A DNA stretch of 43,602 nt, from IMG/VR virus record IMGVR_UViG_2541047812_000007, positions 1 to 43,602 of that record; one strand, 5' to 3'. The translations under genes were made by a program, and so were the position numbers. The stretch is from a virus. Taxonomy: Duplodnaviria > Heunggongvirae > Uroviricota > Caudoviricetes. This document shows, piece after piece, positions 1 to 43,602 of this stretch. How positions within the stretch are numbered: position 1 is the first letter of the stretch; every line of letters starts with the position of its first letter. The notes beneath the pieces are model-generated. The model did no database searches. It had not been told where the DNA came from and saw only the letters and a list, made by a program, of their open reading frames with translations.

Positions 1-516
1 ATGAAATTTAAAAAATGTCTTCTGCCTGTGGCAATGTTAGCGTCATTCACTCTGGCAGGATGCCAGTCAAATGCTGATGATCATGCCGCCGATGTTTATC
101 AAACCGATCAACTGAATACCAAACAAGAAACTAAAACCGTTAATATTATTTCCATTCTTCCCGCAAAAGTTGCCGTAGACAACGCCCAAAATAAACGGAA
201 CGCACAAGCCTTCGGCGCGCTTATTGGCGCTGTCGCTGGCGGTGTTATCGGCCACAACGTCGGGTCTGGCAGCAATTCCGGAACGACGGCAGGTGCAGTT
301 GGCGGCGGAGCTGTAGGCGCGGCAGCGGGTTCGATGGTGAATGATAAAACCTTAGTGGAAGGTGTTTCTTTAACATATAAGGAAGGCACCAAAGTGTATA
401 CCTCCACCCAGGTGGGTAAAGAGTGCCAGTTTACGACAGGTTTAGCCGTTGTTATTACCACGACGTATAACGAAACGCGTATTCAGCCAAATACCAAATG
501 TCCTGAAAAGAGCTAA
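1..516 (+). CDS. Exported lipoprotein with glycine-zipper region; probable host flank
   Basis: ORF with signal peptide and lipobox LAGC; Gly/Ala-rich GxxxG-type stretch (GALIGAVAGGVIGH). Family not identified with certainty. Confidence 0.65.
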   Translation: MKFKKCLLPVAMLASFTLAGCQSNADDHAADVYQTDQLNTKQETKTVNIISILPAKVAVDNAQNKRNAQAFGALIGAVAGGVIGHNVGSGSNSGTTAGAVGGGAVGAAAGSMVNDKTLVEGVSLTYKEGTKVYTSTQVGKECQFTTGLAVVITTTYNETRIQPNTKCPEKS

Positions 517-531
517 TAATCAGGAGGAGTC

Positions 532-1071
532 ATGAAGAAAGTTTTTCTTTGCGCCATCTTAGCCTCCTTAAGCTATCCGGCTATCGCCTCATCATTGCAG
601 GATCAACTCTCGGCTGTCGCAGAAGCGGAACAGCAAGGTAAAAATGAAGAGCAAAGGCAGCATGACGAATGGGTCGCGGAGCGCAACAGGGAAATCCAGC
701 AAGAGAAGCAACGTCGCGCAAACGCCCAGGCCGCGGCTAATAAAAGAGCGGCAACGGCAGCAGCGAATAAGAAAGCTCGTCAGGATAAACTGGACGCCGA
801 AGCCACTGCGGACAAAAAACGCGATCAAAGTTATGAAGATGAGCTACGTAGCTTAGAGATTCAGAAACAAAAACTGGCGCTGGCGAAAGAAGAAGCCCGC
901 GTCAAGCGCGAAAACGAATTTATCGATCAGGAACTGAAGCACAAAGCTGCGCAAACCGATGTGGTGCAATCTGAAGCTGACGCAAACAGAAATATGACTG
1001 AAGGCGGTCGCGATCTGATGAAAAGCGTGGGCAAAGCAGAAGAGAACAAATCGGACAGCTGGTTTAATTAA
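532..1071 (+). CDS. Secreted charged coiled-coil protein; probable host flank
   Basis: SD (AGGAGG) then ATG; N-terminal signal peptide ending AIA-SS; rest is highly charged Q/E/K/R/A-rich. Confidence 0.6.
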   Translation: MKKVFLCAILASLSYPAIASSLQDQLSAVAEAEQQGKNEEQRQHDEWVAERNREIQQEKQRRANAQAAANKRAATAAANKKARQDKLDAEATADKKRDQSYEDELRSLEIQKQKLALAKEEARVKRENEFIDQELKHKAAQTDVVQSEADANRNMTEGGRDLMKSVGKAEENKSDSWFN

Positions 1072-1115
1072 TCGATGTAAGTAACTTCAAGCCTATAATT
1101 CTTGAAGATAAAAAA

Positions 1116-1141
1116 CCCTCTGTAGTAACAGAGGGTTTTGT
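1116..1141. terminator. Rho-independent terminator after the host-like gene, likely bidirectional
   Basis: Hairpin CCCTCTG-tagtaa-CAGAGGG followed by TTTTG and preceded by an A-run. Confidence 0.6.
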
Positions 1142-1267
1142 TCATTCATAGTGCAGGGATCAAAATCATTCCCACTCAATTATTTACGACAACCATAACC
1201 AATTGACTGATAACATTTTTCCAAACCTCAACTTTTCCCGTACCGTTTTATATACCGTCACCGGAAA

Positions 1268-1765
1268 TCAGTGCCACGATTTTTTCTTCTTCAGTGAATC
1301 GTATTGCTGCTCGCAGAATTCCCCTGCGATACGATACTTTTCAGCCTCAGCTGCTGTTGCGTTGTAAACTCGGTTGCTTTCTTCAAGCATGTCGGCGAGC
1401 ACACCGATGACCTTGCTGGCTGGCGTGCCAGGGGGGAAAGATCCGGTATAGTGTTCGGCGAGCCGCCTGGTTTTGTCAAGCTCGGCGCGCATGCTGTCAG
1501 CAGCGGAATTAGCATACTCAGCATCAGCACGCGCCGCATCGATACGGGATTGTGCTTCACGTTCAATTTGTGTTTTCTCCTGCTCACGCTGTGACCTTAA
1601 CTTATCATCAGCCTGTTTCTGATCTTCCTTCGCCTGCGCATACCCGGCATCGTACTGACGGATGCCGTGCACATTCCAGGCAACAACTCCTGATATGACC
1701 AGAACAGCAAGCATCGCCACGATAAGTAACTGTTTACGGTATGCTTTTACAAATGCCCAGATCAT
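1268..1765 (-). CDS. Rz-like inner-membrane spanin (i-spanin)
   Basis: N-terminal TM helix then charged coiled-coil; immediately downstream of the endolysin with a 4-nt ATGA overlap. Confidence 0.6.
1291..1539 (-). CDS. Rz1-like outer-membrane lipoprotein spanin (o-spanin), embedded in Rz in another frame
   Basis: Embedded ORF with signal peptide [16 protein letters not shown] followed by Cys (lipobox LLTAC) and a proline-rich mature part. Start chosen at the Met preceding the signal peptide. Confidence 0.5.
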   Translation of the reverse strand: MRRVLMLSMLIPLLTACAPSLTKPGGSPNTIPDLSPLARQPARSSVCSPTCLKKATEFTTQQQLRLKSIVSQGNSASSNTIH

Positions 1766-2391
1766 ACCGCCAGTACCTTACTTGCTGTGATGTACCGCGC
1801 ACGCCGGTCGTCGATACCGTTTCTGCCACCATTGATAATCAGAGTTACACGTACAATATCGCCGGTATACTTCATGCATCCTTTGCTGGCGAAGAACCAC
1901 GCCGCGCTACGAGCCGCATATTCGTCCTGCGCCAGCAGTTCAGGGCTCTCCAGCAGGTCAACCTTCAGACCGTTTCCGCAATCACGATAGTTATTCAAAC
2001 CGGTAATCTGGATAAGTCCGCGCCCTCGGTAATTCCAGCCATCACCAGGGGCATTGTTCCCCATGCGTTTGCTGTATACCAGATTTGCGATCGCGCGCTG
2101 GCGCTCAAGTGGCAATGGTGGTTCACCAGCACGGCGCCCCAGTGCATTAGCCTGCCCCTGAGTGAGACGCCCAGCCCGAACGAAGTTAGCCAGTCCGCTG
2201 ACACTGTAGTTGAAATTCTCCTGCAACCTGGTGAAGCTCCCAGACTCATGCCCGACTTGAGCAATAAACATTGCCTGATCTTCTGCTTTGCTGATACCAA
2301 ACTCTTTCATCGCAGAAGTTATATGCGAGAACCAGCGTGCGGCCAGTGCCTCGCTGATACCAGCAGCTCGCTGGAATTGTTTAATCTCCAT
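1762..2391 (-). CDS. Endolysin, glycoside hydrolase family 19 (chitinase-like lysozyme)
   Basis: Motifs QVGHESG and [11 protein letters not shown] typical of GH19 phage endolysins. Start set at internal ATG (MEIKQF...) instead of the longer ORF-track start at 2556. Confidence 0.85.
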
Positions 2392-2689
2392 GTTTAGACC
2401 TCGATACTTTAAAAATTTGAACGACGTTACCGCGCGTTTTAATAACCGCAGCCAGCATGACAGCGTTGATAATGACCTCAGATAAATCCACAGCCATTGG
2501 CGTACGTAACCAGATTGCATAGGCGACTCGAACAGGAATACTGGCCGCAGCAACAATCAGGAAATAAGCAAGCCATCCTCCCCACCTTCGATGTTGAGAG
2601 CCGTTACGCCGGAATGTGACAACGCGAATTGCTATGCCAGTGCAAATAACTGCATTGGTGATAAGCAAAAAAAACTCATGCGTTACCAT
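2381..2689 (-). CDS. Small membrane protein, holin/antiholin-like
   Basis: 102 aa with hydrophobic TM segments; overlaps the endolysin start by 11 nt and the upstream membrane protein by 14 nt. Confidence 0.5.
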
Positions 2690-3080
2690 CGTCTTTTCTC
2701 CCCGGAATTAACTCGCGTGGATTATCGGAACGGTGATAGAGCCATATACCAATACGCACAGCGACAATTGCTGACACGAATGCGCCTGCAGAGAAAACAA
2801 TCCCTTTTTCAAAAGAGTCCTGCGTGATGGTAGGGATCAGGCTGGCTATGCCGATAAGAATTGATGCTGCTGGTTTGTAAAAGAGAAGGCCACAAAGAAA
2901 GCTGAGCATCGAAAGGAGCACCCGGCGACGGATGGGGTACTCTACTGCAGAGGTAACAAAAATTACCGCCCCAGCCAAAGCCCCTAAAGCAACCTCCGGA
3001 GGGACACCTGCAATAACCGCAGCAAGAGAACCAAAACTAAGCAACTGATTTAATTGCTCACTTGTTACTTGAGCAGACAT
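2676..3080 (-). CDS. Holin-like multi-pass membrane protein
   Basis: 134 aa, several hydrophobic helices, charged C-terminus; first gene of the lysis cassette, preceded by a 300-bp AT-rich noncoding region. Confidence 0.55.
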   Translation of the reverse strand: MSAQVTSEQLNQLLSFGSLAAVIAGVPPEVALGALAGAVIFVTSAVEYPIRRRVLLSMLSFLCGLLFYKPAASILIGIASLIPTITQDSFEKGIVFSAGAFVSAIVAVRIGIWLYHRSDNPRELIPGRKDDGNA

Positions 3081-3361
3081 ACTTTCTCCTGTTTACTATC
3101 TATAAGCCAGTCAATTATTGATGACTAACCCCGCATAGTAAACCATATATGAATCATTATTGTTCCATATCATATATCTCAATAAAAGTACTAATGATTT
3201 TACAGAACGAGCCAGCAGAGTGGGGGCAGTTGTACAGGAACCATAGACTTAATTTTGTATTTAATAATGCTATGGTGTAATAAACCTGAACATGTATTTA
3301 AAATACGTACTGATTCATGATAGAATTCAAAGATAACTTTTCACAAACTCCGTTTTTGATA

Positions 3362-3390
3362 CCCGCAAAATATTGCGGGCTTTTTTTTAA
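3362..3390 (+). terminator. Hairpin plus T-run at the tailspike 3' end
   Basis: CCCGCAA-aat-ATTGCGGG followed by TTTTTTTT on the plus strand; the minus-strand version has a weaker U-tract. Confidence 0.4.
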
Positions 3391-6300
3391 CGTTCTTCCA
3401 GAGACTGAATCCGCTCTTTTATCTTATCCATTTCTCTGCGCTGCCATGCCGCCTCGATATAGAATAAGAGATCAGGTCTGACCCCCCATCTAGATCCTGC
3501 TGGCGTTATTTCAACGCGCTCAATGATGTCTTCCATTACCATCACTGGATTATCATCCTCATCAACAATGATGCTCCCGTCATTATCAGTCAGCGGCATT
3601 TCCCTTTGGCCAGTAATGACGTCATCATATACTGCGGGATAATCGTCATAGCAAAGAAAGGCATAGCGGCATGTTGTGCTTTCTTCTTCCATGAGTCCGT
3701 GAGAAATAAGAACATCACGAAGTTGCTGCGCGATTACACCATGATGTATCCTCGCTCCTTCTTCCCCCTTTATAGCGACAGCGTTCAGCCATTTATAAGC
3801 GATATACCTGACGTCACCCCAGGCATCCAGCAATGCTTCGTCAGGAGAGACCGGCTCTGTCTTTAATGTTCCGTCACTGGTAACCACAGGATTGGAGCCA
3901 AGATAAACTGTCGAGAACCTGTTTCCCGGACCACCAAGAGCATTTACATTATCAAGATAAGGTTTAACATCTCCGTTCTCAAAAAGATGTTCGAGTGCGT
4001 TATATACCGCGCGACGTGGAGTACTGCTTCCGGAACCATGCAACGTTATCATTGCACCATCTGCTGAAGACGTTGTTTCACCGCCGCTAACGATTAATCT
4101 CTGAGCGGTAACATCATCAGACGGTACTTTCTTCGCAATAATGGCGTAATTACCCTCAAGTTTGACTTCCGCGCGAACTTGTCCTGATGTACCTGCATGG
4201 ACAGTCAGTGACTGGACGGCAACATCATCTGTGAAATCAACGGGTACAGGAACCGTCCTCACGCCTGACGTCGACATAAAAGTAGGAAGCGTTCTGTTAG
4301 GAGTGGCTCCGTAGACAAAATCCCTTGAAACAAATTCTTCCTGTTTAATTTTCACCCTGAAACAATACAAATCAGCCGGGTGACCATCGTGAACATAAGG
4401 ATATTTTCTGTTGTTATCCCCTATGCTCCATGGGTTTAGAAAGTCTTCCCCACCGAAAATGTAGTACAGCCAGTTGTCTTTGATACAAACTGAACCAACA
4501 CCAACCGCAGAGTTAACTATTCCGCCCTGATAAATCTGATCAGTAACATTAACCCACTCTACATTATCCAGACTCCACTCATTGACGTTAACTCTGGTCA
4601 TAAATGTTCTTGGATAATTTCCTGCATAACGGTTATCAGGTTCTCCTCCTTCCCACTCACCAAATGCGCGCTCACTGCCAAAAATAATCAGCTCATCGCC
4701 AACTTTGGCAAAAGGAAGGTTTGAGTGATGAACATTATTTGGGAAGCGAAGAGAATTCCATGATGTACCTAAATCAGAGCTTCTGTGCAATGAACTACCG
4801 GGTTGAGTACTTAATGTCCCCCTGGTCGTCAGATACAGAATGCCATCATAATATTTTACACATGGCTCAGATGCATTCGCCTCATATTCTGCAGGTATGC
4901 GTCTGCGAACAAAGCTACCAGGAGAACCGAAAGCATCAGAGAAATAGAGTATCCCAAGCTCGCGTGGACCAATATCACCATTATGGTAGCCAACAGCAAA
5001 ACTGTTATCGCTAATCGTCGCAAAACTGTGAATCTCAGTAACAGGAGTGCTTCCGTCAACAAAAGAAGGAATAGTTCCAAGACTGGTTTTTCTCCATGGT
5101 GACGAGTGAAATGATGTACCAAAACTCCAGTATCTACCCTCGTTATTCTGATCCACATCCTGGGTATTTTGCGTCGTAACTGTAAAAGTATTTTTATCAA
5201 TAACAGTAGTCACCGTCATATTCCCGGTAACACCTGTAACACCAGAGTTTGAGAAGTTGACAAAATCACCAGCAAATAATCCGTGATCAGTAATGCGAAT
5301 ATAAGCGACTTGCTGATTTGCTGCTTTCGTTATACCACCATAAACGCGAAGGCTGCGACTCATTGGGCGATCCCACAACTCTGCAACCTGCAGTTTATTT
5401 CCTCTCACGGTCCGCGTCTCAATTACAGCAAAAAGGCGATTTCTGACAACCCCCATACTCATGCAGTGATAGTTAACTGTGGGATAGTTTTCATGTAAAT
5501 CTGTAAGCCATTCCGGCGTTGTCCAGGTCTTCCCGTCATCTCCTGAGCGAACCCATGCAACATGGAGGTTATTTACACCATGGCGGTCTCCAGCCATAAA
5601 AGGCGCATAGATGACATTGTCATATACAAACGTTTTATCCTGCGTCCAGGCGTTGTACCACGGTGTATCTGTAATTTTAAATAACTCTCCCTGGATAAAA
5701 TCTTCAGAAGCATAAAAAAGAGGCTGGCCCGGTATTCTCTCAAATAAAAAACGAGCATTTTTAAATCGACTGACATCCGGAAGAGTTGATACTTTAAAAG
5801 TAAGCCCTAATCCGTCAATTTTATAACCTGGAGATGAGGCTTCAAGGCACGCGCTTATTGCAGTGGAATCGTCATTTATACCATCACCAACAGCTCCAAA
5901 ATCTTTGGGGCTAATAGCATCACGCATTTTATCCTGGAACGTTCGGTACACAGCCCCAGAACCATACTGAATAAACCAACCAAAACCACCAACAACCCCG
6001 GCGATTGCAGCATCGACATAATTACGCATTGAGCGATTATTTACAGCGTCCTGCTCAAATGATGGATCTGCAAGGTTAGAAATTTTGTTTTGCTTTGCAT
6101 CGTAATATTTTGCAAGCAAAGATGGTTTCATCAATGCACGTCTGAACCACCCAAAACATTGCTGGATCAGCATCGTCAGGTAGTCAAAGGCATCTTCATG
6201 CACTTCGGGGAAAAATTTTCCCTGATTGCGAAGGTCTGTCTCCTGCACTACATCAAGCACACGATCTATCGTAATTCGCCATCCAGTAGCAAGCGGAGAC

Positions 6301-6506
6301 GGAAGAACCACAGAACCGCCACTATAAGTGCCCGCCCCAGTTACCGTATAACCGGTATCCAGAACCAATTCTGTTACGTTTCCGTTCAGGTCAGACACCT
6401 GAACAACCAGGTCTGATTTTCTGAAAATTCGAAAAGTATACGGAAACGATGTCGTAACGCCGTTACCGGTGTATTCGTTGTGGTCAACTTCGGTTGAGAC
6501 CGTCAT
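3387..6506 (-). CDS. Tailspike/tail fibre: T7 gp17-like N-terminal domain, sialidase-like Asp-box domain, C-terminal intramolecular chaperone-like domain
   Basis: N-terminus resembles T7 tail-fibre N-domain (YTGNGVTTSFPYTF..RKSDLVV); two Asp-boxes SGDDGKTW (nt ~5523-5546) and SSDLGTSW (nt ~4758-4781); last ~160 aa resemble the autoproteolytic chaperone domain of endosialidase-type tailspikes. SD GGAG before ATG. Confidence 0.8.
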   Translation of the reverse strand: MTVSTEVDHNEYTGNGVTTSFPYTFRIFRKSDLVVQVSDLNGNVTELVLDTGYTVTGAGTYSGGSVVLPSPLATGWRITIDRVLDVVQETDLRNQGKFFPEVHEDAFDYLTMLIQQCFGWFRRALMKPSLLAKYYDAKQNKISNLADPSFEQDAVNNRSMRNYVDAAIAGVVGGFGWFIQYGSGAVYRTFQDKMRDAISPKDFGAVGDGINDDSTAISACLEASSPGYKIDGLGLTFKVSTLPDVSRFKNARFLFERIPGQPLFYASEDFIQGELFKITDTPWYNAWTQDKTFVYDNVIYAPFMAGDRHGVNNLHVAWVRSGDDGKTWTTPEWLTDLHENYPTVNYHCMSMGVVRNRLFAVIETRTVRGNKLQVAELWDRPMSRSLRVYGGITKAANQQVAYIRITDHGLFAGDFVNFSNSGVTGVTGNMTVTTVIDKNTFTVTTQNTQDVDQNNEGRYWSFGTSFHSSPWRKTSLGTIPSFVDGSTPVTEIHSFATISDNSFAVGYHNGDIGPRELGILYFSDAFGSPGSFVRRRIPAEYEANASEPCVKYYDGILYLTTRGTLSTQPGSSLHRSSDLGTSWNSLRFPNNVHHSNLPFAKVGDELIIFGSERAFGEWEGGEPDNRYAGNYPRTFMTRVNVNEWSLDNVEWVNVTDQIYQGGIVNSAVGVGSVCIKDNWLYYIFGGEDFLNPWSIGDNNRKYPYVHDGHPADLYCFRVKIKQEEFVSRDFVYGATPNRTLPTFMSTSGVRTVPVPVDFTDDVAVQSLTVHAGTSGQVRAEVKLEGNYAIIAKKVPSDDVTAQRLIVSGGETTSSADGAMITLHGSGSSTPRRAVYNALEHLFENGDVKPYLDNVNALGGPGNRFSTVYLGSNPVVTSDGTLKTEPVSPDEALLDAWGDVRYIAYKWLNAVAIKGEEGARIHHGVIAQQLRDVLISHGLMEEESTTCRYAFLCYDDYPAVYDDVITGQREMPLTDNDGSIIVDEDDNPVMVMEDIIERVEITPAGSRWGVRPDLLFYIEAAWQRREMDKIKERIQSLEER

Positions 6507-6610
6507 GTTAAATCTCCAGATAGTCGCAGCACCCGTTGCGCCGCATATCTGGTTATTCTATTACCTGAAAAACCACATATGGATAGAAAGACTGTAAATA
6601 CGAATAGATA

Positions 6611-6625
6611 TTACCTTTCAGGTAA
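6611..6625. promoter_or_regulatory. Palindromic operator-like site TTACCTTTCAGGTAA
   Basis: Perfect TTACC-N5-GGTAA inverted repeat; identical 15-mer recurs at 26205-26219. Confidence 0.4.
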
Positions 6626-6662
6626 TTTGCAAAACGTGCTGGATAGCAAACAAATTATTTGC

Positions 6663-6682
6663 TACTGTATAAATATACAGTT
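6663..6682. promoter_or_regulatory. LexA (SOS) box
   Basis: TACTGTATAAATATACAGTT, a CTGT-N8-ACAG palindrome two mismatches from the LexA consensus, about 20 nt upstream of the ATG at 6702. Confidence 0.7.
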
Positions 6683-6701
6683 ATTGCATGGAGAAGATAA
6701 G

Positions 6702-6959
6702 ATGCAGCAGTATCACTATCCACTGGAAGACGGATTTACCGAAAGGATTCACACGCCGGGAGGCGTCAGGTCACTGGTGGAGGGATCGCACTTGATGAAA
6801 TTACTCCGGGATCTCGATAAGGATGGATTTAATGTCGATGGCCCACTTGCCGAACTGACTGCACTGATTAACTACGTCACCAGCTCACAGATGTCTATGC
6901 AGGATCTGCAAACACATCTCGACTATTGTGCCGAACAATTACGAAAACAAACCAGATAA
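6702..6959 (+). CDS. Small (85 aa) antirepressor-domain protein, predicted SOS-inducible
   Basis: SD GGAGAAG 5 nt before ATG; protein aligns with the shared C-terminal domain of the three larger antirepressors (HSPSGV / HTPGGV, DIQTHAEY / DLQTHLDY). Start moved from ORF-track 6579 to 6702. Confidence 0.6.
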   Translation: MQQYHYPLEDGFTERIHTPGGVRSLVEGSHLMKLLRDLDKDGFNVDGPLAELTALINYVTSSQMSMQDLQTHLDYCAEQLRKQTR

Positions 6960-6962
6960 GAT

Positions 6963-6991
6963 TTGAAATTACCAATAGGAGTGCTTATATT
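6963..6991 (+). promoter_or_regulatory. Sigma70-like promoter TTGAAA-17bp-TATATT
   Basis: Near-consensus -35 and -10 with 17-bp spacer; predicted start site falls inside the operator-like palindrome at 6991-7005. Confidence 0.5.
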
Positions 6992-7005
6992 TACCTTTGC
7001 GGTAA
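6991..7005. promoter_or_regulatory. Palindromic operator-like site TTACCTTTGCGGTAA
   Basis: TTACC-N5-GGTAA inverted repeat overlapping the promoter -10 and start site. Confidence 0.4.
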
Positions 7006-7118
7006 ATTTACATCGCACTCCTCTTGTGCCATAGTAATCGGGCACTGGCAAAATCCAGTGCCGGGATTGGCGTCCCGGATTACTAAAAGGCGCATTCACC
7101 GCGCAAGCGGTTTTTTTA
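6998..7118 (+). ncRNA. Candidate small RNA or terminated leader (about 120 nt)
   Basis: Runs from the predicted promoter to an intrinsic terminator (ACCGC-gcaa-GCGGT plus T7 at 7098-7118); contains nested GC-rich hairpins; the overlapping ORFs have no SD and poor context. Confidence 0.3.
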
Positions 7119-7274
7119 TGCGTATAGCACGGCCACATTCGTATTATGGTGGGCTGTGTGGGGGCACCGAAAGGTGCGCCGGGTCCTTTTAGCCGGTTAC
7201 GCCAACCCTGCACAGTTCACCACCAACCGATTGGCGTCGGTAGTGGTGATTAACCAGACTAAAAGGTAACCACT

Positions 7275-7970
7275 ATGACAGCTACAAAAAGCACGTCCAT
7301 TTTTTCTTTCGAATCCCAAGCCGATATACGGGTAATCGTCATTAATGGTGAGCCATGGTTTATCGCTTCAGATGTTTGTCGGGCTATAGGCATAGCAAAC
7401 CATCGAGATGCTGTTCGAAAACTTGATGATGATGAGAAGGGCGTCGCTTCAACCGACACCCCTGGCGGTGAGCAAGAATCGATCATCATCTCCGAGTCAG
7501 GCCTCTACACACTGATCCTCCGCTGCCGCGACGCAGTGACACCAGGCACTATCCCCTACCGCTTTCGTAAATGGGTTACAGGTGAGGTTCTTCCTCAGAT
7601 CCGCCGCACCGGAAGTTACATTAAAAACTCGCTCCCGCAGGAAGAACGCATAAAGATGGTTGCCGACCAGGTAGCCAGCGCCACAGCATCAGCAGTGATG
7701 CAGGCAATGAAGGTAGAGAACAAAACCTACAGCGCCCCGCTGAAGCCCGGCTACCGCAGCCTGATTCACTCGCCGTCTGGTGTTCTCGGCCTGACGGAGA
7801 ACTCACTGCTGATGAATCTGCTGAACCAGTTACAGGACGACGGGCACGACGTATCGGGCGCGGCGGCGGAGCTGACCACCATGTTCTGCTACATCGTCGG
7901 TGTGAGCAAATGCCTGCGTGATATCCAGACCCACGCGGAGTACATCAACGACAAGGCAGGGTTCTTCTGA
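7275..7970 (+). CDS. Antirepressor, Bro-N N-terminal domain plus shared antirepressor C-terminal domain
   Basis: N-terminus has the Bro-N pattern (IRVIVINGEPWFIASDVCRAIG); C-terminal ~80 aa nearly identical to the C-termini of 9088-10026 and 41668-42318. Confidence 0.8.
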   Translation: MTATKSTSIFSFESQADIRVIVINGEPWFIASDVCRAIGIANHRDAVRKLDDDEKGVASTDTPGGEQESIIISESGLYTLILRCRDAVTPGTIPYRFRKWVTGEVLPQIRRTGSYIKNSLPQEERIKMVADQVASATASAVMQAMKVENKTYSAPLKPGYRSLIHSPSGVLGLTENSLLMNLLNQLQDDGHDVSGAAAELTTMFCYIVGVSKCLRDIQTHAEYINDKAGFF

Positions 7971-7993
7971 CGGCGGCGGCACAGGGACGTGCC
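7729..7993 (+). repeat. Copy 1 of a ~260-bp near-identical repeat (antirepressor 3' end plus ~25 bp)
   Basis: Over 95% identical by eye to 42073-42341 (direct) and to 9064-9318 (inverted). Confidence 0.8.
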
Positions 7994-8040
7994 TTTAAAT
8001 AATTCTGTACGATTGCAGACTGGGGGTGAATAGCGTACTA

Positions 8041-8055
8041 TTACCCCAAAGGTAA
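8041..8055. promoter_or_regulatory. Palindromic operator-like site TTACCCCAAAGGTAA
   Basis: TTACC-N5-GGTAA inverted repeat about 120 bp upstream of the 8173 cassette. Confidence 0.4.
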
Positions 8056-8172
8056 GAAAGTTGATTTGTAACATTTTAGTTTGTAGTTACCGTGATGGTT
8101 TTGCTGCAGAAAGTTAACTAGTCAAAATCACACCGTATGTAAGTCACGTCTGTTCCCGTATGGGAGGATGAT

Positions 8173-8391
8173 ATGTTTAAATTTGATATGCAACTTAACC
8201 AAAACTATGCCTCTTTTTACCATCCAGAAACTGGTAAAGCTGTTTTCGTTGACTCTTTCGATAATGAAGAATTTGATATCAGAATTGGGACCCTACGCCA
8301 AAGTAAGCATGTTGCTACTGTACGTGCATCCAATGATGATGAATTAAATCAAAAAATAAGTGAGGCGACCTCCCGTTATCTATGTCTATAA
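8173..8391 (+). CDS. Hypothetical protein (72 aa), first gene of an AT-rich two-gene moron
   Basis: Strong SD GGGAGG 6 nt before ATG; low GC relative to surrounding phage DNA; no family recognised. Confidence 0.6.
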   Translation: MFKFDMQLNQNYASFYHPETGKAVFVDSFDNEEFDIRIGTLRQSKHVATVRASNDDELNQKISEATSRYLCL

Positions 8392-8759
8392 CAGAACAAC
8401 AACTCATTGATCTTGAGGATGAGATTAACGAGATCTTGCAAGAAGATGCGGCAAGAATTCACTTTTCATTTCACGCAGCATATGAACGCCTGAACGACGA
8501 GAGGAACAAACCGCCAATTACTCTTGCTGAGCTTGAAGATGTGTTTAAATCGTTTATATCTGCACATCTGCAGACTGTTTTGGATTTTGCTGAAGGTACA
8601 ACTTTCACCATAAAGTGCAACAAAAGCGCCCTTCATTTTCCTTGCGCCATTGTACACGAAAGAGAGTTTGGGAAAACGTGGGTTATCCAAAACGTCATTA
8701 CAGCCATGAGGAAAGTGGGATTCAAGTCTAAAGATTCTATTATCCTCGAAGTTAATTAA
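8382..8759 (+). CDS. Hypothetical protein (125 aa), second gene of the AT-rich moron
   Basis: Start overlaps upstream stop by 10 nt (translational coupling); followed directly by an intrinsic terminator; no family recognised. Confidence 0.6.
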   Translation: MSITEQQLIDLEDEINEILQEDAARIHFSFHAAYERLNDERNKPPITLAELEDVFKSFISAHLQTVLDFAEGTTFTIKCNKSALHFPCAIVHEREFGKTWVIQNVITAMRKVGFKSKDSIILEVN

Positions 8760-8780
8760 GCCCGCAGCGCGGGCTTTTTT
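8760..8780 (+). terminator. Rho-independent terminator
   Basis: GCCCGC-agc-GCGGGC followed by TTTTTT immediately after the stop at 8759. Confidence 0.65.
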
Positions 8781-8852
8781 GTGGACGAAACAAAAGTCAG
8801 TGCTACACTCATTGACGCCACATTGAGGTGGCTTATAGATGGAAATTTCACA

Positions 8853-9014
8853 ATGAAAAAAGCATTTGCTGCACTGTTCGTTTTGTTGTCTCTGGTAGCT
8901 TCAACTCAGGCCTTTGCCGGTCGTTGTCAGCACGACAGCGATACTGCCGCTGACGGCTCCCGCTGCGGTGGGCGTTCTGCGGATTCCCGCCCGGGTGGCG
9001 GTGGCATTCGTTAA
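8853..9014 (+). CDS. Small secreted peptide (53 aa), hypothetical
   Basis: Signal peptide MKKAFAALFVLLSLVASTQAFA; plausible promoter TTGACG-16-TATAGA upstream; weak SD. ORF-track start 8781 replaced by the internal ATG. Confidence 0.4.
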   Translation: MKKAFAALFVLLSLVASTQAFAGRCQHDSDTAADGSRCGGRSADSRPGGGGIR

Positions 9015-9036
9015 AAACAAGGCCGCGAAAGCGGCC
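9012..9036 (-). terminator. Terminator for the minus-strand antirepressor gene
   Basis: Hairpin GGCCGC-gaaa-GCGGCC (9021-9036); on the minus strand it is followed by a U-rich tract. Confidence 0.5.
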
Positions 9037-9063
9037 TGTGACATGTCACGCTAGTTTCGTTTT

Positions 9064-9318
9064 GCACGTCCCTGTGCCGCCGTTCTGTCAGAAGAACCCT
9101 GCCTTGTCGTTGATGTATTCCGCGTGCGTCTGGATATCACGCAGGCATTTGCTCACACCAACGATGTAGCAGAACATGGTGGTCAGCTCCGCCGCCGCGC
9201 CCGATACATCGTGCCCGTCTTCCTGTAACTGGTTCAGCAGATTCATCAGCAGTGAGTTCTCCGTCAGGCCGAGAACACCCGACGGCGAATGAATCAGACT
9301 GCGGTAGCCTGGCTTCAA
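9064..9318 (-). repeat. Copy 2 (inverted) of the ~260-bp antirepressor 3' repeat
   Basis: Reverse complement aligns with 7729-7993 and 42073-42341 with few substitutions. Confidence 0.8.
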
Positions 9319-10026
9319 TGGATAACCATAACATTTTGTCTGTGTTTTAATTGCCTCACGAAGCGCATCTAACATCTTGACTGCCACTTCATCATTCTCT
9401 GATGCAGATCCAGCAGGGAGATACTCCCCTTCAAGCGGAACCCGAGCAACAAGAGACAACGCTTCGGCAAATTGATCTTCACCAATTTCTTTGTACGAAC
9501 AGCCAAAATGAGATTTCAGTGACGACCACATGGTGATCATCGCCTTAGCCTGTTTTTCTTTTGGCAGAGACTGACCGCGACTCATGACGAGTTGTTTAAT
9601 GGCTTCCTGCTGTTCAGTTGTTATTTTACCCGGCAACGCCTTTTTAGCTTTGCGTGGGTTAACCACATGGCCTTTAGTCCAGTACTCGTAGAGCACATCG
9701 TCACACTCTTCCTGATACTGGATTACCTTGTCGCGGATTTCAGGGCGGACTTTGTTAGGGCTGATGCTGTTCAACCAAGCTGCCAATTTTCGTAAAGCCA
9801 TACAAATCATGGCTTGCACCCCACCGGCAGAAGGTATGGTGATTTCCACCATACCCTTCGAGAAGCGTTGAGAAATCTTCTTATGTTGAGATTTCCAGTC
9901 TAGCCCCATTCCCTCAACGATAGGTTTCATTGGGGTATACGGTTCGCCGTTGTGATTGACAACATAAAGCTCTGCGCCGTGGAATGGCACGTTGATAGTA
10001 GATACTGCTGTTGCTATACTCGTCAT
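9088..10026 (-). CDS. Antirepressor (ant-like), distinct N-terminal domain plus shared C-terminal domain
   Basis: 312 aa; SD AGGA before ATG; sits downstream of an Arc-like gene as in P22 immI; C-terminus shared with the other antirepressors. Confidence 0.8.
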   Translation of the reverse strand: MTSIATAVSTINVPFHGAELYVVNHNGEPYTPMKPIVEGMGLDWKSQHKKISQRFSKGMVEITIPSAGGVQAMICMALRKLAAWLNSISPNKVRPEIRDKVIQYQEECDDVLYEYWTKGHVVNPRKAKKALPGKITTEQQEAIKQLVMSRGQSLPKEKQAKAMITMWSSLKSHFGCSYKEIGEDQFAEALSLVARVPLEGEYLPAGSASENDEVAVKMLDALREAIKTQTKCYGYPLKPGYRSLIHSPSGVLGLTENSLLMNLLNQLQEDGHDVSGAAAELTTMFCYIVGVSKCLRDIQTHAEYINDKAGFF

Positions 10027-10098
10027 GTCGTTAATTCCTATACGTAGTTTTACGATACTGAAGCCCTGACGGTCTGGCCACCGTGGGGCTTCGCTGTT

Positions 10099-10266
10099 TT
10101 ATGCCACGCTATTCTTCTCACCAGTGAGTCCATACACTTTCCTCAGCTGATAGATAATCTCTGTATTGAACTTTCGGCATTCTTTTTCGCCATTTCTTTC
10201 AATAGCTAACTTCACATCGTCCGGAAAACGAACTCGTCGTTGACACATCTCTTTTGCTTTTTGCAT
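10099..10266 (-). CDS. Arc-like ribbon-helix-helix repressor
   Basis: 55 aa from internal ATG with SD AAGGAG 7 nt upstream; resembles P22 Arc (RFPDDVKLAIERNG...NTEIIYQLRK). Confidence 0.6.
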   Translation of the reverse strand: MQKAKEMCQRRVRFPDDVKLAIERNGEKECRKFNTEIIYQLRKVYGLTGEKNSVA

Positions 10267-10280
10267 TTCATATCTCCTTA

Positions 10281-10295
10281 GCCCCACCGTGGGGC
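10281..10295. promoter_or_regulatory. Palindrome GCCCCACCGTGGGGC upstream of the arc-like gene
   Basis: Inverted repeat next to the arc SD; core CCACCGTGG recurs at 10078-10086 and 29359-29367. Confidence 0.35.
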
Positions 10296-10386
10296 AAAAT
10301 AATTGTCACACCGTGCGTCATTGATGTCAAGCACACGGTGAGGCATACTTCAATCATTGCAAGTAACTCAATATTTGGTGAAGAAC

Positions 10387-10818
10387 ATGAGCAGAGAAGA
10401 TCCACAACTAAGGATCAGACTTCCCGTCGAAGTAAAAGAAAAAATAGAAATTTCTGCAAAAGCCAATAAGCGATCAATGAACGCTGAAATAGTACAACGT
10501 CTTGACACCAGCTTTCTGAAAGATATTCATGAAGATGACGTAATTTCTGCTTATGAAGCAAAAATCATTGCAAACAATGCACGACATGAAATATCAAATA
10601 TTATTTTCAAAAGAACCTTTAATGAAATTAATAAGAAAATAACACTTGGACATACAAGTTTTTATATAAACCTTAATGACCTTGAACTGGAATCACTTGC
10701 AGATAATGATTACCAGATCATCTTTGAAAAAACATTTAATAGGCTCAATGAACTAGGTTACATCATCTGTGAAAACTCATGGGATGCAGATGGTTTTGGA
10801 ATTGAAATACCTGAATAG
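10387..10818 (+). CDS. Mnt-like ribbon-helix-helix regulator with a ~95-aa C-terminal extension
   Basis: N-terminus resembles P22 Mnt/Arc (LRIRLPVEVKEKIEISAKANKRSMNAEIVQRL); divergent from arc/ant; AT-rich C-terminal domain of unknown family. Confidence 0.6.
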   Translation: MSREDPQLRIRLPVEVKEKIEISAKANKRSMNAEIVQRLDTSFLKDIHEDDVISAYEAKIIANNARHEISNIIFKRTFNEINKKITLGHTSFYINLNDLELESLADNDYQIIFEKTFNRLNELGYIICENSWDADGFGIEIPE

Positions 10819-10831
10819 GAAGAACAAAAGG

Positions 10832-10848
10832 CGTGTACATATTACACG
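10832..10848. promoter_or_regulatory. Perfect palindrome CGTGTA-CATAT-TACACG
   Basis: 17-bp inverted repeat between the mnt-like gene and the membrane protein gene. Confidence 0.3.
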
Positions 10849-10908
10849 TCTTTAATACAATTGAAAAACGCCACATTACTGATGTATGTTACAACAAGGA
10901 GCGATATT

Positions 10909-11472
10909 TTGAAAACCATATCTATATTAAAGGTTGCATTAGGCGTCGCTATTATTTTGACTCTCTCAATATTGTTTTATTTTTACCACAAACAAACTGC
11001 TATTGCTCTTGATAGTCACGCGGCAAACTCATTTTTCTCAGAGTACATAGTGCCGCTATCAGGAAGCGGTATAACAAATAAATATACTGACTATGACATC
11101 AAATATGGAATTGATGATGGGGAGACTATTGTATTACATGTAATCATTAAAAACCTAATGACAGTAAATAAAAATACAGACTTCAACGATAAAAATACAA
11201 TACATCACAACAACAGCAAAACATTAATTTCTTATAGTAGCAACATCTATACGGATAAATACCTAAAATACATATCAGAAGATACAATAAAAGAAACCCG
11301 CGAAAAGTTAAAAAACATATATTGTGCATCCGGCAGTTTTCACAAATTATCGCCGCAAGAGCGTTTATTCTACGAAGCAAGAAAACAACGTAAGTCAATA
11401 ATATTACATTATTATGCTGATTCAGGGGAGACACTCATATTTAATATTGGGGTTTCCCCTGAATCATGCTAA
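10909..11472 (+). CDS. AT-rich membrane-anchored protein, candidate superinfection-exclusion moron
   Basis: TTG start 7 nt after strong SD AAGGAG (ORF-track start 10861 also TTG); N-terminal TM helix; roughly 33% GC; occupies the position of sieA in P22-type maps. Confidence 0.55.
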   Translation: MKTISILKVALGVAIILTLSILFYFYHKQTAIALDSHAANSFFSEYIVPLSGSGITNKYTDYDIKYGIDDGETIVLHVIIKNLMTVNKNTDFNDKNTIHHNNSKTLISYSSNIYTDKYLKYISEDTIKETREKLKNIYCASGSFHKLSPQERLFYEARKQRKSIILHYYADSGETLIFNIGVSPESC

Positions 11473-11483
11473 AGGTGTTTAAC

Positions 11484-14400
11484 TCACCGCATCACCGGAT
11501 CCACTTGGTTTATTAGTGGCGCAATCCAGAACAGGTTATTGCCGGGTATCAGGGTTCGGACATTATGCACAATACGATCACCGGCATCACCATTCAACAC
11601 TCCTGAGGTCACATCAATGATGCTATCCGCAAGACCAAATGACGGTCCGAATAGAGATCCTACGAATCCACGACTGGCATACCTGGACTGTGTGCCAGTG
11701 CCAAATAAAGCCCCCAGCCCAACAGCACCACCAGTCGCCTTTTCAGCCATGTTGTTATATTCCATCAATGGCCCAAGAATACCGGATCTATCTATACCCT
11801 CAAGCACCAGCTTCTCTGGTGACCAGTCAACATTTTTCCCTTTCGATGCTTCTTTAAGCGCATAGACCAGTGAGCCAAGAGCAATCTGAAATGCAGTGCC
11901 ATAATAAAATTGCGCAGTTCCTTCCTGTAACCCACCAAGTAGCGCACGGTTGTATGAAGCCGTTGTGAATGATTTAAACTGAAATATCGTTCGCCCCATT
12001 GGAGTACTCGCCCATAAAGGTGTGTCACCAATACCGGGGGTGATGATAGTGTTATTAACGTCTTTCAGAACCGCTGACTGGAATACTCCGGCAACGTACT
12101 GATCGTCCCATTTATCAAAGTTACCAATGTGCCATCCATCAATTACCTCACCATGTTTCTCGAACTCACTGCGAATACGCGCAGCCATATTGTCGTTGAT
12201 ACCGAGTTTTGCCATGCGACGTGCAGAAAACGCACCAGACAAAATACCGTCTGACGTGAGCATTCCGTTCATGGATTTGTTTATGTCATTAAATCGATCC
12301 ATGAGTGTCAGCTTGCCGAAGGCATCAGTAATTCGCTCCATTCCTGCTTCGACTGCTGTTGTCCTGGAAGAACTGTCAACAAGATCACCAATTGCACGAG
12401 AACGTGAATGTAGTACAGTTTCCAATCCAATCCCCATCTTCAACATCTCTTCTTTGCTGGCCTTAAATGCCGGTGATTGGGATATCTGAGAAGCATAGCC
12501 TTTCATGGAGTTACGGAAACCATTAACCATAACCCCTCTGGCCAGATCTGGAATAGCTGATACTGTCATTCCACCGAGTTTGGTCGTGAAGTTCACATCC
12601 CGCAGAAAAGCGCCAGCACGAACAAAAAACGAAGACGGGTCATCAGGCATACCATATGTACCAACAAGACGATCGCGTAATGCTGTTATGTCTCTGAGAT
12701 CATTTGCTCTTGATTTTGAAAGTCTGGACTGTTCTTTCCGTAATTCCTTTTCGTACTTTCGCATTAATGAATCGAGTTTACCCTGAGGAACAACTTCACC
12801 ATTGCTCTCATAACGTGCTTTCAGATTTGCCACACTTTCGTCATATTTCGCCTTTATTTTTTCAGGCACTTCCCGTAACAGACTGTCATATTCGTCCTCA
12901 ATTAATTGCAGACGCTCTGTCATAGTTCGTTTGCCAAATGTTCTCGTCAACTCAATTTCTGCTGCCGCTTCACGGATATGACGTTGTAGAACGTAATTCA
13001 CATCACTTTCGAGATAATCCCTGATAAGACTATCAGGCACATTTAATGTTCTTTCTTTCGTACTACCTGCGGCTTTTACAGAAAATACGCTGACAAAATC
13101 CTGTGGAACCTTAGCACCAGTAATTTTATTAATTACGATATCCGCTGCAATTTCAGCATCCTCAGGATCCAGTGTTTTATTGCCTCTCGACCACCAGTCA
13201 ACCAAAATACGTCGAAATTTATCGCGTTCACTGATTATTTTTCCAACTTTATATATACGTGGGAAATAGCTTGCCTGGCCTAATGCTTTCAGTTCTTCAT
13301 CTGGCGGCAATAAACCAAGCTTTTGCATTTCAACCTTCACCCGATTTAATACAGTTCGCATCGCCTGCGCCGTTTCCTGAACAACAGGATTAGCATGCAC
13401 ATCACCGCTTCGCATAGCATTCCCAACCTGCTGACGAAATGAATCAAAACTCATGTCACCACCATCAGCTTTATACTTTGCGTATGCCTGTTTATTTCCG
13501 ACAACAACAGCAGCTTCTTCACGCTGCCATCCACGTGTACGGGTTTCTACAGCTACCGGTGTTTCAATCCCCCTTTCATTTCCTTTAAGGGTGAAATTAT
13601 TTTCGGCTAACTCCAGCGTTGTTTTTCGCACTGTCTTGGACGGAGACTCCATTAACCTTGTCAAAGGAGTAAGATAGCTCCCTGCTTTCCATGCAGCCTT
13701 TCCAACCACCCCACCGGAAACAGGGGTTAAATCATCCAGAGTCGCTGTATCAATTTTCATAGCACCAACACTACCACCATCAGAAAGCGAAGCGGCAGCC
13801 CTGTCAGTCGCTGATGTAATGCTCATATTATCAAGAGCATCAGCAACCTCACGCGTGGCTGCAGCCCGGACGGATGGCGAAAGCGCAACACCAGCACTGG
13901 CAAACACGCCGCTCATCATCGCACCCGCTGCAATGTGAGCGGCACTTTCACCCCATGAGCGTGTTATTTGCTGATTATTCAGCACAACCTCGCTTAATGC
14001 TGTACCGGCTGCACCAATCGCAATCTGTGAGCCAATACGCGCCAGTGCCCCTCCTTGAGCACCGGGGATAAACATTGACGCAACAGTAACCGGATCCATT
14101 CCCGCAGCAATACTGGCAAGGGTTCCAACTACGCCAGCATCAGACAATAAACGTCTGTCTTCATTTTCATCATCTATCTGCTGCTTAATCCACGCCGTTT
14201 CCTCTGGCGATCGGGAATCTGCAAATTTCGCCCCCCAGTATTCATAACCGTGCAACTCATTTTTATCAGCATATGGGTTATAACCTTCGACCGGTTCAAA
14301 CTGTCTGGCTGGTCGGAAAAAACCAGCCAGAATATTGTTCTGTCGCATTGCAGCCCCCCATACGGAAGGCTCCGGTGGCAATGGCTCAGGATTAGCCCCT

Positions 14401-14498
14401 TCCGGAAGGGCAACATCAAACCCAGTTTGTTCCGGCAAAACATTACCTGACGGGATCAGTCCGTTATTAAGATCTTCAGCTTGTGCATAAACTGGCAT
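11484..14498 (-). CDS. Large internal virion/ejection protein (1004 aa)
   Basis: Long ORF in the virion operon downstream of the transglycosylase protein; size and position like podovirus internal core proteins. Confidence 0.65.
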   Translation of the reverse strand: MPVYAQAEDLNNGLIPSGNVLPEQTGFDVALPEGANPEPLPPEPSVWGAAMRQNNILAGFFRPARQFEPVEGYNPYADKNELHGYEYWGAKFADSRSPEETAWIKQQIDDENEDRRLLSDAGVVGTLASIAAGMDPVTVASMFIPGAQGGALARIGSQIAIGAAGTALSEVVLNNQQITRSWGESAAHIAAGAMMSGVFASAGVALSPSVRAAATREVADALDNMSITSATDRAAASLSDGGSVGAMKIDTATLDDLTPVSGGVVGKAAWKAGSYLTPLTRLMESPSKTVRKTTLELAENNFTLKGNERGIETPVAVETRTRGWQREEAAVVVGNKQAYAKYKADGGDMSFDSFRQQVGNAMRSGDVHANPVVQETAQAMRTVLNRVKVEMQKLGLLPPDEELKALGQASYFPRIYKVGKIISERDKFRRILVDWWSRGNKTLDPEDAEIAADIVINKITGAKVPQDFVSVFSVKAAGSTKERTLNVPDSLIRDYLESDVNYVLQRHIREAAAEIELTRTFGKRTMTERLQLIEDEYDSLLREVPEKIKAKYDESVANLKARYESNGEVVPQGKLDSLMRKYEKELRKEQSRLSKSRANDLRDITALRDRLVGTYGMPDDPSSFFVRAGAFLRDVNFTTKLGGMTVSAIPDLARGVMVNGFRNSMKGYASQISQSPAFKASKEEMLKMGIGLETVLHSRSRAIGDLVDSSSRTTAVEAGMERITDAFGKLTLMDRFNDINKSMNGMLTSDGILSGAFSARRMAKLGINDNMAARIRSEFEKHGEVIDGWHIGNFDKWDDQYVAGVFQSAVLKDVNNTIITPGIGDTPLWASTPMGRTIFQFKSFTTASYNRALLGGLQEGTAQFYYGTAFQIALGSLVYALKEASKGKNVDWSPEKLVLEGIDRSGILGPLMEYNNMAEKATGGAVGLGALFGTGTQSRYASRGFVGSLFGPSFGLADSIIDVTSGVLNGDAGDRIVHNVRTLIPGNNLFWIAPLINQVDPVMR

Positions 14499-17215
14499 TA
14501 TTTAGATCCCCACGAAAAGTAATCTTTAAATTTGTCCATACGTTCGTTATGCAGGCGCTGATACTGCTCATCCAGAGCGCGATGCTTGTCTTTGAAGTTT
14601 CGTATAGCCTGTCCACGCATAATTTCTTCCTGCTCGTACTGCTCCCGTTCCTGCTGCATTTTCTTATAAGGTTCCCAATCTTCTAGTGATGGTTCCCAAC
14701 GCATAGGACGCCCATGTTTGTTATAAAACGGCTGGACCCGATCGATGCCATTTTCATCCTTAGTTCTTACCATAATGGCGTAATCACCATTACGAGGTGT
14801 TAACACGTCAGGGGTTATGAATAATTCTCCATTAATACGACTCTCAGGGGTTTTTGTCTCAACTACAGGAGCATTACCTGACGTGATCCCAAGCAACGTC
14901 GGACTGGTTGTTATAATCTCTTTGCGCTCACCGTACATCAGCCGTTCTTTTTCAGCTTTCCACTGCGCCGCCTGCCAGCCTGACGGCCCATATTGATAAA
15001 GCGCCTCCGGTGCATATTTCATAAACTGCGCTTCTCCGTTAACCTCGCTGATACTCCAGGTGCGGGCTATCTGCTGGTTGGTCATTTGCTTCGCTACGTC
15101 AGCGTTACCACCAGCAACGCGGTAGTTAATGTCATACAGCGTCTGATAGTCATTACGGAATCTAGCTGCTTCCGGCGTCTGGTCATCCGCAGACGGATCC
15201 CAACGGAACCACTGCGCCATATTGCTGACAGCAGAATTCATCGCCTTGCTGCGATTATTTTTGTACTCTTTTGAACTCTGCGTTGATGCCAATTGAGCTT
15301 TAAGAGCATCGGTCTGGTTGTACGTCAGGTTCTGCGCCTGCTCGATAGCCGCATCAGCAGACATGCCAGAATCTGTTAGTTGCTTAACAGTCAGATAAAA
15401 ACCCTGCATATCCTTCGGCATATTTCCAATAGATGCATTGTCTGTTTCATATAACCGACTAAACAAATTCGCTGCATTTTTAACCACTTCCTGATTGCTG
15501 GATCTGGATACTGCTGAAAGCTGCGTGATGACCTGCGAAGGCATGATGCCAGTCTGAGCCACAAGCCGAACAACCCCATCATGAGTGGAGGCATCATTAA
15601 TACGAAAGTTCTGCGCCATTTCTGTGTAATCAGCAGCTTTCTGCATTGATTTGTTGCTTGGGTCTAATTTTTCACCTATTGTCAGCGCCTCATTGAATCT
15701 GCGTGAATCACGTTGCGCCTGAATTGCTTCATTTGATCGCTGAAGCAATGCAGACAATTTTCCGTAAGCATCGAGTTTTAACGCATAGTGAGGATCGTTA
15801 ACCTCAGGCTTCACTTTCTGCATTTCTTCTTGCTGCTGAGAAGGAGGTAAATACTGAATTGCCTGGAATATTCTCGCGTTATCAATCGCTATATCCAGTT
15901 GATTGATTATTTTATCTGCATTTTTTCCATACCCCCTGATGATAGTCTCCTGAGCCGGTATATAATCTGGAACCTCACCGTTATATAGCTGGGCCATGGT
16001 GTTATTAATAGCTGGCTCAAGCTGTTCTAATATTAACTTCCTTTGCTTTTCTATCTGACTATTAGCAAGGTTATCTATTTGATAAATAGTCAGCGGATCC
16101 ATTCCAGTTTTATTTTTTCTATATCGGGAAAGCCACCCTTGTGTTTCTGATGGAAGATTTCGGATAAATTCTTCTTCTGATATTTCACCTTTACGTGGAT
16201 CACCGACTTTGGCGATCAGTTTATCCACGTTACCCATCCCCCAGTTATATGCTGCTCCGGTCAATATTTCGGAGCCGTACTTACCATACAGTTGATTTAC
16301 ATAGTCACTGGCGAGCATTTCATGCTGTTGTTCGTCCGTAGGGTTGTATTTAACGCCACGCTTGGCCGCCAGTTCTTTCCCTGTGCCCGGCATTAACTGG
16401 TATTTCCCCTGGGCTCTCTCTCCAGAAGATGTTATCGGTCCTTCAAGAAGACTACCATCAGGATTAAAATGTCGATCACCTGATTCAACAAGGCGTATGG
16501 CACGCATGTCCATGCCTCCAGAATCATTTTTCTGAAACAGACCATTTAGCCATCCTTCTGGATTGGCAGCGGCATAATTCTTCGCCCGCATTTCTGTGGC
16601 ACGGCGATCATCACTTTCTATTTCTTCCAGAATGCGTTCTTGTGACCATCCCCTGGCAGCTCCATATCTAGCAATGGCTACCATTCTGGAATTTCTGGCT
16701 AAAGTGGCAGTTTGCGGGTCATTCCAGGCATCCGCTTCATTTTGTATCCATAATTTTCTCGTTGCCTGATATTGCTCATCTTCATAGGCATTTGTCTGCC
16801 CTATCTCATGTCTGAGAACTCCAGTACTGAACTGAATTTTCTGTGTTCTGGCTTGTTGCAAAAACATATTTCTTGCTGCTTCATCAGTCAATGAAGCAGC
16901 TATTTCTTCCACATCCTGATCAAATCCAGATATGTACTCTTGCCCCTTACCAATCGCATTTTTGCCTTGTTGTGCATAAAAACCGGTTTGAGGGTTATAA
17001 AGACGTTCATTGCTGCGCTGATTAAGCTGAAGGATGGCATCCTGAGACAATGCAACATTCGCTTTCTGCCTGGCTTCACCATATGCCACCGCATACTGAT
17101 CTGCGACATTCGCCAGCACCTGACCTGCTTGAGGAACATCGAAGATCTGAAAACCACCGGTTTGCACACCACGACTTTGCACCTGGCGTCCGGATGTAGT
17201 AGGAACAACAGGCAT
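14498..17215 (-). CDS. Internal virion protein with lytic transglycosylase (SLT) domain
   Basis: SLT motifs LVESGD, AQGKYQLMPGT and AAYNWGMGNV at aa ~235-335 (nt ~16211-16515). Confidence 0.8.
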   Translation of the reverse strand: MPVVPTTSGRQVQSRGVQTGGFQIFDVPQAGQVLANVADQYAVAYGEARQKANVALSQDAILQLNQRSNERLYNPQTGFYAQQGKNAIGKGQEYISGFDQDVEEIAASLTDEAARNMFLQQARTQKIQFSTGVLRHEIGQTNAYEDEQYQATRKLWIQNEADAWNDPQTATLARNSRMVAIARYGAARGWSQERILEEIESDDRRATEMRAKNYAAANPEGWLNGLFQKNDSGGMDMRAIRLVESGDRHFNPDGSLLEGPITSSGERAQGKYQLMPGTGKELAAKRGVKYNPTDEQQHEMLASDYVNQLYGKYGSEILTGAAYNWGMGNVDKLIAKVGDPRKGEISEEEFIRNLPSETQGWLSRYRKNKTGMDPLTIYQIDNLANSQIEKQRKLILEQLEPAINNTMAQLYNGEVPDYIPAQETIIRGYGKNADKIINQLDIAIDNARIFQAIQYLPPSQQQEEMQKVKPEVNDPHYALKLDAYGKLSALLQRSNEAIQAQRDSRRFNEALTIGEKLDPSNKSMQKAADYTEMAQNFRINDASTHDGVVRLVAQTGIMPSQVITQLSAVSRSSNQEVVKNAANLFSRLYETDNASIGNMPKDMQGFYLTVKQLTDSGMSADAAIEQAQNLTYNQTDALKAQLASTQSSKEYKNNRSKAMNSAVSNMAQWFRWDPSADDQTPEAARFRNDYQTLYDINYRVAGGNADVAKQMTNQQIARTWSISEVNGEAQFMKYAPEALYQYGPSGWQAAQWKAEKERLMYGERKEIITTSPTLLGITSGNAPVVETKTPESRINGELFITPDVLTPRNGDYAIMVRTKDENGIDRVQPFYNKHGRPMRWEPSLEDWEPYKKMQQEREQYEQEEIMRGQAIRNFKDKHRALDEQYQRLHNERMDKFKDYFSWGSK

Positions 17216-17790
17216 CAGTAACCTCCTATTTTGAATCGGGAGTCAGAATTCATAAAACCTGAGTTAGATAACATTGGCGTCCCACCACTAGATGTACTTC
17301 CTTTAGAGAACGGACTCCACGTCCCACCAAACATCTGGTACGCACCGTATGCCTTCAGAGGCGCAGTGAGCAATGTTGTTGCTGCTCCCACATTCCCCTG
17401 TTTACGGGCTGAACTGGCTTCTGCTTTATAGTTGGCAGCCTGAACCTGATAACCGTAAGCCTCGCGTTGCGCGTTATTCACCGTCGTCAGAGAATCAAGA
17501 GCGCCAAACTGGGCAGTGTCGCCAAATATATCCAGCGCGTTACCTGTAGATAAATCAGCGCCGGTAGCCCCCATTGTCGCCGCCTGTGTACCAAGCCGCT
17601 GTCGGGTCTCTCTGCGCCGTTGCTCAGCTTCAGCGTTACCTCTGTTTATTGCATCATTTGCCTGAGCTGTGGCTATATCTGCGTTCGCTTCTGCAACCTT
17701 CGAGGCATACTTTCCCTGTTGGTACTGGGTGTATGCCTGAATGCCACTCATGGCGAGCATTGCGCCACCAGCAATAACCGGATCGCACAT
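17215..17790 (-). CDS. Internal virion protein (191 aa), gp14-like position
   Basis: Ala/Gln-rich protein between the small gp13-position gene and the large core proteins. Confidence 0.55.
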   Translation of the reverse strand: MCDPVIAGGAMLAMSGIQAYTQYQQGKYASKVAEANADIATAQANDAINRGNAEAEQRRRETRQRLGTQAATMGATGADLSTGNALDIFGDTAQFGALDSLTTVNNAQREAYGYQVQAANYKAEASSARKQGNVGAATTLLTAPLKAYGAYQMFGGTWSPFSKGSTSSGGTPMLSNSGFMNSDSRFKIGGY

Positions 17791-18254
17791 TATTTTCTCT
17801 CCATGTGAAATCTGTGGAAATTAAGACCAAGAGCACCATAAGGCGCGGCTTCTTCAAGCCTGAATCCAAGCCAGTGCAGCCATGCTTTGGCAACATGGTT
17901 TCGCTCGTCGACATAGTTTTCCAGGCGCGGATAAACTGCCAGCATCTGCTGCAATACAGGGCGGCAGTGGCGAAGAAATGTCTTCTGATATTTTTCGATA
18001 CGACTGGTTCCGACCAGCCAGGGCGTACCATTGCCACCGATCATTGACGCCGGAGATACGCCAAACATGGTTACCAGTTCTCCGTTCGCAAATCCTGACC
18101 AGGCCATAGTCGCAGTACGCAGACCAACACGCAGCGCATCTTCGGTAGTCATCAGTGATACCGCATACAGTTCGTCAATATCAGCCTGACGAACATCCGG
18201 CAAAATCATCTGAAGATGCTCTTCGGTTGCGGGAATAATTTGAACATCGACCAT
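17790..18254 (-). CDS. Virion-associated protein (154 aa), gp13-like position
   Basis: Position in the tail/core operon only; no family assigned. Confidence 0.5.
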   Translation of the reverse strand: MVDVQIIPATEEHLQMILPDVRQADIDELYAVSLMTTEDALRVGLRTATMAWSGFANGELVTMFGVSPASMIGGNGTPWLVGTSRIEKYQKTFLRHCRPVLQQMLAVYPRLENYVDERNHVAKAWLHWLGFRLEEAAPYGALGLNFHRFHMERK

Positions 18255-20725
18255 CAGAATCCCCCAACAGTAAGGCGAGGAATAACGGCAAGAACAGACA
18301 GCGGCAACGGATCAAGCTGACGGATTTTTACACGTCCGTTTTTGCCCCAGTTACTGTCCAGTTTCACTTCTACTTTTCCGGTAGCATCATCAACAGGATC
18401 ATCGTAGAACTCGAATTCACGCTGTGGATATTCGTACCATTTACCGCCGGGCGTAGTCGCCCAGATGCCGCGACTGGCATTCACAACCAGAGTAACGGAC
18501 GGGATCACCTGTTTTTTGTCCAGCAGCGTTTCCTGTCCGTTAATGTTGATATCCAGTGTTTCGAATTCAGCAGTTATTGGCAGGCCGATGTGCACAACAG
18601 CCCCAGGTGATTCCAGCGTGACGGCACCTCCGGAAACCACTTTCTGTGGTTCCACGTTCGCATCAGAGAGGATGTTTACGGTCTGGCCTTCAAGATGAGA
18701 CAAGCCGCCAAATGTCCGGCGCGCCATCTGCCAGTTCGTGGTGGCCACATTCCTGAGGGATGGCGGGACGTTCCTGTTAGCACGAACCACTACAGCGGTA
18801 TTGCTGGTTACAGAAATAATGTCGCAACGTAATTCTTTTGACACCTCATCGCCAGTATCAGGATCAGTTCCGGTATAAGGGAACTGTAGTTGCGCGCCGA
18901 CATCACTACTGGTGAAGTACGCACCACCAGAAACACTGATTGTATATTCCGCGCGGTAATCCCATTCGCCAGAACCACCAGTGATGGTCATCGTTCTGTC
19001 AGACGTATTTCTTCCATCATAGCTAAGGCCAGAATCAACAAAGAAAGCATCTTCATCGCTGGTAAATAAACGGCTGGACAGTCGCTCGATGTATCTCACT
19101 GTTTGCCCGTTAACGGTTCGGTTAATGACGAAATACACCGCATCTTCATTGCCTTCGCTGATACTGCATGTGCTTTCATATTTTCCGGTACTGGACTGTG
19201 GTGCCCATGCAAAAACCTGTTGATCACGCAGATAGGTCATCACCAGTAATTTACCGTCATCACGAATGCAGAAGGCGCTGGAGTAAGGGACAATAGAGAA
19301 GCACCAGTCAACAATGCTGTGCTTCTGAAAAAGATGATTGGCAAGGATAGTAAGGTCGTTCCCCTGATAGCCGTCAACATCGAATGAATAGGCCAGATCA
19401 CGGACAACACTGCCTTTCTCCTGGACGAACAGAGCAATATTCGCCACGGCAATTGGTGGGACGTTGCTTGAGCCATTTGATCCCTGAGAGCTGAATGCAA
19501 ATGATGATGGGGTTAACACTTTGTTCTGGTCGCCGGTGATGACGTACTCACCTCCGGAAGTCAGCGCCACCAGCGAACCAACATCAATCAGGTGGCGGAT
19601 CTCATTAACCTGACGCCCGGCATAGGTGTAGATAATTCTATCGTCATCCTGCGTAGGATTGCTTTTGCCAAAATCCTTATAATCCCCAGTACGGCTGGCC
19701 CAGATAGTCTGAGGGAACGCAGTCGATGCGGCGAAGTAAAGACGCTGTTGATAATAAACAACAGTGCCAGGATAACCATTAACACTGTTCCAGGCATATT
19801 TAGCCCATTTATAGCTGGCATTATCCTCGCCAACGACCTGCGAAGGGATATAGGAAATCACCTCAGCAGTTGCAGTAGTGCCATTTACAGCAGTTATACG
19901 GGCAATGCCAAAACCACTGTGCAGATACTCCCACTCAATGCCAGTATCATCATCACCGGAGCCTCCCCAGCCATCCCATGATGTGCCTTCTGTATGCGAA
20001 GGGCGCAAAGTGCCTGTTTTGCCTGCTGTAACGGCGCGATAGTAGTTACTGTCTGCACGGCGAATATCGCCAATCGACGTACTCTTACTGGTTTCCCATA
20101 CCGGTACTGAATCCACTGCTGGCTGTTCCAGATAGAACAATTTGCCTACCTGCTCCGCGCCAAAAATAGAGGCGCTTGCCGTTAACGTAATTGTCCCGGT
20201 GCTGGCGCTGGCATAAACCGTCACTGACTCGTCAATATTGATATCTTCAAATGGCCCGTTCTTCGTTACCACATCAACCAGTTGCCAGTTGTCATGCGCA
20301 TAGCGGCGCAACTCTTTCGGCGGGTATGCCGGATGAACCAGCGTAAGCACGTCTGCGCTTTGCGTGAATTTAATTCTGAACAGATCGGCTTCAGTATATG
20401 GCGTGGCAATTTCATAAATAACATTGCTGCTGTTCAGCACCAACGCACCATCTTTGATAACGCGCATGTACTGGTGTCCGAACTCCAGAGCATAAGTCTG
20501 AACCGTCGAGAACTGGAACGGGATCAGGCGGCATTTCCGATTTGGGTATTTGGCGGCACCGACAAAACGCGTACCAGGTCGACTCTCAACGCCGCCATAC
20601 TGCCGCACGATAAAGTTATCGCACTTGCGCAATGCCACCTGGTACTTCGCCATGTCGATACGACCGTACAACGACGGTCCAATCTCACCACCGGCAAAGC
20701 TGGGCTGGATCCAACTGATAGCCAT
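18254..20725 (-). CDS. Tail tubular protein B-like (nozzle)
   Basis: 823 aa; N-terminal pattern loosely resembles T7 gp12; follows the gp11-like gene. Confidence 0.6.
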   Translation of the reverse strand: MAISWIQPSFAGGEIGPSLYGRIDMAKYQVALRKCDNFIVRQYGGVESRPGTRFVGAAKYPNRKCRLIPFQFSTVQTYALEFGHQYMRVIKDGALVLNSSNVIYEIATPYTEADLFRIKFTQSADVLTLVHPAYPPKELRRYAHDNWQLVDVVTKNGPFEDINIDESVTVYASASTGTITLTASASIFGAEQVGKLFYLEQPAVDSVPVWETSKSTSIGDIRRADSNYYRAVTAGKTGTLRPSHTEGTSWDGWGGSGDDDTGIEWEYLHSGFGIARITAVNGTTATAEVISYIPSQVVGEDNASYKWAKYAWNSVNGYPGTVVYYQQRLYFAASTAFPQTIWASRTGDYKDFGKSNPTQDDDRIIYTYAGRQVNEIRHLIDVGSLVALTSGGEYVITGDQNKVLTPSSFAFSSQGSNGSSNVPPIAVANIALFVQEKGSVVRDLAYSFDVDGYQGNDLTILANHLFQKHSIVDWCFSIVPYSSAFCIRDDGKLLVMTYLRDQQVFAWAPQSSTGKYESTCSISEGNEDAVYFVINRTVNGQTVRYIERLSSRLFTSDEDAFFVDSGLSYDGRNTSDRTMTITGGSGEWDYRAEYTISVSGGAYFTSSDVGAQLQFPYTGTDPDTGDEVSKELRCDIISVTSNTAVVVRANRNVPPSLRNVATTNWQMARRTFGGLSHLEGQTVNILSDANVEPQKVVSGGAVTLESPGAVVHIGLPITAEFETLDININGQETLLDKKQVIPSVTLVVNASRGIWATTPGGKWYEYPQREFEFYDDPVDDATGKVEVKLDSNWGKNGRVKIRQLDPLPLSVLAVIPRLTVGGF

Positions 20726-21330
20726 CAGGACAACCTCGCAATGGTAAACTCGTCAACCGGTGGCTGTGGTTCCTGTGATTCATTCTGGCTATGCGAGCCA
20801 GCACTAAGAATCACGCGATTGTACATATTGAGGGCAAACGTACCGAGGTCTGCATTCCCAGTCAGCGCCATGTTAATAGCTGCCGCAAGACGCCAGGCCA
20901 ACGCCTCCATAAAAATGGCATCAAACATGTTCACATCTGTAACGCGAGAGACATACTTGAGCCATGCCTGAGGCTGGTCTGTGTAGATCAACTTTCCTGT
21001 TCCGTTGGTGTCTACACCTACTTCGTACTGAACGCGCATTGCTGCTGTTGGATTGCGTACACCAGGAAGCATAATTTCAGTAATGCGCAGACAATCGGAC
21101 GGGTACTGATACGCATATTCCCAGTCAGGCGGTGGATTGCTCGTATCTGCAAGCGCCACGCGTTTGGTAGCAAAGTTCCAGTCAAAATCAGAAAGCACAG
21201 CATCACGGCAGGCCTCAAAGTGCAGCGAACATTCCCCCGCTTCCTTGCTGGCTTCCGTCAGGCTGTTAATGCTGCGGCTGTTGCCAATATTGGACAGCGC
21301 ACGATTGCAGATCTCTACTACAGAGGCCAT
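20725..21330 (-). CDS. Tail tubular protein A-like (adaptor)
   Basis: 201 aa; N-terminus (VVEICNRALSNIGNSRSINSLTEA) resembles the T7 gp11 N-terminal pattern. Confidence 0.55.
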   Translation of the reverse strand: MASVVEICNRALSNIGNSRSINSLTEASKEAGECSLHFEACRDAVLSDFDWNFATKRVALADTSNPPPDWEYAYQYPSDCLRITEIMLPGVRNPTAAMRVQYEVGVDTNGTGKLIYTDQPQAWLKYVSRVTDVNMFDAIFMEALAWRLAAAINMALTGNADLGTFALNMYNRVILSAGSHSQNESQEPQPPVDEFTIARLS

Positions 21331-21345
21331 AAGTTTCTATACTCC

Positions 21346-21370
21346 TGCAATAAAGGGGCCGAAGCCCCTT
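21346..21370 (-). terminator. Hairpin plus U-tract between head and tail genes
   Basis: Minus-strand GGGGC-ttcg-GCCCC followed by TTTATT; comparable in position to T7 T-phi. Confidence 0.45.
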
Positions 21371-21386
21371 GTCTGATTCGCGAGGC

Positions 21387-21731
21387 TTACACGCCCAGTT
21401 CTTTACGCTTATCTGCGATCTTCTCGCGGAGCGTTTCGGCTTTGGCGTTATGGTGTGGCTTCTCGTTAAAGAGCAATTCGTACTCTTCACGGAGCTTATC
21501 CAGTTCACCATCATCTGACACATCGTTGATGATTTTGGTGCTGGTTGCTGCCATAGACACCTTTCCTGCTACCTTTGCTTTTGCCTGTCTGGCTGCATCG
21601 TTAACAGGTTCCAGTGCGCTACCAGGCTCACCTTCGTATTCGATTTCTGCCCCCTCCGGCCACAGTGTGTTATGGATATGAGAGAGGCGCAGAACGCGGT
21701 ATCTTGGTTTCTCACCTGACATCGATATCAC
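21387..21731 (-). CDS. Hypothetical virion-module protein (114 aa)
   Basis: ORF in the structural operon; charged. Confidence 0.5.
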   Translation of the reverse strand: MISMSGEKPRYRVLRLSHIHNTLWPEGAEIEYEGEPGSALEPVNDAARQAKAKVAGKVSMAATSTKIINDVSDDGELDKLREEYELLFNEKPHHNAKAETLREKIADKRKELGV

Positions 21732-21732
21732 C

Positions 21733-22170
21733 TTAACCAGTTACTTTTGAGCGGATCGGATACGGCGTATTGGCATCAACATCAAGATTGATACCCGCAG
21801 TGAATTTGCCAGCCGTTAGTGGGCCAGTTGCGACGGAGTAGTTAACACGCAGATATCGCTGAACACCGGCTGGCACCTTTGCAGAAACAACTCGCTTACC
21901 TGCTGTCAGGGTGGCCTTTGCCAGTGCGCCACTATCATAAATAGTGGTCCATGAGCTGTTATTCTCACTCGTCTGCAACTGGATGTTTACAGTTGCCTCA
22001 CCACTTGCCGTGGCGGCTTCGTTAACCAGCACCCAAAACTCAAGCGGGTAACCCACGCCGATATCACGACGTTTTCCGTCAATTGGACCGAGATCGATTA
22101 CGTCAGTAGAAGCCGCGGTATTCGTAACCGCCTGAGCTTCGGAGAACATCAACAGTTTGTCGGTGATCAT
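21733..22170 (-). CDS. Putative capsid decoration/accessory protein (145 aa)
   Basis: Immediately downstream of the major capsid gene; Thr/Ala-rich; assignment is by position only. Confidence 0.45.
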   Translation of the reverse strand: MITDKLLMFSEAQAVTNTAASTDVIDLGPIDGKRRDIGVGYPLEFWVLVNEAATASGEATVNIQLQTSENNSSWTTIYDSGALAKATLTAGKRVVSAKVPAGVQRYLRVNYSVATGPLTAGKFTAGINLDVDANTPYPIRSKVTG

Positions 22171-22221
22171 CTTCTTTCTCCATTAGTGGGTCTGTTACGA
22201 CCCACAGGTTAATAACAGGCG

Positions 22222-23208
22222 TTACACCACGCGGGCTTCTGTTTCCAGAAGCGCATCAGTTTCACGGATTGGTACACCACGGAATGAAGTCCACCACTCG
22301 CCTTCAGTCTCTTTTACGCTGATAGCCAGAGATGTTTTCTCCAGAGACTGCAGATCAAGAGCCTGGCCTACAGTGCGGTTCATGTAGAACACCGGGCGGC
22401 CCATGCCACGGTTTGGAATGCGATGTAGTGCTTTAACCATCAACTTCGCAATATTTGCGGCAGAGGAAGGTTCTGAAAGATTGCTGACATCGATATTTGC
22501 AATGCGAACAACATAACGCCAGTCACGCAGAGAAAGTCCGTTATCCCATTTGTAATGGGTACGATAGCCTTCGTACTTGCCGCCATTAGCATCTTCCAGT
22601 GTCACCTGGCCTTTATCTTCCATCTGGATGCCAGCCTTCTGCCCTTTCGGGAAGATGCCATGCACGGTGTTTTCGCCCCACACCACTAACCAGATTGAGG
22701 TGTTATCTGTACCCGTGCCACCAGCATCAATGATGTTCTGAGCATTACCCGCAGACAGGCTGGAATAGCGGGAGGACAGTCCCATAAACTGCTGAGGGTT
22801 AACGCTGGAATCACCATAAAACAGCGTCTGCGCCATCTGCTGATTCATCGCTTCAATAAATGCGCGGTCTTCAGACAGGCGGAATTCGGCGGTATTGCCG
22901 TTCAGATCAGCCAGTGACTTATCGACTTCAGCATAGGTTTCCAACATACCAATGGAATCGGTGACCTGCACTGTGGTTGATTTGCTTGGTTGTACACCAT
23001 AGTTCAACAAACGCCAGGTAGCTGAAGGTAAACCAGAACGAATGGTGGTTTTGTGTCCGGTAGGAAGGTTCCCTTCGACAAAAGGCATATCCTGAAGGAT
23101 CGGGTTAGTTTGACCGAGAAGCTCGATAATCTTATCGACTTTCCCATCTTTATCGACGCGCTTACCCCAGTCAGCCAGCGTTAGCGCAGTTAAGCCTTTA
23201 ACAGCCAT
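22222..23208 (-). CDS. Major capsid protein
   Basis: 328 aa directly downstream of scaffold and portal in the canonical order. Confidence 0.8.
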   Translation of the reverse strand: MAVKGLTALTLADWGKRVDKDGKVDKIIELLGQTNPILQDMPFVEGNLPTGHKTTIRSGLPSATWRLLNYGVQPSKSTTVQVTDSIGMLETYAEVDKSLADLNGNTAEFRLSEDRAFIEAMNQQMAQTLFYGDSSVNPQQFMGLSSRYSSLSAGNAQNIIDAGGTGTDNTSIWLVVWGENTVHGIFPKGQKAGIQMEDKGQVTLEDANGGKYEGYRTHYKWDNGLSLRDWRYVVRIANIDVSNLSEPSSAANIAKLMVKALHRIPNRGMGRPVFYMNRTVGQALDLQSLEKTSLAISVKETEGEWWTSFRGVPIRETDALLETEARVV

Positions 23209-23222
23209 TGTTATTTCCTCTC

Positions 23223-23924
23223 TTATTTGCCATAGAGCACTTCGGCCGCACTACGCTGGCCTTCATTACCACCGGTGACCATGCCATCCTCAGACATCGC
23301 CTTTCCGATTTTCACGAACGTTTTGACCAGATCAGGGTGATTACCCAGTCCGGTGGTGTTCAGATATTCTTTGAGTTCAGGTGTCCCGAACTGGTCAAGC
23401 GCACGCTGTGCGGCGCTAAGGTTAGAAATCAACTTGTCGCCACCGATTTCTTTGTCAGCTTTTACATCCGCAGCCCACTGCTCGGTTGTTTTCTGCCAGG
23501 CTTCTGCCTGGCGCTGCTGAACACCTGCCAGAATCTTCGGATAAGCATCAACCAGCTTTTGCGCTTGCTCGTTGGTCAGGTTAAGTTCTCGCGCCACCGG
23601 CTCGAATTCCTTCAACGCTTCTGTATCCAGCTCTACGCCTTCGGCTGCCTGAAACTCGTACTTCTCAGGCGCACCCTCTGGTTTATCGCCGTCCTTTTTT
23701 TCATCCTGCTTATCGTTTTCAGGCTTTTTGTCATCAGCAGGTTTATCGCCATCAGCAACAAGTTGTGGCTTATCACCTTCCTGTTGTGATGGATCACCAA
23801 CTGGAGCAGGGTTATCACCTGCAGGCGCTGACGGTTCTGACGCAGCCGGAGCTGCTCCACCATCGACTGGTTGCTCATTGCAAAGACGGCGATACAGCAA
23901 ACGCTCAAATAAATTCATGATCAC
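23223..23924 (-). CDS. Scaffolding protein
   Basis: Acidic, Pro/Ala/Asp/Lys-rich 233-aa protein between portal and capsid genes. Confidence 0.7.
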   Translation of the reverse strand: MIMNLFERLLYRRLCNEQPVDGGAAPAASEPSAPAGDNPAPVGDPSQQEGDKPQLVADGDKPADDKKPENDKQDEKKDGDKPEGAPEKYEFQAAEGVELDTEALKEFEPVARELNLTNEQAQKLVDAYPKILAGVQQRQAEAWQKTTEQWAADVKADKEIGGDKLISNLSAAQRALDQFGTPELKEYLNTTGLGNHPDLVKTFVKIGKAMSEDGMVTGGNEGQRSAAEVLYGK

Positions 23925-24217
23925 TCCTGTTCACTGGCCTCTTTGGCCATCTTCAAATACTGTTCAGGGCAATGCGCCATAACGCGCTGAAACAGTTCCA
24001 GCGCCAGATTGCGTTGCCCCTCATTAAATGCCATTGCCATAGCGTCCATCGGTGAGATAGCGGAAAACACACGGCCTTTCTCCAGCACCGACCAGACAAC
24101 GCGACGCCCCTGTTCACTGCTCATGACAAAGCGAATGTCATCAATTTCACGCTGCGCCATGTCACGTTGCTTACGGGCGTTTTCTTCTTTCAGTTGATCG
24201 TCTTCGTAATCTGTCAT
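23921..24217 (-). CDS. Hypothetical protein (98 aa) between portal and scaffold
   Basis: ORF with 4-nt overlaps on both sides. Confidence 0.5.
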   Translation of the reverse strand: MTDYEDDQLKEENARKQRDMAQREIDDIRFVMSSEQGRRVVWSVLEKGRVFSAISPMDAMAMAFNEGQRNLALELFQRVMAHCPEQYLKMAKEASEQE

Positions 24218-25893
24218 TGTGATTGCCCACCCTGACCACTAACTGCATTCGCCATAGCTGACAACACACTCGGATCCGAAGTTTTAGCTTCGCTTAGCGT
24301 CTTGGCCCCCTGTGCCGCCGCCATCCCCATCGCCATCATTTGTTGCTGCTGTTGCTGCTGTGCCCGTTGCTGGCGAGCCTGCTCAACCTGTTCCTGCGGA
24401 ACAATGACGGTTGGAGACACTCCGGACATATCAGCGAATGCATCGATCGCCTGATCAACGTTGAGTTTGTCGAGAGCTTCTGGTTTCGCTTGCGCAAGTT
24501 GACCAATGAAGTTAACCGTGGACGCCAGACTGGACAGGCCGATAGACTTCTGCGCCTGAGCCATGACGGAAATGTATTCGACCTTCAGGGGCATACCTTC
24601 CATCACGTCTGGCGGTGGCGGCAGCATGTTTTTACGCACCATCATCGAGAAAGAGCGGTCAATGAGAGGATTAAGACATTCGTCGTTCAGACGCTCCAGA
24701 ACCGGCCCCAACATCAGAAGTTTTTCTTCTTTCATTTCGATCACCGCTTCAACAGGCATCGAGCGGGTATTGATGTTCTGCAACATCATGAACAGATCGA
24801 CAAAGTAGGCGCTGTTAATGATTTGACGAGTGTCCTGAATGTCTGCCACCAAATCTGCTGTACTGGGGTTAACCAGATAAGCAGGCCTGAAACCATCCTG
24901 ACCAGTAATCTGATCGATATACGTGATGTCGCCAGGAAGAAGGGAGGCACGCTGATTCTTGAGGGAAGTCGGAGCAACCATCGGCGGATTGGTGGCTTTA
25001 TCAATCAACTGCGACTTGCGCTTCTGGAGAAGCTGCAATGCCTTAACAGGTCCAAGCGCCAGCATACCCGGGCATGATGATCCATAAACATCTTCGCCGT
25101 TAACTTCCCAGCGCGGAGCCATAATTGGAAACTCATCGAATCCGGACTCACGCAACAACTTGTCGTTATCGCCACAAACCTCGTAATAAACCGATTTGAA
25201 TGGCTTGTTCTTGCTATCCAGCTTCGATGTATCGCGGTCAATGTTCGGGTAAACCGAATGCATCACTTCAATCCACTTCTCGTAGGTTCCGCTTTCCCAC
25301 ATGCTTTTTACGGATTCGCTGACGTTATTTAGCCCGAACTCCTGAACAAGCTGACGAACAGTCATAGAGAACTTGCGAAAACAGGTGTCCACACTGCCAC
25401 GAGGTGAGTTAGCCAGGTAGTAACTGCCTATCGGGAATGGCATTGTGCGAATGATGTCCTCGTCATCCTCCAGCACCGCCATTGCACCAGTGCTGTATGT
25501 GCCGAGGCTTCCGTATAACTGCGGCAGCGACTGATAGAGATTCGACTTATTGAACATATCGTTCATGCGGTTCTGCACCGCCTCAAGCCACAACTTAACA
25601 GGGCCATAATCCATCATTTCAGGATCTGGCGTAGCCAGGCGAAACCACGGACGCGCGGGGCTTGTGATGCCTGACATCATGCCGCTGGCGAGAGTGCGCG
25701 CCGCCATAGTCCCGGTCGAATCAATAATGCGTGTATTGCGTCGATCGTTACGGTTGACCTCAGAAGTCAGAAAGCGGGAACCACGCGGGTTGATGTAATC
25801 ACTCAACTCGCGCCAGTGCGGCTCGAACGACTGACGCTCGCTTTCAAATTGTGCGAACTGTTTGTTCAATCGCTCTTTAGTTGTTTCCGCCAT
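24214..25893 (-). CDS. Portal protein, podovirus type
   Basis: 559 aa; Gln/Ala/Met-rich C-terminal tail like T7-type connectors; located between terminase and scaffold. Confidence 0.85.
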   Translation of the reverse strand: MAETTKERLNKQFAQFESERQSFEPHWRELSDYINPRGSRFLTSEVNRNDRRNTRIIDSTGTMAARTLASGMMSGITSPARPWFRLATPDPEMMDYGPVKLWLEAVQNRMNDMFNKSNLYQSLPQLYGSLGTYSTGAMAVLEDDEDIIRTMPFPIGSYYLANSPRGSVDTCFRKFSMTVRQLVQEFGLNNVSESVKSMWESGTYEKWIEVMHSVYPNIDRDTSKLDSKNKPFKSVYYEVCGDNDKLLRESGFDEFPIMAPRWEVNGEDVYGSSCPGMLALGPVKALQLLQKRKSQLIDKATNPPMVAPTSLKNQRASLLPGDITYIDQITGQDGFRPAYLVNPSTADLVADIQDTRQIINSAYFVDLFMMLQNINTRSMPVEAVIEMKEEKLLMLGPVLERLNDECLNPLIDRSFSMMVRKNMLPPPPDVMEGMPLKVEYISVMAQAQKSIGLSSLASTVNFIGQLAQAKPEALDKLNVDQAIDAFADMSGVSPTVIVPQEQVEQARQQRAQQQQQQQMMAMGMAAAQGAKTLSEAKTSDPSVLSAMANAVSGQGGQSQ

Positions 25894-25907
25894 TTCAATG
25901 ACTCCGG

Positions 25908-26114
25908 TTACTGACCAAGCAGCGTTTTACCGCTGGTATTAGCAGTTGATGTGTCGCCCTGAGAACCGGTAAGCAGCGTAGAACTACGACCAGCAGCAAC
26001 GCGACGGCGACGAGTTTCTTCGTCGCGGGCATCAACAACGGCGGCATCCTGCTCCTGTGGTGCTGCCTGAACTTCTGGTGTTGCAGGCACTGATGGTGAG
26101 CTACCCATGCACAT
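25908..26114 (-). CDS. Small low-complexity protein upstream of portal
   Basis: 68 aa with SD GGAG; could be non-coding. Confidence 0.35.
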   Translation of the reverse strand: MCMGSSPSVPATPEVQAAPQEQDAAVVDARDEETRRRRVAAGRSSTLLTGSQGDTSTANTSGKTLLGQ

Positions 26115-26204
26115 ATCAATGACTCCGTACGCAATTAAATTATTACCAATTTAACCACATATGATTTATTTATCGTAGACAGTTGACATTTAACGCGCGA
26201 ATTA

Positions 26205-26219
26205 TTACCTTTCAGGTAA
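26205..26219. promoter_or_regulatory. Palindromic operator-like site TTACCTTTCAGGTAA
   Basis: Identical to the 6611 site; 16 bp downstream of a TTGACA hexamer. Confidence 0.4.
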
Positions 26220-26541
26220 CCAAAGAGTTCATTCCGGTTACTAACCTGACTGGCTTGTCGTTAAATTGAACAGGTGGAGTGAGCTTTTATTTTGAGCAGT
26301 ACGGCGTATGGCACATGCGCCGATAGCGGTCTGGATGCGTTTAAGGGGCACCCTCCCTGGCTGTGGCAAACGAACCAGGTAGCCGGAATGTGCAAGTCGA
26401 GCGGTTTTATTCCGCGCACGGGGATTCACCATCCCGGCGATTCGGTGTGACGCCTCGGAAGAGACGAGGGTACAACGATGAGAGCATTTATGGAGCCGCG
26501 ACAAAGTGTGGCGCCTTAACAGGCTAAGTGCTCTCAGCGTT

Positions 26542-26618
26542 GTGGCATTAGCTCAGTTGGACAGAGCAACCGCCTTCTAAGCGGTTGGTCGCAGGTTCGA
26601 ATCCTGCATGCCACGCCA
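26542..26618 (+). tRNA. tRNA-Arg, anticodon UCU (reads AGA)
   Basis: 77-nt cloverleaf folded by hand: acceptor GTGGCAT/ATGCCAC, D-arm GCTC/GAGC, anticodon stem ACCGC/GCGGT with loop CTTCTAA, T-arm GCAGG-TTCGAAT-CCTGC, discriminator G, encoded CCA. Confidence 0.9.
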
Positions 26619-26787
26619 GAATCACGCCTAAGGACCGTGATGCCAGAAGTTCCAGGTGCTTGGCGGTGATGGTTTCCCTTGAAGGACTATCACCGCCCTT
26701 GCCCTTTTTACAGCAGGACGCCATTGCGATGACTTCATGCTGTAAACCAGTACAGCCACGGAAGGCATAACTCATTGCTTCCAGTTC

Positions 26788-26811
26788 GCCCGGTTCGCCG
26801 GGCATTTTTTT
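26788..26811 (+). terminator. Rho-independent terminator downstream of the tRNA
   Basis: GCCCGG-ttcg-CCGGGC followed by ATTTTTTT; a second hairpin with U-tract lies at 26662-26710. Confidence 0.7.
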
Positions 26812-26822
26812 AAGGTGAGATT

Positions 26823-27197
26823 ATGAACGACCAGCAAATCGAAAAAGAAATCGTTGAGAAAGGTAAAACGGCACCTCGTGTAACTCCTGAGAAAATTGAA
26901 GGTCTCATTTGCAGTGAGCATTTTTTTACTGCTGCGCAGGGGGATCATCAGGCTAAAGAAGATGACCTTATTTATAATCCAGAGCCTTATGTCGAAGCCA
27001 CCCCTGATGCTCTGCACCTTCTCACTTTCTGCGTCCTGGTGCTGCGCAACGGCTTCACCGTCACCGGAGAGAGCGCCTGTGCAAGCCCGGAAAACTTTGA
27101 TGCAGAAATTGGTCGGAAGATTGCCCGACAGAATGCTGTAAACAAAATCTGGATGCTTGAAGGTTACTTGCTGAAGCAGAAGTTAAGCGAGCAATAA
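26823..27197 (+). CDS. Hypothetical phage protein (124 aa), part of the plus-strand island
   Basis: SD AAGGTGAG before ATG; followed by a terminator; family not confidently recognised (possibly Gp49-like). Confidence 0.65.
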   Translation: MNDQQIEKEIVEKGKTAPRVTPEKIEGLICSEHFFTAAQGDHQAKEDDLIYNPEPYVEATPDALHLLTFCVLVLRNGFTVTGESACASPENFDAEIGRKIARQNAVNKIWMLEGYLLKQKLSEQ

Positions 27198-27217
27198 CAC
27201 CGTGACATATCACAAAC

Positions 27218-27245
27218 AGCCAGCCTATGAGCTGGCTTTGTTTTA
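27218..27245. terminator. Bidirectional hairpin between the island gene and terL
   Basis: AGCCAGC-ctatga-GCTGGCT with T-rich tracts on both sides. Confidence 0.5.
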
Positions 27246-27287
27246 TCCTCATCAGAGGATATCAACAACATTATCCCCTCAAGCGGA

Positions 27288-28763
27288 TTAAGCATAGGGA
27301 TCGTAATCTGTGATGGCCTTGCCTTGCTGGTTCTGCTGCCCGGGAATTCGCAGACGCTTAGACACAGGGAACGCAAACGTCAGCAGTAGCGCATCGCCTT
27401 TACCCGGTGAACGCCCAAGCCGCTCCTTGATATCTTCCTTCGGTTCGATAACGATTTTACCGTCCACTCGAACTTTGTACTCTGCCGCCGACAGGTCGTC
27501 TGCTGTTTCCTGGTCATCCAGCATGCCGCCCAGCCTCAGCCATGTCTTGCATGAATTGAACATCTCCCCACGCTTGTTGAGCATCTGCGGGTCAGTAGAC
27601 GCGCCACCGAACGGAACAAGTTGCCATGTACGACCCCAGCCGTCACCGATTGACTTCAAACCGGTTCCGTAACCGAAGTCGATGAACACCGCGTCAGCCT
27701 GATACTGGTCTTCAAAGTCAGCGATACGCTTCGCCATAATCAGATCGTCGGTAGTCTTGTTGCCAGTCCACAGCACCTTACTGTGTAGCCCCTGCCGCAG
27801 GTATATCACAGCGTCATCAACGCCGGAGTATGCCGGGTCAACGCCGATTATCACCGGAGCATGTGCAACCTGCGCAGCGGTTACCACCCGTTTCATTGCC
27901 TCGTCAGTAAGACCGGTAGGGATAAACTGCAATTCAGATGCATCAGGGAATATGCCACGCACACGGATTTTAACGAAGTCGCTGTCTTCCCCGTAGTCAT
28001 CAACCCATTTCTGCAACTGCTGTTTGTTAGTGCCTTCCACCGTCCGGCTGTCAATCTGCGCAGTTTTCCAGCGGTGTTTATATTTGCGGAAACATTCGCG
28101 AAAACGCCCGGTGTTACGTGTAGGGTTTCCGAACGCCACCCAAATAATCTCAGTGTCTTCGTCCGTAAGCGCACCCTCGGCAACTTCCCACACCAGATCC
28201 GCAATGTTCGACGCTTCATCAAACACCACGATGATGCGTTTGCGCTCGTTGTGTAGTCCGGCGAATGCCTCGGTGTTGTGCTCAGACCAGGGTATTGCGT
28301 CAGCCCGCCACCGCTTGTCGTGCCCTAGGTCATTGCTGTACATCGCGGTAGCGGTACAGGTAAACCAGTCTTTCGTGATAGCAAGGTTCGACCACTTGAT
28401 AATTTCCGGCCAGGTCTTCGTTCGTAGCTGGTTGTCGGTGTTGGCGGTCACCACGACCTTACAATCCTCGCAAGTGGACATGCCCCAGTTGATCAGCATT
28501 GAGATGAATGCGGATTTACCAATACCGTGACCAGAAGCGCGTGCCAGCATAAGCGGCTGATAGCGCGTCTCTGGATTCTGCAGGTGATCACGTATCTCTC
28601 GGAACGCATCAGCCTGCCACTGACGTGGGCCGGTGGCATGTGCCAGTTCAGTCCCCTCTTCCCCCCATGGGAACGCATAGAGGGCATAGCCAAGCGGATC
28701 GTGAGTGAACCCTGCAATATCCTCGATTAACTGCTCTTCAGGAGATAACGCTGTATCTGTCAC
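27288..28763 (-). CDS. terL: Terminase large subunit
   Basis: 491 aa with Walker A-like ASGHGIGKSAF; GTG start overlapping the terS stop (GTGA). Confidence 0.9.
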   Translation of the reverse strand: MTDTALSPEEQLIEDIAGFTHDPLGYALYAFPWGEEGTELAHATGPRQWQADAFREIRDHLQNPETRYQPLMLARASGHGIGKSAFISMLINWGMSTCEDCKVVVTANTDNQLRTKTWPEIIKWSNLAITKDWFTCTATAMYSNDLGHDKRWRADAIPWSEHNTEAFAGLHNERKRIIVVFDEASNIADLVWEVAEGALTDEDTEIIWVAFGNPTRNTGRFRECFRKYKHRWKTAQIDSRTVEGTNKQQLQKWVDDYGEDSDFVKIRVRGIFPDASELQFIPTGLTDEAMKRVVTAAQVAHAPVIIGVDPAYSGVDDAVIYLRQGLHSKVLWTGNKTTDDLIMAKRIADFEDQYQADAVFIDFGYGTGLKSIGDGWGRTWQLVPFGGASTDPQMLNKRGEMFNSCKTWLRLGGMLDDQETADDLSAAEYKVRVDGKIVIEPKEDIKERLGRSPGKGDALLLTFAFPVSKRLRIPGQQNQQGKAITDYDPYA

Positions 28764-29356
28764 TGATTGCCATCCTGACGTTCTTTCAGTCTCTTCCTGG
28801 CTGCCGCTATGCGATCAGCAATTGTCACATTCACATTAACATCCAGGCGTTCTTTGAATGCGTTGACGTCGACGTGCTTACCAATCAGTTCGAGGTTCTT
28901 CACCTTGTCAGGCCATTTAATTTTTTTGAGGATTGTCTCTATCGAATCCTCGTTCATGTTCATGATGGTCGATGACAGATCAAAGCCACTAAGCGTAGTG
29001 CGCCAGATTTTCGGCCACTCGCGGATTGGCTTAAGGCTCCCATCGTCGTTGAGGATGTCGATCACGTCCATCTGGTCGATCTCCACCAGGCGCATGAGAA
29101 CGTAATCAGCACTGACGCGCATTCGTTTGTTGCGCTCTTCCATCAGCTCGGCAATCCGTTTTTGAATGCGTTCATCGCGCATCATGAGACTGGCTTTAAC
29201 TGCCGCTGTATTTGGGGAGAATCCTGCGTTAATCGCAGCCTGAGTCTGGTTTTCAGGCGTTTGGATGTATGACTGGCAATAAGCCTCCTGCATTGCTGTT
29301 AGTGGCTTAAATTGCGTTGATTTGCGTTTATAGGTTTTAGGTTCAGCAGGCATCAT
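28760..29356 (-). CDS. terS: Terminase small subunit
   Basis: N-terminal pattern LTAMQEAYCQSYIQTPENQTQAAINAGFS typical of small terminase HTH; start set at ATG 29356 rather than the TTG ORF-track start at 29434. Confidence 0.7.
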   Translation of the reverse strand: MMPAEPKTYKRKSTQFKPLTAMQEAYCQSYIQTPENQTQAAINAGFSPNTAAVKASLMMRDERIQKRIAELMEERNKRMRVSADYVLMRLVEIDQMDVIDILNDDGSLKPIREWPKIWRTTLSGFDLSSTIMNMNEDSIETILKKIKWPDKVKNLELIGKHVDVNAFKERLDVNVNVTIADRIAAARKRLKERQDGNQ

Positions 29357-29363
29357 AACCACC

Positions 29364-29395
29364 GTGGTAATAGTTACCGTTGTGGTAATAGTACC
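29364..29395. repeat. Tandem direct repeat GTGGTAATAGT(T)ACC x2 just upstream of terS
   Basis: Two copies (29364-29378, 29382-29395); core CCACCGTGG at 29359-29367. Confidence 0.5.
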
Positions 29396-29430
29396 ATGCA
29401 AAATAAAGCCGCCATAGTTGGCGGCAGTAT

Positions 29431-29643
29431 TCAAAGTCCATCAAATTCATCGTAAAAACTCTCGTCAAGATACCCTTCCCATTTACCGCGAATGAAAATT
29501 ACATCCTCGCCGCAAGGGTGCTGACTGTCGATAACTATATCCCTCCTGGCGCAACCATACTTATGCATGAGAAATTTAACCTCTTTCGGAAAATTTGCTG
29601 AGTTATCTCTCATATCTTCAAGGTCGTAGCGTATTTTTGGCAT
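29431..29643 (-). CDS. Hypothetical small protein
   Basis: ORF with ambiguous start (GTG 29664 or ATG 29643). Confidence 0.4.
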   Translation of the reverse strand: MPKIRYDLEDMRDNSANFPKEVKFLMHKYGCARRDIVIDSQHPCGEDVIFIRGKWEGYLDESFYDEFDGL

Positions 29644-29660
29644 AACACCTTCGTGACATG

Positions 29661-30002
29661 TCACACTATTAATTTCGTTTCATGCCAGCCTTTAGTCACC
29701 CAGCATTGCGAGTCACCATTACACGGGCATGAATTAACGGGAACTCTCTCGCCGCACTTACCGCAAAGTTTTCTGCTGATCGATTTTATACGCCCGCGCA
29801 CACGTGCATCATCCTGGCGGATCAGCAGCGCGATGTACTCGGCCATTTCATAGGGATCGTGACCAGGGCGCCGGGCGGCGCAGTTCCGCGCCAGCATTTC
29901 CTGCTCCTGCTTATCCAGCACCAGTTCAATTTTGCGCTCACCGGCGGCGGACTGCCGAGCGCGCTGCGCGGCTTTGCGCTCTGCTGCTGATTTAGCCATC
30001 AA
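29661..30002 (-). CDS. Hypothetical Cys-rich protein (113 aa)
   Basis: Basic N-terminus; C-terminal CGKCG...CPC cluster suggests zinc binding. Confidence 0.5.
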   Translation of the reverse strand: MMAKSAAERKAAQRARQSAAGERKIELVLDKQEQEMLARNCAARRPGHDPYEMAEYIALLIRQDDARVRGRIKSISRKLCGKCGERVPVNSCPCNGDSQCWVTKGWHETKLIV

Positions 30003-30273
30003 TATTCACCTTTATCGCGAACACCTTTACCGGTTTATCACCGAAGTGCGGATGTGTGATTGTCTTGATTTCATATCCACCATACGGAACATCAATTCTG
30101 CGACTGGAATCGTCGCGCTTCGGATATCCCTTTGTGATAATCAGGCGGTCATATTCCCGGAACATAATTCGCTTATTCCAGTAGTCATTGCACAGGCGAT
30201 ACTCTTCCGTTTTCTCCCCGCGAATCATGGCATCGAAGTATTCACCTTTGACGGCAAGTTGTAGGTTAGCCAC
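29992..30273 (-). CDS. Hypothetical nin-region protein (93 aa)
   Basis: ORF with short overlaps to neighbours. Confidence 0.5.
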   Translation of the reverse strand: MANLQLAVKGEYFDAMIRGEKTEEYRLCNDYWNKRIMFREYDRLIITKGYPKRDDSSRRIDVPYGGYEIKTITHPHFGDKPVKVFAIKVNIDG

Positions 30274-31159
30274 GGTTAACCTCCTGCGGCGGTTCCGGTA
30301 GAGGCATCCAGTACAAGGCGTTCCCTAACCACGATAAAGTGCCGTCGCTCAACTCCACGTATTCCCCTTGTACCTGTCCTGCCATATACTCGCCGTGCTT
30401 TGAATAAATTAAAATCCAATCATCTTGAGCGGGCATTCGCTCACTACAGCTTATCCAACCATCCGGAGTTACCGGATAGTTGCCAGCCAGTCTACGCAAA
30501 ACAGTCTTAACCGCCTCAATACGGTCATCATCGCAACTTTCCAGCGTATCTATGCGATCGAGCATGATGATGGCGTTATCAATATCAGGATTGCCGGTCC
30601 ACTCATTACCGCGATTGGATTCGGCAGCCTGGTTGCCGCGTACTGGTTGATTCTCGGCTTTACCCTGTCTGTCGTCGCTGCATGAATGCCCTTCCAGCCA
30701 GACCAGTGCTTGTCGCATGAAATACGCAATATGCTTGCCGTGGTAATCGTCTTCATCGATGTGAAAAGCGATACTGCGGATATATTCAATTGCGTTTTCA
30801 ATGGCCTCCGGCGTTACCGGAGTTGGTCCATCGAATTCGGGCATGTCAGGACCTTTTCTGATAGCTTTAGCCAGCTCCAGCGGGTCATCGTAAAGCCAGT
30901 CGCCAGTTTGTGGGTGATTTGCTTCTGCAAGCTGCGCAGCCCATTCAAGACCATCTTTTTGACCTTGGAGATAATCAAGCGGCAACTCTTCATGATTACT
31001 TGCAGGTTCGGCACTATCAGCTTCGCGCCGCTTCTGTAGCTCTGCTGCCATTGCTCTCACGACTTCAACTGGTGCCCTTGCAGCAAACTCTATGTTGGTG
31101 ATCAGCTCATTAAGATATTGCTCGCCTGGATACTGTTTCTTATCGGTTATAGTGGTCAT
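30266..31159 (-). CDS. DUF551-like domain protein
   Basis: C-terminal motifs GWISCSERMP and YWMPLPEPP typical of DUF551; start at internal ATG with SD AAGGAG. Confidence 0.6.
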   Translation of the reverse strand: MTTITDKKQYPGEQYLNELITNIEFAARAPVEVVRAMAAELQKRREADSAEPASNHEELPLDYLQGQKDGLEWAAQLAEANHPQTGDWLYDDPLELAKAIRKGPDMPEFDGPTPVTPEAIENAIEYIRSIAFHIDEDDYHGKHIAYFMRQALVWLEGHSCSDDRQGKAENQPVRGNQAAESNRGNEWTGNPDIDNAIIMLDRIDTLESCDDDRIEAVKTVLRRLAGNYPVTPDGWISCSERMPAQDDWILIYSKHGEYMAGQVQGEYVELSDGTLSWLGNALYWMPLPEPPQEVNRG

Positions 31160-31160
31160 A

Positions 31161-31349
31161 TCACTCTCCTTTAGTGCGAAAGTGGTTTTTCCAGCGGTTT
31201 TGCGCCGCGCTGGGCTTTTTGCAAAAACCACAATCCATCATCCCGTAATGTTTCATTAACCCCATCCGTCGGTTGCTGAGTCTCACCCACTGCCAGACGC
31301 CAGGAGCGTTTCTACGAACTAACAGAATCTTTGCTTTACGGTTTTTCAT
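31161..31349 (-). CDS. Small basic protein (62 aa), third of three coupled small ORFs
   Basis: Begins MKNRKAK; ATGA overlap with the upstream small ORF. Confidence 0.4.
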   Translation of the reverse strand: MKNRKAKILLVRRNAPGVWQWVRLSNRRMGLMKHYGMMDCGFCKKPSAAQNRWKNHFRTKGE

Positions 31350-31522
31350 CTTACAGCGTACCCTTTCTTCCGCCTGTTCTGTGACGCAGTAGGCTTACGC
31401 TTTGCGGCAAAAGCCACCTGACCAAATGGATGGAGTACCGCTATCTTATGGTTGCTAATAACCAGCTCCACCACACGCACAGGTCGCTGTAAAAAAAGTC
31501 GTTTTGCCTTACGGTTTTTCAT
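31346..31522 (-). CDS. Small basic protein (58 aa), second of three
   Basis: Begins MKNRKAK; SD AGGAG; ATGA overlap; below the ORF-track size cutoff. Confidence 0.4.
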   Translation of the reverse strand: MKNRKAKRLFLQRPVRVVELVISNHKIAVLHPFGQVAFAAKRKPTASQNRRKKGYAVR

Positions 31523-31695
31523 CGCTTTGCTCTCCTGCGTCTCTTTGCTGCTCGTCGTGCCGCTGCAATACCGGTATGGCGGCGCTTTGGTGACGGGATG
31601 ATGTTGTCAGCCATCAGTACATGTGGCTTTGCAATTAGCGCAGAAGCCCAAAAACGAGTCGGGTACGGTAACAAGCCGATACATGCCACACGCAT
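31519..31695 (-). CDS. Small basic protein (58 aa), first of three
   Basis: Strong SD AGGAGG 7 nt before ATG; TAATG overlap with the upstream gene; C-terminus AKRRRRAKR. Confidence 0.4.
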   Translation of the reverse strand: MRVACIGLLPYPTRFWASALIAKPHVLMADNIIPSPKRRHTGIAAARRAAKRRRRAKR

Positions 31696-32288
31696 TACTC
31701 ACCTCCTTTGATGCGAATGCCAGCGGTGCGTGGCACATTAACTTCCACGATGCGCACAGTTGGTTTGTACATCTCAATCGCTGTCAGCCAGTCAGCGCCA
31801 GTCATGCGCTTTTCTGCATCGCCATTAGTCCAATTAACCGGTACACCAATAGCCTTCATCGCGATTTCTATTTCCCCGGCAATGGCGCTTTTTCCGCAAC
31901 CAGTAAAACCAGATACAACGACCAGAACTTCACCTTTGGCTGGTTTTATTTCCCGCGCTTCCAGTTCTGCTATGCGCTTACTTCCATCCGAGATAACACC
32001 TTCGTAATACTCACGCTGCTCGTTGAGTTTTGATTTTGTCTCCTCAAGCTCAACTCTCAGCTTCCCTACCGTTAGCGCAATATCCTCGTTCTCCTGGTCG
32101 CGGCGTTTGATGTATTGCTGGTTTCTTTCCAGTTCATCCAGCAGTGCCAGCGCGATATCTGGCGAAAAGTGCTTCATAAAATCGTTAAGCGCATTAATTC
32201 GCTGATCGAAGGGCATTACAGGTGCTTCACCAGCAATTTTTGTTTTTTCAGCGATTTCACGAAGCTTTTGATAATCAATCTTGCTCAC
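31695..32288 (-). CDS. Hypothetical coiled-coil protein (197 aa)
   Basis: Coiled-coil middle section; possibly Ead/Ea22-like, not verifiable here. Confidence 0.55.
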   Translation of the reverse strand: MSKIDYQKLREIAEKTKIAGEAPVMPFDQRINALNDFMKHFSPDIALALLDELERNQQYIKRRDQENEDIALTVGKLRVELEETKSKLNEQREYYEGVISDGSKRIAELEAREIKPAKGEVLVVVSGFTGCGKSAIAGEIEIAMKAIGVPVNWTNGDAEKRMTGADWLTAIEMYKPTVRIVEVNVPRTAGIRIKGGE

Positions 32289-32986
32289 TGGTTGCCTCCT
32301 TTGCGAAGCTGGGCAGCAAAGTCAACTAACCACTCAGTCATTTCAACCTTCCCTACCAGGTCTGAACCAGGGTGCATACAGCAATCACTCTGCGCCGCTT
32401 TGAAATCCTTATACTCATATTCTTGGGCCACCAGATTTTTTGCAGCTTCTATAGCAGCATCCACGCCCTGCGCCCGCACTTCAGCCAGGCATTTGCGAAA
32501 CTCGGAAACGTACTGTTCGACGCTCATTCCCCAGCTAAGTGGACATTCATTGAATGTTTCGCCTTCGTGCTCTTCATCAGGTAGCTCTTTGGTAAAGAAC
32601 TCACGTTCAATGGCGTGGAGTGTGTCAGCAAAACGACGTAAGTTACTCAAACCTGTCGTAATGGAGAATTCAGGAGCATCACATCCGACGCCCATCTGCT
32701 GATAAACGGCGGTTTTGAAGGCCTTCAGCCCCGCATTCTCCGCCGCCAACGCCGAAAACTTCTCGTGTGCCAACTTAACAGCCGCATCAGCCTGCTTAAT
32801 TGACTCAATCGCTTTCTGCTGGTCTTCGGCCAGCGCATTAGCACGCACCAGTTGCACTTCCAGTTGCGTTGCCAAATCGCTGATCAGCTTTGCCACACTG
32901 CGCATATCAACGGCACCACATTCTGCTTTCAGTTCCGAAGCCATCTCATGCCCGGCGGAAACTAACCCTTTGATATTACTTTCCAT
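32285..32986 (-). CDS. Hypothetical coiled-coil protein (233 aa)
   Basis: ORF with 4-nt overlap to the downstream gene. Confidence 0.55.
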   Translation of the reverse strand: MESNIKGLVSAGHEMASELKAECGAVDMRSVAKLISDLATQLEVQLVRANALAEDQQKAIESIKQADAAVKLAHEKFSALAAENAGLKAFKTAVYQQMGVGCDAPEFSITTGLSNLRRFADTLHAIEREFFTKELPDEEHEGETFNECPLSWGMSVEQYVSEFRKCLAEVRAQGVDAAIEAAKNLVAQEYEYKDFKAAQSDCCMHPGSDLVGKVEMTEWLVDFAAQLRKGGNQ

Positions 32987-33047
32987 CTTTACCCTCGCTT
33001 ATCCACATAACTTATTGATTACATTGATAACTAAAAAGATCGTCGAT

Positions 33048-33392
33048 TCAGAACTCTTCGATGTTCCAGCCGCCACCTGCTTTCTTTGGTTTAACCGTTA
33101 CCCCGATTATTCGGAACGGATACTGATCTGCGGCGACTTTTGTTTTCACTCTGGCGTCGTCGGTCCAGAAACCTTTCACTTCGTGCAGTTCCATCTCGCC
33201 GGTAGCGAGCATCACAGCAAAATCGGGCGTATAGAACGTGTTGTCAGCTAACCGCAGCTTGATACCCTCGAATCGATACCAAGCGATTTCCCCTGCACGT
33301 TTACGCTGCTCAAGGTGCTGGCAATACGCAGATTCTGTTTTGTTCATCTGGCCTGTTTTGAGTCGACCAAGAGCCTGTATCTGTTTTCTCAT
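33048..33392 (-). CDS. Putative PD-(D/E)XK-type nuclease (114 aa)
   Basis: Motif YTPDF...ELHEVKG consistent with a PD-(D/E)xK site. Confidence 0.5.
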   Translation of the reverse strand: MRKQIQALGRLKTGQMNKTESAYCQHLEQRKRAGEIAWYRFEGIKLRLADNTFYTPDFAVMLATGEMELHEVKGFWTDDARVKTKVAADQYPFRIIGVTVKPKKAGGGWNIEEF

Positions 33393-33395
33393 GAT

Positions 33396-33472
33396 TTACC
33401 TCTGAGGTAATTAAAAACCACATAAGACACGAAATCAATAGATTTTAGAATATTTTATTACCCATCAGGTAA
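33396..33472. promoter_or_regulatory. Two palindromic operator-like sites
   Basis: TTACCTCTGAGGTAA (33396-33410) and TTACCCATCAGGTAA (33458-33472) in the 117-bp gap between the P-like gene and the nuclease gene. Confidence 0.4.
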
Positions 33473-33509
33473 TCATTGAGACGTAAAAAAATGCGCTATC
33501 GCGCTGGTA

Positions 33510-34286
33510 TTACTTGATAAATCCTGCCGCCTTTCCCCGCCTGTATTCCTCCATCAGCCACTGCGCCGGTGTTATTCCCCCTAGGGTGGCGGCGTTAGGC
33601 ATGCACCCGAAACTTCGCCCTGGTGGATGGTAAACGTCTCTCCCTGTGTCCGGAGGTGTACTCATGGGCTCTGGCTTTGCCTGTATGCTGATCACCGGAT
33701 CGGGTATCTGCTGTCCGGAAGCCACCTTTTTCGCCCAATCATCGAGCAGCCTGCGCGCGTGTTTCTCAACCTCACTCTCGCTAAGCTGGCGCTGATACAT
33801 TGCACGACGGGTATCACATACGACCCAGTACATAACCGGATGCCGCCACGGGAATCTTTCGGGACCACCAGGATATAAACTTTTTTCCTTGCTGTACCGG
33901 TGAAACTCCGCCATCACATCGTCAATGGTGACGCCAAGAACCATCTTGCTGTCTTTGCACCACTTGATGAATTGCCCTGGCGACGGCCAGAACGGAGATT
34001 CACTGGCGCGGGCGTGGCGCATACCAGCGTTAACCTGTTCCATTGTAGTGATCCCATTCTCCAGAAACGCAAGCATCCATTGCTTACGGAATTCATTAAG
34101 TTTGTTCTGCTCACTTATGGTCGAAACGCTTGCAGGAAATGCAGCCTGTAACTGGACAAATAGTTCATTGAAAATTCTAGCAACCTGCTCCTTTTTGCCA
34201 TTGCTGTCACGCCGCTCTTCATGCACAGCAACACCATGCTCACGTAAGCGATCGTACTCATTGAGAAGTTCTGGAGTTGATTTCAT
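33510..34286 (-). CDS. Replication protein P-like (helicase loader)
   Basis: Blocks RKQWMLAFLENGITTMEQVNAGMRHAR and FPAS match lambda P as recalled. Confidence 0.8.
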   Translation of the reverse strand: MKSTPELLNEYDRLREHGVAVHEERRDSNGKKEQVARIFNELFVQLQAAFPASVSTISEQNKLNEFRKQWMLAFLENGITTMEQVNAGMRHARASESPFWPSPGQFIKWCKDSKMVLGVTIDDVMAEFHRYSKEKSLYPGGPERFPWRHPVMYWVVCDTRRAMYQRQLSESEVEKHARRLLDDWAKKVASGQQIPDPVISIQAKPEPMSTPPDTGRDVYHPPGRSFGCMPNAATLGGITPAQWLMEEYRRGKAAGFIK

Positions 34287-35088
34287 CCCACACCCCTTCT
34301 ATCCAGTCAGTGTTATTCCAGTCAAGCCCATCGCTTTTCCCGGCATTTTTTGATTTTCCCCTGATATGATTTACGTGCCTGGCGAATTTTTGTTCCCACT
34401 GAACCTGCGTGAACACTTTGCCCTCAGCCATCCAGTAATCCCGGAATGCAGCAAGTTCAGCAGGTGTAAATTCCGGTTCCGGCAGGGCCGTTCCCCACAG
34501 CGCAGCACGCCGCCGAAAATCTGGCGACGGTAGCCAGCCATCTGTCATCGGAAATTTCCCGATGGGTTCACTCAGGCCATCCAGAAATTCAGGTTCTGCC
34601 ACCTGCAACGGCGTACTGTTCGCTTCACTGGTCGGAGCACCCTCGCGCACGTGCGCTATGTGTGGGGTTTTATATATATCTTCCTCTTCCTCTTCCTCTG
34701 GTAACTCCTTTTGTAACGCTGTTGGCGTTACTTTTTGCGTTACTCGTTTTCGATGCTCTGCCACTCTTCTATTCGTAAGTGCACGTTTTTTCGATGATTC
34801 TCCATTGTGTCGCTCAAAGTTTGGAAGAATTAGTTTGCCGTCATGATAAGCAAGCCATCCGACGCTAATGAGGGCGTCAGCAAATCCTGTAATAAAAGCG
34901 AGTCTATCAAGTACTCCTTTTGTAACGCTGCCAGCGTTACCGTCTATTGTTTGCTGGTCAGCCCATGCCCATATACGAACCAGCTTTCCAAGAACAGCAT
35001 CTGGATCAATACCCAGAATTTCTGCTATCTGAAAAATTTCAGGTTTATCAGGAGTGATAACTTCAACCTTAATCCAGCTGCTTGCCAT
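34258..35088 (-). CDS. Replication initiator O-like
   Basis: Immediately upstream of the P-like gene; acidic linker; start set at internal ATG 35088 after SD. Confidence 0.65.
   Translation of the reverse strand: MASSWIKVEVITPDKPEIFQIAEILGIDPDAVLGKLVRIWAWADQQTIDGNAGSVTKGVLDRLAFITGFADALISVGWLAYHDGKLILPNFERHNGESSKKRALTNRRVAEHRKRVTQKVTPTALQKELPEEEEEEDIYKTPHIAHVREGAPTSEANSTPLQVAEPEFLDGLSEPIGKFPMTDGWLPSPDFRRRAALWGTALPEPEFTPAELAAFRDYWMAEGKVFTQVQWEQKFARHVNHIRGKSKNAGKSDGLDWNNTDWIEGVWDEINSRTSQ
34705..34940. repeat. Candidate replication origin: two iteron-like inverted repeats with an AT-rich stretch, inside the O-like gene
   Basis: CTCCTTTTGTAACGCTGTTGGCGTTAC (34705-34731) and ACTCCTTTTGTAACGCTGCCAGCGTTAC (34912-34940), plus a TATATATA run near 34665. 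Confidence 0.35.
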
Positions 35089-35281
35089 AGGTTTCCCCTC
35101 TTGCACTCTTTAGTGCACAAGCAAATTCATTACGATGGCGGTTGGCGCTATTCATTGCACATTCAACACATGTTCCGTTCAGAACATACCTTTCAGAGAG
35201 ATGGCCGTGACGGCACCGCTTTCCTGTGAAATAGCGATTTAACCCGGCTTTTGCGGCCTCCATTCTGGTTACTATCTTCAA
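35069..35281 (-). CDS. Small zinc-ribbon-like protein (70 aa)
   Basis: Cys/His cluster CRHGH...CVEC; lies between the cro-like gene and the O-like gene. Confidence 0.45.
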   Translation of the reverse strand: MKIVTRMEAAKAGLNRYFTGKRCRHGHLSERYVLNGTCVECAMNSANRHRNEFACALKSARGETYGKQLD

Positions 35282-35358
35282 TTTTTCCGCCCCTTTTTGT
35301 TATTGATATTGGCTATTTTGCACAATTGGAAAATTTGATCAACCAGATTTGGTTTTTT

Positions 35359-35373
35359 ATTACCTTTGAGGTA
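35359..35373. promoter_or_regulatory. Operator-like site TTACCTTTGAGGTAC
   Basis: 14/15 match to TTACC-N5-GGTAA. Confidence 0.35.
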
Positions 35374-35429
35374 CGAATAGATATGAAAAGACCGCCGGGT
35401 GGCGGTCTACAGAGGGTTGTAGCTGGATA

Positions 35430-35660
35430 TCATGAGTAGAAGAAGTATGCCAGTTCTGCTTTTGAGCGCAGCCATTGTCTTGTTTTACAGGCTTTAAAAA
35501 GCCCATTCATCAATACCTTACCTGGCATTTTGCGCTTGCCTGTTAAGTGAGTCTGGATATAGTGACTCGTCGTTCCGGCTTCCTGTGCGAAGGCTTCACG
35601 CTCATCCGGAGTAAGTGCAAGCCAGTGCTTTTTGAAATCGAAATGTCCGTTATCGCTCAT
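35430..35660 (-). CDS. Cro-like small HTH regulator
   Basis: 76 aa, divergent from the repressor gene across the operator cluster. Confidence 0.55.
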   Translation of the reverse strand: MSDNGHFDFKKHWLALTPDEREAFAQEAGTTSHYIQTHLTGKRKMPGKVLMNGLFKACKTRQWLRSKAELAYFFYS

Positions 35661-35695
35661 AGCTATTGCCTGATATTTATTTCAGATAATAAATA

Positions 35696-35759
35696 TTCAC
35701 CCATAAGGTAACAAAAATCAAGGATGGTTACCTATGAGGTGCATTTACCTGTTGGGTAA
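35696..35759. promoter_or_regulatory. Tripartite operator cluster in the divergent cro/repressor intergenic region
   Basis: TCACCCATAAGGTAA (35696-35710), TTACCTATGAGGTGC (35728-35742), TTACCTGTTGGGTAA (35745-35759). Confidence 0.5.
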
Positions 35760-35814
35760 TATTGCTTTAAATTGAATCATCTACTGATTCATATATGAGG
35801 CGATTTTCCAGAAA

Positions 35815-36399
35815 ATGAAAAGTATCCAGGACGTCCGCAGGCAAAATCTCAACGACTTGATCGACCGTGAATTCAATGGTGTTCAGACGCGGATGGCAGA
35901 AAAACTTGGAACTCAGGCAAATCTGGTAAACCGCTGGGCTCTTGGCAAGAAGGTTATCGGCGACCAGGTTGCGCGAAAAATTGAAGCTGCCGCCAATAAA
36001 CCCCGTAACTGGCTTGATATCGATCGCTCGCTTTCTCAGGAAGGTTTTCAGCCTGTCGGCCCAAGCGACATTGGTCAGCTGGCGGCTCACAACCTGGAAC
36101 GCTGGATGAGCGAAAGCCGCGACCTTTCAACACAGGGAAAACTTCACCGCGCATCCGGCGTCGCCCAGGTGACAATCAGCCGCCTGTTAAACAATGAGGT
36201 CAGCGTTTCCATTTCCACCCTGGAGAATGTTGCATCCGCATTCGGGCGTCACGGATATGAACTACTGATTCACCCGCACGACCCTGCGACTATCAACTAT
36301 GACCGCTCACGCTACGCATTGTTACCCGAAACCGAGAAAGCAAAGATCGAAAGTTACATTGAATTTGTCATCAACCAGAACGAAAAAAGCAAACAATAA
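35815..36399 (+). CDS. Prophage repressor with two HTH motifs and no peptidase domain
   Basis: 194 aa; two XRE-type HTH segments; no S24-like autocleavage motifs seen in the C-terminal part. Confidence 0.7.
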   Translation: MKSIQDVRRQNLNDLIDREFNGVQTRMAEKLGTQANLVNRWALGKKVIGDQVARKIEAAANKPRNWLDIDRSLSQEGFQPVGPSDIGQLAAHNLERWMSESRDLSTQGKLHRASGVAQVTISRLLNNEVSVSISTLENVASAFGRHGYELLIHPHDPATINYDRSRYALLPETEKAKIESYIEFVINQNEKSKQ

Positions 36400-36419
36400 A
36401 ACTATATTTTTCAGTAAGT

Positions 36420-36446
36420 AAGCCGCCTCATGGCGGCTTTTTTATT
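36420..36446 (+). terminator. Rho-independent terminator after the repressor gene
   Basis: AAGCCGCC-tcat-GGCGGCTT followed by TTTTTATT. Confidence 0.7.
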
Positions 36447-36456
36447 GCCATCAAGA

Positions 36457-36533
36457 TTACCTTATGGGTAATTTTTTTAACTCATATCTATTGACATCAA
36501 ACCAAATACGCATAATCATTACCTCAACGGTAA
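36457..36533 (+). promoter_or_regulatory. Early promoter region with two operator-like palindromes (PL-like)
   Basis: TTACCTTATGGGTAA (36457-36471), TTGACA at 36491-36496, CATAAT near 36511, TTACCTCAACGGTAA (36519-36533). Confidence 0.45.
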
Positions 36534-36552
36534 CAAGCCGAGGTAACAAGTT

Positions 36553-36702
36553 ATGCAGTGGAAAATCATCAACGGTTGGTACTGCGTTACTGCATGCGGA
36601 TTCATGAGCTGGAAGTTCCGCACCTTACAGGAAGGCATCAAGTGGGCTTTCGTCAGCAAAGAAGCTCGCGATGTGGCAAACGATAACGAGATATGGGAGT
36701 AG
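36553..36702 (+). CDS. Small protein (49 aa), first gene of the rightward early operon
   Basis: ATG downstream of the promoter/operator region; ends 8 nt before the next gene; below the ORF-track cutoff. Confidence 0.35.
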   Translation: MQWKIINGWYCVTACGFMSWKFRTLQEGIKWAFVSKEARDVANDNEIWE

Positions 36703-36710
36703 GTTAGCAA

Positions 36711-37745
36711 ATGAGTGAATTATCAATCATCGAAATCACACCAGACATGGCACCAAGAATTTACGTTGAAAAAGGGCTGGAAAAGTTTCTCGAGCAGATC
36801 CGTGAAGGTGTTAATGAAGTGCCTGACATTAGCACAGACAAAGGCAGAAAGCGCATTGCATCTCTGGCTGCGAAGGTTTCAAGAAGTAAAACAGCGGTAG
36901 AAAAACCAGGACGTGATTATCTGAAACGCCTGAAAGAACAGCCGAAAGTAGTTGAAGCAGAGTTACGACGCTTCGTAACCGAATGCGATCGGCTTCGTGA
37001 TGAAGTACGCCGCCCACTCACCGAGTGGGAAAATGCTGAGAAATTACGCACTGAAGCACTGCAACAACGCCTGACAAATTTGCGAGCACTAGCTGACGTG
37101 ATCGATCTCTCCGGAAACTACTTGCCATCATCTGATATTCAGGAACGAATTCAAGAGGCTAAATCAGTAGCACTTGATGAAAGTTGGCAGGAGTACGCAG
37201 CAGAAGCTGGAGTAGCCAAGGATTCAACCATCAAGAAACTGGAAGAATCACTCGCAGTAGCTCAAAAACGCGAGCATGAAGCCGCTGAGCTGGAGCGACT
37301 TCGCAAAGAAGCGGAGGAAAAAGCGCGCATTGAGCGAGAAGAGAATATCCGACGGGAAGCTGCTGAACAGGCCAGGCTCGAAGCTGAACAAAAAGCGAAA
37401 GCTGAAATTGAGGCTGCGGCACGCCTGGCGGCGGAAGAAAAAGCACGTGCTGAAGTAGCAGAACGTCAGCGAATTGAAGCAGAGCAGCGTGCACGACGCG
37501 AAAAAGAAGAAGCCGTTGCCGAGGAACGCCGACGCCAAGAGGCGGCAGAAAAAGCCCGCCTTGACGAACAGAAGCGTATCGCCGACGAAGAAGCGCGCCG
37601 AGCTGCAGATAAAGAGCATCGCCGTACCGTTAACCGCAGAGTAATCGCAGATCTGATAGCCCAAGGCATTCACGAAGAATTCGCGCAGAAAGCAATGTTG
37701 GCTATCGCTGGCGGCAAAGTGCAGGACGCGTATATCAAATATTGA
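36711..37745 (+). CDS. Hypothetical coiled-coil protein with E/A/R/K-rich repeats
   Basis: 344 aa; long charged segment; upstream of the exonuclease/RecT pair. Confidence 0.6.
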   Translation: MSELSIIEITPDMAPRIYVEKGLEKFLEQIREGVNEVPDISTDKGRKRIASLAAKVSRSKTAVEKPGRDYLKRLKEQPKVVEAELRRFVTECDRLRDEVRRPLTEWENAEKLRTEALQQRLTNLRALADVIDLSGNYLPSSDIQERIQEAKSVALDESWQEYAAEAGVAKDSTIKKLEESLAVAQKREHEAAELERLRKEAEEKARIEREENIRREAAEQARLEAEQKAKAEIEAAARLAAEEKARAEVAERQRIEAEQRARREKEEAVAEERRRQEAAEKARLDEQKRIADEEARRAADKEHRRTVNRRVIADLIAQGIHEEFAQKAMLAIAGGKVQDAYIKY

Positions 37746-37752
37746 GGTGGGT

Positions 37753-38052
37753 ATGAACGTTAATCAGCAGAAAAATCTTCAAAAAATCATGCTGGCATTC
37801 GACAAGGACTACCGCCTGTCAGAACAGCTATATGACCGACAAGTTGAACTGATCGATAGCATCCGGCTTCATCAACTGGCCTCAACTTTTGACGCTGTAA
37901 CAGGCAAAGGAGTTCGCCAGGAAGTACTGGAGGCTGCTAAAGACAGCCCTGAGTTCGAAGAACTGATGGATGCCTACCGGCGAGAGGCAATGGCAATTAT
38001 CGCCCGCTGGGATCTGGCGGATCGGATTGATGGGCAGAGGGAAGCGGCATGA
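37753..38052 (+). CDS. Hypothetical protein (99 aa)
   Basis: ATG after SD GAGGTGG; ATGA overlap with the exonuclease gene. Confidence 0.5.
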   Translation: MNVNQQKNLQKIMLAFDKDYRLSEQLYDRQVELIDSIRLHQLASTFDAVTGKGVRQEVLEAAKDSPEFEELMDAYRREAMAIIARWDLADRIDGQREAA

Positions 38053-38870
38053 AACCGGGAATTTATTTCGACATCAGCAATGAGGACTACCACGCCGGTG
38101 ACGGCGTGAGTAAGTCGCAACTGGACATGGTTGCCAAGAATCCGGCGCTTCTTAAATGGGTTCAGGCAGCACCAGAAGACGAAGAGAAAAAGTCTGCACT
38201 GGATATGGGAACCGCATTGCACTGCCTGCTTCTGGAGCCTGGAGAGTTCGACAAACGCTTCATTGTTTCACCGAAATTCGATCGTCGGACGAAACAAGGT
38301 AAAGCTGACGAAGAAGCATTTCTTCGTGATGTAGCGGATATGGGGATTACGGTACTTGATGCCGAGCAGTGGCGGAAACTGGAGCTGATGCGTGATAGCG
38401 CAATGGCTCACCCGGCGGCACGCTGGATGCTGGAAGCACCTGGTTACTGCGAAGCATCAATGTACTGGAATGATGAAGAGACTGGTGAGTTGTGCCGCAT
38501 TCGTCCAGACAAATGGCTGAACGAGCACAACGTGATCGTCGACGTGAAAAAGGTTGCAGATATGGACCGTTTTGCACGCCACATCGAGGAATTCCGCTAC
38601 CACGTGCAGGACGCAATGTACCGCGAAGGCGCAATGAGGGTTACTGGTCAGCCGCATGGTTTTTTCTTTCTTGCCGTGAGCGAAAGCATTGATTGTGGTC
38701 GGTATCCGGTACGCGTGTTCGAGCTGGATGCGCCGGATGTCGATGCCGGGCACGCTCTGTTCCGCCGGGATCTGAATACCTATCACGAATGCCGCATCAA
38801 CGATGAGTGGGGCGGAGTGGAAATTATTAAACGCCCTGACTGGGCACGTAAACAGGATATGTACGTATGA
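38049..38870 (+). CDS. PD-(D/E)XK recombination exonuclease (RecE-like)
   Basis: Pattern MKPGIYFDISNEDYH...ALHCLLLEPGEF...DVKK typical of phage PDDEXK exonucleases paired with RecT. Confidence 0.75.
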   Translation: MKPGIYFDISNEDYHAGDGVSKSQLDMVAKNPALLKWVQAAPEDEEKKSALDMGTALHCLLLEPGEFDKRFIVSPKFDRRTKQGKADEEAFLRDVADMGITVLDAEQWRKLELMRDSAMAHPAARWMLEAPGYCEASMYWNDEETGELCRIRPDKWLNEHNVIVDVKKVADMDRFARHIEEFRYHVQDAMYREGAMRVTGQPHGFFFLAVSESIDCGRYPVRVFELDAPDVDAGHALFRRDLNTYHECRINDEWGGVEIIKRPDWARKQDMYV

Positions 38871-39748
38871 GCAATGATATCGCAATCACATCACAACCAG
38901 GCGCAACTGTAGGTACTGCTGCGGCAATCTTCAGCCCGGAGGGCATGAATCAACTGGTGCGTTTCGCGGAGTTGATGTCACAAAGCAAAGCGACTGTACC
39001 GAAACATCTTGAAGGCAAACCTGCCGATTGTCTGGCGGTGACCATGCAGGCGGCACAGTGGGGAATGAACCCTTTCGCCGTGGCGCAGAAAACGCATGTG
39101 GTAAACGGAACGTTAGGCTACGAAGCACAGTTGGTAAACGCGGTCGTATCCTCTTCCAGCCTGCTAGCGACACGCCTGAATTATCGCTGGAGCGGTGACT
39201 GGTCGAATGTTAACGGCAAAACAGATAAATCACCGAATCTGACGGTAACTGTGTCAGCAGTTCTTAAAGGAGAAGCAGAACCCCGTGAGCTTACCATCAG
39301 TATGGCGCAAGCCGGAGTGCGTAACTCTCCATTGTGGGAACAGGATCCGCGCCAGCAGCTTGCCTATCTTTGCACGAAACGATGGGCTCGCCTGCACGCT
39401 CCTGATGTGCTTCTCGGTGTTTACACCCCTGACGAATTACAGGAAACGGCACCGCGCGTTGAGCGAGACATTACTCCGCAAACGACTACTGCTGCGGGAA
39501 TGAACAGTCTGATCAACGCTAAACCAGTGAAAAAGCATGATGAGCAAACGCGTAAAGCGGATAGCCGTGATCCAGAAGAAATGCTGATGGCCTTTACCAG
39601 CGCAGCGATGAATTACAGCACTGTCTCCGAACTGGATAAGGCTTACAAATACATTGCACAAAAACTTTCAGATGATGACGAACTGCTGGCAAAAGCCACC
39701 GACGTTTACAGCGTTCGTCGGGAAGAATTAAACGAAACATCTATGTAA
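38867..39748 (+). CDS. recT: RecT-family single-strand annealing protein
   Basis: RecT-like blocks (MNPFAVAQKTHVVNG, YEAQLVNAVV); coupled to the exonuclease gene. Confidence 0.8.
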   Translation: MSNDIAITSQPGATVGTAAAIFSPEGMNQLVRFAELMSQSKATVPKHLEGKPADCLAVTMQAAQWGMNPFAVAQKTHVVNGTLGYEAQLVNAVVSSSSLLATRLNYRWSGDWSNVNGKTDKSPNLTVTVSAVLKGEAEPRELTISMAQAGVRNSPLWEQDPRQQLAYLCTKRWARLHAPDVLLGVYTPDELQETAPRVERDITPQTTTAAGMNSLINAKPVKKHDEQTRKADSRDPEEMLMAFTSAAMNYSTVSELDKAYKYIAQKLSDDDELLAKATDVYSVRREELNETSM

Positions 39749-39797
39749 CCACCACCGCGGCGCCACACGCGCCGCACTGCAACCAAGAGAGGTATTT

Positions 39798-40046
39798 ATG
39801 AAAGGTGCATTAGGTAAGAAGGAACTCCTGGCGGTGGTGCCACTGTCATGGAGCACTATCGACCGTATGGAGCGCGCAGGGGAATTTCCTAAACGCTGGT
39901 ATATCACTGACAAACGCTGCGCATGGAACCGTGACGAAGTTGAGCGTTGGCTTGATGAACGTCAGGCAGCAAGCCCGGCAGAGTTCCAGGGTAAAAAACC
40001 TCCTGTTCAGCAACGTGTATATCGTCCCGTGAGCAACGCTGCATGA
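39798..40046 (+). CDS. AlpA-family HTH protein (regulator or excisionase-like)
   Basis: 82 aa with AlpA-like pattern GEFPK...W...EVERWL. Confidence 0.65.
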   Translation: MKGALGKKELLAVVPLSWSTIDRMERAGEFPKRWYITDKRCAWNRDEVERWLDERQAASPAEFQGKKPPVQQRVYRPVSNAA

Positions 40047-40155
40047 GTGCGCTGCTAAGGCACTGGATCAAATGGTCAGGATGGTACTTATTCCTGGCCT
40101 CTGTTTCAGCATGGCTTTATCTGCTGGCATTAATTTTCAGAGAGGGTTGGATTAA

Positions 40156-40455
40156 GTGAGAAAGTTAAGCCGACTTGAAAAATATCACATGAATAAGGTT
40201 TCAATGCGCAGTCCGTCAAAGATTGTCGCCGTTACTCCTGCGGCGATAGAGATCGAAAAACGCGCGATTGAAAGAGAGAAAAAAGGGCAGTTCCGCATTG
40301 CCGCTCACCTTTGGCTTCAGTGTATGGATGTTGCTTCTGGTGATGTTGAGCGTGCAAGGATCGCGGTTCGCAGGGACCAATGTATCACAAAAGGTAACGG
40401 CCTTCGCCGTGGAGACTATAGCGGTATAGGATGTTGCGGGGTGGTTTATGACTAA
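40156..40455 (+). CDS. Hypothetical protein, possibly PerC-like regulator
   Basis: GTG start after SD GAGGG; segment GQFRIAAHLWLQCMDV resembles the PerC-family core; weak assignment. Confidence 0.4.
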   Translation: MRKLSRLEKYHMNKVSMRSPSKIVAVTPAAIEIEKRAIEREKKGQFRIAAHLWLQCMDVASGDVERARIAVRRDQCITKGNGLRRGDYSGIGCCGVVYD

Positions 40456-41098
40456 GAAATACACACTAATCTATGCAGATCCACCCTGGGTATACCGGGA
40501 CAAAGCCGCAGATGGTAATCGCGGTGCCGGTTTTAAATATCCGGTTATGAGTGTGATGGATATCTGCCGCCTTCCTGTGTGGGATTTGGCCGATGAAAAC
40601 TGTCTGTTGGCCATGTGGTGGGTGCCAACACAACCACTCGAAGCACTAAAAGTTGTTGAAGCCTGGGGGTTCCGTCTGATGACCATGAAGGGCTTCACGT
40701 GGATAAAATGTGGTAGTCGACAACCAGATAAACTGGTTATGGGTATGGGACACATGACTCGCGCCAATAGTGAAGATTGCCTGTTTGCAGTTAAGGGAAA
40801 ACTACCTCCGCGCATTAATGCAGGGATCGTTCAGTCATTTACCGCACCGCGGCTTGAGCATTCAAGAAAACCAGATGTCGTTCGTGAAAAACTTGTGCAA
40901 TTGTTAGGCGATGTTTCTCGCATTGAACTGTTCGCCCGCCAGACGTCTCATGGCTTCGATGTTTGGGGTAATCAGTGCGAAGACCCGGCAGTGCAACTAC
41001 ACCCCGGATACGCGTTGGATATTGGCGGATTAACAAATGCATTCAGCAATGCTCCGCTGTCACCAACAGACAACCAGGGACGGGAGCGTGCAGCATGA
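40448..41098 (+). CDS. MT-A70 family N6-adenine DNA methyltransferase
   Basis: Catalytic DPPW motif in IYADPPWVY; typical size. Confidence 0.85.
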   Translation: MTKKYTLIYADPPWVYRDKAADGNRGAGFKYPVMSVMDICRLPVWDLADENCLLAMWWVPTQPLEALKVVEAWGFRLMTMKGFTWIKCGSRQPDKLVMGMGHMTRANSEDCLFAVKGKLPPRINAGIVQSFTAPRLEHSRKPDVVREKLVQLLGDVSRIELFARQTSHGFDVWGNQCEDPAVQLHPGYALDIGGLTNAFSNAPLSPTDNQGRERAA

Positions 41099-41343
41099 AG
41101 CAGATTATGGTTGCACACAACGGCGTCAGGTTTGAAGTCGTCATGGTTTTGACTAAGTTCCACAATGATGAGGTATTGCACAGAAAAGAAACTGTAACTT
41201 ACCGTTATAAACACCGCAGTTCAGCTGTTAGAAAATTACGGAAGATTGCGGAAGAACTAAAAAATGATCCTCATCGTGTTATTGAGGTAAAAGGCAACCC
41301 ATATAAAATCAAAACTTCAGTGGAGCTAAGACATATGCAATAA
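41095..41343 (+). CDS. Hypothetical protein (82 aa)
   Basis: ATG overlapping the methyltransferase stop (ATGA). Confidence 0.5.
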   Translation: MKQIMVAHNGVRFEVVMVLTKFHNDEVLHRKETVTYRYKHRSSAVRKLRKIAEELKNDPHRVIEVKGNPYKIKTSVELRHMQ

Positions 41344-41667
41344 AATCACGCCTGACGAATCGCGATTATCTCGCTATTGGTATTGCAGAGATTGCTGGAC
41401 TCAATGGCGCATGATTTGACAATGCCGCCAGAGCTATCGCATACTGACCGCACTAGAAAACAAACAGCGGTCATCCGCACCCGATAGCTTTGCGGCTTTT
41501 TTATGCCTGCAATCTGGCATAGTCACATCCGTACAAAGGTCGGGTGGAGAGGCGTAATACAACACCCGAAAGGGGAATATGCCCGGAGCTACTGTTTGTG
41601 CTCTAGTTGACACCCGATCACCAGCTACTAACTGGTTTTCGTAACTAAAAACAAACAGGAGGTCATC

Positions 41668-42318
41668 ATGACCAGTCAACTCATCCCCGTATTCAACGGC
41701 ACTATATCCAACGAAACCGCTCTTCTCGTTAATGCCCGTGATTTACACACTTTCCTCGATGTGGGTAAGCGATTTGCTTCGTGGATTGTCGAACGAATTG
41801 CTGAATATGGTTTCGTTGAAAATCAAGACTTTATGATTATTTCCCAAGTTCGGGAAAAAATAGGCAGAGGCCGTCCTGCAAAAGACTACCACCTCACCCT
41901 CGATACAGCCAAAGAGCTGGCGATGGTCGAGCGTAATGAAAAAGGTCGTCAGGTACGACGCTACTTCATTGAATGCGAGAAACGTTTAAGACAACAAGAA
42001 ACAAAAGTGGAGAAGGTCTTGTCAGGCTTCATGCCCGCCATTATGGAGGCGATCAAGCTGGAAGACAAAAAAGAATACAGTGCCCCACTGAAGCCCGGCT
42101 ACCGCAGCCTGATTCACTCGCCGTCTGGTGTTCTCGGCCTGACGGAGCGCTCACTGCTGATGAATCTGCTGAACCAGTTACAGGACGACGGGCACGACGT
42201 ATCGGGCGCGGCGGCGGAGCTGACCACCATGTTCTGCTACATCGTCGGTGTGAGCAAATGCCTGCGTGATATCCAGACTCACGCGGAGTACATCAACGAC
42301 AAGGCAGGGTTCTTCTGA
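41668..42318 (+). CDS. Antirepressor, AntA-like N-terminal domain plus shared C-terminal domain
   Basis: Strong SD AGGAGG; N-terminal pattern DLHTFLDVGKRFASWIVERIAEYGFVENQDF; C-terminal ~80 aa shared with 7275-7970 and 9088-10026. Confidence 0.8.
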   Translation: MTSQLIPVFNGTISNETALLVNARDLHTFLDVGKRFASWIVERIAEYGFVENQDFMIISQVREKIGRGRPAKDYHLTLDTAKELAMVERNEKGRQVRRYFIECEKRLRQQETKVEKVLSGFMPAIMEAIKLEDKKEYSAPLKPGYRSLIHSPSGVLGLTERSLLMNLLNQLQDDGHDVSGAAAELTTMFCYIVGVSKCLRDIQTHAEYINDKAGFF

Positions 42319-42341
42319 CAGAACGGCGGCACAGGGATGTG
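42073..42341 (+). repeat. Copy 3 of the ~260-bp antirepressor 3' repeat
   Basis: Differs from copy 1 at only a few positions. Confidence 0.8.
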
Positions 42342-42351
42342 TCGGGCAAAA

Positions 42352-43602
42352 TTATTCCCCCGCTATCCACTTCTCAAACTTCGACGGGGAGAACGGAATC
42401 AGATCTGTATGCTCCCCGTTAATCCAGGAATCAATCATATCGGCCCACTGCTGCAACATGTAGGCGCGCTGTCTGGCGTATTCCGCTTTGTTATATACGG
42501 CGCGCACACCTTTCTGCTCATGTGCCAGAGCCTTTTCAATCCAGTCTGAAGGATAACCAGCCTCATGCAACAACGTACTGGCTGTACGGCGCATATCATG
42601 TACAGTGAAGTCCTGAATATGCTCACCATCTTCATTTATTATTTTCACCGTTCTGTCGATCAGAGAGTTCAGCGCGGCATTAGATAATGGCTTCCGGAAA
42701 TTGTAACGACCAGGAACCAGATATTCACTTCCACCAGCGCACATCTGCAACCCGACCAATATATCCTGTGCCTGTTTAGGCAGGTAAATAACGTGCGCCC
42801 GGCTTCCCTTCATGCGGTCTGGAGGAATTGTCCATGTCCATTTTTTAAAATCTATTTCATCCCACGTTGCATTGGTGAATTCGCCCTTACGAACCATAGT
42901 GATAAGCACCAGTTTTAAAGCCATTTTCATAGTGCCCATAGCACCAATGGCATCCAGCGTACGGAAGAACAGGCCAATTTCTTCTGGTGTCAGTGTTCGC
43001 TCTCGTGGTTTAAATATGGCGATAGACGAAGGTTTAATGTCAGCCGCAGGATTAAACAAACCATGACCACGGTCATTGGCGTGACGGTATACGCTGCTGA
43101 TGATCTCCCTTGCCTGTACTGCTGTTGCCCGACCACCGCGTTCGACAATCCGGTCACACAAATCACGAACCATCGATGTGGTAATTTCAGCCATCATTTT
43201 GTTGCCAAGAACCGGAAGTATGTCACGGTCGATCACTGCCTGCTTCATTGCGCGGGTACTTTCAGCCAGGATGACGTGTTTCATATAACTGTCGGTATGT
43301 ACCGCAAACGTCTCGGCACCACGAATCTTTTTGATACCGTCACGTTTAGCCGCAGCCGGCGACTGGCCTGCTTTAAGCAGCTTCTTTGCAGCAATCAGTT
43401 CTTCTCGCGCTTCTGCCAGGCTGATACCGTCACGCCCATACTGCCCGATTACCAGTGTTTCGCGGCGACCGTTGATACGGTAGTCATAGCGAAACGAGAC
43501 CGTGCCTGACGTAAGCACAGCTACATACAGCCCGTCACGATCGGAGACCTTGTACAGTTTGTCCTGCGGCTTGAGGTTTTTTAATTTTGTATCGGTAAGC
43601 AC
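42352..43602 (-). CDS. int: Tyrosine integrase (P4-type)
   Basis: C-terminal catalytic residues (HDMRRT, LAHE, conserved Tyr region); start codon sits at the window edge, so the true start may lie outside. Confidence 0.9.
   Translation of the reverse strand: MLTDTKLKNLKPQDKLYKVSDRDGLYVAVLTSGTVSFRYDYRINGRRETLVIGQYGRDGISLAEAREELIAAKKLLKAGQSPAAAKRDGIKKIRGAETFAVHTDSYMKHVILAESTRAMKQAVIDRDILPVLGNKMMAEITTSMVRDLCDRIVERGGRATAVQAREIISSVYRHANDRGHGLFNPAADIKPSSIAIFKPRERTLTPEEIGLFFRTLDAIGAMGTMKMALKLVLITMVRKGEFTNATWDEIDFKKWTWTIPPDRMKGSRAHVIYLPKQAQDILVGLQMCAGGSEYLVPGRYNFRKPLSNAALNSLIDRTVKIINEDGEHIQDFTVHDMRRTASTLLHEAGYPSDWIEKALAHEQKGVRAVYNKAEYARQRAYMLQQWADMIDSWINGEHTDLIPFSPSKFEKWIAGE

Follow-up and report, generated by a model that had tools for sequence, protein, structure and literature searches.

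A putative K1 endosialidase tailspike in an ε15-like (Uetakevirus) prophage of Escherichia coli and its near-identity to the CUS-3 enzyme

The closest described relative of the tailspike analyzed here is ORF7 of phage vB_EcoP_ZX5 (QTH80017.1; MW722083, Uetakevirus), which was described, by domain annotation only, as having a T7-like N-terminus, an endosialidase middle region and a chaperone C-terminus (Pathogens 2022, PMC9782041), and which carries the GenBank label "tail fiber domain-containing protein." ZX5 is experimentally temperate, forming plaques on and lysogenizing an O87:H52:K1 strain, and integrates at the 3' end of guaA (PMC9782041). SiaK1 of CUS-3, a Lederbergvirus prophage of E. 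coli K1 RS218 (CP000711), is annotated in its record with endo-alpha-sialidase activity (evidence IDA, citing PMID 16689790). The third relevant enzyme, endoNF, is gp17 of the virulent T7-like phage K1F (GH58; PDB 1v0e, 3gvl, and 3gw6).

The window (the whole stretch of DNA that was analyzed, 43,602 nucleotides) contains a single intact ORF on the minus strand at 3387-6506, with an ATG start, a TAA stop, no frameshift, and GGAG positioned 8 nt 5' of the ATG. The ORF gives a protein of 1039 residues, one more than the 1038 of the original prediction. A hairpin at 3362-3379, just past the end of the ORF, was not called as the tailspike terminator, since its T-run is on the other strand. Identity to ZX5 ORF7 is 100% in protein and 99.9% in DNA, the copy in APEC O1 differs by one residue, and 72 complete E. 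coli genomes in RefSeq already have the gene labeled as an endosialidase. The identity and domain layout of this tailspike are, as such, already published and annotated, and the finding, which bears out the original prediction, is an ordinary one. We consider it very probable that the gene encodes a receptor-destroying K1 tailspike and belongs to a temperate podophage of the ε15-like (Uetakevirus) kind that has integrated next to yfgI in E. coli.

3387..6506, minus strand: complete tailspike gene, 1039 aa, 115.7 kDa precursor (endosialidase with a predicted self-cleaving chaperone domain)
1164..1180, minus strand: attachment core ATTGAGTGGGAATGATT, the prophage end adjoining yfgI (single exact match in the window)
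1268..3080, minus strand: lysis cassette that follows the tailspike gene, encoding a GH19 endolysin, a DUF2514 protein and two holin-like proteins (likewise annotated in ZX5 and APEC O1)
42352..43602, minus strand: tyrosine integrase at the window end (Pfam Arm-DNA-bind_3 and Phage_integrase)

The gene is a Uetakevirus (ε15-like) temperate podophage tailspike by its anchor and genome position, and by the P4-type integrase and attachment core at guaA/yfgI. The core is the published attP of ε15, phiV10, and ZX5 (PMC9782041). The flanking yfgH and yfgI genes are arranged as in APEC O1, whose nearly identical prophage occupies the yfgI site; the second att copy and guaA fall outside the window. 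The genes follow the order seen in ZX5 and phiv142-3, and the ZX5 neighborhood of antirepressor, tailspike, holins, endolysin, and integrase matches that of the window, with the two integrase genes sharing 98.6% nucleotide identity. The best match among complete genomes was FDAARGOS_1300, covering 96% of window positions 1-25000 at 99.3% identity. A temperate background, which had been proposed from the letters of the DNA, is borne out by the integrase, an HTH repressor at 35815-36399 and the attachment core, as well as by the presence of the identical protein in the experimentally temperate ZX5 (PMC9782041).

It is feasible, if improbable, that the gene is intact within a prophage that is itself a defective remnant, in which case no virion would ever carry the endosialidase and the enzyme would amount to a fossil. 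Megablast found no match in ZX5 for about 15 kb of the prophage, including 9318-17308 with its two large virion proteins, and decay does occur, as an IS3 element interrupts this same gene in genome 23CRST038. However, the span from attachment core to integrase holds long ORFs for terminase, portal, capsid, tail, and ejection proteins as well as for the tailspike and lysis functions, the tailspike reading frame is free of frameshifts and encodes the very protein of a phage that forms plaques, and conservation of the gene is 99.2% or higher in the 60 carrier genomes listed out of 72. When the ORFs not shared with ZX5 were searched for defense or capsule-modifying cargo (Pfam and PADLOC), there were no defense hits, and only antirepressor (P22_AR_N, AntA, and Bro-N), Arc-like, Ead/Ea22, and DUF551 domains were found.

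The Pfam scan found all four endosialidase domains in the protein, and these are arranged in the domain order of endoNF, followed by a chaperone domain.

5694..5894, minus strand: endosialidase N-terminal extension domain, aa 205-271 (Pfam PF12218, E 5.9e-32)
4344..5693, minus strand: catalytic six-bladed beta-propeller, aa 272-721 (Pfam PF12217, E 6.5e-233, full profile 1-367)
5112..5360, minus strand: beta-barrel domain inserted in the propeller, aa 383-465 (Pfam PF12195, E 3.2e-46)
3879..4343, minus strand: stalk (tail-spike) domain, aa 722-876 (Pfam PF12219, E 8.4e-78)
3387..3878, minus strand: C-terminal intramolecular chaperone domain, aa 877-1039 (163 aa, 18.7 kDa), with the stop codon (Pfam PF13884, 3gw6)
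5523-5546, minus strand: Asp-box 1, SGDDGKTW, aa 321-328 (pairs with endoNF SGDDGQTW)
4758-4781, minus strand: Asp-box 2, SSDLGTSW, aa 576-583 (pairs with endoNF SRDIGQTW)
4866-4868, minus strand: catalytic residue codon E547 (aligned to K1F E581)
4821-4823, minus strand: catalytic residue codon R562 (aligned to K1F R596)
4668-4670, minus strand: catalytic residue codon R613 (aligned to K1F R647)
3876-3878, minus strand: predicted nucleophile Ser877 (aligned to K1F S911)
3861-3863, minus strand: Lys882 of the predicted self-cleavage dyad (aligned to K1F K916)

With its propeller, Asp-boxes, active site, inserted barrel, and triple-beta-helix stalk, the protein fits the phage endosialidases (endo-N-acetylneuraminidases, CAZy GH58). 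The original prediction had named two Asp-boxes and called the protein a K1F-type endosialidase, suggesting a comparison with the solved structures. Both boxes are present, aligned with those of endoNF, and are the sole occurrences of the pattern S-x-D-x-G-x-x-[WFY] in the whole protein, both within the propeller; the endosialidase call is upheld by the four Pfam domains, by the endoNF structures 1v0e and 3gvl, which align with aa 205-876 at E=0, and by the five differences from CUS-3 described below. Identity to endoNF is 61.8% over aa 196-1039, with a 7-residue insertion after aa 481 relative to that enzyme, and the catalytic trio E581/R596/R647 and the S911/K916 dyad of endoNF are shared. 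Glu581, Arg596, and Arg647 of endoNF reportedly have a catalytic role (Stummeyer et al. 2005). In the R647A mutant chain 3gvj, alanine stands opposite R613 in the alignment, and H309 of the tailspike, which corresponds to endoNF H350, is also conserved. The roles of the equivalent residues in the tailspike, drawn from endoNF and its mutant PDB chains, are putative.

The chaperone-like C-terminal ~160 residues of the original prediction were likewise recovered, as Pfam PF13884 (Peptidase_S74, "Chaperone of endosialidase") matches the C-terminus with 41.4 bits, above its cut-off of 22 (E 1.7e-10), the solved structure of the endoNF chaperone domain, 3gw6, matches it at E 1.4e-67, and the Ser/Lys dyad is conserved. 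In 3gw6, an S911A mutant, alanine lies opposite Ser877 and the lysine at +5 is kept, and the endoNF crystal constructs stop at the residue aligned with T876. Autoproteolysis had been placed near residue ~878, which was close; the predicted position is corrected to Thr876/Ser877, and cleavage there would give products of 97.1 and 18.7 kDa. The predicted mature protein (aa 1-876, 97.1 kDa) would then terminate with the stalk.

The nearest match to the enzymatic part of the gene is in CUS-3.

3416..5808, minus strand: 2393-nt block comprising the catalytic part, stalk and most of the chaperone domain (99.4% identical to CUS-3 siaK1)

This block corresponds to gene nt 699-3091, and the encoded aa 234-1025 differ from SiaK1 by five substitutions, none of them at catalytic residues, while the last 14 residues of the two proteins differ. 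Both proteins come from temperate K1 prophages and have like catalytic, stalk, and chaperone modules. Since the record of the CUS-3 enzyme cites a direct assay and only five substitutions separate the two, hydrolysis of alpha-2,8-polysialic acid by the tailspike is predicted. CUS-3 and the window's prophage differ in that phase-variable neuO adjoins the tailspike gene in the former and is absent from the latter, where a search for a neuO-type capsule O-acetyltransferase or AAGACTC repeats found none present.

The distribution of the gene also links it to the K1 capsule. The polysialyltransferase gene neuS was found in all 60 checked genomes with a full-length tailspike gene (the 60 listed of 72 carriers), a count that pools divergent-type with K1-type neuS, against a background of 329 of 5426 genomes (6.1%); 14 of the 329 matches are just 80-90% identical and represent the divergent type. 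The named carriers are K1 strains (O1:K1:H7, O2:K1:H7, O7:K1 CE10, IHE3034, and APEC O1). It had been predicted that the lysogen's host carries or carried a polysialic acid capsule, and that a kps/neu cluster would be worth seeking in the host genome; the neuS count and the O87:H52:K1 host of ZX5 agree with the former, and the cluster is complete in the relative APEC O1. By analogy with these relatives, the window's own host would be K1.

We think it quite unlikely that the real substrate is something other than plain alpha-2,8 polysialic acid, such as the K92 alternating alpha-2,8/2,9 polymer or one K1 O-acetylation state only. The divergent neuS matches pooled in the carrier check, the five differences from CUS-3 in aa 234-1025 and the absence here of the neuO-type repeat and gene present in CUS-3 leave some room for such a substrate, but the catalytic residues and overall sequence are near-identical to those of an enzyme annotated as K1-active, the named carriers are K1 strains, and the host of ZX5 is K1. 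An adhesin-only spike that binds polysialic acid but is catalytically dead has nothing specific in its favor and is most improbable, given the conservation of E547, R562, R613, and H309 relative to endoNF E581, R596, R647, and H350 and the near-identity to an assayed enzyme.

Upstream of the endosialidase module, the K1 tailspike departs from both CUS-3 and K1F.

5910..6506, minus strand: N-terminal virion anchor, aa 1-199, of ε15/phiV10 (Uetakevirus) type with a T7 gp17-like fold (homology and Foldseek)
5809..5909, minus strand: bridge segment with DFGAVGDGINDD, about aa 200-233 (unmatched by the phiv142-3 or CUS-3 blocks at the DNA level)

The N-terminus of CUS-3 SiaK1 is of the P22 head-binding type, and its aa 1-133 gave no alignment with aa 1-192 of the tailspike, which was accordingly not placed in the CUS-3/P22-like (Lederbergvirus) tailspike class. 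The anchor is instead shared with phiv142-3, at 97.6% nucleotide identity through gene nt 596, where similarity ends (blastn), and with phiV10, SPN1S, and TL-2011b, at 67-70% amino acid identity across aa 1-166/173. The tailspikes of these four phages have the anchor and genome position in common with the window's, and their receptor-binding parts are unrelated to it; the 709-residue phiv142-3 tailspike, for instance, has 92% identity over aa 1-227 and none thereafter. Related prophages at the same chromosomal site encode a GH28-related protein instead of the endosialidase.

The anchor had been proposed to be T7 gp17-like, which was supported at the level of fold and failed at the level of sequence. 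BLASTP against T7 gp17 gave E 0.057 over 22 residues, Pfam PF03906 (T7 tail fiber N-terminal domain) scored 15.9 bits, below its 25.2 cut-off, matching aa 135-161 alone, BLASTP detected no similarity between K1F gp17, including its N-terminal 236 residues, and tailspike aa 1-195, and a profile built from 25 homologs and searched against the PDB did not retrieve T7 gp17. With an AlphaFold model of aa 1-203 that is confident at aa 10-80 only (pLDDT ~90 there, poor beyond), Foldseek matched 7boz, 7ey9, 8dsp, and 7ey7 (E 6e-5 to 5e-3, probability 1.00), including the T7 gp17 N-terminal structures 7boz and 7ey9 at E 3-5e-4 and 7ey7 with an rmsd of 2.6 Å over 82 columns. The anchor thus appears to resemble T7 gp17 in fold only, below sequence thresholds, and on this modeling it and the endoNF anchor would both belong to the T7 gp17 fold class; it is better named ε15-type (Uetakevirus) than T7/K1F-type.

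The bridge is likely a recombination zone. In protein alignments its GDGxxDD motif is shared and the surroundings have diverged, and there is a weak Pfam Pect-lyase match at aa 201-221. The upstream crossover would lie in the bridge at a conserved DFGAxGDGxxDD motif, at which Uetakevirus tailspikes of other specificities also diverge. The gene is read as mosaic, its Uetakevirus anchor being joined through the short bridge to an endosialidase module nearly identical in DNA to that of CUS-3.

From the solved and assayed homologs endoNF and CUS-3, we infer how such a protein may work. The 116-kDa precursor would trimerize with the aid of its C-terminal chaperone domain, which would then remove itself via Ser877/Lys882 by a cut between Thr876 and Ser877, leaving a 97-kDa mature chain docked on the phage tail by its N-terminal 200 residues. 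The beta-propeller would hydrolyze the alpha-2,8-polysialic acid of the K1 capsule through Glu547, Arg562, and Arg613, with further polysialic acid binding sites on the beta-barrel and stalk, and the virion would thereby bind the K1 capsule and tunnel through it.

Escherichia coli encapsulated with K1 causes neonatal meningitis, sepsis, and avian colibacillosis, and endosialidases serve as capsule-stripping reagents, diagnostics, and candidate therapeutics. Since the catalytic part of the tailspike is in essence that of CUS-3 and the protein as a whole equals ZX5 ORF7, it adds no new enzyme to these. The full-length gene is a reliable marker, having predicted a neuS-positive host in 60 of the 60 genomes checked, and it illustrates cleanly how lineages of temperate phages swap receptor modules. 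There is perhaps an even chance that a 2.4-kb endosialidase cassette is being passed between two unrelated kinds of temperate podophage, CUS-3 (P22-like) and the ε15-like prophage, where both reside in one K1 chromosome. Both a CUS-3-like and an ε15-like prophage are present in at least 13 complete genomes, and, if such movement is true, these double carriers would supply the substrate for cassette exchange.

The tailspike gene (window 3387-6506, minus strand) is one uninterrupted ORF with an ATG start codon and GGAG 8 nt upstream, and its product has 1039 residues rather than the 1038 originally reported. The two Asp-box strings quoted in the original prediction were located at residues 321-328 and 576-583; a pattern scan of the whole protein found no others, and both line up with the two Asp-boxes of endoNF, the endosialidase (gp17) of phage K1F. 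Five domains were identified by Pfam, in the order typical of endosialidases:

Residues 205-271: End_N_terminal (E 5.9e-32)
Residues 272-721: End_beta_propel (E 6.5e-233)
Residues 383-465: End_beta_barrel, an insertion (E 3.2e-46)
Residues 722-876: End_tail_spike (E 8.4e-78)
From residue 877: Peptidase_S74, "chaperone of endosialidase" (E 1.7e-10)

A PDB search with residues 205-876 matched the endoNF structures 1v0e, 3gvl, 3gvj, and 3gvk at E=0 and the phi92 endosialidase (4hiz) at E 7e-271, which with the Pfam domain set bears out the predicted endosialidase architecture; likewise, the Peptidase_S74 domain and a C-terminal match to the endoNF chaperone-domain structure 3gw6 uphold the predicted chaperone-like domain. 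Overall identity to K1F gp17 is 61.8% (residues 196-1039). When residues were mapped from K1F gp17, as translated from its fetched sequence, all six were found in the tailspike:

K1F gp17 H350: tailspike H309, conserved
K1F gp17 E581: tailspike E547, conserved
K1F gp17 R596: tailspike R562, conserved
K1F gp17 R647: tailspike R613, conserved
K1F gp17 S911: tailspike S877, conserved
K1F gp17 K916: tailspike K882, conserved

In endoNF, E581, R596, and R647 are catalytic residues, and the Ser-Lys dyad serves in cleavage. The mutant chains 3gvj and 3gw6 have alanine opposite tailspike R613 and S877, respectively, an independent check of the alignment register.

The original observation is confirmed and its interpretation supported; the tailspike proved to be already published and annotated. 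The gene is 99.9% identical in DNA to that of Escherichia phage vB_EcoP_ZX5 (MW722083), and the ZX5 ORF7 protein is 100% identical. ZX5 is a Uetakevirus (ε15-like) of 39.6 kb whose isolation host was O87:H52:K1, and it was found by experiment to be temperate, integrating at the guaA 3′ end with the core ATTGAGTGGGAATGATT (PMC9782041). The layout described for ORF7 (PMC9782041), with a T7-like tail-fiber part at the N-terminus, a central endosialidase part, and an endosialidase chaperone at the C-terminus, is the same as in the original prediction. Among the 5426 complete E. coli genomes in RefSeq, 72 have the full-length gene, including APEC O1, IHE3034, CE10, and IAI39; the 60 listed copies of these 72 have 99.2-99.9% identity, and all carry the annotation [quoted passage not shown] In strain 23CRST038 (NZ_AP045810.1, 3431589-3436021) the gene is disrupted by an IS: its two pieces span 4433 bp, and the annotation places an IS3-family transposase between them.

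Carriage of the gene coincides with that of neuS, the polysialyltransferase gene of the K1 capsule cluster, which is present in 329 of the 5426 genomes (6.1%). When neuS was appended to the tailspike query and the places per record were compared with the tailspike-only search, exactly one extra place appeared in each of the 60 listed carriers (72 in total), and thus all 60 are neuS-positive; the place totals are consistent (694 + 329 = 1023). In APEC O1 the cluster is complete (kpsFEDUCS, neuS, neuE, neuC, neuA, neuB, neuD, kpsT, and kpsM), with neuS annotated as an alpha-2,8-polysialyltransferase. We infer that the window prophage's own host is likewise K1.

The window begins within chromosomal yfgH and yfgI (1-1071), as in APEC O1, and contains a single copy of the att core, at 1164-1180. 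In ZX5 the attP-to-integrase spacing is 190 bp (PMC9782041), and so the second att copy and guaA are expected just beyond position 43602, the window being cut within the prophage-chromosome junction region. Beyond the att core come, in turn, the lysis cassette, the tailspike gene, antirepressor and virion genes, a tRNA-Arg, terminase, replication genes, the HTH repressor, RecT/RecE-type genes, and the tyrosine integrase. Selected features are:

1268-3080: lysis cassette
8382-8759, plus: 125-aa ORF, no Pfam or PADLOC hit
9088-10026, minus: P22_AR_N antirepressor gene, most of it inside 9318-17308
10357-10818, plus: Arc-like repressor
10861-11472, plus: 203-aa ORF, no Pfam or PADLOC hit
11484-14498, minus: 1004-aa protein, no Pfam hit
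14498-17215, minus: 905-aa protein with SLT transglycosylase domain
26542-26618: tRNA-Arg (anticodon TCT), between portal and terminase regions, inside the prophage
35815-36399: HTH repressor
36711-37745, plus: 344-aa ORF, no Pfam or PADLOC hit
42352-43602: tyrosine integrase, at the window end

The att core, repressor, and integrase agree with the temperate background proposed at the outset, and we consider it unlikely that this particular copy of the prophage is defective. The tRNA-Arg gene has an annotated counterpart in the APEC O1 prophage. About 28 kb of the window aligned with ZX5 in separate blocks (84-99% identity) and ~15 kb, including 9318-17308, had no megablast match in it, indicating that the prophage is a mosaic relative of ZX5 and not ZX5 itself; the APEC O1 prophage likewise had no megablast match from 9318 to 17785. 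From its genes, the 8-kb segment 9318-17308 appears to be an alternative module for immunity and ejection proteins; the GC content drops to 0.37 at 10-11 kb. The 344-, 125-, and 203-aa ORFs lie partly or wholly inside segments without a megablast match in ZX5. Directly past the tailspike stop codon is a GC-rich hairpin, CCCGCAAAATATTGCGGG (3362-3379), whose T-run lies on the plus strand, whereas the tailspike gene is on the minus strand; judged from its sequence, it would stop transcription arriving from the direction of the lysis genes, not that of the tailspike gene.

The predicted T7 gp17-like N-terminal anchor, the virion-binding part of the tailspike, stands by fold but not by sequence. 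BLASTP gave T7 gp17 at E 0.057 over 22 residues, no demonstrable sequence likeness, and no match to the K1F N-terminus; PF03906 scored 15.9 bits, under its cut-off of 25.2, and a profile of 25 anchor homologs found other podophage fibers without T7 gp17. An AlphaFold model of residues 1-203 (pLDDT ~90 at residues 10-80, poor beyond) had the Carin-1 tail fiber (8ck1) as its top structural match, followed by the T7 gp17 N-terminal structures 8dsp, 7ey9, 7boz, and 7ey7 (E 6e-5 to 5e-3, probability 1.00; 7ey7, rmsd 2.6 Å over 82 columns). We class the anchor as ε15-type with, by this model, a T7 gp17-like fold.

To what was observed directly (the domain content, the residue conservation, the near-identity to an enzyme with assayed activity, and the host association) can be added a mechanism drawn by analogy with work on endoNF and the P22-like K1 prophage CUS-3. 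The precursor would trimerize, assisted by the chaperone domain, and then self-cleave between Thr876 and Ser877 to give predicted products of 97.1 and 18.7 kDa. Residues 1-200 would dock the spike onto the phage tail, and the spike would then bind and hydrolyze alpha-2,8-polysialic acid, giving the virion access to the outer membrane. The CUS-3 endosialidase gene, siaK1, is 99.4% identical to nt 699-3091 of the tailspike gene, and its record cites direct assay of endo-alpha-sialidase activity. Between residues 234 and 1025 the two proteins have only five differences (A266V, R368S, G826R, T866I, and A891T), none catalytic. A shifted substrate preference, e.g., toward K92 or a particular O-acetylation state, seems very improbable, and a catalytically dead spike we regard as even less credible.

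The tailspike gene is itself a mosaic. The ε15-like phage phiv142-3 is 97.6% identical to the upstream DNA and gene nt 1-596 (residues 1-199), whereas its 709-aa tail protein is unrelated to the tailspike beyond residue 227; the tailspike N-termini of the ε15-like phages phiV10, SPN1S, and TL-2011b have 67-70% identity to the anchor (residues 1-166/173). The anchor also has 80% identity to a Kluyvera cryocrescens protein (P0009, 277 aa) that bears the name "N terminal extension of bacteriophage endosialidase," which suggests that the anchor-plus-endosialidase combination exists outside E. coli too. The P22-type head-binding domain of CUS-3 is absent from the tailspike, and the final 29 nt of the tailspike gene differ from siaK1. 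Between the two blocks, a bridge at gene nt 597-698 (window 5809-5909, ~residues 200-233) has no DNA match to either the Uetakevirus or the CUS-3 block. It carries DFGAVGDGINDD, diverged forms of which are common to the tailspike, CUS-3, and phiv142-3 proteins, and the motif also stands at the start of the unrelated receptor domain of phiv142-3. On this sequence pattern, the bridge may plausibly be a hot spot of the recombination that swaps receptor modules.

The CUS-3-type tailspike junction was found in 154 complete E. coli genomes, at least 13 of which also have the Uetakevirus-type endosialidase gene (IHE3034, EC69, N1, N21, N54, APEC O18, ST95-32, CE10, AREA_486, MS20659, OZ546925, OZ546911, and CUVET21-H2); in IHE3034 (NC_017628), for example, they lie at 2717233-2718053 and 2884245-2887364. 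These genomes, at least 13, are double lysogens of two K1-specific prophages whose 2.4-kb cassettes are ~99% identical. The remaining interest of the tailspike is evolutionary: near-identical endosialidase cassettes are carried by two unrelated lineages of temperate podophages that often reside together in one K1 genome.

What the first reader, a model, noticed from the sequence alone, without database searches (positions are those of the whole stretch)
6611..36533. A 15-bp palindrome TTACC-N5-GGTAA sits at 12 regulatory positions across the prophage
Sites: 6611, 6991, 8041, 26205, 33396, 33458, 35359, 35696, 35728, 35745, 36457, 36519. Three are clustered between the divergent cro-like and repressor genes, two flank the rightward early promoter, and the rest lie upstream of morons: the SOS antirepressor, the putative sRNA, the 8173 cassette and the tRNA island. 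The 6611 and 26205 sites are the identical 15-mer. This looks like one DNA-binding protein, most plausibly the tandem-HTH repressor at 35815-36399, controlling both immunity promoters and dispersed accessory promoters, reminiscent of P1 C1 dispersed operators. I do not recognise the motif as a known host operator.
Basis: seen in the sequence. Interest (0 to 1): 0.75.

Follow-up and report, generated by a model that had tools for sequence, protein, structure and literature searches.

The report
Dispersed repressor operators in a prophage
The repeated 15-bp palindrome is real and is almost certainly the binding site of the prophage's own repressor, which sits on nearly every promoter of this epsilon15/phiV10-type E. 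coli prophage; the same sites are already annotated as repressor sites in phage epsilon15, so this is a well-supported but largely known feature.

Summary
TTACC-N5-GGTAA occurs 10 times exactly (0.01 expected) and 13 times with at most one mismatch (0.75 expected). A 14th, two-mismatch copy lies at 35728. All copies fall in the 9% of the window that is non-coding.

The window is a Uetakevirus (epsilon15/phiV10-like) prophage. The motif sits at syntenic positions in phiV10, Tyrion, a Klebsiella phage, epsilon15 and SPC32H. The epsilon15 RefSeq record already labels these sites "protein_bind: repressor".

The 194-aa protein at 35815-36399 is a full-length homologue of SPC32H Rep (PDB 5D50). The 85-aa gene at 6702-6959, behind a LexA box, is 88% identical to SPC32H Ant.

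At five promoters the operator starts on the last T of the -10 hexamer. Two of these promoters also have an upstream partner exactly 62 bp away. In 78 related loci that spacing never changes, while the central 5 bp vary freely.

More distant repressors that share Rep's N-terminal domain have operators whose half-sites co-vary with the recognition helix. This points to Rep rather than the Cro-like protein.

It is a new member of a known kind, of modest interest.

The parts
6611..6625 (.). Operator, exact (TTACCTTTCAGGTAA). It lies in the divergent region between the tailspike gene (start 6506, - strand) and ant (6702, + strand). It is centred about 63 bp upstream of the predicted ant transcription start.
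   Evidence: It is syntenic in 6 genomes.
6663..6682 (+). LexA (SOS) box TACTGTATAAATATACAGTT, overlapping the predicted ant promoter.
   Evidence: The CTGT-N8-ACAG core is conserved in alignment A8.
6702..6959 (+). Small antirepressor Ant (85 aa), 88% identical to SPC32H Ant.
6991..7005 (.). Operator, exact. It starts on the last T of the -10 hexamer of promoter TTGAAA-17-TATATT (6963-6991, + strand), which drives isrK, C4 and the BRO-N gene.
7042..7117 (+). isrK-family Hfq-binding sRNA, in the transcription unit downstream of the 6991 operator.
   Evidence: 77.9 bits.
7142..7227 (+). C4-family antisense RNA, in the same transcription unit.
   Evidence: 77.7 bits.
7275..7970 (+). BRO-N domain protein (second antirepressor-type gene), last in the unit downstream of the 6991 operator.
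   Evidence: Pfam Bro-N, E 2.5e-21.
8041..8055 (.). Operator, exact, just upstream of a TTGATT -35-like hexamer (8061-8066) ahead of the 8173-9014 cassette. A weak 2-mismatch partner lies at 8087-8101. The cassette and the site are absent from phiV10 and epsilon15.
26205..26219 (.). Operator, exact. It starts on the last T of the -10 hexamer of TAGACA-18-AATTAT (26176-26205, + strand), which points toward the tRNA-Arg island. The divergent - strand unit is the gp3-to-structural-genes operon.
29356..29370 (.). Operator with one mismatch, immediately upstream of the corrected terS start (ATG at 29353 or 29356, - strand).
29374..29388 (.). Operator, exact. On the - strand it begins on the last T of an extended -10 element, TGgTACTAT (29396-29388).
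   Evidence: The same pair is present in phiV10, Tyrion and epsilon15.
33396..33410 (.). Operator, exact: downstream member of a 62-bp pair. On the - strand it begins on the last T of TTGATT-17-TTTAAT (33438-33410), directly before the DUF1064 gene ATG at 33392.
33458..33472 (.). Operator, exact: upstream member of the 62-bp pair. It lies just after the terminator that follows the replication gene P.
35360..35374 (.). Operator with one mismatch, just downstream of the cro terminator (35408-35389, - strand). Its role is unresolved.
   Evidence: It is syntenic in phiV10, Tyrion and the Klebsiella phage.
35430..35660 (-). Cro-like 76-aa protein, 76% identical to epsilon15 gp39. It is a possible second reader of the operators.
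35697..35711 (.). O1, one mismatch. It lies inside the core of the predicted cro promoter TTGTTA-17-TATTAT (35714-35686, - strand).
35728..35742 (.). O2, two mismatches. Its position is conserved in all 6 genomes.
   Evidence: (12.2 bits).
35745..35759 (.). O3, exact. It overlaps the -35 region of candidate rep promoters.
35815..36399 (+). Rep, the prophage repressor (194 aa). It is a homologue of SPC32H Rep and has no Peptidase_S24 domain.
   Evidence: The ZX5 repressor, 99.5% identical, blocks lytic transcription when overexpressed (PMC9782041).
36457..36471 (.). Operator, exact: upstream member of a 62-bp pair, just after the rep terminator (36420-36439).
36519..36533 (.). Operator, exact. 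It starts on the last T of the -10 hexamer of TTGACA-17-AATCAT (36491-36519, + strand), the early promoter of the recombination-gene operon.

Best explanation
The TTACC-N5-GGTAA sites are the operators of the prophage repressor Rep (35815-36399). Rep is a homologue of the tetrameric Rep of Salmonella phage SPC32H. Each 15-bp palindrome is read by a pair of Rep N-terminal helix-turn-helix domains.

At five promoters the operator begins on the last T of the -10 hexamer, so bound Rep covers about -7 to +8 and blocks RNA polymerase. These promoters serve:
- the early operon at 36519
- the DUF1064 operon at 33410
- the isrK/C4/BRO-N unit at 6991
- the tRNA island at 26205
- terS at 29388

At two of these promoters a second operator lies exactly 62 bp upstream (about six helical turns). 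This would let one tetramer hold both sites and clamp the promoter. Three operators between rep and the cro-like gene form the switch itself. Rep therefore directly silences most transcription units of the prophage.

Induction does not go through Rep cleavage. Rep has no S24 peptidase domain. Instead it goes through the LexA-controlled small antirepressor Ant (6702-6959).

Shown here: the sites, their enrichment, their geometry, their conservation and the homologies. Inferred: that Rep binds them, that pairs are bridged by one tetramer, and which promoter each single site controls.
For: Enrichment and location
- 10 exact sites against 0.01 expected; 13 against 0.75 at one mismatch or fewer.
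- All sites are non-coding.
- Host DNA shows no enrichment.

Synteny and prior annotation
- Sites are syntenic in phiV10, a second E. coli prophage, Tyrion, Klebsiella BUCT711, epsilon15 and SPC32H.
- The epsilon15 RefSeq record annotates seven of them as protein_bind 'repressor'.

The proteins
- Rep matches SPC32H Rep (5D50) over its full length, E 3.5e-42. That protein is described as a tetramer that binds palindromic sites (PMC9638917; PMC9986798).
- The Rep N-terminal domain is its most conserved part: 53-54% identity to the epsilon15/SPC32H and Klebsiella Reps, against 32-37% for the middle domain.
- Ant is 88% identical to SPC32H Ant, and a LexA box is present.
- Overexpressing the 99.5%-identical ZX5 repressor cuts holin and endolysin transcripts by more than 99.9% (PMC9782041).

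Geometry
- The geometry is described in the statement above.
- It is conserved in the alignments, while the central 5 bp vary.
- In 78 distinct IMG/VR loci, spacing is 62 bp in 150 of 150 cases and 48 bp in 78 of 78. There are 52 different centres and fixed half-sites.

Covariation pointing to Rep
- Repressors sharing Rep's N-terminal domain but with other C-termini have these operators: TTACC-N4-GGTAA (PseuP_224, an S24-type cI), TAACC-N4-GGTAA (JBD68), TAACC-N5-GGTTA (Turba) and TTTAGT...ACTAAA (an Acinetobacter phage).
- The half-sites track changes in the recognition helix.
- The PseuP_224 Cro has no detectable similarity to this window's Cro-like protein.
Against: - There is no binding experiment for this phage. 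The two SPC32H papers that might define the operator biochemically (J Virol 2013; PNAS 2016) are not held in the library.
- The Cro-like protein is also conserved genus-wide. It is a weak homologue of the Rep N-terminal domain, so it may bind the same sites.
- Several single sites do not overlap a clear promoter: 6611, 35360 and 8041. The 6611 site is centred about 63 bp upstream of the ant start. From my memory of Kim & Ryu 2013, which I could not read, a LexA-box point mutation alone makes Ant constitutive in SPC32N. If so, Rep at that site cannot silence ant on its own.
- The -10 hexamer of the DUF1064 promoter (TTTAAT) lacks the usual A at position 2.
- The covariation set is small: four outgroup phages.
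Confidence: 0.8

Rival explanations
1. The sites are read mainly by the 76-aa Cro-like protein (35430-35660), acting as a lytic-phase regulator, and not by Rep.
For: - The Cro-like protein is conserved genus-wide, at 58-84% identity.
- It is divergent from rep across the three-operator region.
- It has weak similarity to the Rep N-terminal HTH, E 0.001.
- In lambda-type switches, Cro and CI share operators (established knowledge).
Against: - TTACC-type half-sites follow Rep-N-terminal-domain homologues into phages whose Cro has no detectable similarity to this one.
- Operators placed over -10/+1 of nearly all units fit a maintenance repressor.
- Rep overexpression silences lytic genes in ZX5.
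- Shared binding by both proteins is likely and is compatible with the best explanation. Only the exclusive form of this rival is disfavoured.
Confidence: 0.1
2. The sites bind another factor. Candidates are a host transcription factor or a different phage regulator: the Arc-domain protein at 10357-10818, the AlpA-like protein or the PerC-like protein.
For: - Binding has not been tested.
- The prophage encodes several other DNA-binding proteins.
Against: - The Arc-domain module is absent from phiV10 and epsilon15, which keep the full site set.
- The motif is not enriched in 50 kb of host DNA.
- It is conserved in phages of four host genera.
- No paper in the searchable library mentions the motif as a host operator.
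- The three-site cluster lies exactly between rep and cro.
Confidence: 0.05
3. The sites are Rep operators, but the single sites at 6611 and 26205 (and the lysis-unit site seen in phiV10) serve the divergent late promoters for tailspike, the gp3 operon and lysis. They do not serve the accessory promoters (ant, tRNA, oac) that the first reader named.
For: - Each of these sites lies 67-79 bp upstream of a conserved late-type element, TATGTGGTT-N7-TAATAA or TATAAT, on the late-gene strand.
- epsilon15's annotators placed the repressor features in front of gp3 and gp20.
- 6611 does not overlap the ant core promoter.
Against: - At 26205 the operator has the exact -10-overlap geometry toward the tRNA side.
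- A position near -70 does not occlude RNA polymerase by itself.
- No transcription start data are available.
Confidence: 0.4

Closest known systems
Repressor-binding sites annotated in Salmonella phage epsilon15 (RefSeq NC_004775; Kropinski et al. 2007)
   Same: - The same TTACC-N5-GGTAA palindrome (17 bp with the flanking A/T).
- The same syntenic positions: before terS, before gp3, between gp19 (ant) and the tail-fibre gene, downstream of rep, and after the replication genes.
- The same 62-bp pairs.
   Different: - The Rep here is only 43% identical overall.
- This prophage adds sites that epsilon15 lacks: 6991 before isrK/C4/BRO-N and 8041 before an extra cassette.
- It lacks the site before the lysis unit.
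- The epsilon15 record does not annotate the three rep-cro sites.
SPC32H Rep-Ant antirepression system (Kim & Ryu 2013; Kim et al. 2016; PDB 5D50, 5D4Z)
   Same: - A full-length Rep homologue.
- Ant is 88% identical.
- A LexA box lies at ant.
- Rep has no S24 domain.
- SPC32H carries 10 exact copies of the same motif.
   Different: - This is an E. coli host with a K1 endosialidase tailspike.
- Two further antirepressor modules are present.
- I could not read the SPC32H papers, so I cannot say which operators were tested there.
P1 C1 repressor with dispersed operators, including Op51 before the c4-icd-ant (immI) operon
   Same: - One repressor acts at many scattered operators across the genome.
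- One operator sits at the promoter of a unit made of a C4-family antisense RNA plus an antirepressor gene.
   Different: - P1 operators are asymmetric 17-mers read by a monomeric, unrelated C1 protein (established knowledge).
- Here the sites are palindromes read by an XRE/Cro-type HTH.
- This is an analogue, not a family member.
Lambda CI/Cro switch (OR1-3, OL1-3)
   Same: - Divergent rep and cro genes with three operators between them.
- A second operator cluster on the other side of rep.
- The cooperative, looping logic is plausible here too.
   Different: - No RecA-stimulated self-cleavage domain.
- Nine or more operator loci, including late units.
- Operator pairs 62 bp apart flank a promoter rather than forming adjacent triplets.
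Mycobacteriophage L5 gp71 'stoperators'
   Same: Many copies of one repressor site are spread over the genome and silence the prophage globally.
   Different: - Stoperators are asymmetric, orientation-dependent, and lie within transcribed regions to stall elongation (established knowledge).
- Here the sites are symmetric and promoter-associated.

Membership tests
Uetakevirus (epsilon15/SPC32H-type) Rep operator regulon | A repressor homologous to SPC32H/epsilon15 Rep over its full length, with an N-terminal DNA-binding domain, a middle domain and a C-terminal tetramerisation/Ant-binding domain. | tested here: met
   E 3.5e-42 over residues 1-190. Alignment A1.
Uetakevirus (epsilon15/SPC32H-type) Rep operator regulon | The TTACC-N5-GGTAA palindrome at the positions annotated as repressor sites in epsilon15. 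| tested here: met
Uetakevirus (epsilon15/SPC32H-type) Rep operator regulon | A small antirepressor Ant under a LexA box, and no self-cleavage domain in Rep. | tested here: met
Uetakevirus (epsilon15/SPC32H-type) Rep operator regulon | Physical binding of Rep to these sites. | not testable with these tools
The SPC32H papers are not held. Indirect support comes from covariation.
P1 C1 / dispersed-operator immunity | A repressor homologous to P1 C1. | tested here: not met
   Pfam shows only HTH_3/XRE-type and YdaS-type matches. The nearest solved structure is SPC32H Rep.
P1 C1 / dispersed-operator immunity | An asymmetric 17-bp operator. | tested here: not met
   The sites are perfect two-fold palindromes.
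P1 C1 / dispersed-operator immunity | A repressor operator at the promoter of a C4 antisense RNA plus antirepressor operon. | tested here: met
   The 6991 operator lies at the -10 of a promoter followed by isrK, C4 and the BRO-N gene. This is a resemblance in wiring only.
Lambda-type CI/Cro switch | Three operators between divergent repressor and cro genes. | tested here: met
   35697, 35728 and 35745, conserved in 6 genomes.
Lambda-type CI/Cro switch | A repressor with a Peptidase_S24 self-cleavage domain, induced by RecA. | tested here: not met
   No S24 match in Rep. By contrast, the PseuP_224 cI, which shares the N-terminal domain, has one.

The most novel reading that the evidence does not exclude
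One p53-like tetrameric repressor directly gates essentially every transcription unit of a podovirus prophage. These include the early, replication, packaging and late units, a tRNA island, and two of its three antirepressor modules.

It would do this through a fixed promoter 'clamp': one operator on -10/+1 plus a partner exactly 62 bp upstream.

The operator code is frozen across Uetakeviruses of four host genera, even though Rep has diverged to 43% identity. Newly acquired cassettes, such as the one behind 8041 and the isrK/C4/BRO-N unit, come under control by carrying the same operator. This would be a P1-like global-repression strategy that evolved independently.
Probability: 0.4. Interest if true: 0.5.

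Novelty: new member of a known kind. Interest (0 to 1): 0.3.

Why it matters
**Practical use**
- The result gives a complete, testable operator map for a very common family of E. coli prophages. More than 320 relatives were found in IMG/VR. This one carries a K1-capsule endosialidase.
- It corrects the terS start that is propagated in phiV10-type annotations.

**What it suggests about the system**
- The SPC32H Rep-Ant system, studied structurally, probably controls about nine loci rather than one switch region.
- The invariant 62-bp operator pairs give a concrete geometric constraint for models of how the Rep tetramer engages DNA.

**Limits**
- None of this overturns current understanding.
- The motif was already marked as a repressor site in epsilon15.

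Tried and rejected
**Literature**
- I tried to read the three key papers: Kropinski 2007 (PMC2698709), Kim & Ryu 2013 (PMC3807360) and Kim 2016 (PMC4983836, and by DOI). None is held.
- Full-text searches for the motif string found nothing.
- Papers that cite SPC32H give no operator sequence.

**Covariation within the genus**
- I hoped to find Uetakeviruses with a different immunity specificity, so as to test covariation inside the genus.
- All four Rep clades (E. coli, Enterobacter, Klebsiella, Salmonella) use the same motif.
- The IMG/VR scan returned only 99-100% identical repressors.
- Covariation therefore had to come from more distant homologues of the N-terminal domain.

**Ideas dropped**
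- I considered whether immunity diversity resides in the Rep-Ant interface. I rejected this because Ant is 84-88% identical across clades.
- I considered whether the terS sites were coding-sequence coincidences. I rejected this because the annotated 27-aa N-terminal extension is absent from homologues and is simply the translation of the operators.
- The hit for a second palindrome at 35716 is probably just the -35 hexamer of the cro promoter.
- I could not identify convincing - strand sigma-70 promoters next to 6611 or 35360 by inspection.

Full report
**What the window is.** The window is an integrated Uetakevirus prophage of the epsilon15/phiV10 type.
- Its immunity and replication region is 97-99% identical to phages HEMP4, ZX5, TL-2011b and phiV10.
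- A closely related prophage sits at guaA in E. coli FDAARGOS_1302, and its PGAP annotation served as a gene map.
- The late genes run on the - strand from terS (about 29353) down to the lysis genes (1268). They include an endosialidase tailspike (3387-6506).
- rep (35815-36399, + strand) and a cro-like gene (35430-35660, - strand) are divergent.

**Check of the observation.** The motif is real and far above chance.
- TTACCNNNNNGGTAA occurs 10 times exactly, against 0.01 expected. It occurs 13 times with one mismatch or fewer, against 0.75 expected.
One site has two mismatches (35728). Two sites were missed (29374, exact; 29356, one mismatch).
- An unbiased count of all palindromes with 5-bp arms puts TTACC/5 far ahead of everything else. 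The same holds in phiV10 and SPC32H but not in host DNA.
- A weight matrix trained only on relatives' sites recovers 12 window sites at 15 bits or more (0.1 expected). It also scores 35728 at 12.2 bits and 29356 at 10.3 bits.
- All 13 sites lie in the 9.2% of the window that is non-coding (P about 4e-14).
- This count depends on correcting terS. The annotated 27-residue N-terminal extension (MNTAANYGGFILHGTITTTVTITTVVM) is missing from the Tyrion, epsilon15 and SPC32H homologues. It is simply the operators read as codons.
- Fifty kilobases of host chromosome contain no exact site and two one-mismatch sites, both inside genes, which is what chance predicts.

**Conservation.** The sites are syntenic across the genus, and their spacing is fixed.
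- The motif occupies the same positions in phiV10, the FDAARGOS_1302 prophage, Enterobacter phage Tyrion, Klebsiella phage BUCT711, epsilon15 and SPC32H.
- Those positions are: a pair before terS; one site before gp3; one between ant and the tailspike gene; three between rep and cro; one after the cro terminator; a 62-bp pair downstream of rep; and a 62-bp pair between the replication genes and the DUF1064 gene.
- There is also a one-mismatch site upstream of int. By synteny it falls about 40 bp beyond the right end of this window.
- Alignments show invariant half-sites, variable centres, and conserved -35 and -10 elements between the paired sites.
- In 78 distinct IMG/VR loci that carry a 99-100% identical Rep, neighbouring sites are always 62 bp apart (150 of 150) or 48 bp apart (78 of 78). 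The exact sites carry 52 different central pentamers.
- Selection therefore acts on the half-sites and on the spacing, not on the centre. The middle base pair is A or T in 98 of 106 symmetrised sites.

**Anatomy relative to promoters.** At five promoters the operator starts on the last T of the -10 hexamer.
- The three + strand cases, each a sigma-70-like promoter, are:
  - TTGACA-17-AATCAT at 36491-36519
  - TTGAAA-17-TATATT at 6963-6991
  - TAGACA-18-AATTAT at 26176-26205
- On the - strand the same geometry holds for TTGATT-17-TTTAAT before DUF1064 (33438-33410). It also holds for an extended -10 element, TGgTACTAT, before terS (29396-29388).
- In all five cases the operator covers roughly -7 to +8.
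- At the 36519 and 33410 promoters a second operator lies 62 bp upstream, about 5.9 helical turns and so on the same face of the DNA. It sits just after the terminator of the preceding unit.
- In the rep-cro region, O1 (35697) lies within the core of the predicted cro promoter (TTGTTA-17-TATTAT). O3 (35745) overlaps the -35 region of candidate rep promoters. O2 (35728) lies 17 bp from O3 and 31 bp from O1.

**What lies downstream of the 'accessory' sites.**
- Site 6611 precedes a near-consensus LexA box (6663-6682) and an 85-aa gene that is 88% identical to the SPC32H antirepressor Ant. The operator is centred about 63 bp upstream of the likely ant start. That is the position of an upstream partner site, with the LexA box where the downstream operator would be.
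- Site 6991 drives a unit made of an isrK-family sRNA (7042-7117), a C4-family antisense RNA (7142-7227) and a BRO-N gene. This wiring recalls the P1 immI operon.
- Site 8041 precedes a cassette of unknown function that phiV10 and epsilon15 lack.
- Site 26205 faces a tRNA-Arg island.

**Who binds.**
- The 194-aa protein matches SPC32H Rep (PDB 5D50) over its whole length. That protein is described as a tetramer with an N-terminal DNA-binding domain, a middle dimerisation domain and a p53-like C-terminal tetramerisation/Ant-binding domain. It binds palindromic sites using domain pairs drawn from different dimers (PMC9638917; PMC9986798).
- The N-terminal domain is the best-conserved part of Rep across the genus. 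This fits the shared operator.
- Overexpressing the 99.5%-identical ZX5 repressor abolishes free phage. It also lowers endolysin and holin transcripts by 99.97-99.99% (PMC9782041).
- The epsilon15 RefSeq record already marks seven of these palindromes as 'protein_bind: repressor; lysogeny'.
- The Cro-like protein is an alternative or additional reader. It is conserved and weakly related to the Rep N-terminal domain.
- To separate the two, I looked at more distant homologues of the Rep N-terminal domain:

| Phage | Repressor features | Operator found near the repressor gene |
|---|---|---|
| Pseudomonas phage PseuP_224 | cI shares the domain (E 1e-12) but has a Peptidase_S24 C-terminus. Its divergent Cro has no detectable similarity to this window's Cro. 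| TTACC-N4-GGTAA, three exact copies in 6.2 kb |
| JBD68 | Shares the N-terminal domain | TAACC-N4-GGTAA |
| Turba | Shares the N-terminal domain | TAACC-N5-GGTTA |
| Acinetobacter phage MD-2021a | Shares the domain but has a different recognition helix | TTTAGT...ACTAAA |

- The half-site therefore follows the Rep-type recognition helix. Four phages is a small sample, but the result points to Rep.

**Mechanism proposed.** In the lysogen, Rep tetramers occupy the operators. Where an operator overlaps -10/+1, they exclude RNA polymerase. The 62-bp pairs probably let one tetramer hold both sites around a promoter. After DNA damage, LexA cleavage releases ant, and Ant then dismantles Rep from DNA, as shown for SPC32H. 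All units are then derepressed together.
- Shown here: the sequence features and the homologies.
- Inferred: the binding, the bridging of operator pairs, and which promoter each single site controls.
- Sites 6611 and 26205 (and a lysis-unit site present in phiV10 and epsilon15) lie in divergent regions. On the late-gene strand these regions also carry a conserved element, TATGTGGTT-N7-TAATAA or TATAAT. These sites may therefore act on late promoters, on accessory promoters, or on both.

**Comparison with known systems and verdict.** This is the Rep operator set of the epsilon15/SPC32H family, in an E. coli member.
- It works like P1 C1, with dispersed operators that include one at a C4-antirepressor unit, but it is not related to it.
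- It resembles lambda in its three-operator switch, but it lacks self-cleavage and has many more operator loci.
- Novelty is low, because the motif is already annotated as a repressor site in a public record.
- The added value here consists of:
  - the full site map
  - the fixed -10-overlap and 62-bp geometry
  - the terS correction
  - the extra sites at newly acquired modules
  - the outgroup covariation

Noticed in passing
window 7042-7227, with the BRO-N gene at 7275-7970: An isrK-family sRNA (77.9 bits) and a C4-family antisense RNA (77.7 bits) lie in tandem between the 6991 operator/promoter and a BRO-N antirepressor-type gene. This layout resembles P1 immI and the Gifsy-1 isrK locus.
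   Followed up: partly
window 9088-10818: A second, P22 immI-like module is present. It has a P22_AR_N antirepressor (9088-10026, - strand), a sar antisense RNA hit (10028-10095, 44.8 bits) and an Arc-domain protein (10357-10818). Together with Ant and the BRO-N unit, the prophage carries three antirepressor-type modules. No TTACC-N5-GGTAA site lies in this module.
   Followed up: partly
window 29351-29434 (- strand): The terS start in phiV10 and in PGAP-style annotation is 27 codons too long. Homologues begin at MPAEPK (ATG at 29353 or 29356). The extension 'TITTTVTITTVV' is the two operators read as codons.
   Followed up: yes
window 6571-6579, 26153-26161 and 33416-33424 (all - strand); 3141-3149 with one mismatch: TATGTGGTT occurs three times exactly, always on the late-gene strand and upstream of a - strand unit: tailspike, gp3 and DUF1064. 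A one-mismatch copy lies before the holin gene. Upstream of gp3 it sits in a block of about 50 bp conserved in all six genomes. In relatives it is often followed after 7 bp by TATAAT-like hexamers. It is a candidate late-promoter or activator element.
   Followed up: partly
window 35341-35354, 6571-6584 and 26153-26166; Tyrion L006 26452, 34215 and 35385: A second palindrome, AACCA-N4-TGGTT, is modestly enriched: 8 matches at one mismatch or fewer, against 1.6 expected. It lies next to several Rep operators. An exact copy sits 5 bp from the 35360 site. It could be the site of a second regulator. It overlaps the TATGTGGTT element.
   Followed up: partly
window 3387-6506 (- strand): The tailspike is annotated in the close relative as containing an endosialidase catalytic beta-propeller domain. 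This suggests a K1-capsule-specific Uetakevirus prophage.
   Followed up: no
L001 41573-41587; equivalent position just beyond window 43602: A conserved one-mismatch site (TTACCnTAAAGGTAT) lies about 43 bp upstream of int in every genome examined. The operator set therefore extends just outside the window.
   Followed up: partly
L088 (PseuP_224) 2922, 2961 and 3823; L090 (JBD68) 2428 and 4498; L089 (Turba) 2427 and 3254: Repressors of Pseudomonas phages that share the Rep N-terminal domain have related palindromes near their genes, with 4- or 5-bp centres: TTACC-N4-GGTAA, TAACC-N4-GGTAA and TAACC-N5-GGTTA. This is an operator family wider than Uetakevirus.
   Followed up: partly
window 41538-41627 (+ strand): An Rfam match to sRNA-Xcc1 (64.8 bits) lies near the integrase-proximal end of the prophage.
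   Followed up: no

What the first reader, a model, noticed from the sequence alone, without database searches (positions are those of the whole stretch)
6663..6959. LexA-boxed mini-antirepressor paired with a repressor that lacks a peptidase domain
A near-consensus LexA box (TACTGTATAAATATACAGTT) lies directly upstream of an 85-aa gene whose product consists only of the C-terminal domain shared by the three larger antirepressors. The immunity repressor (35815-36399) has two HTH motifs and no recognisable autocleavage domain. Together this predicts SOS induction through an antirepressor rather than repressor self-cleavage, as described for Gifsy-type prophages and phage 186 Tum. The gene lies about 29 kb from the immunity region, next to the tailspike.
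Basis: partly seen in the sequence, partly recalled or inferred. Interest (0 to 1): 0.7.

Follow-up and report, generated by a model that had tools for sequence, protein, structure and literature searches.

The report
LexA-controlled Ant antirepressor (SPC32H-type), known
The small gene behind a LexA box is the E. coli counterpart of the already published and crystallised Ant antirepressor of Salmonella phage SPC32H, which switches on the prophage after DNA damage by binding a repressor that cannot cut itself, so the finding is real but not new.

Summary
A LexA box (6663-6682, 18 of 20 consensus bases, the only such site in the window) lies 20 nt upstream of an 85-aa gene (6702-6959). The gene sits next to the tailspike, 29 kb from a 194-aa repressor that has two HTH-like regions and no S24 peptidase domain.

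The window is an epsilon15/phiV10-type (Uetakevirus) prophage. The 85-aa protein is 88% identical to the Ant antirepressor of Salmonella phage SPC32H (PDB 5D50 chain E). The repressor is a full-length homologue of SPC32H Rep (43% identity; 5D50 chain A).

The LexA box is conserved at the same position in relatives from E. coli, Salmonella, Enterobacter and Klebsiella. The virulent variant SPC32N differs from SPC32H at one base of the ACAG half-site in the aligned 216 nt, equivalent to window C6678.

Beyond the finding, three larger antirepressors (Bro-N, P22_AR_N and AntA N-termini) end in a ~235-nt cassette with very few differences between copies, encoding a 37-40% identical Ant-like domain. 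Each has its own small-RNA element: isrK plus C4, sar, or sRNA-Xcc1. In the phage collection this domain occurs only in Rep-carrying phages.

Novelty: already known. Interest: low.

The parts
6663..6682 (.). LexA (SOS) box TACTGTATAAATATACAGTT; C6678 corresponds to the base mutated in the virulent variant SPC32N
   Evidence: 18 of 20 consensus bases, unique in the window, none in 100 shuffles. Conserved at the same column in relatives; SPC32N has ACAG changed to AAAG.
6640..6668 (+). Inferred ant promoter: -35 TGGATA (6640-6645), 17-nt spacer, extended -10 TGcTACTGT (6660-6668) overlapping the left half of the LexA box
   Evidence: Inference from conserved blocks GCTGGATAG and TTTGCTAC-TGT in the 10-phage alignment. 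The simple consensus scan did not report it.
6702..6959 (+). ant: 85-aa antirepressor, orthologue of SPC32H Ant (= phiV10 p24 = epsilon15 gp19); RBS GGAG at 6690-6693
   Evidence: phmmer against PDB 5D50_E 'Anti-repressor protein', E 4e-47. 88.2% identity to SPC32H ant. Annotated ant in KC911856. phrog_450, E 9e-48.
6611..6625 (.). Rep operator-type palindrome TTACC-N5-GGTAA between tailspike and ant, starting a fixed 53-54 nt before the LexA-box core in the 8 relatives scanned
   Evidence: 13 such sites in the window against 0.75 expected. The same site is annotated 'protein_bind: repressor' in epsilon15. Spacing.
35815..36399 (+). rep: 194-aa immunity repressor, two HTH-like regions, no S24 peptidase domain; orthologue of SPC32H Rep
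   Evidence: PDB 5D50_A 'Repressor', E 3.5e-42 over residues 1-190. 42.7% identity to the annotated rep of SPC32H. Domain scans.
35661..35814 (.). rep/cro-like intergenic switch region with two operator palindromes (35697-35711, 35745-35759)
   Evidence: Divergent Cro-like gene 35430-35660 (minus strand) matches phrog_35.
7275..7970 (+). Large antirepressor 1: Bro-N N-terminus plus Ant-like C-terminal domain (residues ~148-229)
   Evidence: Pfam Bro-N, E 2.5e-21. phrog_450, E 6e-36. 5D50_E, E 1.9e-13.
7042..7227 (+). isrK-type sRNA (7042-7117) and C4 antisense RNA (7142-7227) in the leader of the Bro-N antirepressor; a Rep operator at 6991-7005 lies just upstream
   Evidence: Rfam gathering-level hits, 77.9 and 77.7 bits. 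Operator. Promoter-like sites at 6963-6991 and 7007-7035.
9088..10026 (-). Large antirepressor 2: P22_AR_N N-terminus plus Ant-like C-terminal domain (residues ~230-310)
   Evidence: Pfam P22_AR_N, E 6e-45. phrog_450, E 1.6e-35. 5D50_E, E 6.8e-14.
10028..10095 (+). sar-type antisense RNA opposite the leader of antirepressor 2; a divergent Arc/Mnt-type RHH gene lies at 10357-10818 (P22 immI-like layout)
   Evidence: Rfam sar, 44.8 bits against a gathering score of 43. Pfam Arc, E 1.2e-14.
41668..42318 (+). Large antirepressor 3: AntA N-terminus plus Ant-like C-terminal domain (residues ~133-214)
   Evidence: Pfam AntA, E 8e-28. phrog_450, E 1e-35. tblastn hit.
41538..41627 (+). sRNA-Xcc1-type RNA directly upstream of antirepressor 3
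   Evidence: Rfam, 64.8 bits against a gathering score of 53.

Best explanation
This is the SOS input of an SPC32H-type (Uetakevirus) lysis-lysogeny switch. In the lysogen, host LexA occupies the box at 6663-6682, which overlaps the -10 region of the ant promoter, and keeps the 85-aa Ant off. Rep (35815-36399) holds the lytic promoters shut by binding the TTACC-N5-GGTAA operators. DNA damage activates RecA, LexA cleaves itself and ant is transcribed. Ant binds Rep as a stoichiometric partner and takes the DNA-binding Rep oligomer apart, so Rep leaves its operators without being cleaved and lytic growth starts.

Shown here: the homology of both proteins to the crystallised pair, the LexA box and its conservation, the absence of a peptidase domain, and synteny. 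Taken from the literature on the homologue: LexA control, Ant-Rep binding, tetrameric Ant splitting a Rep tetramer. Inferred: that the E. coli pair behaves the same way, and the exact promoter elements.
For: Ant matches PDB 5D50 chain E at E 4e-47 and is 88% identical to SPC32H Ant. Rep matches 5D50 chain A at E 3.5e-42 over its full length and 5D4Z over residues 89-190. The SPC32H genes are annotated ant and rep, in the same order: tailspike divergent from ant, followed by virion genes.

The LexA box is unique in the window and absent from shuffles. It is conserved in 9 of 10 aligned Uetakevirus upstream regions from four host genera. In the two Klebsiella phages the left half reads ATGT. The exception is SPC32N, whose only difference from SPC32H in the aligned 216 nt is C to A in the ACAG half-site.

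No S24 domain was found in Rep. Ant and Rep co-occur: 35 and 37 phage records respectively, essentially the same Uetakevirus-type set.

Literature: PMC7380047 states that in S. enterica prophages LexA cleavage allows an antirepressor to be made that inhibits the repressor by protein-protein contact, citing Kim and Ryu 2013. PMC9638917 describes Ant as a tetramer that binds two Rep dimers and breaks the Rep tetramer. E. coli prophages of the species Uetakevirus phiV10 were induced 21- and 47-fold by microcin Mcc1229, one of the DNA-damaging bacteriocins studied in bioRxiv 10.64898/2026.05.26.727859.
Against: Rep here is only 43% identical to SPC32H Rep while Ant is 88% identical, so binding between this particular pair is inferred, not shown. 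The simple sigma-70 scan did not call a promoter over the LexA box. The primary papers (Kim and Ryu 2013; Kim et al. 2016) are not in the held library, so mechanistic details rest on secondary citations and my memory. Three further Ant-domain proteins in the same prophage could make the small Ant redundant for induction.
Confidence: 0.9

Rival explanations
1. The 85-aa gene is a decayed fragment, the orphaned C-terminal end of a once larger antirepressor, with no function of its own. Induction would then depend on the three full-size antirepressors.
For: It consists only of the domain found at the C-terminus of the three larger proteins. A 97-aa stand-alone version of the other domain variant occupies the slot of the AntA gene in another E. 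coli prophage and could be a truncation.
Against: The 85-86-aa form, with its own RBS, ATG and LexA box, is conserved in all 35 Uetakevirus-type phage records. These include Salmonella phages that have no large antirepressor at all. The 86-aa protein was crystallised in complex with Rep. It is only 37-40% identical to the large proteins' domains, so it is not a recent fragment of them.
Confidence: 0.03
2. The LexA box mainly regulates the divergent tailspike gene or is a chance palindrome, and ant is expressed independently of SOS.
For: The box lies in a shared 195-nt intergenic region with the tailspike start at 6506. The simple scan called no promoter over it.
Against: The box ends 19 nt before the ant ATG but lies 157 nt from the tailspike start. 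No site of that quality appeared in 100 shuffles. It is conserved across four host genera. In the aligned 216 nt the only SPC32H/SPC32N difference falls in this box; from memory of Kim and Ryu 2013, that change makes Ant constitutive.
Confidence: 0.03
3. The small Ant is one of four interchangeable triggers. The prophage is induced mainly through the RNA-gated large antirepressors, or these serve as anti-immunity factors on superinfection. The LexA-Ant arm would then be a minor or redundant input in this E. coli lineage.
For: Three extra Ant-domain proteins sit behind isrK/C4, sar and sRNA-Xcc1 elements. Their C-terminal domain tracks Rep divergence more closely than the small Ant does. For E. 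coli, Tyrion and Klebsiella phages the domain is 94-100, 79 and 54% identical, Rep is 99, 78 and 45%, and the small Ant is 98-100, 86 and 58-63%.
Against: No LexA box lies near the large genes, so they cannot account for DNA-damage induction. Salmonella relatives manage with the small Ant alone. In phiV10 itself the Bro-N gene is split in two pieces.
Confidence: 0.04

Closest known systems
Ant/Rep antirepression switch of Salmonella phage SPC32H (Kim and Ryu 2013, J Virol 87:11775; Kim et al. 2016, PNAS 113:E2480; PDB 5D50, 5D4Z)
   Same: Same genus (Uetakevirus). Ant is orthologous (88% identity, 85 against 86 aa) and Rep is orthologous over its full length. The LexA box sits at the same position upstream of ant, the Rep operator palindrome lies 54 nt upstream of it, and the gene neighbourhood next to the tailspike is the same.
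   Different: The host is E. coli and the tailspike is a K1 endosialidase. Rep is only 43% identical. This prophage adds three large antirepressors with an Ant-like C-terminal domain and their sRNA controls, which SPC32H lacks.
LexA-controlled antirepressors Tum (coliphage 186) and GfoA/GfhA (Gifsy prophages; Lemire et al. 2011, PMC3121763)
   Same: The logic is the same: a non-cleavable repressor, a small antirepressor gene repressed by LexA, and induction by protein-protein inactivation.
   Different: No sequence relationship was detected. tblastn of Ant against 50,697 phage records finds only Uetakevirus-type phages. The protein fold and the repressor family differ. From memory, the SPC32H authors called it a structurally distinct class.
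P22 immI (mnt-arc-ant-sar) and P1 immI (c4-icd-ant) antirepressor modules
   Same: The three large antirepressors carry P22_AR_N, Bro-N or AntA N-termini with sar, C4/isrK or Xcc1-type RNAs upstream. These are the RNA-gated layouts of the classical modules.
   Different: They are not LexA controlled. Here their C-terminal domain is an Ant-like domain which, in the phage collection, was found only in Rep-carrying phages. The small LexA-boxed Ant has none of the N-terminal domains.
Lambda cI / LexA-type repressors with an S24 autocleavage domain
   Same: Both are immunity repressors with an N-terminal HTH, divergent from a cro-like gene.
   Different: No S24 domain is present, and the C-terminal half is a second HTH-like domain. 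Inactivation is by a partner protein, not by RecA-stimulated self-cleavage.

Membership tests
SPC32H-type Ant/Rep switch (Uetakevirus) | Small (~86 aa) stand-alone Ant homologous to SPC32H Ant | tested here: met
   5D50_E, E 4e-47 over residues 2-84. 88.2% identity to KC911856 ant.
SPC32H-type Ant/Rep switch (Uetakevirus) | Repressor homologous to SPC32H Rep over both domains, with no autocleavage domain | tested here: met
   5D50_A, E 3.5e-42 over residues 1-190; 5D4Z over 89-190. 42.7% identity to the annotated rep. No S24 match.
SPC32H-type Ant/Rep switch (Uetakevirus) | LexA box directly upstream of ant, overlapping its promoter | tested here: met
   Box at 6663-6682, in the same alignment columns as the SPC32H box; the SPC32N mutation maps to C6678. 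Overlap with the promoter is inferred from conserved -35 and extended -10 blocks, not measured.
SPC32H-type Ant/Rep switch (Uetakevirus) | Synteny: ant divergent from the tailspike, far from rep, in an epsilon15-like genome | tested here: met
SPC32H-type Ant/Rep switch (Uetakevirus) | Ant physically binds and inactivates Rep; LexA binds the box; induction is SOS- and ant-dependent | not testable with these tools
   Known only for the Salmonella homologue. Indirect support in E. coli: phiV10-species prophages were induced by microcin Mcc1229.
186 Tum / Gifsy Gfo-type antirepressors | Sequence homology to Tum or GfoA/GfhA | tested here: not met
   tblastn of Ant against the phage collection (E<=1e-3) hits only 35 Uetakevirus-type records. 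No Pfam or NCBIfam family matched. Caveat: I did not check that 186 and the Gifsy phages are in the collection.
186 Tum / Gifsy Gfo-type antirepressors | LexA-repressed small antirepressor acting on a non-cleavable repressor (functional definition) | tested here: met
   At sequence level only: LexA box plus a repressor without S24.
S24 (LexA/cI-type) autocleaving repressors | Peptidase_S24 domain | tested here: not met
   No S24 match at E<=0.1 in Pfam or at E<=0.01 in NCBIfam. The whole protein aligns to a crystallised repressor of 199 aa.

The most novel reading that the evidence does not exclude
The Ant fold may be a portable, Rep-specific binding module. This prophage would then hold four separately wired triggers for one repressor. 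One is the small Ant under LexA (SOS). The other three are large antirepressors with unrelated N-terminal domains (Bro-N, P22_AR_N, AntA). Each ends in a near-identical ~235-nt copy of an Ant-like domain and each is gated by a different small RNA (isrK/C4, sar, sRNA-Xcc1).

The domain, whether stand-alone or fused, was found in the phage collection only in Rep-carrying phages, and the fused version diverges in step with Rep. This fits co-evolution with Rep, and gene conversion keeping the three copies matched to the resident Rep. If so, the large proteins could provide SOS-independent induction, or anti-immunity against homoimmune residents on superinfection.
Probability: 0.3. Interest if true: 0.5.

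Novelty: already known. Interest (0 to 1): 0.2.

Why it matters
The mechanism itself is published, so the main value is in annotation. The unit is present in 531 of 5,426 complete E. coli genomes and the listed RefSeq matches call the gene 'hypothetical protein'. Neither Pfam nor NCBIfam has a model for Ant. Gene callers often choose a 126-aa ORF that swallows the LexA box and the operator.

Recognising it tells us that these common prophages of E. coli, including K1 strains and O157-associated phiV10-type phages, are induced through LexA and Ant rather than repressor cleavage. That matters for predicting induction by DNA-damaging antibiotics and bacteriocins. The side observation, three extra antirepressors sharing one near-identical Ant-like cassette behind different small RNAs, is the part that may merit an experiment.

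Tried and rejected
- **S24 domain in Rep:** I searched Pfam at E<=0.1 and NCBIfam and found none.
- **Other LexA boxes:** I checked whether the large antirepressors or the immunity region carry one. There is none within 3 mismatches of the consensus. The two other CTGT-N8-ACAG matches (22192, 26740) lack the AT-rich core.
- **Promoter over the box:** the simple promoter scan did not call one. The promoter proposed here rests on conserved blocks only.
- **Primary papers:** I tried to read Kim and Ryu 2013 (PMC3807360), Kim et al. 2016 (PMC4983836) and the epsilon15 genome paper (PMC2698709). None is held.
- **N-terminal partners of the large-antirepressor domain:** I searched the big protein database with this domain to list its partners. 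Only short proteins came back, so it gave no architecture census.
- **Two of those short proteins in context:** one sits in the AntA slot of another E. coli Uetakevirus prophage next to int and guaA. The other lies in what looks like a prophage remnant in metagenome contigs; its cluster carries a Raoultella name. Neither changed the picture.
- **Arc at 10099-10287 (minus strand):** I tested whether this 62-aa ORF is Arc and found no support.
- **'Decayed fragment' and 'chance palindrome' readings:** both were considered and rejected (see rival explanations).

Full report
**1. What the window is**

The region around the finding is 99% identical to Escherichia phage vB_EcoP_ZX5 and 95% identical to phiV10, and about 78% identical to Enterobacter phage Tyrion and Salmonella epsilon15-type phages. 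All of these are Uetakevirus. The window runs from lysis genes and morons at the left, through the tailspike and virion genes, to replication, immunity and recombination genes and an integrase at the right end. It is an epsilon15/phiV10-type temperate podovirus in prophage orientation.

**2. Checking the observation**

- **LexA box.** The sequence at 6663-6682 is TACTGTATAAATATACAGTT. It differs from the 20-nt LexA consensus at two positions. It is the only site in the window within three mismatches, and none appeared in 100 dinucleotide-preserving shuffles.
- **Gene.** GGAG (6690-6693) and ATG (6702) follow the box, giving an 85-aa product that ends at 6959. The mechanical ORF list also gives an in-frame 126-aa ORF from 6579, and many gene callers use it (P0003, 833 member sequences). 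The extra 41 codons cover DNA that carries indels and regulatory palindromes in relatives, and the crystallised homologue has 86 residues. The start is therefore 6702.
- **Shared domain.** tblastn of the 85-aa protein against the window finds three further copies of the domain. These lie at the C-termini of 7275-7970 (Bro-N N-terminus), 9088-10026 on the minus strand (P22_AR_N) and 41668-42318 (AntA), at 40-42% identity and E about 1e-13.
- **Repressor.** The repressor at 35815-36399 has an HTH_3 match at residues 106-147 and a weaker Cro/YdaS-type HTH match at 21-61. It has no S24 peptidase match in Pfam or NCBIfam.

All elements of the observation are confirmed.

**3. What it is**

A sequence search of the Protein Data Bank settles the identity.

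- The 85-aa protein matches 5D50 chain E, 'Anti-repressor protein', at E 4e-47.
- The repressor matches 5D50 chain A, 'Repressor', at E 3.5e-42 over residues 1-190. It also matches 5D4Z, a fragment of that repressor's C-terminal half.
- The phage collection contains the source, Salmonella phage SPC32H (KC911856). Its genes are annotated ant and rep. ant lies divergent from the tailspike exactly as here, and rep is 42.7% identical to the window's repressor over 99% of its length.
- The window's Ant is 88.2% identical to SPC32H Ant, 84.7% to epsilon15 gp19 and 97.6% to phiV10 p24.

**4. The regulatory region**

I aligned the tailspike-ant intergenic region of ten phages: the window, phiV10, SPC32H, SPC32N, epsilon15, Tyrion, BUCT554, PAT1 and two Klebsiella phages.

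- **LexA box.** It occupies the same columns in all ten. In the Klebsiella phages the left half reads ATGT. SPC32N, the virulent sibling of SPC32H, differs from SPC32H at a single base in the aligned 216 nt, the C of the ACAG half-site, which corresponds to window C6678. From memory of Kim and Ryu 2013, this is the mutation that makes Ant constitutive and forces lytic growth. The alignment reproduces the base change itself.
- **Likely promoter.** Two other blocks are invariant or nearly so: GCTGGATAG, and TTTGCTAC-TGT. They read as a -35 (TGGATA, 6640-6645) and an extended -10 (TGcTACTGT, 6660-6668) 17 nt apart, with the -10 inside the LexA box. This is inference; the simple consensus scan did not call it.
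- **Rep operator.** A palindrome, ATTACC-N5-GGTAAT, is also conserved and starts a fixed 53-54 nt before the LexA-box core in the 8 relatives scanned. The epsilon15 record annotates it as a repressor-binding site. In the window TTACC-N5-GGTAA occurs 13 times (one mismatch allowed) against 0.75 expected. The sites lie between genes or at operon starts. They include two in the rep/cro-like intergenic region (35697, 35745) and two downstream of rep (36457, 36519). These are most likely the Rep operators.

**5. How it most likely works**

1. In the lysogen, LexA sits on the ant promoter and Rep sits on its operators.
2. DNA damage leads to LexA self-cleavage and ant is transcribed.
3. Ant binds Rep and dismantles the DNA-binding oligomer.
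4. Rep comes off the DNA uncleaved and the lytic promoters fire.

The literature held in the library supports this for the homologue. PMC7380047 cites Kim and Ryu 2013 for antirepressor-mediated SOS induction in Salmonella prophages. PMC9638917 summarises the structural work: Rep binds DNA as a tetramer, and the tetrameric Ant binds two Rep dimers and breaks the tetramer. A 2025 preprint describes Ant as acting through a conformational change in Rep. For E. coli, a 2026 preprint reports 21- and 47-fold induction of phiV10-species Uetakevirus prophages by microcin Mcc1229, one of the DNA-damaging bacteriocins it studied.

What remains inferred is that this Ant binds this Rep, which shares only 43% identity with the crystallised one. 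Strict co-occurrence supports it: Rep is in 37 phage records and Ant in 35, essentially the same Uetakevirus-type set out of 50,697 records.

**6. Comparison with known systems**

This is a member of the SPC32H Ant/Rep family; every sequence-level defining feature was tested and met. It is not related to them in sequence as far as tblastn, Pfam and NCBIfam can tell. It is not an S24-type repressor system.

**7. What lies beyond the finding**

- **A shared 3' cassette.** The three large antirepressors have unrelated N-terminal domains. Their last ~235 nt show only a few differences between the three copies, with a sharp boundary where similarity begins. Over an 86-residue window that includes the junction, the encoded ends are 90-93% identical to each other and 37-40% identical to Ant.
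- **A small RNA for each.** isrK plus C4 lies upstream of the Bro-N gene, with a Rep operator just before it. sar lies antisense to the leader of the P22_AR_N gene, with a divergent Arc/Mnt-type gene. sRNA-Xcc1 lies upstream of the AntA gene.
- **Restricted to Rep-carrying phages.** In the phage collection the fused domain variant occurs only in Rep-carrying Uetakevirus-type phages (32 records). Its identity tracks Rep divergence. For E. coli, Tyrion and Klebsiella phages the domain is 94-100, 79 and 54% identical, while Rep is 99, 78 and 45%. The Salmonella members have no large copy.

This pattern fits the idea that the Ant fold is the Rep-binding module and that the large proteins are extra, SOS-independent inputs or anti-immunity factors. 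I could not test binding. I also do not know whether the original authors described these fusions.

**8. Verdict**

The feature is real, correctly read, and already known. The residual value is an annotation gap: the unit is in 531 of 5,426 complete E. coli genomes, the listed matches are named 'hypothetical protein', and no Pfam or NCBIfam model exists. The multi-antirepressor architecture is the other point worth noting.

Noticed in passing
window 7735-7970 (+), 9088-9323 (-), 42083-42318 (+): The last ~235 nt of three antirepressor genes with unrelated N-terminal domains (Bro-N, P22_AR_N, AntA) differ at only a few positions, and similarity starts at a sharp boundary. This looks like a shared cassette kept uniform by recombination or gene conversion. 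It encodes an Ant-like domain.
   Followed up: partly
window 7042-7117, 7142-7227, 10028-10095, 41538-41627: Rfam gathering-level hits to isrK, C4 antisense RNA, sar RNA and sRNA-Xcc1. Each lies directly upstream of, or antisense to the leader of, one of the three large antirepressor genes. The isrK/C4 stretch is the part of the region that also matches many Stx phages at about 80%.
   Followed up: partly
window 6611, 6991, 8041, 26205, 29356, 29374, 33396, 33458, 35360, 35697, 35745, 36457, 36519: There are 13 copies of the palindrome TTACC-N5-GGTAA (one mismatch allowed; 0.75 expected), lying between genes or at operon starts and often in pairs 18-62 bp apart. These are probably Rep operators spread over the whole genome rather than confined to the immunity region. 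The half-site is the same in phages whose Rep is only 43-45% identical.
   Followed up: partly
window 6702-6959 versus 35815-36399: Across the genus Ant is far better conserved than its presumed target. Against SPC32H, Ant is 88% identical and Rep 43%; against Klebsiella phages, Ant is about 62% and Rep 45%. This is unexplained. It could mean that the interface is a small conserved patch, or that Ant acts across immunity types.
   Followed up: no
window 3387-6506 (-): The tailspike is a K1-capsule endosialidase, with End_N_terminal, beta-propeller, beta-barrel, End_tail_spike and Peptidase_S74 chaperone domains, set on an epsilon15-type N-terminus. Exact matches to the ant region occur in K1 and cerebrospinal-fluid E. 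coli isolates such as CE10 O7:K1.
   Followed up: no
window 6579-6959: Gene callers frequently call a 126-127-aa ORF starting at 6579 (for example P0003 with 833 member sequences). This buries the LexA box and the Rep operator inside a coding annotation. The listed RefSeq matches name the gene 'hypothetical protein', and no Pfam or NCBIfam model exists.
   Followed up: yes
window 26542-26618 (+): A tRNA-Arg (anticodon TCT) gene lies among the minus-strand packaging and head genes.
   Followed up: no
window 1-516 and 532-1071 (+): Moron-like genes sit at the left prophage end: a glycine-zipper/TraT-like protein and a DUF5384 protein. PHROGs labels the first one 'DNA methyltransferase', which looks like a mislabel given the Pfam hits.
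   Followed up: no
L001 (phiV10) 3867-4546: In phiV10 itself the Bro-N antirepressor is split into two ORFs (p23 and p22). Its Ant-like C-terminal domain is matched in two pieces, so this copy is probably frameshifted.
   Followed up: no
L014 3001-3294: In another E. coli Uetakevirus prophage, integrated next to guaA, the slot between the MT-A70 methyltransferase and the integrase holds a 97-aa stand-alone copy of the large-antirepressor type of Ant domain, in place of the sRNA-Xcc1 plus AntA-Ant gene seen here.
   Followed up: partly

Follow-up and report, generated by a model that had tools for sequence, protein, structure and literature searches.

An IsrK-type RNA and a C4-type antisense RNA precede the Bro-N antirepressor gene of an epsilon15/phiV10-like prophage

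What kind of element occupies the structured DNA in front of the antirepressor gene of this prophage, and how might it act on that gene? The window analyzed here is the whole 43,602-nt stretch of a Caudoviricetes record (IMGVR_UViG_2541047812_000007). An earlier note on this DNA had read positions 6963-7274 as a promoter-to-terminator unit with nested hairpins, resembling either a stand-alone regulatory RNA such as P22 sar or P1 c4, or a leader controlled by antitermination in the style of pR'-tR', and had proposed a covariance-model search. The features that it described were all present, and the search resolved them into two curated Rfam families, isrK (77.9 bits) and C4 (77.7 bits), both scoring above the gathering scores. 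The region is a phage RNA control module, in which a terminated IsrK RNA is followed by a C4-type antisense RNA; together they would gate translation of the Bro-N antirepressor. The parts of the module are listed below in window coordinates.

6963..6991, + strand: upstream promoter P1, -35 TTGAAA (6963-6968), 17-nt spacer, -10 TATATT (6986-6991), predicted start near 6998
6991..7005, no strand assigned: operator palindrome TTACCTTTGCGGTAA, TTACC-N5-GGTAA, extended arms 6986-6995 / 7001-7010
7007..7035, + strand: family-conserved promoter P2, -35 TTTACA (7007-7012), TG (7027-7028), -10 CATAGT (7030-7035), predicted start 7042
7042..7117, + strand: IsrK-type short RNA, Rfam RF01394
7042-7061, + strand: IsrK hairpin 1, loop GCAAAAUC
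7062-7077, + strand: IsrK hairpin 2, presenting b1 UUGGCGU (7067-7073)
7083-7090, + strand: a1 CUAAAAGG, within IsrK
7098-7117, + strand: intrinsic terminator, stem 7098-7111, then U-run to 7117
7142..7227, + strand: C4-type antisense RNA, Rfam RF01695
7147-7163 / 7206-7222, + strand: base-paired closing stem of C4
7164-7177, + strand: C4 hairpin A
7178-7197, + strand: C4 hairpin B, loop holding a' CCUUUUAG (7185-7192)
7199-7205, + strand: b' ACGCCAA, single-stranded joint of C4
7226..7241, + strand: b2 hairpin, loop presenting b2 UUGGCGU (7231-7237)
7242..7274, + strand: hairpin before the start codon, arms 7242-7247 and 7269-7274
7259-7266, + strand: a2 CUAAAAGG, in the loop of the start-codon hairpin, including the Shine-Dalgarno AAGG
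7275..7970, + strand: Bro-N-domain antirepressor gene, 231 aa (Pfam Bro-N, 76.5 bits)

The isrK model was matched over its full length (model positions 1-77 at 7042-7117; gathering score 50, E = 3.8e-15). An overlapping match to RF03163 c4-a1b1 reached 45.1 bits, just below its gathering score of 46.7. The hallmarks of isrK are present: a pair of hairpins at the 5' end, their conserved loops reading GCAAAAUC and AUUGG, a Rho-independent terminator, and a predicted promoter of its own (TTTACA-17-CATAGT) that puts the predicted start at the first hairpin. In 94 sequences, hairpin 1 was 99.8% paired with compensatory changes at 5 of 7 pairs, and hairpin 2 was 98.5% paired. The reported ~120 nt of nested hairpins proved to be a stable structure, 6998-7118 folding at -51.6 kcal/mol (z = -6.0); the fold of 7042-7118 gave z = -2.3. 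The reported terminator was also found, with an ACCGC/GCGGT stem followed by seven T, and its T-run is invariant among 95 aligned homologues. The predicted ~120-nt transcript needs amendment, as that length would arise only from the group-specific upstream promoter; the family-conserved form is ~76 nt and starts at 7042. The U-tailed terminator after an A/U-rich single strand is the sole hint in the sequence that IsrK may bind Hfq.

The ~150 nt of structured leader said to lie downstream of the terminator is real, and it is the C4 antisense RNA (gathering score 45, E = 1e-13; z = -4.7 for the fold of 7142-7227). It consists of a long closing stem with two internal hairpins. Pairing in the closing stem stood at 99.2%, compensatory changes being seen at 11 of its 17 pairs; in hairpin A all five pairs were compensatory. 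Behind the closing stem, which is tRNA-like, comes a nearly invariant CCACC/CCA; the 3' tail of C4 is CCA. RNase P is involved in excision of the ~77-nt c4 RNA from its precursor. By analogy to P1, the C4 RNA of this phage (about 7147-7225) is probably excised by RNase P as well. Citron and Schuster (1992) describe P1 c4 as a processed 77-base RNA.

C4 carries complements to two downstream sites, a' pairing with a2 and b' with b2, and exact copies of both sites (a1/b1) sit inside IsrK. The a2 site lies on the Shine-Dalgarno sequence, 8 nt upstream of the ATG at 7275, and is an exact direct repeat of a1 over 9 nt (7082-7090). The b copies form an identical 10-nt repeat, GATTGGCGTC, at 7065-7074 (b1) and 7229-7238 (b2). 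The duplex energies of a' and b' with their targets were -34.0 and -26.9 kcal/mol, respectively, compared with shuffled means of -16.6 and -15.0, and none of 500 shuffles was as good. Co-folding of C4 with IsrK or with the leader gave a negligible gain, since contacts between loops are pseudoknots and lie beyond the reach of the method; the pairing was judged instead by co-variation and by comparing duplex energies with those of shuffles. Full-length duplex prediction was uninformative, as it ignores intramolecular structure.

Family matches, complementarities and co-variation over ~100 loci are established by this analysis. The b'-b1 pairs were 100% paired across loci and the b'-b2 pairs 99.4%; at three b specificity positions both sides had changed in 12 to 32 sequences, or 12 to 31 for b'-b2 alone, and never with more than one mismatch. 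For a', the reliable co-variation test was an alignment-free comparison within and between loci. Complementarity of at least 7 nt between a' and a2 was found within 103 of 115 loci, against 6.6% in the between-locus controls. Column-based counts for a'-a1 and a'-a2 were low (61-74%), an effect of the variable length and poor alignment of the a loops. The a1 copy is less conserved than a2 (82 vs. 103 of 115 loci). The inner four pairs of the b2 hairpin stem were 89% paired and the start-codon hairpin at 7242-7274 was 86% paired. An alternative helix between 7243-7249 and the C4 3' arm (7217-7223) was 94.5% paired, with all 7 pairs compensatory. Across loci there are ~50 distinct a specificities and about 7 b specificities. 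These look like an immunity code that keeps the antirepressors of co-resident prophages separately controlled.

We examined the promoters and the operator. The upstream promoter reported in the earlier note matches 10 of 12 consensus positions, and its predicted start is indeed covered by the TTACC-N5-GGTAA palindrome. Five promoter-like sites were found in the surrounding region and 5.3 were expected from shuffles; hexamers alone therefore prove nothing. Conservation of P1 is confined to loci of the epsilon15/phiV10-like group, and its -10 abuts the operator exactly as at the strong phage promoter TTGACA-17-AATCAT (36491-36519). The palindrome occurs 13 times in the window, compared with 0.75 expected (13 was reached in 0 of 100 shuffles); of 115 homologous loci, 55 have it at the position corresponding to 6991-7005. 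Sites of this type flank the HTH repressor gene at 35815-36399, two of them lying between that gene and a divergent cro-like ORF. Judged from this distribution, TTACC-N5-GGTAA is most likely the operator of the prophage HTH repressor, its presumed binding site. The second promoter (7007-7035) is absent from the earlier note. A match of at least 8/12 at the P2 position, with 5-7 nt between the end of the -10 and hairpin 1, was detected in 99 of 115 loci, compared with 2-6 of 115 at control offsets. The predicted P2 start, although P2 is a consensus match only, is position 1 of the isrK model; numbering from that position also recovers the mutant pairs published for Gifsy-1. The operator centre lies near -44 relative to P2, where a bound repressor could block, ignore or even stimulate this promoter.

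The region is 98.6% DNA-identical to phage vB_EcoP_ZX5, and the match overlaps a ZX5 gene annotated "anti-repressor." It was reported previously that the near-identical ZX5 protein promotes lytic growth, and that overexpression of ZX5 ORF4 lowered prophage titres ~1000-fold (PMC9782041). In other loci, the downstream genes encode Bro-N, ORF6N, Rha, P22_AR_N or KilA-N domains. The 1.6-kb region was matched in ~1000 of 5426 complete E. coli genomes, and the RNAs are unmarked in both the RefSeq record and the phiV10 record. Two unannotated RNA genes and a probable operator are added to a very common E. coli prophage type.

The best explanation of the locus, which we hold with good confidence, is an immI-type antisense module silencing the prophage Bro-N antirepressor. 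The module has been described before and is no new kind of system; its architecture is that of P1/P7 immI and of Gifsy-1 isrK-orf45-anrP, without an icd-like intermediate ORF. Apart from icd, the order of parts in P1/P7 immI (a1b1 - c4 - a2b2 - icd - ant1/2) is the same as here, with the same Rfam family and the same kind of target, an antirepressor. P7 served as the reference for immI. As in our phage, where the operator is a presumed one, a repressor operator and an upstream promoter come first, and the -10 of a second promoter ends 6 nt before the first hairpin. Of the two hairpins that follow, the second displays b1 in its loop; a1 and a terminator-like hairpin rich in U come next, and after the c4 fold lie b2 and then a2, the latter on the ribosome-binding site of the gene behind it. 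The suggested likeness to P1 c4 was apt, and it is one of homology, but the roles of the parts had been swapped: the c4 homologue is the downstream "leader," whereas the promoter-to-terminator unit is IsrK/a1b1, which holds copies of the antisense target and is not itself the antisense RNA.

Several features set the two systems apart. In P1/P7 the ORF blocked by c4 is the small icd, on whose translation ant depends; at our locus the Shine-Dalgarno on which a2 sits is that of the antirepressor gene itself. No icd-like small ORF was found between the C4 target and the antirepressor gene at this locus, and a 62-81-aa ORF occupies the icd-like position in 27 of the other loci. The icd-like ORF is a P1/P7-specific feature, and the RNA family has no need for one. 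The Bro-N protein is unrelated to Ant1/2. The operator here is a 15-bp palindrome next to the -35 of the second promoter, and that of P7 is an asymmetric C1 site ~40 bp upstream. P1/P7 is a plasmid prophage, whereas the host phage here is an integrated epsilon15/phiV10-like podovirus. If the proposed reading is right, epsilon15-like prophages guard antirepressor synthesis in the same way as P1.

The Salmonella Gifsy-1 isrK-orf45-anrP locus also places isrK and C4, in this order, before an antirepressor gene, and our scan found isrK, c4-a1b1 (48.1 bits) and C4 upstream of anrP. The b specificity is identical (UUGGCGU / ACGCCAA), a2 again lies on the antirepressor Shine-Dalgarno, and Gifsy-1 yields IsrK both as a short terminated RNA and in a read-through form, as is predicted for our phage. 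The a specificity differs (CGGUGAU vs. CCUUUUAG in the window), Gifsy-1 has a single promoter without the TTACC-N5-GGTAA operator where this locus has two promoters and the operator, and the downstream protein is of the ORF6N type rather than Bro-N. Compensatory mutants published for this locus, G28A/C162U and G31A/C159U (Hershko-Shalev et al., 2016, PMC4825925), map exactly onto b1-b'; the proven pairs G28-C162 and G31-C159 correspond to G7069-C7203 and G7072-C7200 of the window. In that study IsrK supplied in trans raised anrP translation >100-fold, which the authors explained by translation of a small ORF overlapping C4 and not by relief of an antisense block (PMC4825925). Neither c4 nor P1 nor RNase P is mentioned in the paper, which treats the C4 region as a coding ORF (PMC4825925); mapping its mutants onto b1-b' joins two bodies of work that were unconnected there.

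The APSE phages of Hamiltonella carry isrK, c4 and, immediately downstream, a Bro-N gene in the order found here (PMC7313666; LR794147). Complementarity of a'/b' to the region upstream of the BRO gene was seen by Rouil et al. (2020, PMC7313666). Phage and host differ from ours, and these authors took IsrK for an unrelated virulence-linked sRNA and did not report its a1/b1 (PMC7313666).

What we infer about the working of the module concerns which promoters are used, binding of the repressor, processing by RNase P, and how strongly and in which direction translation is affected. Transcription would start from one or both of the two tandem promoters, near 6998 and at 7042; the upstream start is overlapped by the presumed prophage-repressor operator, and the downstream promoter is the one conserved wherever the RNA pair occurs. 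The majority of transcripts are expected to end at the intrinsic terminator (7098-7117), giving the ~76-nt IsrK-type RNA with a1 and b1. Read-through RNA would include the tRNA-like C4, whose loop a' is proposed to pair with a2 on the antirepressor Shine-Dalgarno and whose joint b' would pair with b2 in the loop of the small hairpin. These two pairings would block ribosome entry, so that no antirepressor is made. Since IsrK has exact copies of both target sites, it can bind C4, either in cis on the read-through RNA or in trans as the short RNA. Such binding would lift the block, matching the behavior of IsrK measured in Gifsy-1. It counts in favor of the model that IsrK and STnc1160 are both abundant in Gifsy-1 lysogens. 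It counts against the model that a great excess of IsrK over C4 would let the decoy defeat repression.

We put forward more tentatively, as a possibility that we doubt somewhat more than we favor, that the short IsrK is a dedicated target mimic (sponge) of C4, and that decoy, antisense and target from one unit form a threshold switch. The ratio of decoy to antisense would then depend on the read-through fraction and on which promoter is used, the repressor-controlled or the conserved one; in the RNA extended at its 5' end by use of the upstream promoter, a1 is predicted to be masked. If true, the sponge reading would join the P1 c4 and Gifsy-1 IsrK models in one mechanism and recast the Gifsy-1 "orf45" as C4.

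The earlier note had found no ribosome-binding sites for the ORFs overlapping this region, and we likewise found no convincing Shine-Dalgarno in any of them. The ORFs at 7146-7253, 7156-7269 and 6926-7192, and the minus-strand ORF at 6923-7213, were rejected as genes because the length of the ORF from AUG 7146 is unconserved (3 to 178 aa in 115 homologous loci) and the region changes by compensatory pairs.

The Gifsy-1 model taken literally would give this small ORF a part to play. IsrK in trans would open the ribosome-binding site of the 7146 ORF, whose translation would activate the antirepressor by coupling; the read-through RNA would be silent by its own fold, and the C4-like fold would be mRNA structure and not a separate antisense RNA. 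In Gifsy-1, orf45 start-codon and stop-codon mutants reduce anrP activation (PMC4825925), but the closing stem of C4 is altered at its base by the start-codon mutations as well. Of 115 loci, 112 keep the AUG (7146) at the 5' edge of C4, yet the ORF behind it has no conserved length or frame; in the window it has no Shine-Dalgarno, and 21 nt separate its end (7253) from the ATG. Alternative helices form a chain that would suit such coupling: the C4 3' arm can pair with 7243-7249, and this segment in turn with 7269-7274 beside the AUG. The region nevertheless evolves as RNA, by compensatory base-pair changes, and coupling offers no explanation for the co-variation between the a' loop and the ribosome-binding site of the gene downstream. 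We consider this account unlikely.

Less probable still is control of the type seen in phage P4, in which C4 would pair with nascent a1/b1 and shift the stopping of polymerase at 7098-7117, so that the antirepressor is controlled mainly by attenuation. The P4 CI RNA (seqA/seqC) is likewise a processed tRNA-like leader RNA that pairs with one upstream and one downstream site; it acts by premature transcription termination on replication genes, whereas the downstream target here is a ribosome-binding site. The a1 site lies just 7 nt upstream of the terminator stem, and the Gifsy-1 authors noted the likeness of IsrK to P4 seqA and raised this possibility (PMC4825925). IsrK in trans raised a transcriptional fusion 8-fold in Gifsy-1, but the translational effect was 139-fold, and constitutive STnc1160 failed to prevent IsrK-mediated toxicity (PMC4825925). 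No co-varying alternative antiterminator helix was found at this locus, and attenuation leaves the position of a2 on the Shine-Dalgarno unexplained.

A pR'-tR' style leader, with the terminator overridden by a phage antiterminator protein, fits the close succession of promoter and intrinsic terminator ahead of a gene and the Q-like gene adjoining the Gifsy-1 locus, but we give it almost no credence: the flanking genes examined (tailspike, 85-aa ORF, Bro-N gene) have no Q-like Pfam match, the terminator is followed by a conserved antisense RNA and an antirepressor gene and not by late genes, the element occurs in many unrelated phage backgrounds and always before C4 and an antirepressor-type gene, and in Gifsy-1 Q responds to the locus and does not regulate it.

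The likeness to P22 sar suggested in the earlier note goes no further than function. Sar is likewise a small RNA limiting antirepressor synthesis, but it is cis-encoded on the opposite strand, whereas the RNAs of the antisense module are on the strand of their target and pair via two short loops. With E allowed to rise to 10, the sar model (RF00262) still found nothing in 6400-7500. A genuine sar match was detected elsewhere in the window, at 10028-10095. Two further antirepressor genes with the same C-terminal domain adjoin RNA-family matches, sar and sRNA-Xcc1, and a loop of the sRNA-Xcc1 match is complementary to the ribosome-binding site of the neighboring gene.

Rfam scanning of the window gave full-length matches to two RNA families within the element (6963-7274): isrK at 7042-7117 (77.9 bits; gathering score, 50) and C4 antisense RNA at 7142-7227 (77.7 bits; gathering score, 45). 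With the threshold relaxed, a c4-a1b1 match overlapping isrK was obtained as well, at 7029-7081 (45.1 bits, just short of the gathering score of 46.7). Judged by these matches, the promoter-to-terminator unit is identified as an IsrK / a1b1 RNA, and the "structured leader" behind it as a c4 homologue. The covariance-model search named in the earlier note thus gave isrK and C4 matches well above the curated thresholds. That note had read the element as an sRNA like P1 c4 or as a leader; the kinship with c4 is borne out by the Rfam C4 match, with the roles reassigned, c4 being the leader and the terminated unit IsrK / a1b1. The module is carried by an epsilon15/phiV10-like (Uetakevirus) prophage whose tailspike is an endosialidase. 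Over the element region, identity is 98% to an E. coli APEC O1 prophage and 95% to phiV10; of 5426 complete E. coli genomes, about 1000 have a match to the region. The RNAs are unannotated in the RefSeq record and in the phiV10 record, the latter marking only the terminator.

The physical features described earlier were recovered. The promoter-like site TTGAAA-17-TATATT (6963-6991) agrees with the consensus at 10 of 12 positions, and the palindrome TTACC-N5-GGTAA (6991-7005) spans its predicted start. The hairpin-rich stretch 6998-7118 has a folding energy of -51.6 kcal/mol (z = -6.0), the intrinsic terminator has its stem at 7098-7111 followed by seven T, and a second structured stretch leads up to the Bro-N-domain gene, whose ATG is at 7275. 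Promoter hexamers alone occur at chance level in the surrounding region (5 sites vs. 5.3 expected) and are insufficient by themselves; the unit is real on other evidence.

The target segments (a1, b1 inside IsrK; a2, b2 downstream) and the exposed C4 segments (a', b') are arranged as follows:
7065-7074 and 7229-7238: b1 and b2, GATTGGCGTC, an exact direct repeat flanking C4
7082-7090 and 7258-7266: a1 and a2, ACTAAAAGG, an exact direct repeat flanking C4
7185-7192: a', CCUUUUAG, in the loop of the second internal C4 hairpin, complementary to a1/a2
7199-7205: b', ACGCCAA, the single-stranded joint ahead of the C4 closing stem, complementary to b1/b2

Small-hairpin loops hold b1 and b2, one each. 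Segment a2, also in a hairpin loop, contains the Shine-Dalgarno AAGG with the ATG 8 nt downstream, and the 3' arm of its hairpin runs up to the start codon. For duplexes between the C4 loop region and each of the two target regions, the energies were -34.0 and -26.9 kcal/mol, compared with shuffled means of -16.6 and -15.0 kcal/mol, and none of 500 shuffles equalled the C4-target duplexes.

We scanned IMG/VR for exact patterns with the conserved IsrK core and found at least 120 loci; after extraction and duplicate removal, 115 distinct sequences from the matches listed were aligned. An alignment-free test scored perfect matches of at least 7 nt within a locus against a between-locus control.

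Complementarity of C4 segments to their targets (loci among the matches listed; between-locus control)
a'-a2: 103 of 115; 6.6%
a'-a1: 82 of 115; 4.6%
b'-b1: 113 of 115; about 49%
b'-b2: 112 of 115; about 49%

The matches listed contain about 50 distinct cores for a and about 7 for b. Column-based pair counts were made on a 95-sequence alignment, in which b'-b1 is 100% and b'-b2 99.4% paired; at three variable b positions both sides changed in 12 to 32 sequences, with at most one mismatch. IsrK hairpin 1 is 99.8% paired (5/7 pairs compensatory) and the C4 closing stem 99.2% (11/17 compensatory), all five pairs of C4 hairpin A are compensatory, and the terminator T-run is invariant. Complementarity within loci together with column co-variation is strong evidence that the three site sets pair with the C4 loops and that both RNAs function as RNAs. 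The C4 3' arm (7217-7223) can also pair with 7243-7249 (94.5% paired, 7/7 pairs compensatory), and 7242-7247 with 7269-7274 beside the AUG (86% paired), forming a chain of mutually exclusive helices. This chain may serve to present a2 in a loop after C4 excision, or may be an alternative fold of the unprocessed transcript.

The IsrK hairpin 1 loop CAAAAUC (7049-7055; columns 8-14 of A1, the alignment of homologous loci) has no complement in the window's C4 or leader. Its invariance is partly forced, as the collection scan demanded GCAAAATC; the loop is also capitalised in the Rfam consensus of both isrK and c4-a1b1.

A sigma-70-like site is conserved across the family: 99 of 115 loci among the matches listed have one whose -10 stops 5-7 nt short of hairpin 1 (control offsets, 2-6 of 115), and these loci are drawn from many phage backgrounds. 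In the window it reads:
7007-7035: TTTACA-17-CATAGT with TG just 5', predicted start 7042

Position 7042 is also position 1 of the isrK model and, taken as the origin of numbering, it reproduces the mutant positions published for Gifsy-1. The promoter proposed earlier is confined to the epsilon15-like subgroup, where it is accompanied by the palindrome, whose position is constant (55 of 115 loci among the matches listed).

TTACC-N5-GGTAA has 13 matches in the window vs. 0.75 expected, at:
6611, 6991, 8041, 26205, 29356, 29374, 33396, 33458, 35360, 35697, 35745, 36457 and 36519

Copies flank the HTH repressor gene 35815-36399 on both sides and adjoin a divergent cro-like ORF. Several abut -10-like hexamers, and one abuts the -10 of the strong promoter TTGACA-17-AATCAT (36491-36519) in a geometry identical to that at 6991. 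We infer that the palindrome is the prophage repressor operator and that the repressor controls the upstream promoter. The 13 copies resemble a regulon of dispersed operators under the HTH repressor, comparable to the many C1 operators of P1. In a departure from the P7 layout, the presumed operator in the element ends 2 bp from the -35 of the conserved promoter and has its centre near -44, a position from which the repressor could block this promoter, leave it unaffected or even stimulate it.

An outer inverted repeat, CAATAGGAGTGC / GCACTCCTCTTG (6973-6984 and 7015-7026, 92% complementary), brackets the operator, and its arms vary between related loci in matching fashion (e.g., ATGCAAT / ATTGCAT). 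The left arm is upstream of both predicted starts, so the repeat may act in DNA or in upstream-gene read-through transcripts. In a transcript begun at the upstream promoter, the 5' extension (7025-7041) is predicted to pair with 7078-7093, masking the a1 region (z = -6.0 for 6998-7118); variants in related loci (UGUGCC/GGCACA, UGCGCC/GGCGCA and the wobble UGUGCC/GGCGCA) hint at such a helix.

The P1 operon is under C1 repression, and full ant repression requires C4 antisense RNA too. The layout in P7 is as in the element: a C1 operator with an upstream promoter comes first, then a second promoter, TTGACC-17-TATAGT, with a -10 that stops 6 nt short of the first hairpin. Unlike P1/P7, the module has no icd-like intermediate ORF; a 62-81-aa ORF occupies the icd-like place in 27 other loci among the matches listed.

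Ahead of anrP, the Gifsy-1 locus matched isrK (79.3 bits), c4-a1b1 (48.1 bits, above threshold) and C4 (69.0 bits), and a2 likewise lies on the Shine-Dalgarno of the antirepressor gene. The region published as 'orf45' / STnc1160 (34131-34214, minus strand, of the Gifsy-1 sequence L124) is a full-length Rfam C4 match, and the first "orf45" AUG is the AUG at C4's 5' edge. When numbering begins at the first nucleotide of IsrK, the published compensatory pairs G28A/C162U and G31A/C159U map exactly to b1-b'. The Gifsy-1 study reported >100-fold more anrP translation with IsrK in trans and described STnc1160 as a stable RNA processed from the read-through transcript; c4, P1 and RNase P are unmentioned there (PMC4825925). 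In Gifsy-1 lysogens, both IsrK and STnc1160 are plentiful under every condition tested. In APSE phages, isrK, c4 and the adjacent BRO-N gene were annotated already, and the a'/b' complementarity to sequence upstream of the BRO gene was noted (PMC7313666). The module is thus an already described kind of system, made of two curated RNA families, with similar instances annotated before. Phage vB_EcoP_ZX5 has 98.6% DNA identity to the element region, the match overlapping a gene annotated "anti-repressor"; prophage titres fell from 10^9 to 10^6 when ZX5 ORF4 was overexpressed (PMC9782041).

Most likely, the module holds the Bro-N antirepressor untranslated. Read-through transcripts would be the source of C4, which by binding a2 and b2 would occlude the ribosome-binding site; the terminated IsrK RNA, bearing both target sites, would compete for C4, and the repressor operator would add transcriptional control. 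Only tentatively do we propose that IsrK is a dedicated C4 sponge, a role that would unify the P1 and Gifsy-1 models. Downstream genes in other loci encode Bro-N, ORF6N, Rha, P22_AR_N or KilA-N domains. A conserved coding role for the small ORF from AUG 7146 is argued against by its variable length (3 to 178 aa across loci among the matches listed).

The prophage has at least three antirepressor genes. Features at the other two loci are:
9088-10026, minus strand: ant, an antirepressor-type gene, P22_AR_N domain
10028-10095: sar RNA match adjoining the P22_AR_N gene (44.8 bits against a gathering score of 43)
10099-10287, minus strand: small ORF, Arc-like by eye, no Pfam match
10357-10818: Arc/Mnt-family gene (Pfam Arc)
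41538-41627: sRNA-Xcc1 match upstream of the AntA gene (64.8 bits against a gathering score of 53)
41668-42318: third antirepressor-type gene (Pfam AntA domain)

The 9088-10818 stretch is a P22-type immI block. The sRNA-Xcc1 loop CUGUUUGU (41592-41599) is complementary to ACAAACAG (41651-41658) on the AntA gene's Shine-Dalgarno and to an upstream copy (41460-41467); this copy belongs to a short unit that has both a promoter-like site and a terminator-like hairpin. Codons 3-5 contain, at 41675-41681, the pairing partner of a second segment, AGUUGAC (41605-41611). The locus (41417-42318) shares the decoy-antisense-target layout of isrK/C4, which points to sRNA-Xcc1 as a C4-like controller of antirepressor genes; a limited literature search found no paper stating so. 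Two of the antirepressor genes are thus preceded by a C4-type or C4-like RNA with a loop complementary to the ribosome-binding site, and the third adjoins the sar match.

The three gene products begin with unrelated N-terminal domains and end in nearly the same C-terminal domain: the Bro-N and P22-type proteins are 83% identical over 101 aa, and the C-terminal ~80 aa of the AntA-type protein match the Bro-N product in type. The 85-aa ORF 6702-6959 just upstream of the element is a free-standing homologue of this domain (42% identity, E = 2e-15) with its own operator copy at 6611-6625. This phage's repressor may be contacted through the shared domain. A tRNA gene also lies within the prophage, at 26542-26615 (Rfam tRNA, 73.3 bits).

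Follow-up and report, generated by a model that had tools for sequence, protein, structure and literature searches.

The window, the whole 43,602-nt stretch of DNA analysed here, is a phiV10/epsilon15-like E. coli prophage that encodes four proteins with the fold of Ant from phage SPC32H: a small stand-alone Ant and three larger fusions. The explanation that best accounts for the evidence jointly, and that we consider fairly probable, is that lysogeny is held by the repressor Rep, that the stand-alone Ant is run by LexA, and that three separately gated fusions deliver one Ant-type module against Rep. Because one repressor-disabling domain ends three separately switched antirepressors, several signals probably converge on a single repressor. 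The system is a variant of known immI-type antirepressor systems, and its description draws on homology, domain architecture, regulator presence, covariation between RNA loops and their targets, and population statistics.

The shared C-terminal module and its presumed target

The fusion genes lie at 7275-7970 (+ strand, 231 aa), 9088-10026 (- strand, 312 aa) and 41668-42318 (+ strand, 216 aa). Pfam identifies their N-termini as Bro-N (E=2.5e-21, residues 17-107), P22_AR_N (E=5.9e-45) and AntA (E=8.3e-28), in agreement with the initial annotation, which had described three different N-terminal domains on one C-terminal module. This arrangement resembles the BRO, KilA-N, Rha, AntA and ORF6N phage regulators, in which both the N-terminal and the C-terminal domains can be exchanged and several combinations occur, and whose domain shuffling was reportedly described by Iyer, Koonin and Aravind in 2002. 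Unlike the catalogued BRO-type C-terminal partners (KilA-C/ANT, P22_AR_C, ORF6C), the window's module has no Pfam family and falls in PHROG 450, of "unknown function"; elsewhere the same module is also joined to ORF6N and Phage_pRha domains.

The module is a homolog of SPC32H Ant (PDB 5D50), as indicated by the match of the Bro-N fusion, whose module lies at residues ~136-231, to 5D50_E (E=1.9e-13) and by a profile comparison of the module with Ant (E=8.5e-34). When the module was tested as an Ant by structure, an AF2 model (pLDDT 84.5) matched only 5D50_G/E (TM 0.78-0.79, rmsd 1.6-2.1 Å); an AF2 model of the full-length protein predicts the module region poorly (pLDDT 55-70). The module shares the fold of SPC32H Ant at ~40% identity, although the fusion modules carry an extra N-terminal helix of ~15 aa. 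The homology spans the entire SPC32H Ant, whose 86 residues make up the whole repressor-binding, tetramer-forming protein, and this, together with the matching Rep in the window, supports the earlier suggestion that the shared domain is likely a repressor-contact or oligomerisation module.

The closest known system is the SPC32H Rep-Ant switch (Salmonella epsilon15-like, the same phage group; PDB 5D50/5D4Z; Kim & Ryu 2013, Kim et al. 2016), in which Ant forms a tetramer and binds Rep dimers (PMC9638917). The window likewise encodes a Rep homolog (35815-36399, +; 5D50_A, E=3.5e-42), against which all four Ant-type domains presumably act and which is only 43% identical to SPC32H Rep. It also encodes, in an equivalent position adjoining the tailspike gene, an ortholog of SPC32H Ant (6702-6959, +; 85 aa, 88% identity; 5D50_E, E=2.7e-46; PHROG 450). 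The 5D50_E match covers residues 43-125 of the 126-aa open reading frame of this small ant gene, for which the ATG at 6702, rather than a start at 6579, is most likely the true start. Upstream lies a near-consensus LexA (SOS) box read from the sequence, TACTGTATAAATATACAGTT (6663-6682, +); of the window's CTGT-N8-ACAG matches, it alone has a spacer made up entirely of A and T. With this box and 38-42% identity to the fusion modules (42% over 74 aa, E=2e-15), the small gene is, as first proposed, a diverged lone copy of the module under LexA control. By analogy with SPC32H, in which the Ant fold, a small helical domain, breaks up the DNA-bound Rep tetramer, Rep would hold lysogeny and the stand-alone Ant would give SOS induction. 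In SPC32H, Ant is stand-alone only and found in one place, whereas in the window its fold is also C-terminal in the three larger proteins, which are under non-SOS control.

The fused modules, too, are predicted to bind Rep, despite being only 38-42% identical to the stand-alone Ant. Every phage record in which an Ant-family sequence occurs (32 of 32) encodes Rep or a homolog of it as well, and each belongs to the epsilon15-like group; a set of 1.84 billion representative proteins contains just 61 clusters of the module family. As to the age of the Bro-N-Ant fusion, its module and Rep have diverged in parallel (Tyrion, module 79% and Rep 78%; a Klebsiella phage, 54% and 45%). If the module were instead a mere oligomerisation (tetramerisation) handle, the N-domains would be effectors on other targets, either co-resident lambdoid/P22-like repressors or DNA. 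The tetrameric state of SPC32H Ant fits such a role, as do the high identity of the N-domains to those of antirepressors in phages with unrelated repressors (97% for CUS-3; many Stx-phage matches at 80-90%) and the DNA binding reported for Bro-N family proteins in work cited in PMC7313666. Against it stand the restriction of the module to Rep-encoding phages (32 of 32 phage records) and its divergence in step with Rep across genera; in addition, a P22-like relative has P22_AR_C on the same N-terminal two-thirds, such that the C-terminus, not the N-terminus, follows repressor type. We therefore regard the handle explanation as quite unlikely. In the reading that we favour, each modular antirepressor would combine an N-terminal type common in other phages' antirepressors with a nearly invariant Ant-type module, and this module, not the N-terminus, would fit the protein to its own phage's repressor. 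A point against this reading is that, were the N-terminal domains dispensable, stand-alone modules would be expected to dominate.

Dedicated controllers of the fusion genes

Each large fusion gene has a dedicated negative controller, which the initial annotation overlooked. Once these regulators are taken into account, the genes no longer read as paralogs that conversion has kept similar but as individually gated routes for delivering a single effector, and in the lysogen each fusion is presumably silenced by an immI-type controller of its own.

The Bro-N-Ant gene is preceded by a leader (6983-7275) that travels with Bro-N genes in other loci and is headed by a promoter-like site, TTGAAA-17-TATATT (6963-6991, +), found by consensus scan only. 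An isrK-type element follows (7042-7117, +; RF01394, 77.9 bits, gathering 50), containing an intrinsic terminator located by scan (7098-7117) and the first targets a1 (7067-7073) and b1 (7083-7090), which were assigned because they are complementary to the loops of C4; a c4-a1b1 match at 7029-7081 scores 45.1 bits, slightly below its 46.7 threshold. Downstream is a C4-type antisense RNA (7142-7227, +; RF01695, 77.7 bits, gathering 45) with loops b' CCTTTTAG (7185-7192) and a' ACGCCAA (7199-7205), to which the second targets a2 (7231-7237) and b2 (7259-7266) are exactly complementary (7231-7266, +). Across related loci we found at least six C4 specificities, with matched changes in the loops and both targets. 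C4 regulates ant in P1/P7 and sits upstream of Bro-N genes according to work cited in PMC7313666; isrK and C4 lie together upstream of a Bro-N gene in APSE phages (PMC7313666), and isrK gates an antirepressor-like gene in Gifsy-1 (PMC4825925). The order of the window's leader (isrK/a1b1 with terminator, C4, and a2/b2 at the ribosome-binding site) is that of P1/P7 immI, where C4 controls icd-ant, and of Gifsy-1 isrK-orf45-anrP, and as between P1 and P7 the C4 loop specificities differ between the window's relatives. Unlike in those systems, the leader shows no evident ORF resembling icd or orf45, b2 lies over the antirepressor gene's own Shine-Dalgarno sequence, and the regulated protein ends in an Ant module. 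In the lysogen, the isrK/C4 RNA would mask the ribosome-binding site ahead of Bro-N-Ant in the P1/P7 style.

The P22_AR_N-Ant gene lies in a set resembling P22 immI (mnt, arc, sar RNA, ant). Residues 1-202 of its product are 97% identical to Ant of the P22-like phage CUS-3, from which it departs, by protein and DNA comparison, at VPLEGE, where the SPC32H-type Ant module replaces P22_AR_C. Upstream is a gene for an Arc-like small repressor (10099-10287, -; PHROG 228; annotated "Arc-like repressor" in TL-2011b), and opposite the arc-ant junction lies a sar-type antisense RNA (10028-10095, +) that scores barely over gathering (RF00262, 44.8 bits against 43) and recurs at the equivalent place in 9 related loci. 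Divergent from arc-ant is a Mnt-like regulator with an Arc-family N-terminus (10357-10818, +; PHROG 1388/3178/228; "Arc family DNA-binding protein" in the RefSeq annotation of relatives), of a type that, at ~143-153 aa, is longer than P22 Mnt. This P22-style set would keep the P22_AR_N gene silent in the lysogen; in contrast to P22, where the repressor is of the C2/CI type, the gene product here is presumed to act on Rep.

The AntA-Ant gene adjoins the integrase gene, a site occupied by a gene in just one of the phage records, HEMP4. The head of its leader (41416-41503, +) contains, by scans and loop complementarity, a promoter-like site (41416-41445), a first target ACAAACAG (41460-41467) and the T-tract of a terminator-like hairpin (~41498-41503). 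It is followed by an sRNA-Xcc1-type RNA (41538-41627, +; RF02221, 64.8 bits, gathering 53) with the loop CTGTTTGT at 41592-41599 and by a second copy of the target (41651-41658) that abuts the Shine-Dalgarno GGAGG of the gene (41651-41663, +). Two Xcc1-type specificities occur, related by a three-way compensatory switch of the loop and both targets in other genomes. The sRNA-Xcc1-type RNA appears to act like C4 on the AntA gene, a kind of antisense role for which we found no published account for sRNA-Xcc1 in the literature. Like its C4 and sar counterparts, it would repress translation of its fusion gene.

It is also conceivable that the fusions oppose induction, either by forming inactive mixed oligomers with the small Ant or by occupying Rep without dislodging it, and so buffer against accidental SOS induction. 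The module and small Ant are homologous, and co-assembly is possible in principle; moreover, the normal role of the fusions is not obvious because they are tightly repressed. Specific hetero-oligomers are nevertheless uncertain at 38-42% identity, and C4, sar and mnt/arc gate genuine antirepressors in P1/P7 and P22. In phage ZX5, whose Rep is 99.5% identical, the Bro-N protein ORF4 carries the module at 98.8%, and overexpression of the whole protein cut lysogens 1000-fold (1e9 to 1e6) and reduced repressor transcription (PMC9782041), which is the direction expected of an antirepressor. We consider a buffering role very improbable.

With the fusions taken as antirepressors, their likely role would be anti-immunity and cross-induction among co-infecting relatives, as a phage antirepressor unmatched by the resident RNA or Mnt specificity could inactivate the shared Rep; this scenario is modelled on P1/P7 and P22. 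The general idea of antirepressor-driven, cross-prophage induction is familiar from Gifsy/Fels prophages, where induction is driven by trans-acting antirepressors and not by cleavage of the repressor, and where these proteins can act on other prophages that have sensitive repressors in common (Lemire et al. 2011, PMC3121763). The Gifsy/Fels antirepressors are small and LexA-controlled and bear no relation to the window's fusions, and cross-action here is suggested only by how nearly identical Rep is from one E. coli prophage to the next.

Origin of the similarity between the repeat copies

A repeat search of the whole window returned only the 3' ends of the three fusion genes: a direct pair at 7712-7971 and 42060-42319 (96%) and inverted pairs at 9065-9321 and 42085-42341 (95%) and at 7702-7971 and 9087-9356 (90%). 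Stop-codon-anchored comparison delimits a near-identical core of ~255 nt, the last 231 coding nt and 22-25 nt downstream, giving copy 1 at 7737-7993 (+; stop codon and ~23 nt beyond included), copy 2 at 9065-9321 (-) and copy 3 at 42085-42341 (+). In this comparison the 231 coding nt show 3 mismatches between copies 1 and 3 (98.7% identity), 9 between copies 1 and 2 (96.1%) and 11 between copies 2 and 3 (95.2%). The reported near-identical ~260-bp repeat, including its extension ~25 bp past the stop codon, is thus confirmed, at 95-99%. Upstream of -231 from the stop DNA identity falls sharply, with protein similarity running ~15 residues further; past the stop all copies read C(A/G)G..CGGCGGCACAGGGA(C/T)GTG and then diverge, copy 1 with a 2-nt indel. 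A chance origin of a repeat of such length and identity is impossible.

The initial annotation had attributed this likeness to recent gene conversion or cassette exchange. If recent conversion within the genome were responsible, the module would have been homogenised and not selected for a common target. Copies 1 and 3, with their 3-4 differences and a pS of 0.036 against a population mean of 0.14, agree with this, and conversion footprints occur in relatives: private variants are common to both copies in L011, L010 and L005 (a private TG variant in L011; copies only 2 sites apart in L010), and the post-stop motif co-varies within L001, L005, L009 and L010. However, copy 2 is set apart from the other two by 11-12 differences in 231 coding sites (likewise 11 and 12 of 234 when the stop codon is counted), with a pS of 0.16-0.18, above the population mean, and only the copy 1/copy 3 pair looks recently related. 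Copy 2 is identical to copy 2 of L003 and copy 1 is 2 nt from copy 1 of L006; the copies are therefore closer to their positional counterparts elsewhere than to each other. Of 5426 E. coli genomes, 469 contain these 256 nt, with identities that almost always fall at 95-99%, and the mean distance between copies 1 and 2 within a genome (8.8 of 234) equals that between genomes (7.8-9.7). Differences are mostly synonymous (pN/pS 0.035), with only 8 of 38 variable codons altering the protein. Purifying selection across the population accounts for the high nucleotide identity without any need for recent conversion in this genome, and we judge such conversion unlikely to be why the three copies are alike. 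Rep is 99-100% identical across all E. coli phiV10-like phages and found in 557 E. coli genomes (at least 95% nucleotide identity in 540 of 560 records); since Rep varies so little in this species, being almost monomorphic, selection would keep the effector module constant.

The variable cassette and rearrangements

Copies 1 and 3 are direct repeats 34,348 bp apart, and copies 1 and 2 are inverted and flank an AT-rich segment of 1071 bp (7994-9064, +; 37-42% GC, against 56-61% in windows over the modules), both much as first described. The segment contains genes at 8173-8391 (72 aa) and 8382-8759 (125 aa), a terminator (8758-8776) and a gene for a conserved small signal-peptide protein of 53 aa (8853-9014). 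Its PHROGs are of unknown function (14630, 14518, 3117) or a moron-category membrane-associated protein (14503, paired with 3117), and PADLOC returned no match on the cassette. The segment between the convergent copies differs in content at nearly every related locus; the cassette-exchange part of the initial proposal is therefore well supported. Regulators, N-termini and this inter-gene cassette may all be shuffled by recombination, with the conserved module as one crossover site. The rearrangements once suggested for the repeats fared less well: deletion between copies 1 and 3 (34 kb) was found in 0 of 552 genomes, and although 11 genomes matched a synthetic junction for inversion of 7994-9063, all 6 of these that were inspected have another architecture. 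One inversion does exist, in a related architecture.

A C-terminal module homologous to SPC32H Ant

A repeat search across the whole window returned three near-identical 3' copies and no others, each ending a gene with a different N-terminal domain, namely Bro-N (7275-7970, + strand), P22_AR_N (9088-10026, - strand) and AntA (41668-42318, + strand), all joined to one C-terminal domain. When the copies are anchored on their stop codons, the shared core comprises the last 231 coding nt and 22-25 nt downstream. Over the 231 nt, copy 1 (7737-7993) is 98.7% identical to copy 3 (42085-42341) and 96.1% identical to copy 2 (9065-9321, - strand), and copies 2 and 3 are 95.2% identical; identity drops sharply upstream of position -231 in all pairs. 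Copies 1 and 2 are inverted and converge around 7994-9064 (37-42% GC), while copies 1 and 3 are direct repeats with 34,348 bp between them. This is the arrangement, and the identity above 95%, described in the initial annotation.

The C-terminal part of the fused proteins has no Pfam match, PHROGs holds the module as family 450, of 'unknown function', and the present annotation of proteins that carry it goes no further than 'BRO-N domain-containing' or 'phage antirepressor N-terminal domain-containing'. A structure-backed function for this domain is provided by comparison with Ant of phage SPC32H. The small ORF at 6579-6959 matches chain E of PDB entry 5D50 (SPC32H Ant) from an internal ATG at 6702 (E=2.7e-46), and homology extends over the whole ~85-aa protein for both the small gene and the fused module. 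The module of the Bro-N protein aligns to 5D50_E without gaps over 77 aa (E=1.9e-13), and the family profile of the module has 5D50_E as its sole match (E=8.5e-34). The small Ant and the Bro-N protein's module are 42% identical, in keeping with the earlier description of the small gene as a diverged copy of this domain. As a full-length AF2 model resolved the Bro-N domain well and the module weakly, the module was re-modelled alone (residues 136-231, the last 96; pLDDT 84.5). Searched against the PDB, this model matched only 5D50_G/E (probability 1.00, target-normalised TM 0.78-0.79, rmsd 1.6-2.1 Å), and the module is therefore predicted to adopt the same three-dimensional fold.

The same phage encodes a cognate Rep-type repressor, as the ORF at 35815-36399 (+ strand) matches the SPC32H repressor chain 5D50_A (E=3.5e-42). 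In the 2016 work on SPC32H, Ant reportedly contacts the C-terminal domains of Rep. Binding of SPC32H Ant to Rep is among the points summarised in PMC9638917. Because SPC32H Ant serves as a whole both as repressor-contact and as oligomerisation unit, the module is, as judged from sequence, a homolog of such a unit, and the role of repressor contact or oligomerisation initially suggested for the shared domain fits this homology.

A near-consensus LexA box lies upstream of the small ant gene at 6663-6682, and a LexA-box scan of the window found no other palindrome with an AT-only spacer. The LexA-controlled expression known for SPC32H ant is thus seen for the small gene alone; for the three fused genes it was considered and rejected, since the scan found no box within 100 nt upstream of their start codons, and they have other regulators. 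Comparison of the E. coli phage with Salmonella phage SPC32H (L026) gives 88% identity for the small Ant and only 43% for Rep; in a Klebsiella phage whose Rep has diverged to a similar degree, the identity of the small Ant is 58%. Either the E. coli and Salmonella lineages have exchanged the ant-tailspike region, or the surface of Rep that Ant recognises is conserved.

Probable repressor choice and predicted gating of the antirepressor genes

The first 202 residues of the copy-2 protein are 97% identical to Ant of the P22-like phage CUS-3 (Lederbergvirus; 95% at the DNA level), and the two proteins then part completely at VPLEGE. The 9088-10026 protein has a P22_AR_N domain (PF10547, E=5.9e-45), but P22_AR_C (PF10548), found at residues 207-279 of CUS-3 Ant, was not found in the window's protein, which instead continues with the Ant module from residue ~203. 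P22-like phages of the Lederbergvirus group use C2/CI-type repressors, and CUS-3 did not come up among phage records searched for Rep homologs and Ant-family sequences. Since one and the same N-terminal two-thirds is followed by P22_AR_C in a P22-like phage and by the Ant fold in its Rep-type counterpart, it is probably the C-terminal domain that picks the target repressor. This switch is the strongest argument for such a choice, and with it the question of which part of a modular phage antirepressor selects the repressor receives a concrete answer that can be tested. In phage vB_EcoP_ZX5, whose Rep is 99.5% identical to that of the window, the ORF4 'anti-repressor' comprises a Bro-N domain and this module (98.8%); its overexpression brought lysogens down from 1e9 to 1e6 and decreased transcription of the repressor, and its authors identified the Bro-N domain alone (PMC9782041). 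This effect is indirect support for the view that the module may bind Rep, release it from DNA and form a tetramer, as SPC32H Ant does.

The best-supported reading is one effector domain, one conserved repressor and four separately gated genes. The small ant gene would be gated by the SOS response through LexA, the Bro-N gene by a C4-type RNA, the P22_AR_N gene by a P22-type Mnt/Arc/sar system, and the AntA gene by an Xcc1-type RNA. Four Rfam regulators, all absent from the initial annotation, underlie this assignment: isrK (7042-7117, gathering-level) and C4 antisense RNA (7142-7227; RF01695, 77.7 bits, gathering 45) in the leader of the Bro-N gene, sar (10028-10095; 44.8 bits, gathering 43) between the P22_AR_N gene and an arc-like gene, and sRNA-Xcc1 (41538-41627; RF02221, 64.8 bits, gathering 53) in the leader of the AntA gene.

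As in P1/P7-type operons, the C4 RNA has two loops facing duplicated targets, one of them at the ribosome-binding site. Its loops, CCTTTTAG and ACGCCAA, are exact complements of the target pair a1/b1 in the isrK element (7067-7090) and are also complementary to a second pair a2/b2 (7231-7266), whose last element covers the Shine-Dalgarno sequence 8 nt before ATG 7275. Across 19 related leaders there are at least six loop combinations, each with matching changes in both target copies. An icd-type leader ORF for translational coupling was not noticed in an unsystematic look, and only 47 nt separate C4 from ATG 7275. In P1/P7, ant is under C4 control (Citron & Schuster 1990, cited in PMC7313666), in APSE phages isrK and C4 precede Bro-N genes and sRNA-Xcc1 precedes an ORF6N gene (PMC7313666), and in Gifsy-1 isrK gates translation of an antirepressor-like gene (PMC4825925).

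The loop of the Xcc1-type hairpin, CTGTTTGT, is complementary to two copies of the 8-mer ACAAACAG, located at 41460-41467 and 41651-41658; the former copy precedes a terminator and the latter directly abuts the GGAGG Shine-Dalgarno of the AntA gene. Four other genomes (L027, L028, L029 and L023) carry the loop CTTTGAAG and both targets as CTTCAAAG in an otherwise nearly identical leader. As the loop and both targets switch together, the Xcc1-type element has the same predicted layout and covariation signature as C4, which suggests that sRNA-Xcc1-type RNAs may act like C4 antisense RNA in prophages and supplies a functional hypothesis for them. The RNA is also present in HEMP4. In contrast to Xanthomonas sRNA-Xcc1, which is integron-borne, trans-acting and controlled by HrpG/HrpX, the RNA of the window belongs to a leader within a prophage, immediately ahead of an antirepressor gene, and its loop pairs with the duplicated targets in a cis-context.

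The copy-2 gene is accompanied by Arc-like and Mnt-like genes and sar, reproducing the P22 immI context, and the sar match recurs in 9 related loci. Identical AntA-Ant coding alleles are found behind a C4-type leader at the first antirepressor site and behind an Xcc1-type leader beside int. By analogy with P1/P7 and P22, the gated antirepressors may serve anti-immunity and cross-induction between related phages, and the variety of RNA specificities set against one Rep allele would fit that role.

Distribution and constancy of the module

The module family is tiny: a set of 1.84 billion representative proteins contains 61 clusters of it at 50% identity. Ant-family sequences occur in 32 of 50,697 phage records, all of them epsilon15-like and all 32 also carrying a Rep homolog. 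The fused form is found in E. coli, Enterobacter and Klebsiella phages of the epsilon15-like group and is absent from Salmonella epsilon15/SPC32H. Since the divergence of the fused module follows that of Rep (module/Rep identities of 79%/78% in Tyrion and 54%/45% in Kp4865-1), the fusion is old. Bro-N-Ant proteins are common across Enterobacteriaceae, annotated for their Bro-N domain only, and the module is also found behind ORF6N and Phage_pRha domains. A word-indexed homolog search with the 82-aa module query gave 20 matches, all short proteins; the fusion architectures were taken from an exhaustive search of representatives together with Pfam.

Several relatives depart from the fused architecture. 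In phiV10 (L002, NC_007804.2, 3367-4046) a frameshift inside the module splits Bro-N-Ant into the annotated p23 and p22, and this type phage is probably without a functional fused antirepressor. Stand-alone forms of 95-97 aa hinted that the module might be translated alone from an internal ATG, an explanation rejected because the one such form examined, the 97-aa relative P0002 (42 member sequences; L004, E. coli GCA_013059185.1, 5354-6294), is a deletion product: it overlaps the end of an MT-A70 methylase gene beside int and looks like a deletion that joined this gene to the module, removing the AntA N-terminal half and the leader. Klebsiella/Raoultella contigs (L015-L020) encode stand-alone 95-aa relatives (60-66% identical; gene 10001-10288) at the edge of small integrated elements with AlpA, Ash, primase (DUF927/Toprim), SSB and Bro-N genes. 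In make-up they recall P4-like or satellite elements, and a satellite with an Ant-type protein could induce a Rep-type helper prophage. The 84-aa relative P0014 is a natural chimera, with a first half like the small Ant (QQYHHPLEDGFTERIHTP...) and a second half like the fused-type module (DGHDVSGAAAELTTM...), a sequence pattern that indicates probable recombination between two paralog types inside the domain.

Of 5426 complete E. coli genomes, 469 contain the 256-nt repeat, at 582 places and at most three per genome, nearly all at 95-99% identity. The similarity of the window's copies had been ascribed to recent gene conversion, and this holds in part. At 11 loci with copies 1 and 2, the mean within-genome distance (8.8 of 234) equals that between genomes (7.8-9.7), the window's copy 2 is identical to another strain's copy 2, and only 8 of 38 variable codons change the protein (pN/pS 0.035, mean pS 0.14), all of which count against conversion as the cause. 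A simple reason is that the module stays constant because its target does: Rep is nearly monomorphic in E. coli, with 540 of 560 records at ≥95% identity. Conversion among the copies is nevertheless not absent, as footprints in relatives show: a two-base variant private to L011 is carried by both of its copies, the two copies of L010 differ at 2 sites, and a post-stop motif co-varies within four genomes. In the window itself, the pS between copies 1 and 3 (0.036) lies below the population mean.

Rearrangement, cassettes and prophage setting

The inverted and direct repeats had led to predictions of inversion and deletion. For the former, a synthetic junction (Bro-N gene, module and reversed TM gene) was compared with 5426 E. 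coli genomes, 11 of which matched at ≥80% coverage; the predicted inversion of 7994-9063 was found in none of the 6 inspected. Five E. coli loci (L013, L014, L022, L030 and L031) have a different two-Bro-N architecture in place of this simple inversion, in which the second antirepressor site holds a second C4-gated Bro-N-Ant of different C4 specificity beside a truncated, opposite-strand P22_AR_N remnant with differing truncation points. Past module-by-module inversion would explain this architecture. In the sixth genome, CUVET21-H2 (L032, NZ_CP115343.1, ~3003-6109), compared with L014, L013 and L030, the 3.1-kb two-Bro-N unit (leader-BroN-module, cassette, small TM gene, module-BroN-leader) has the opposite orientation to that in the five others; this is a natural inversion between ~1-kb inverted antirepressor arms, of a related architecture and not that of the window. 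The 34-kb deletion predicted between copies 1 and 3 found no counterpart, as its junction query matched 0 of 552 genomes at ≥80%.

The proposed cassette exchange is well supported, as the content of the segment between the convergent genes differs at almost every locus, making this space a hot spot where small accessory cassettes rich in AT are found; a small signal-peptide protein beside copy 2 is conserved while the cassette varies. Cassettes in relatives (L001, L003 and L005-L012) encode YafO toxin, DUF2335, DUF4760 and assorted unknowns. The window's own two-gene cassette was found in none of the complete E. coli genomes at ≥80% coverage. A known defence system was also considered, and ten cassette proteins from seven loci gave no PADLOC match.

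The finding varies known antirepressor systems and is not a wholly new kind of system. A joint reading, plausible to us though on balance somewhat doubtful, is that with Rep essentially one allele, immunity groups would be set by RNA-RNA specificities and not by repressor-operator recognition, with sRNA-Xcc1 as a second class of C4-like gatekeeper and the module as a recombination handle. If so, at least six C4 types, two Xcc1 types and Mnt/sar would define immunity groups, each prophage would stack up to three antirepressor cassettes that all fire a Rep-disassembling Ant module, and the handle would let relatives swap or invert regulators, N-domains and moron cassettes.

The closest relatives of the window are TL-2011b and HEMP4, phiV10/epsilon15-like podophages; about 10% of the complete genomes of E. 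coli contain phiV10-like prophages, and this widespread family includes K1- and O157-associated phages. The results suggest that such prophages may be induced or bypassed via several independent inputs, which bears on cross-induction and superinfection immunity. The window carries a K1 endosialidase tailspike gene (3387-6506, - strand) and, at its right end, an integrase gene (42352-43602, - strand); guaA adjoins this prophage in relatives. A tRNA gene lies inside the prophage at 26542-26615 (+ strand; Rfam 73.3 bits), and HEMP4 has one at the equivalent place.
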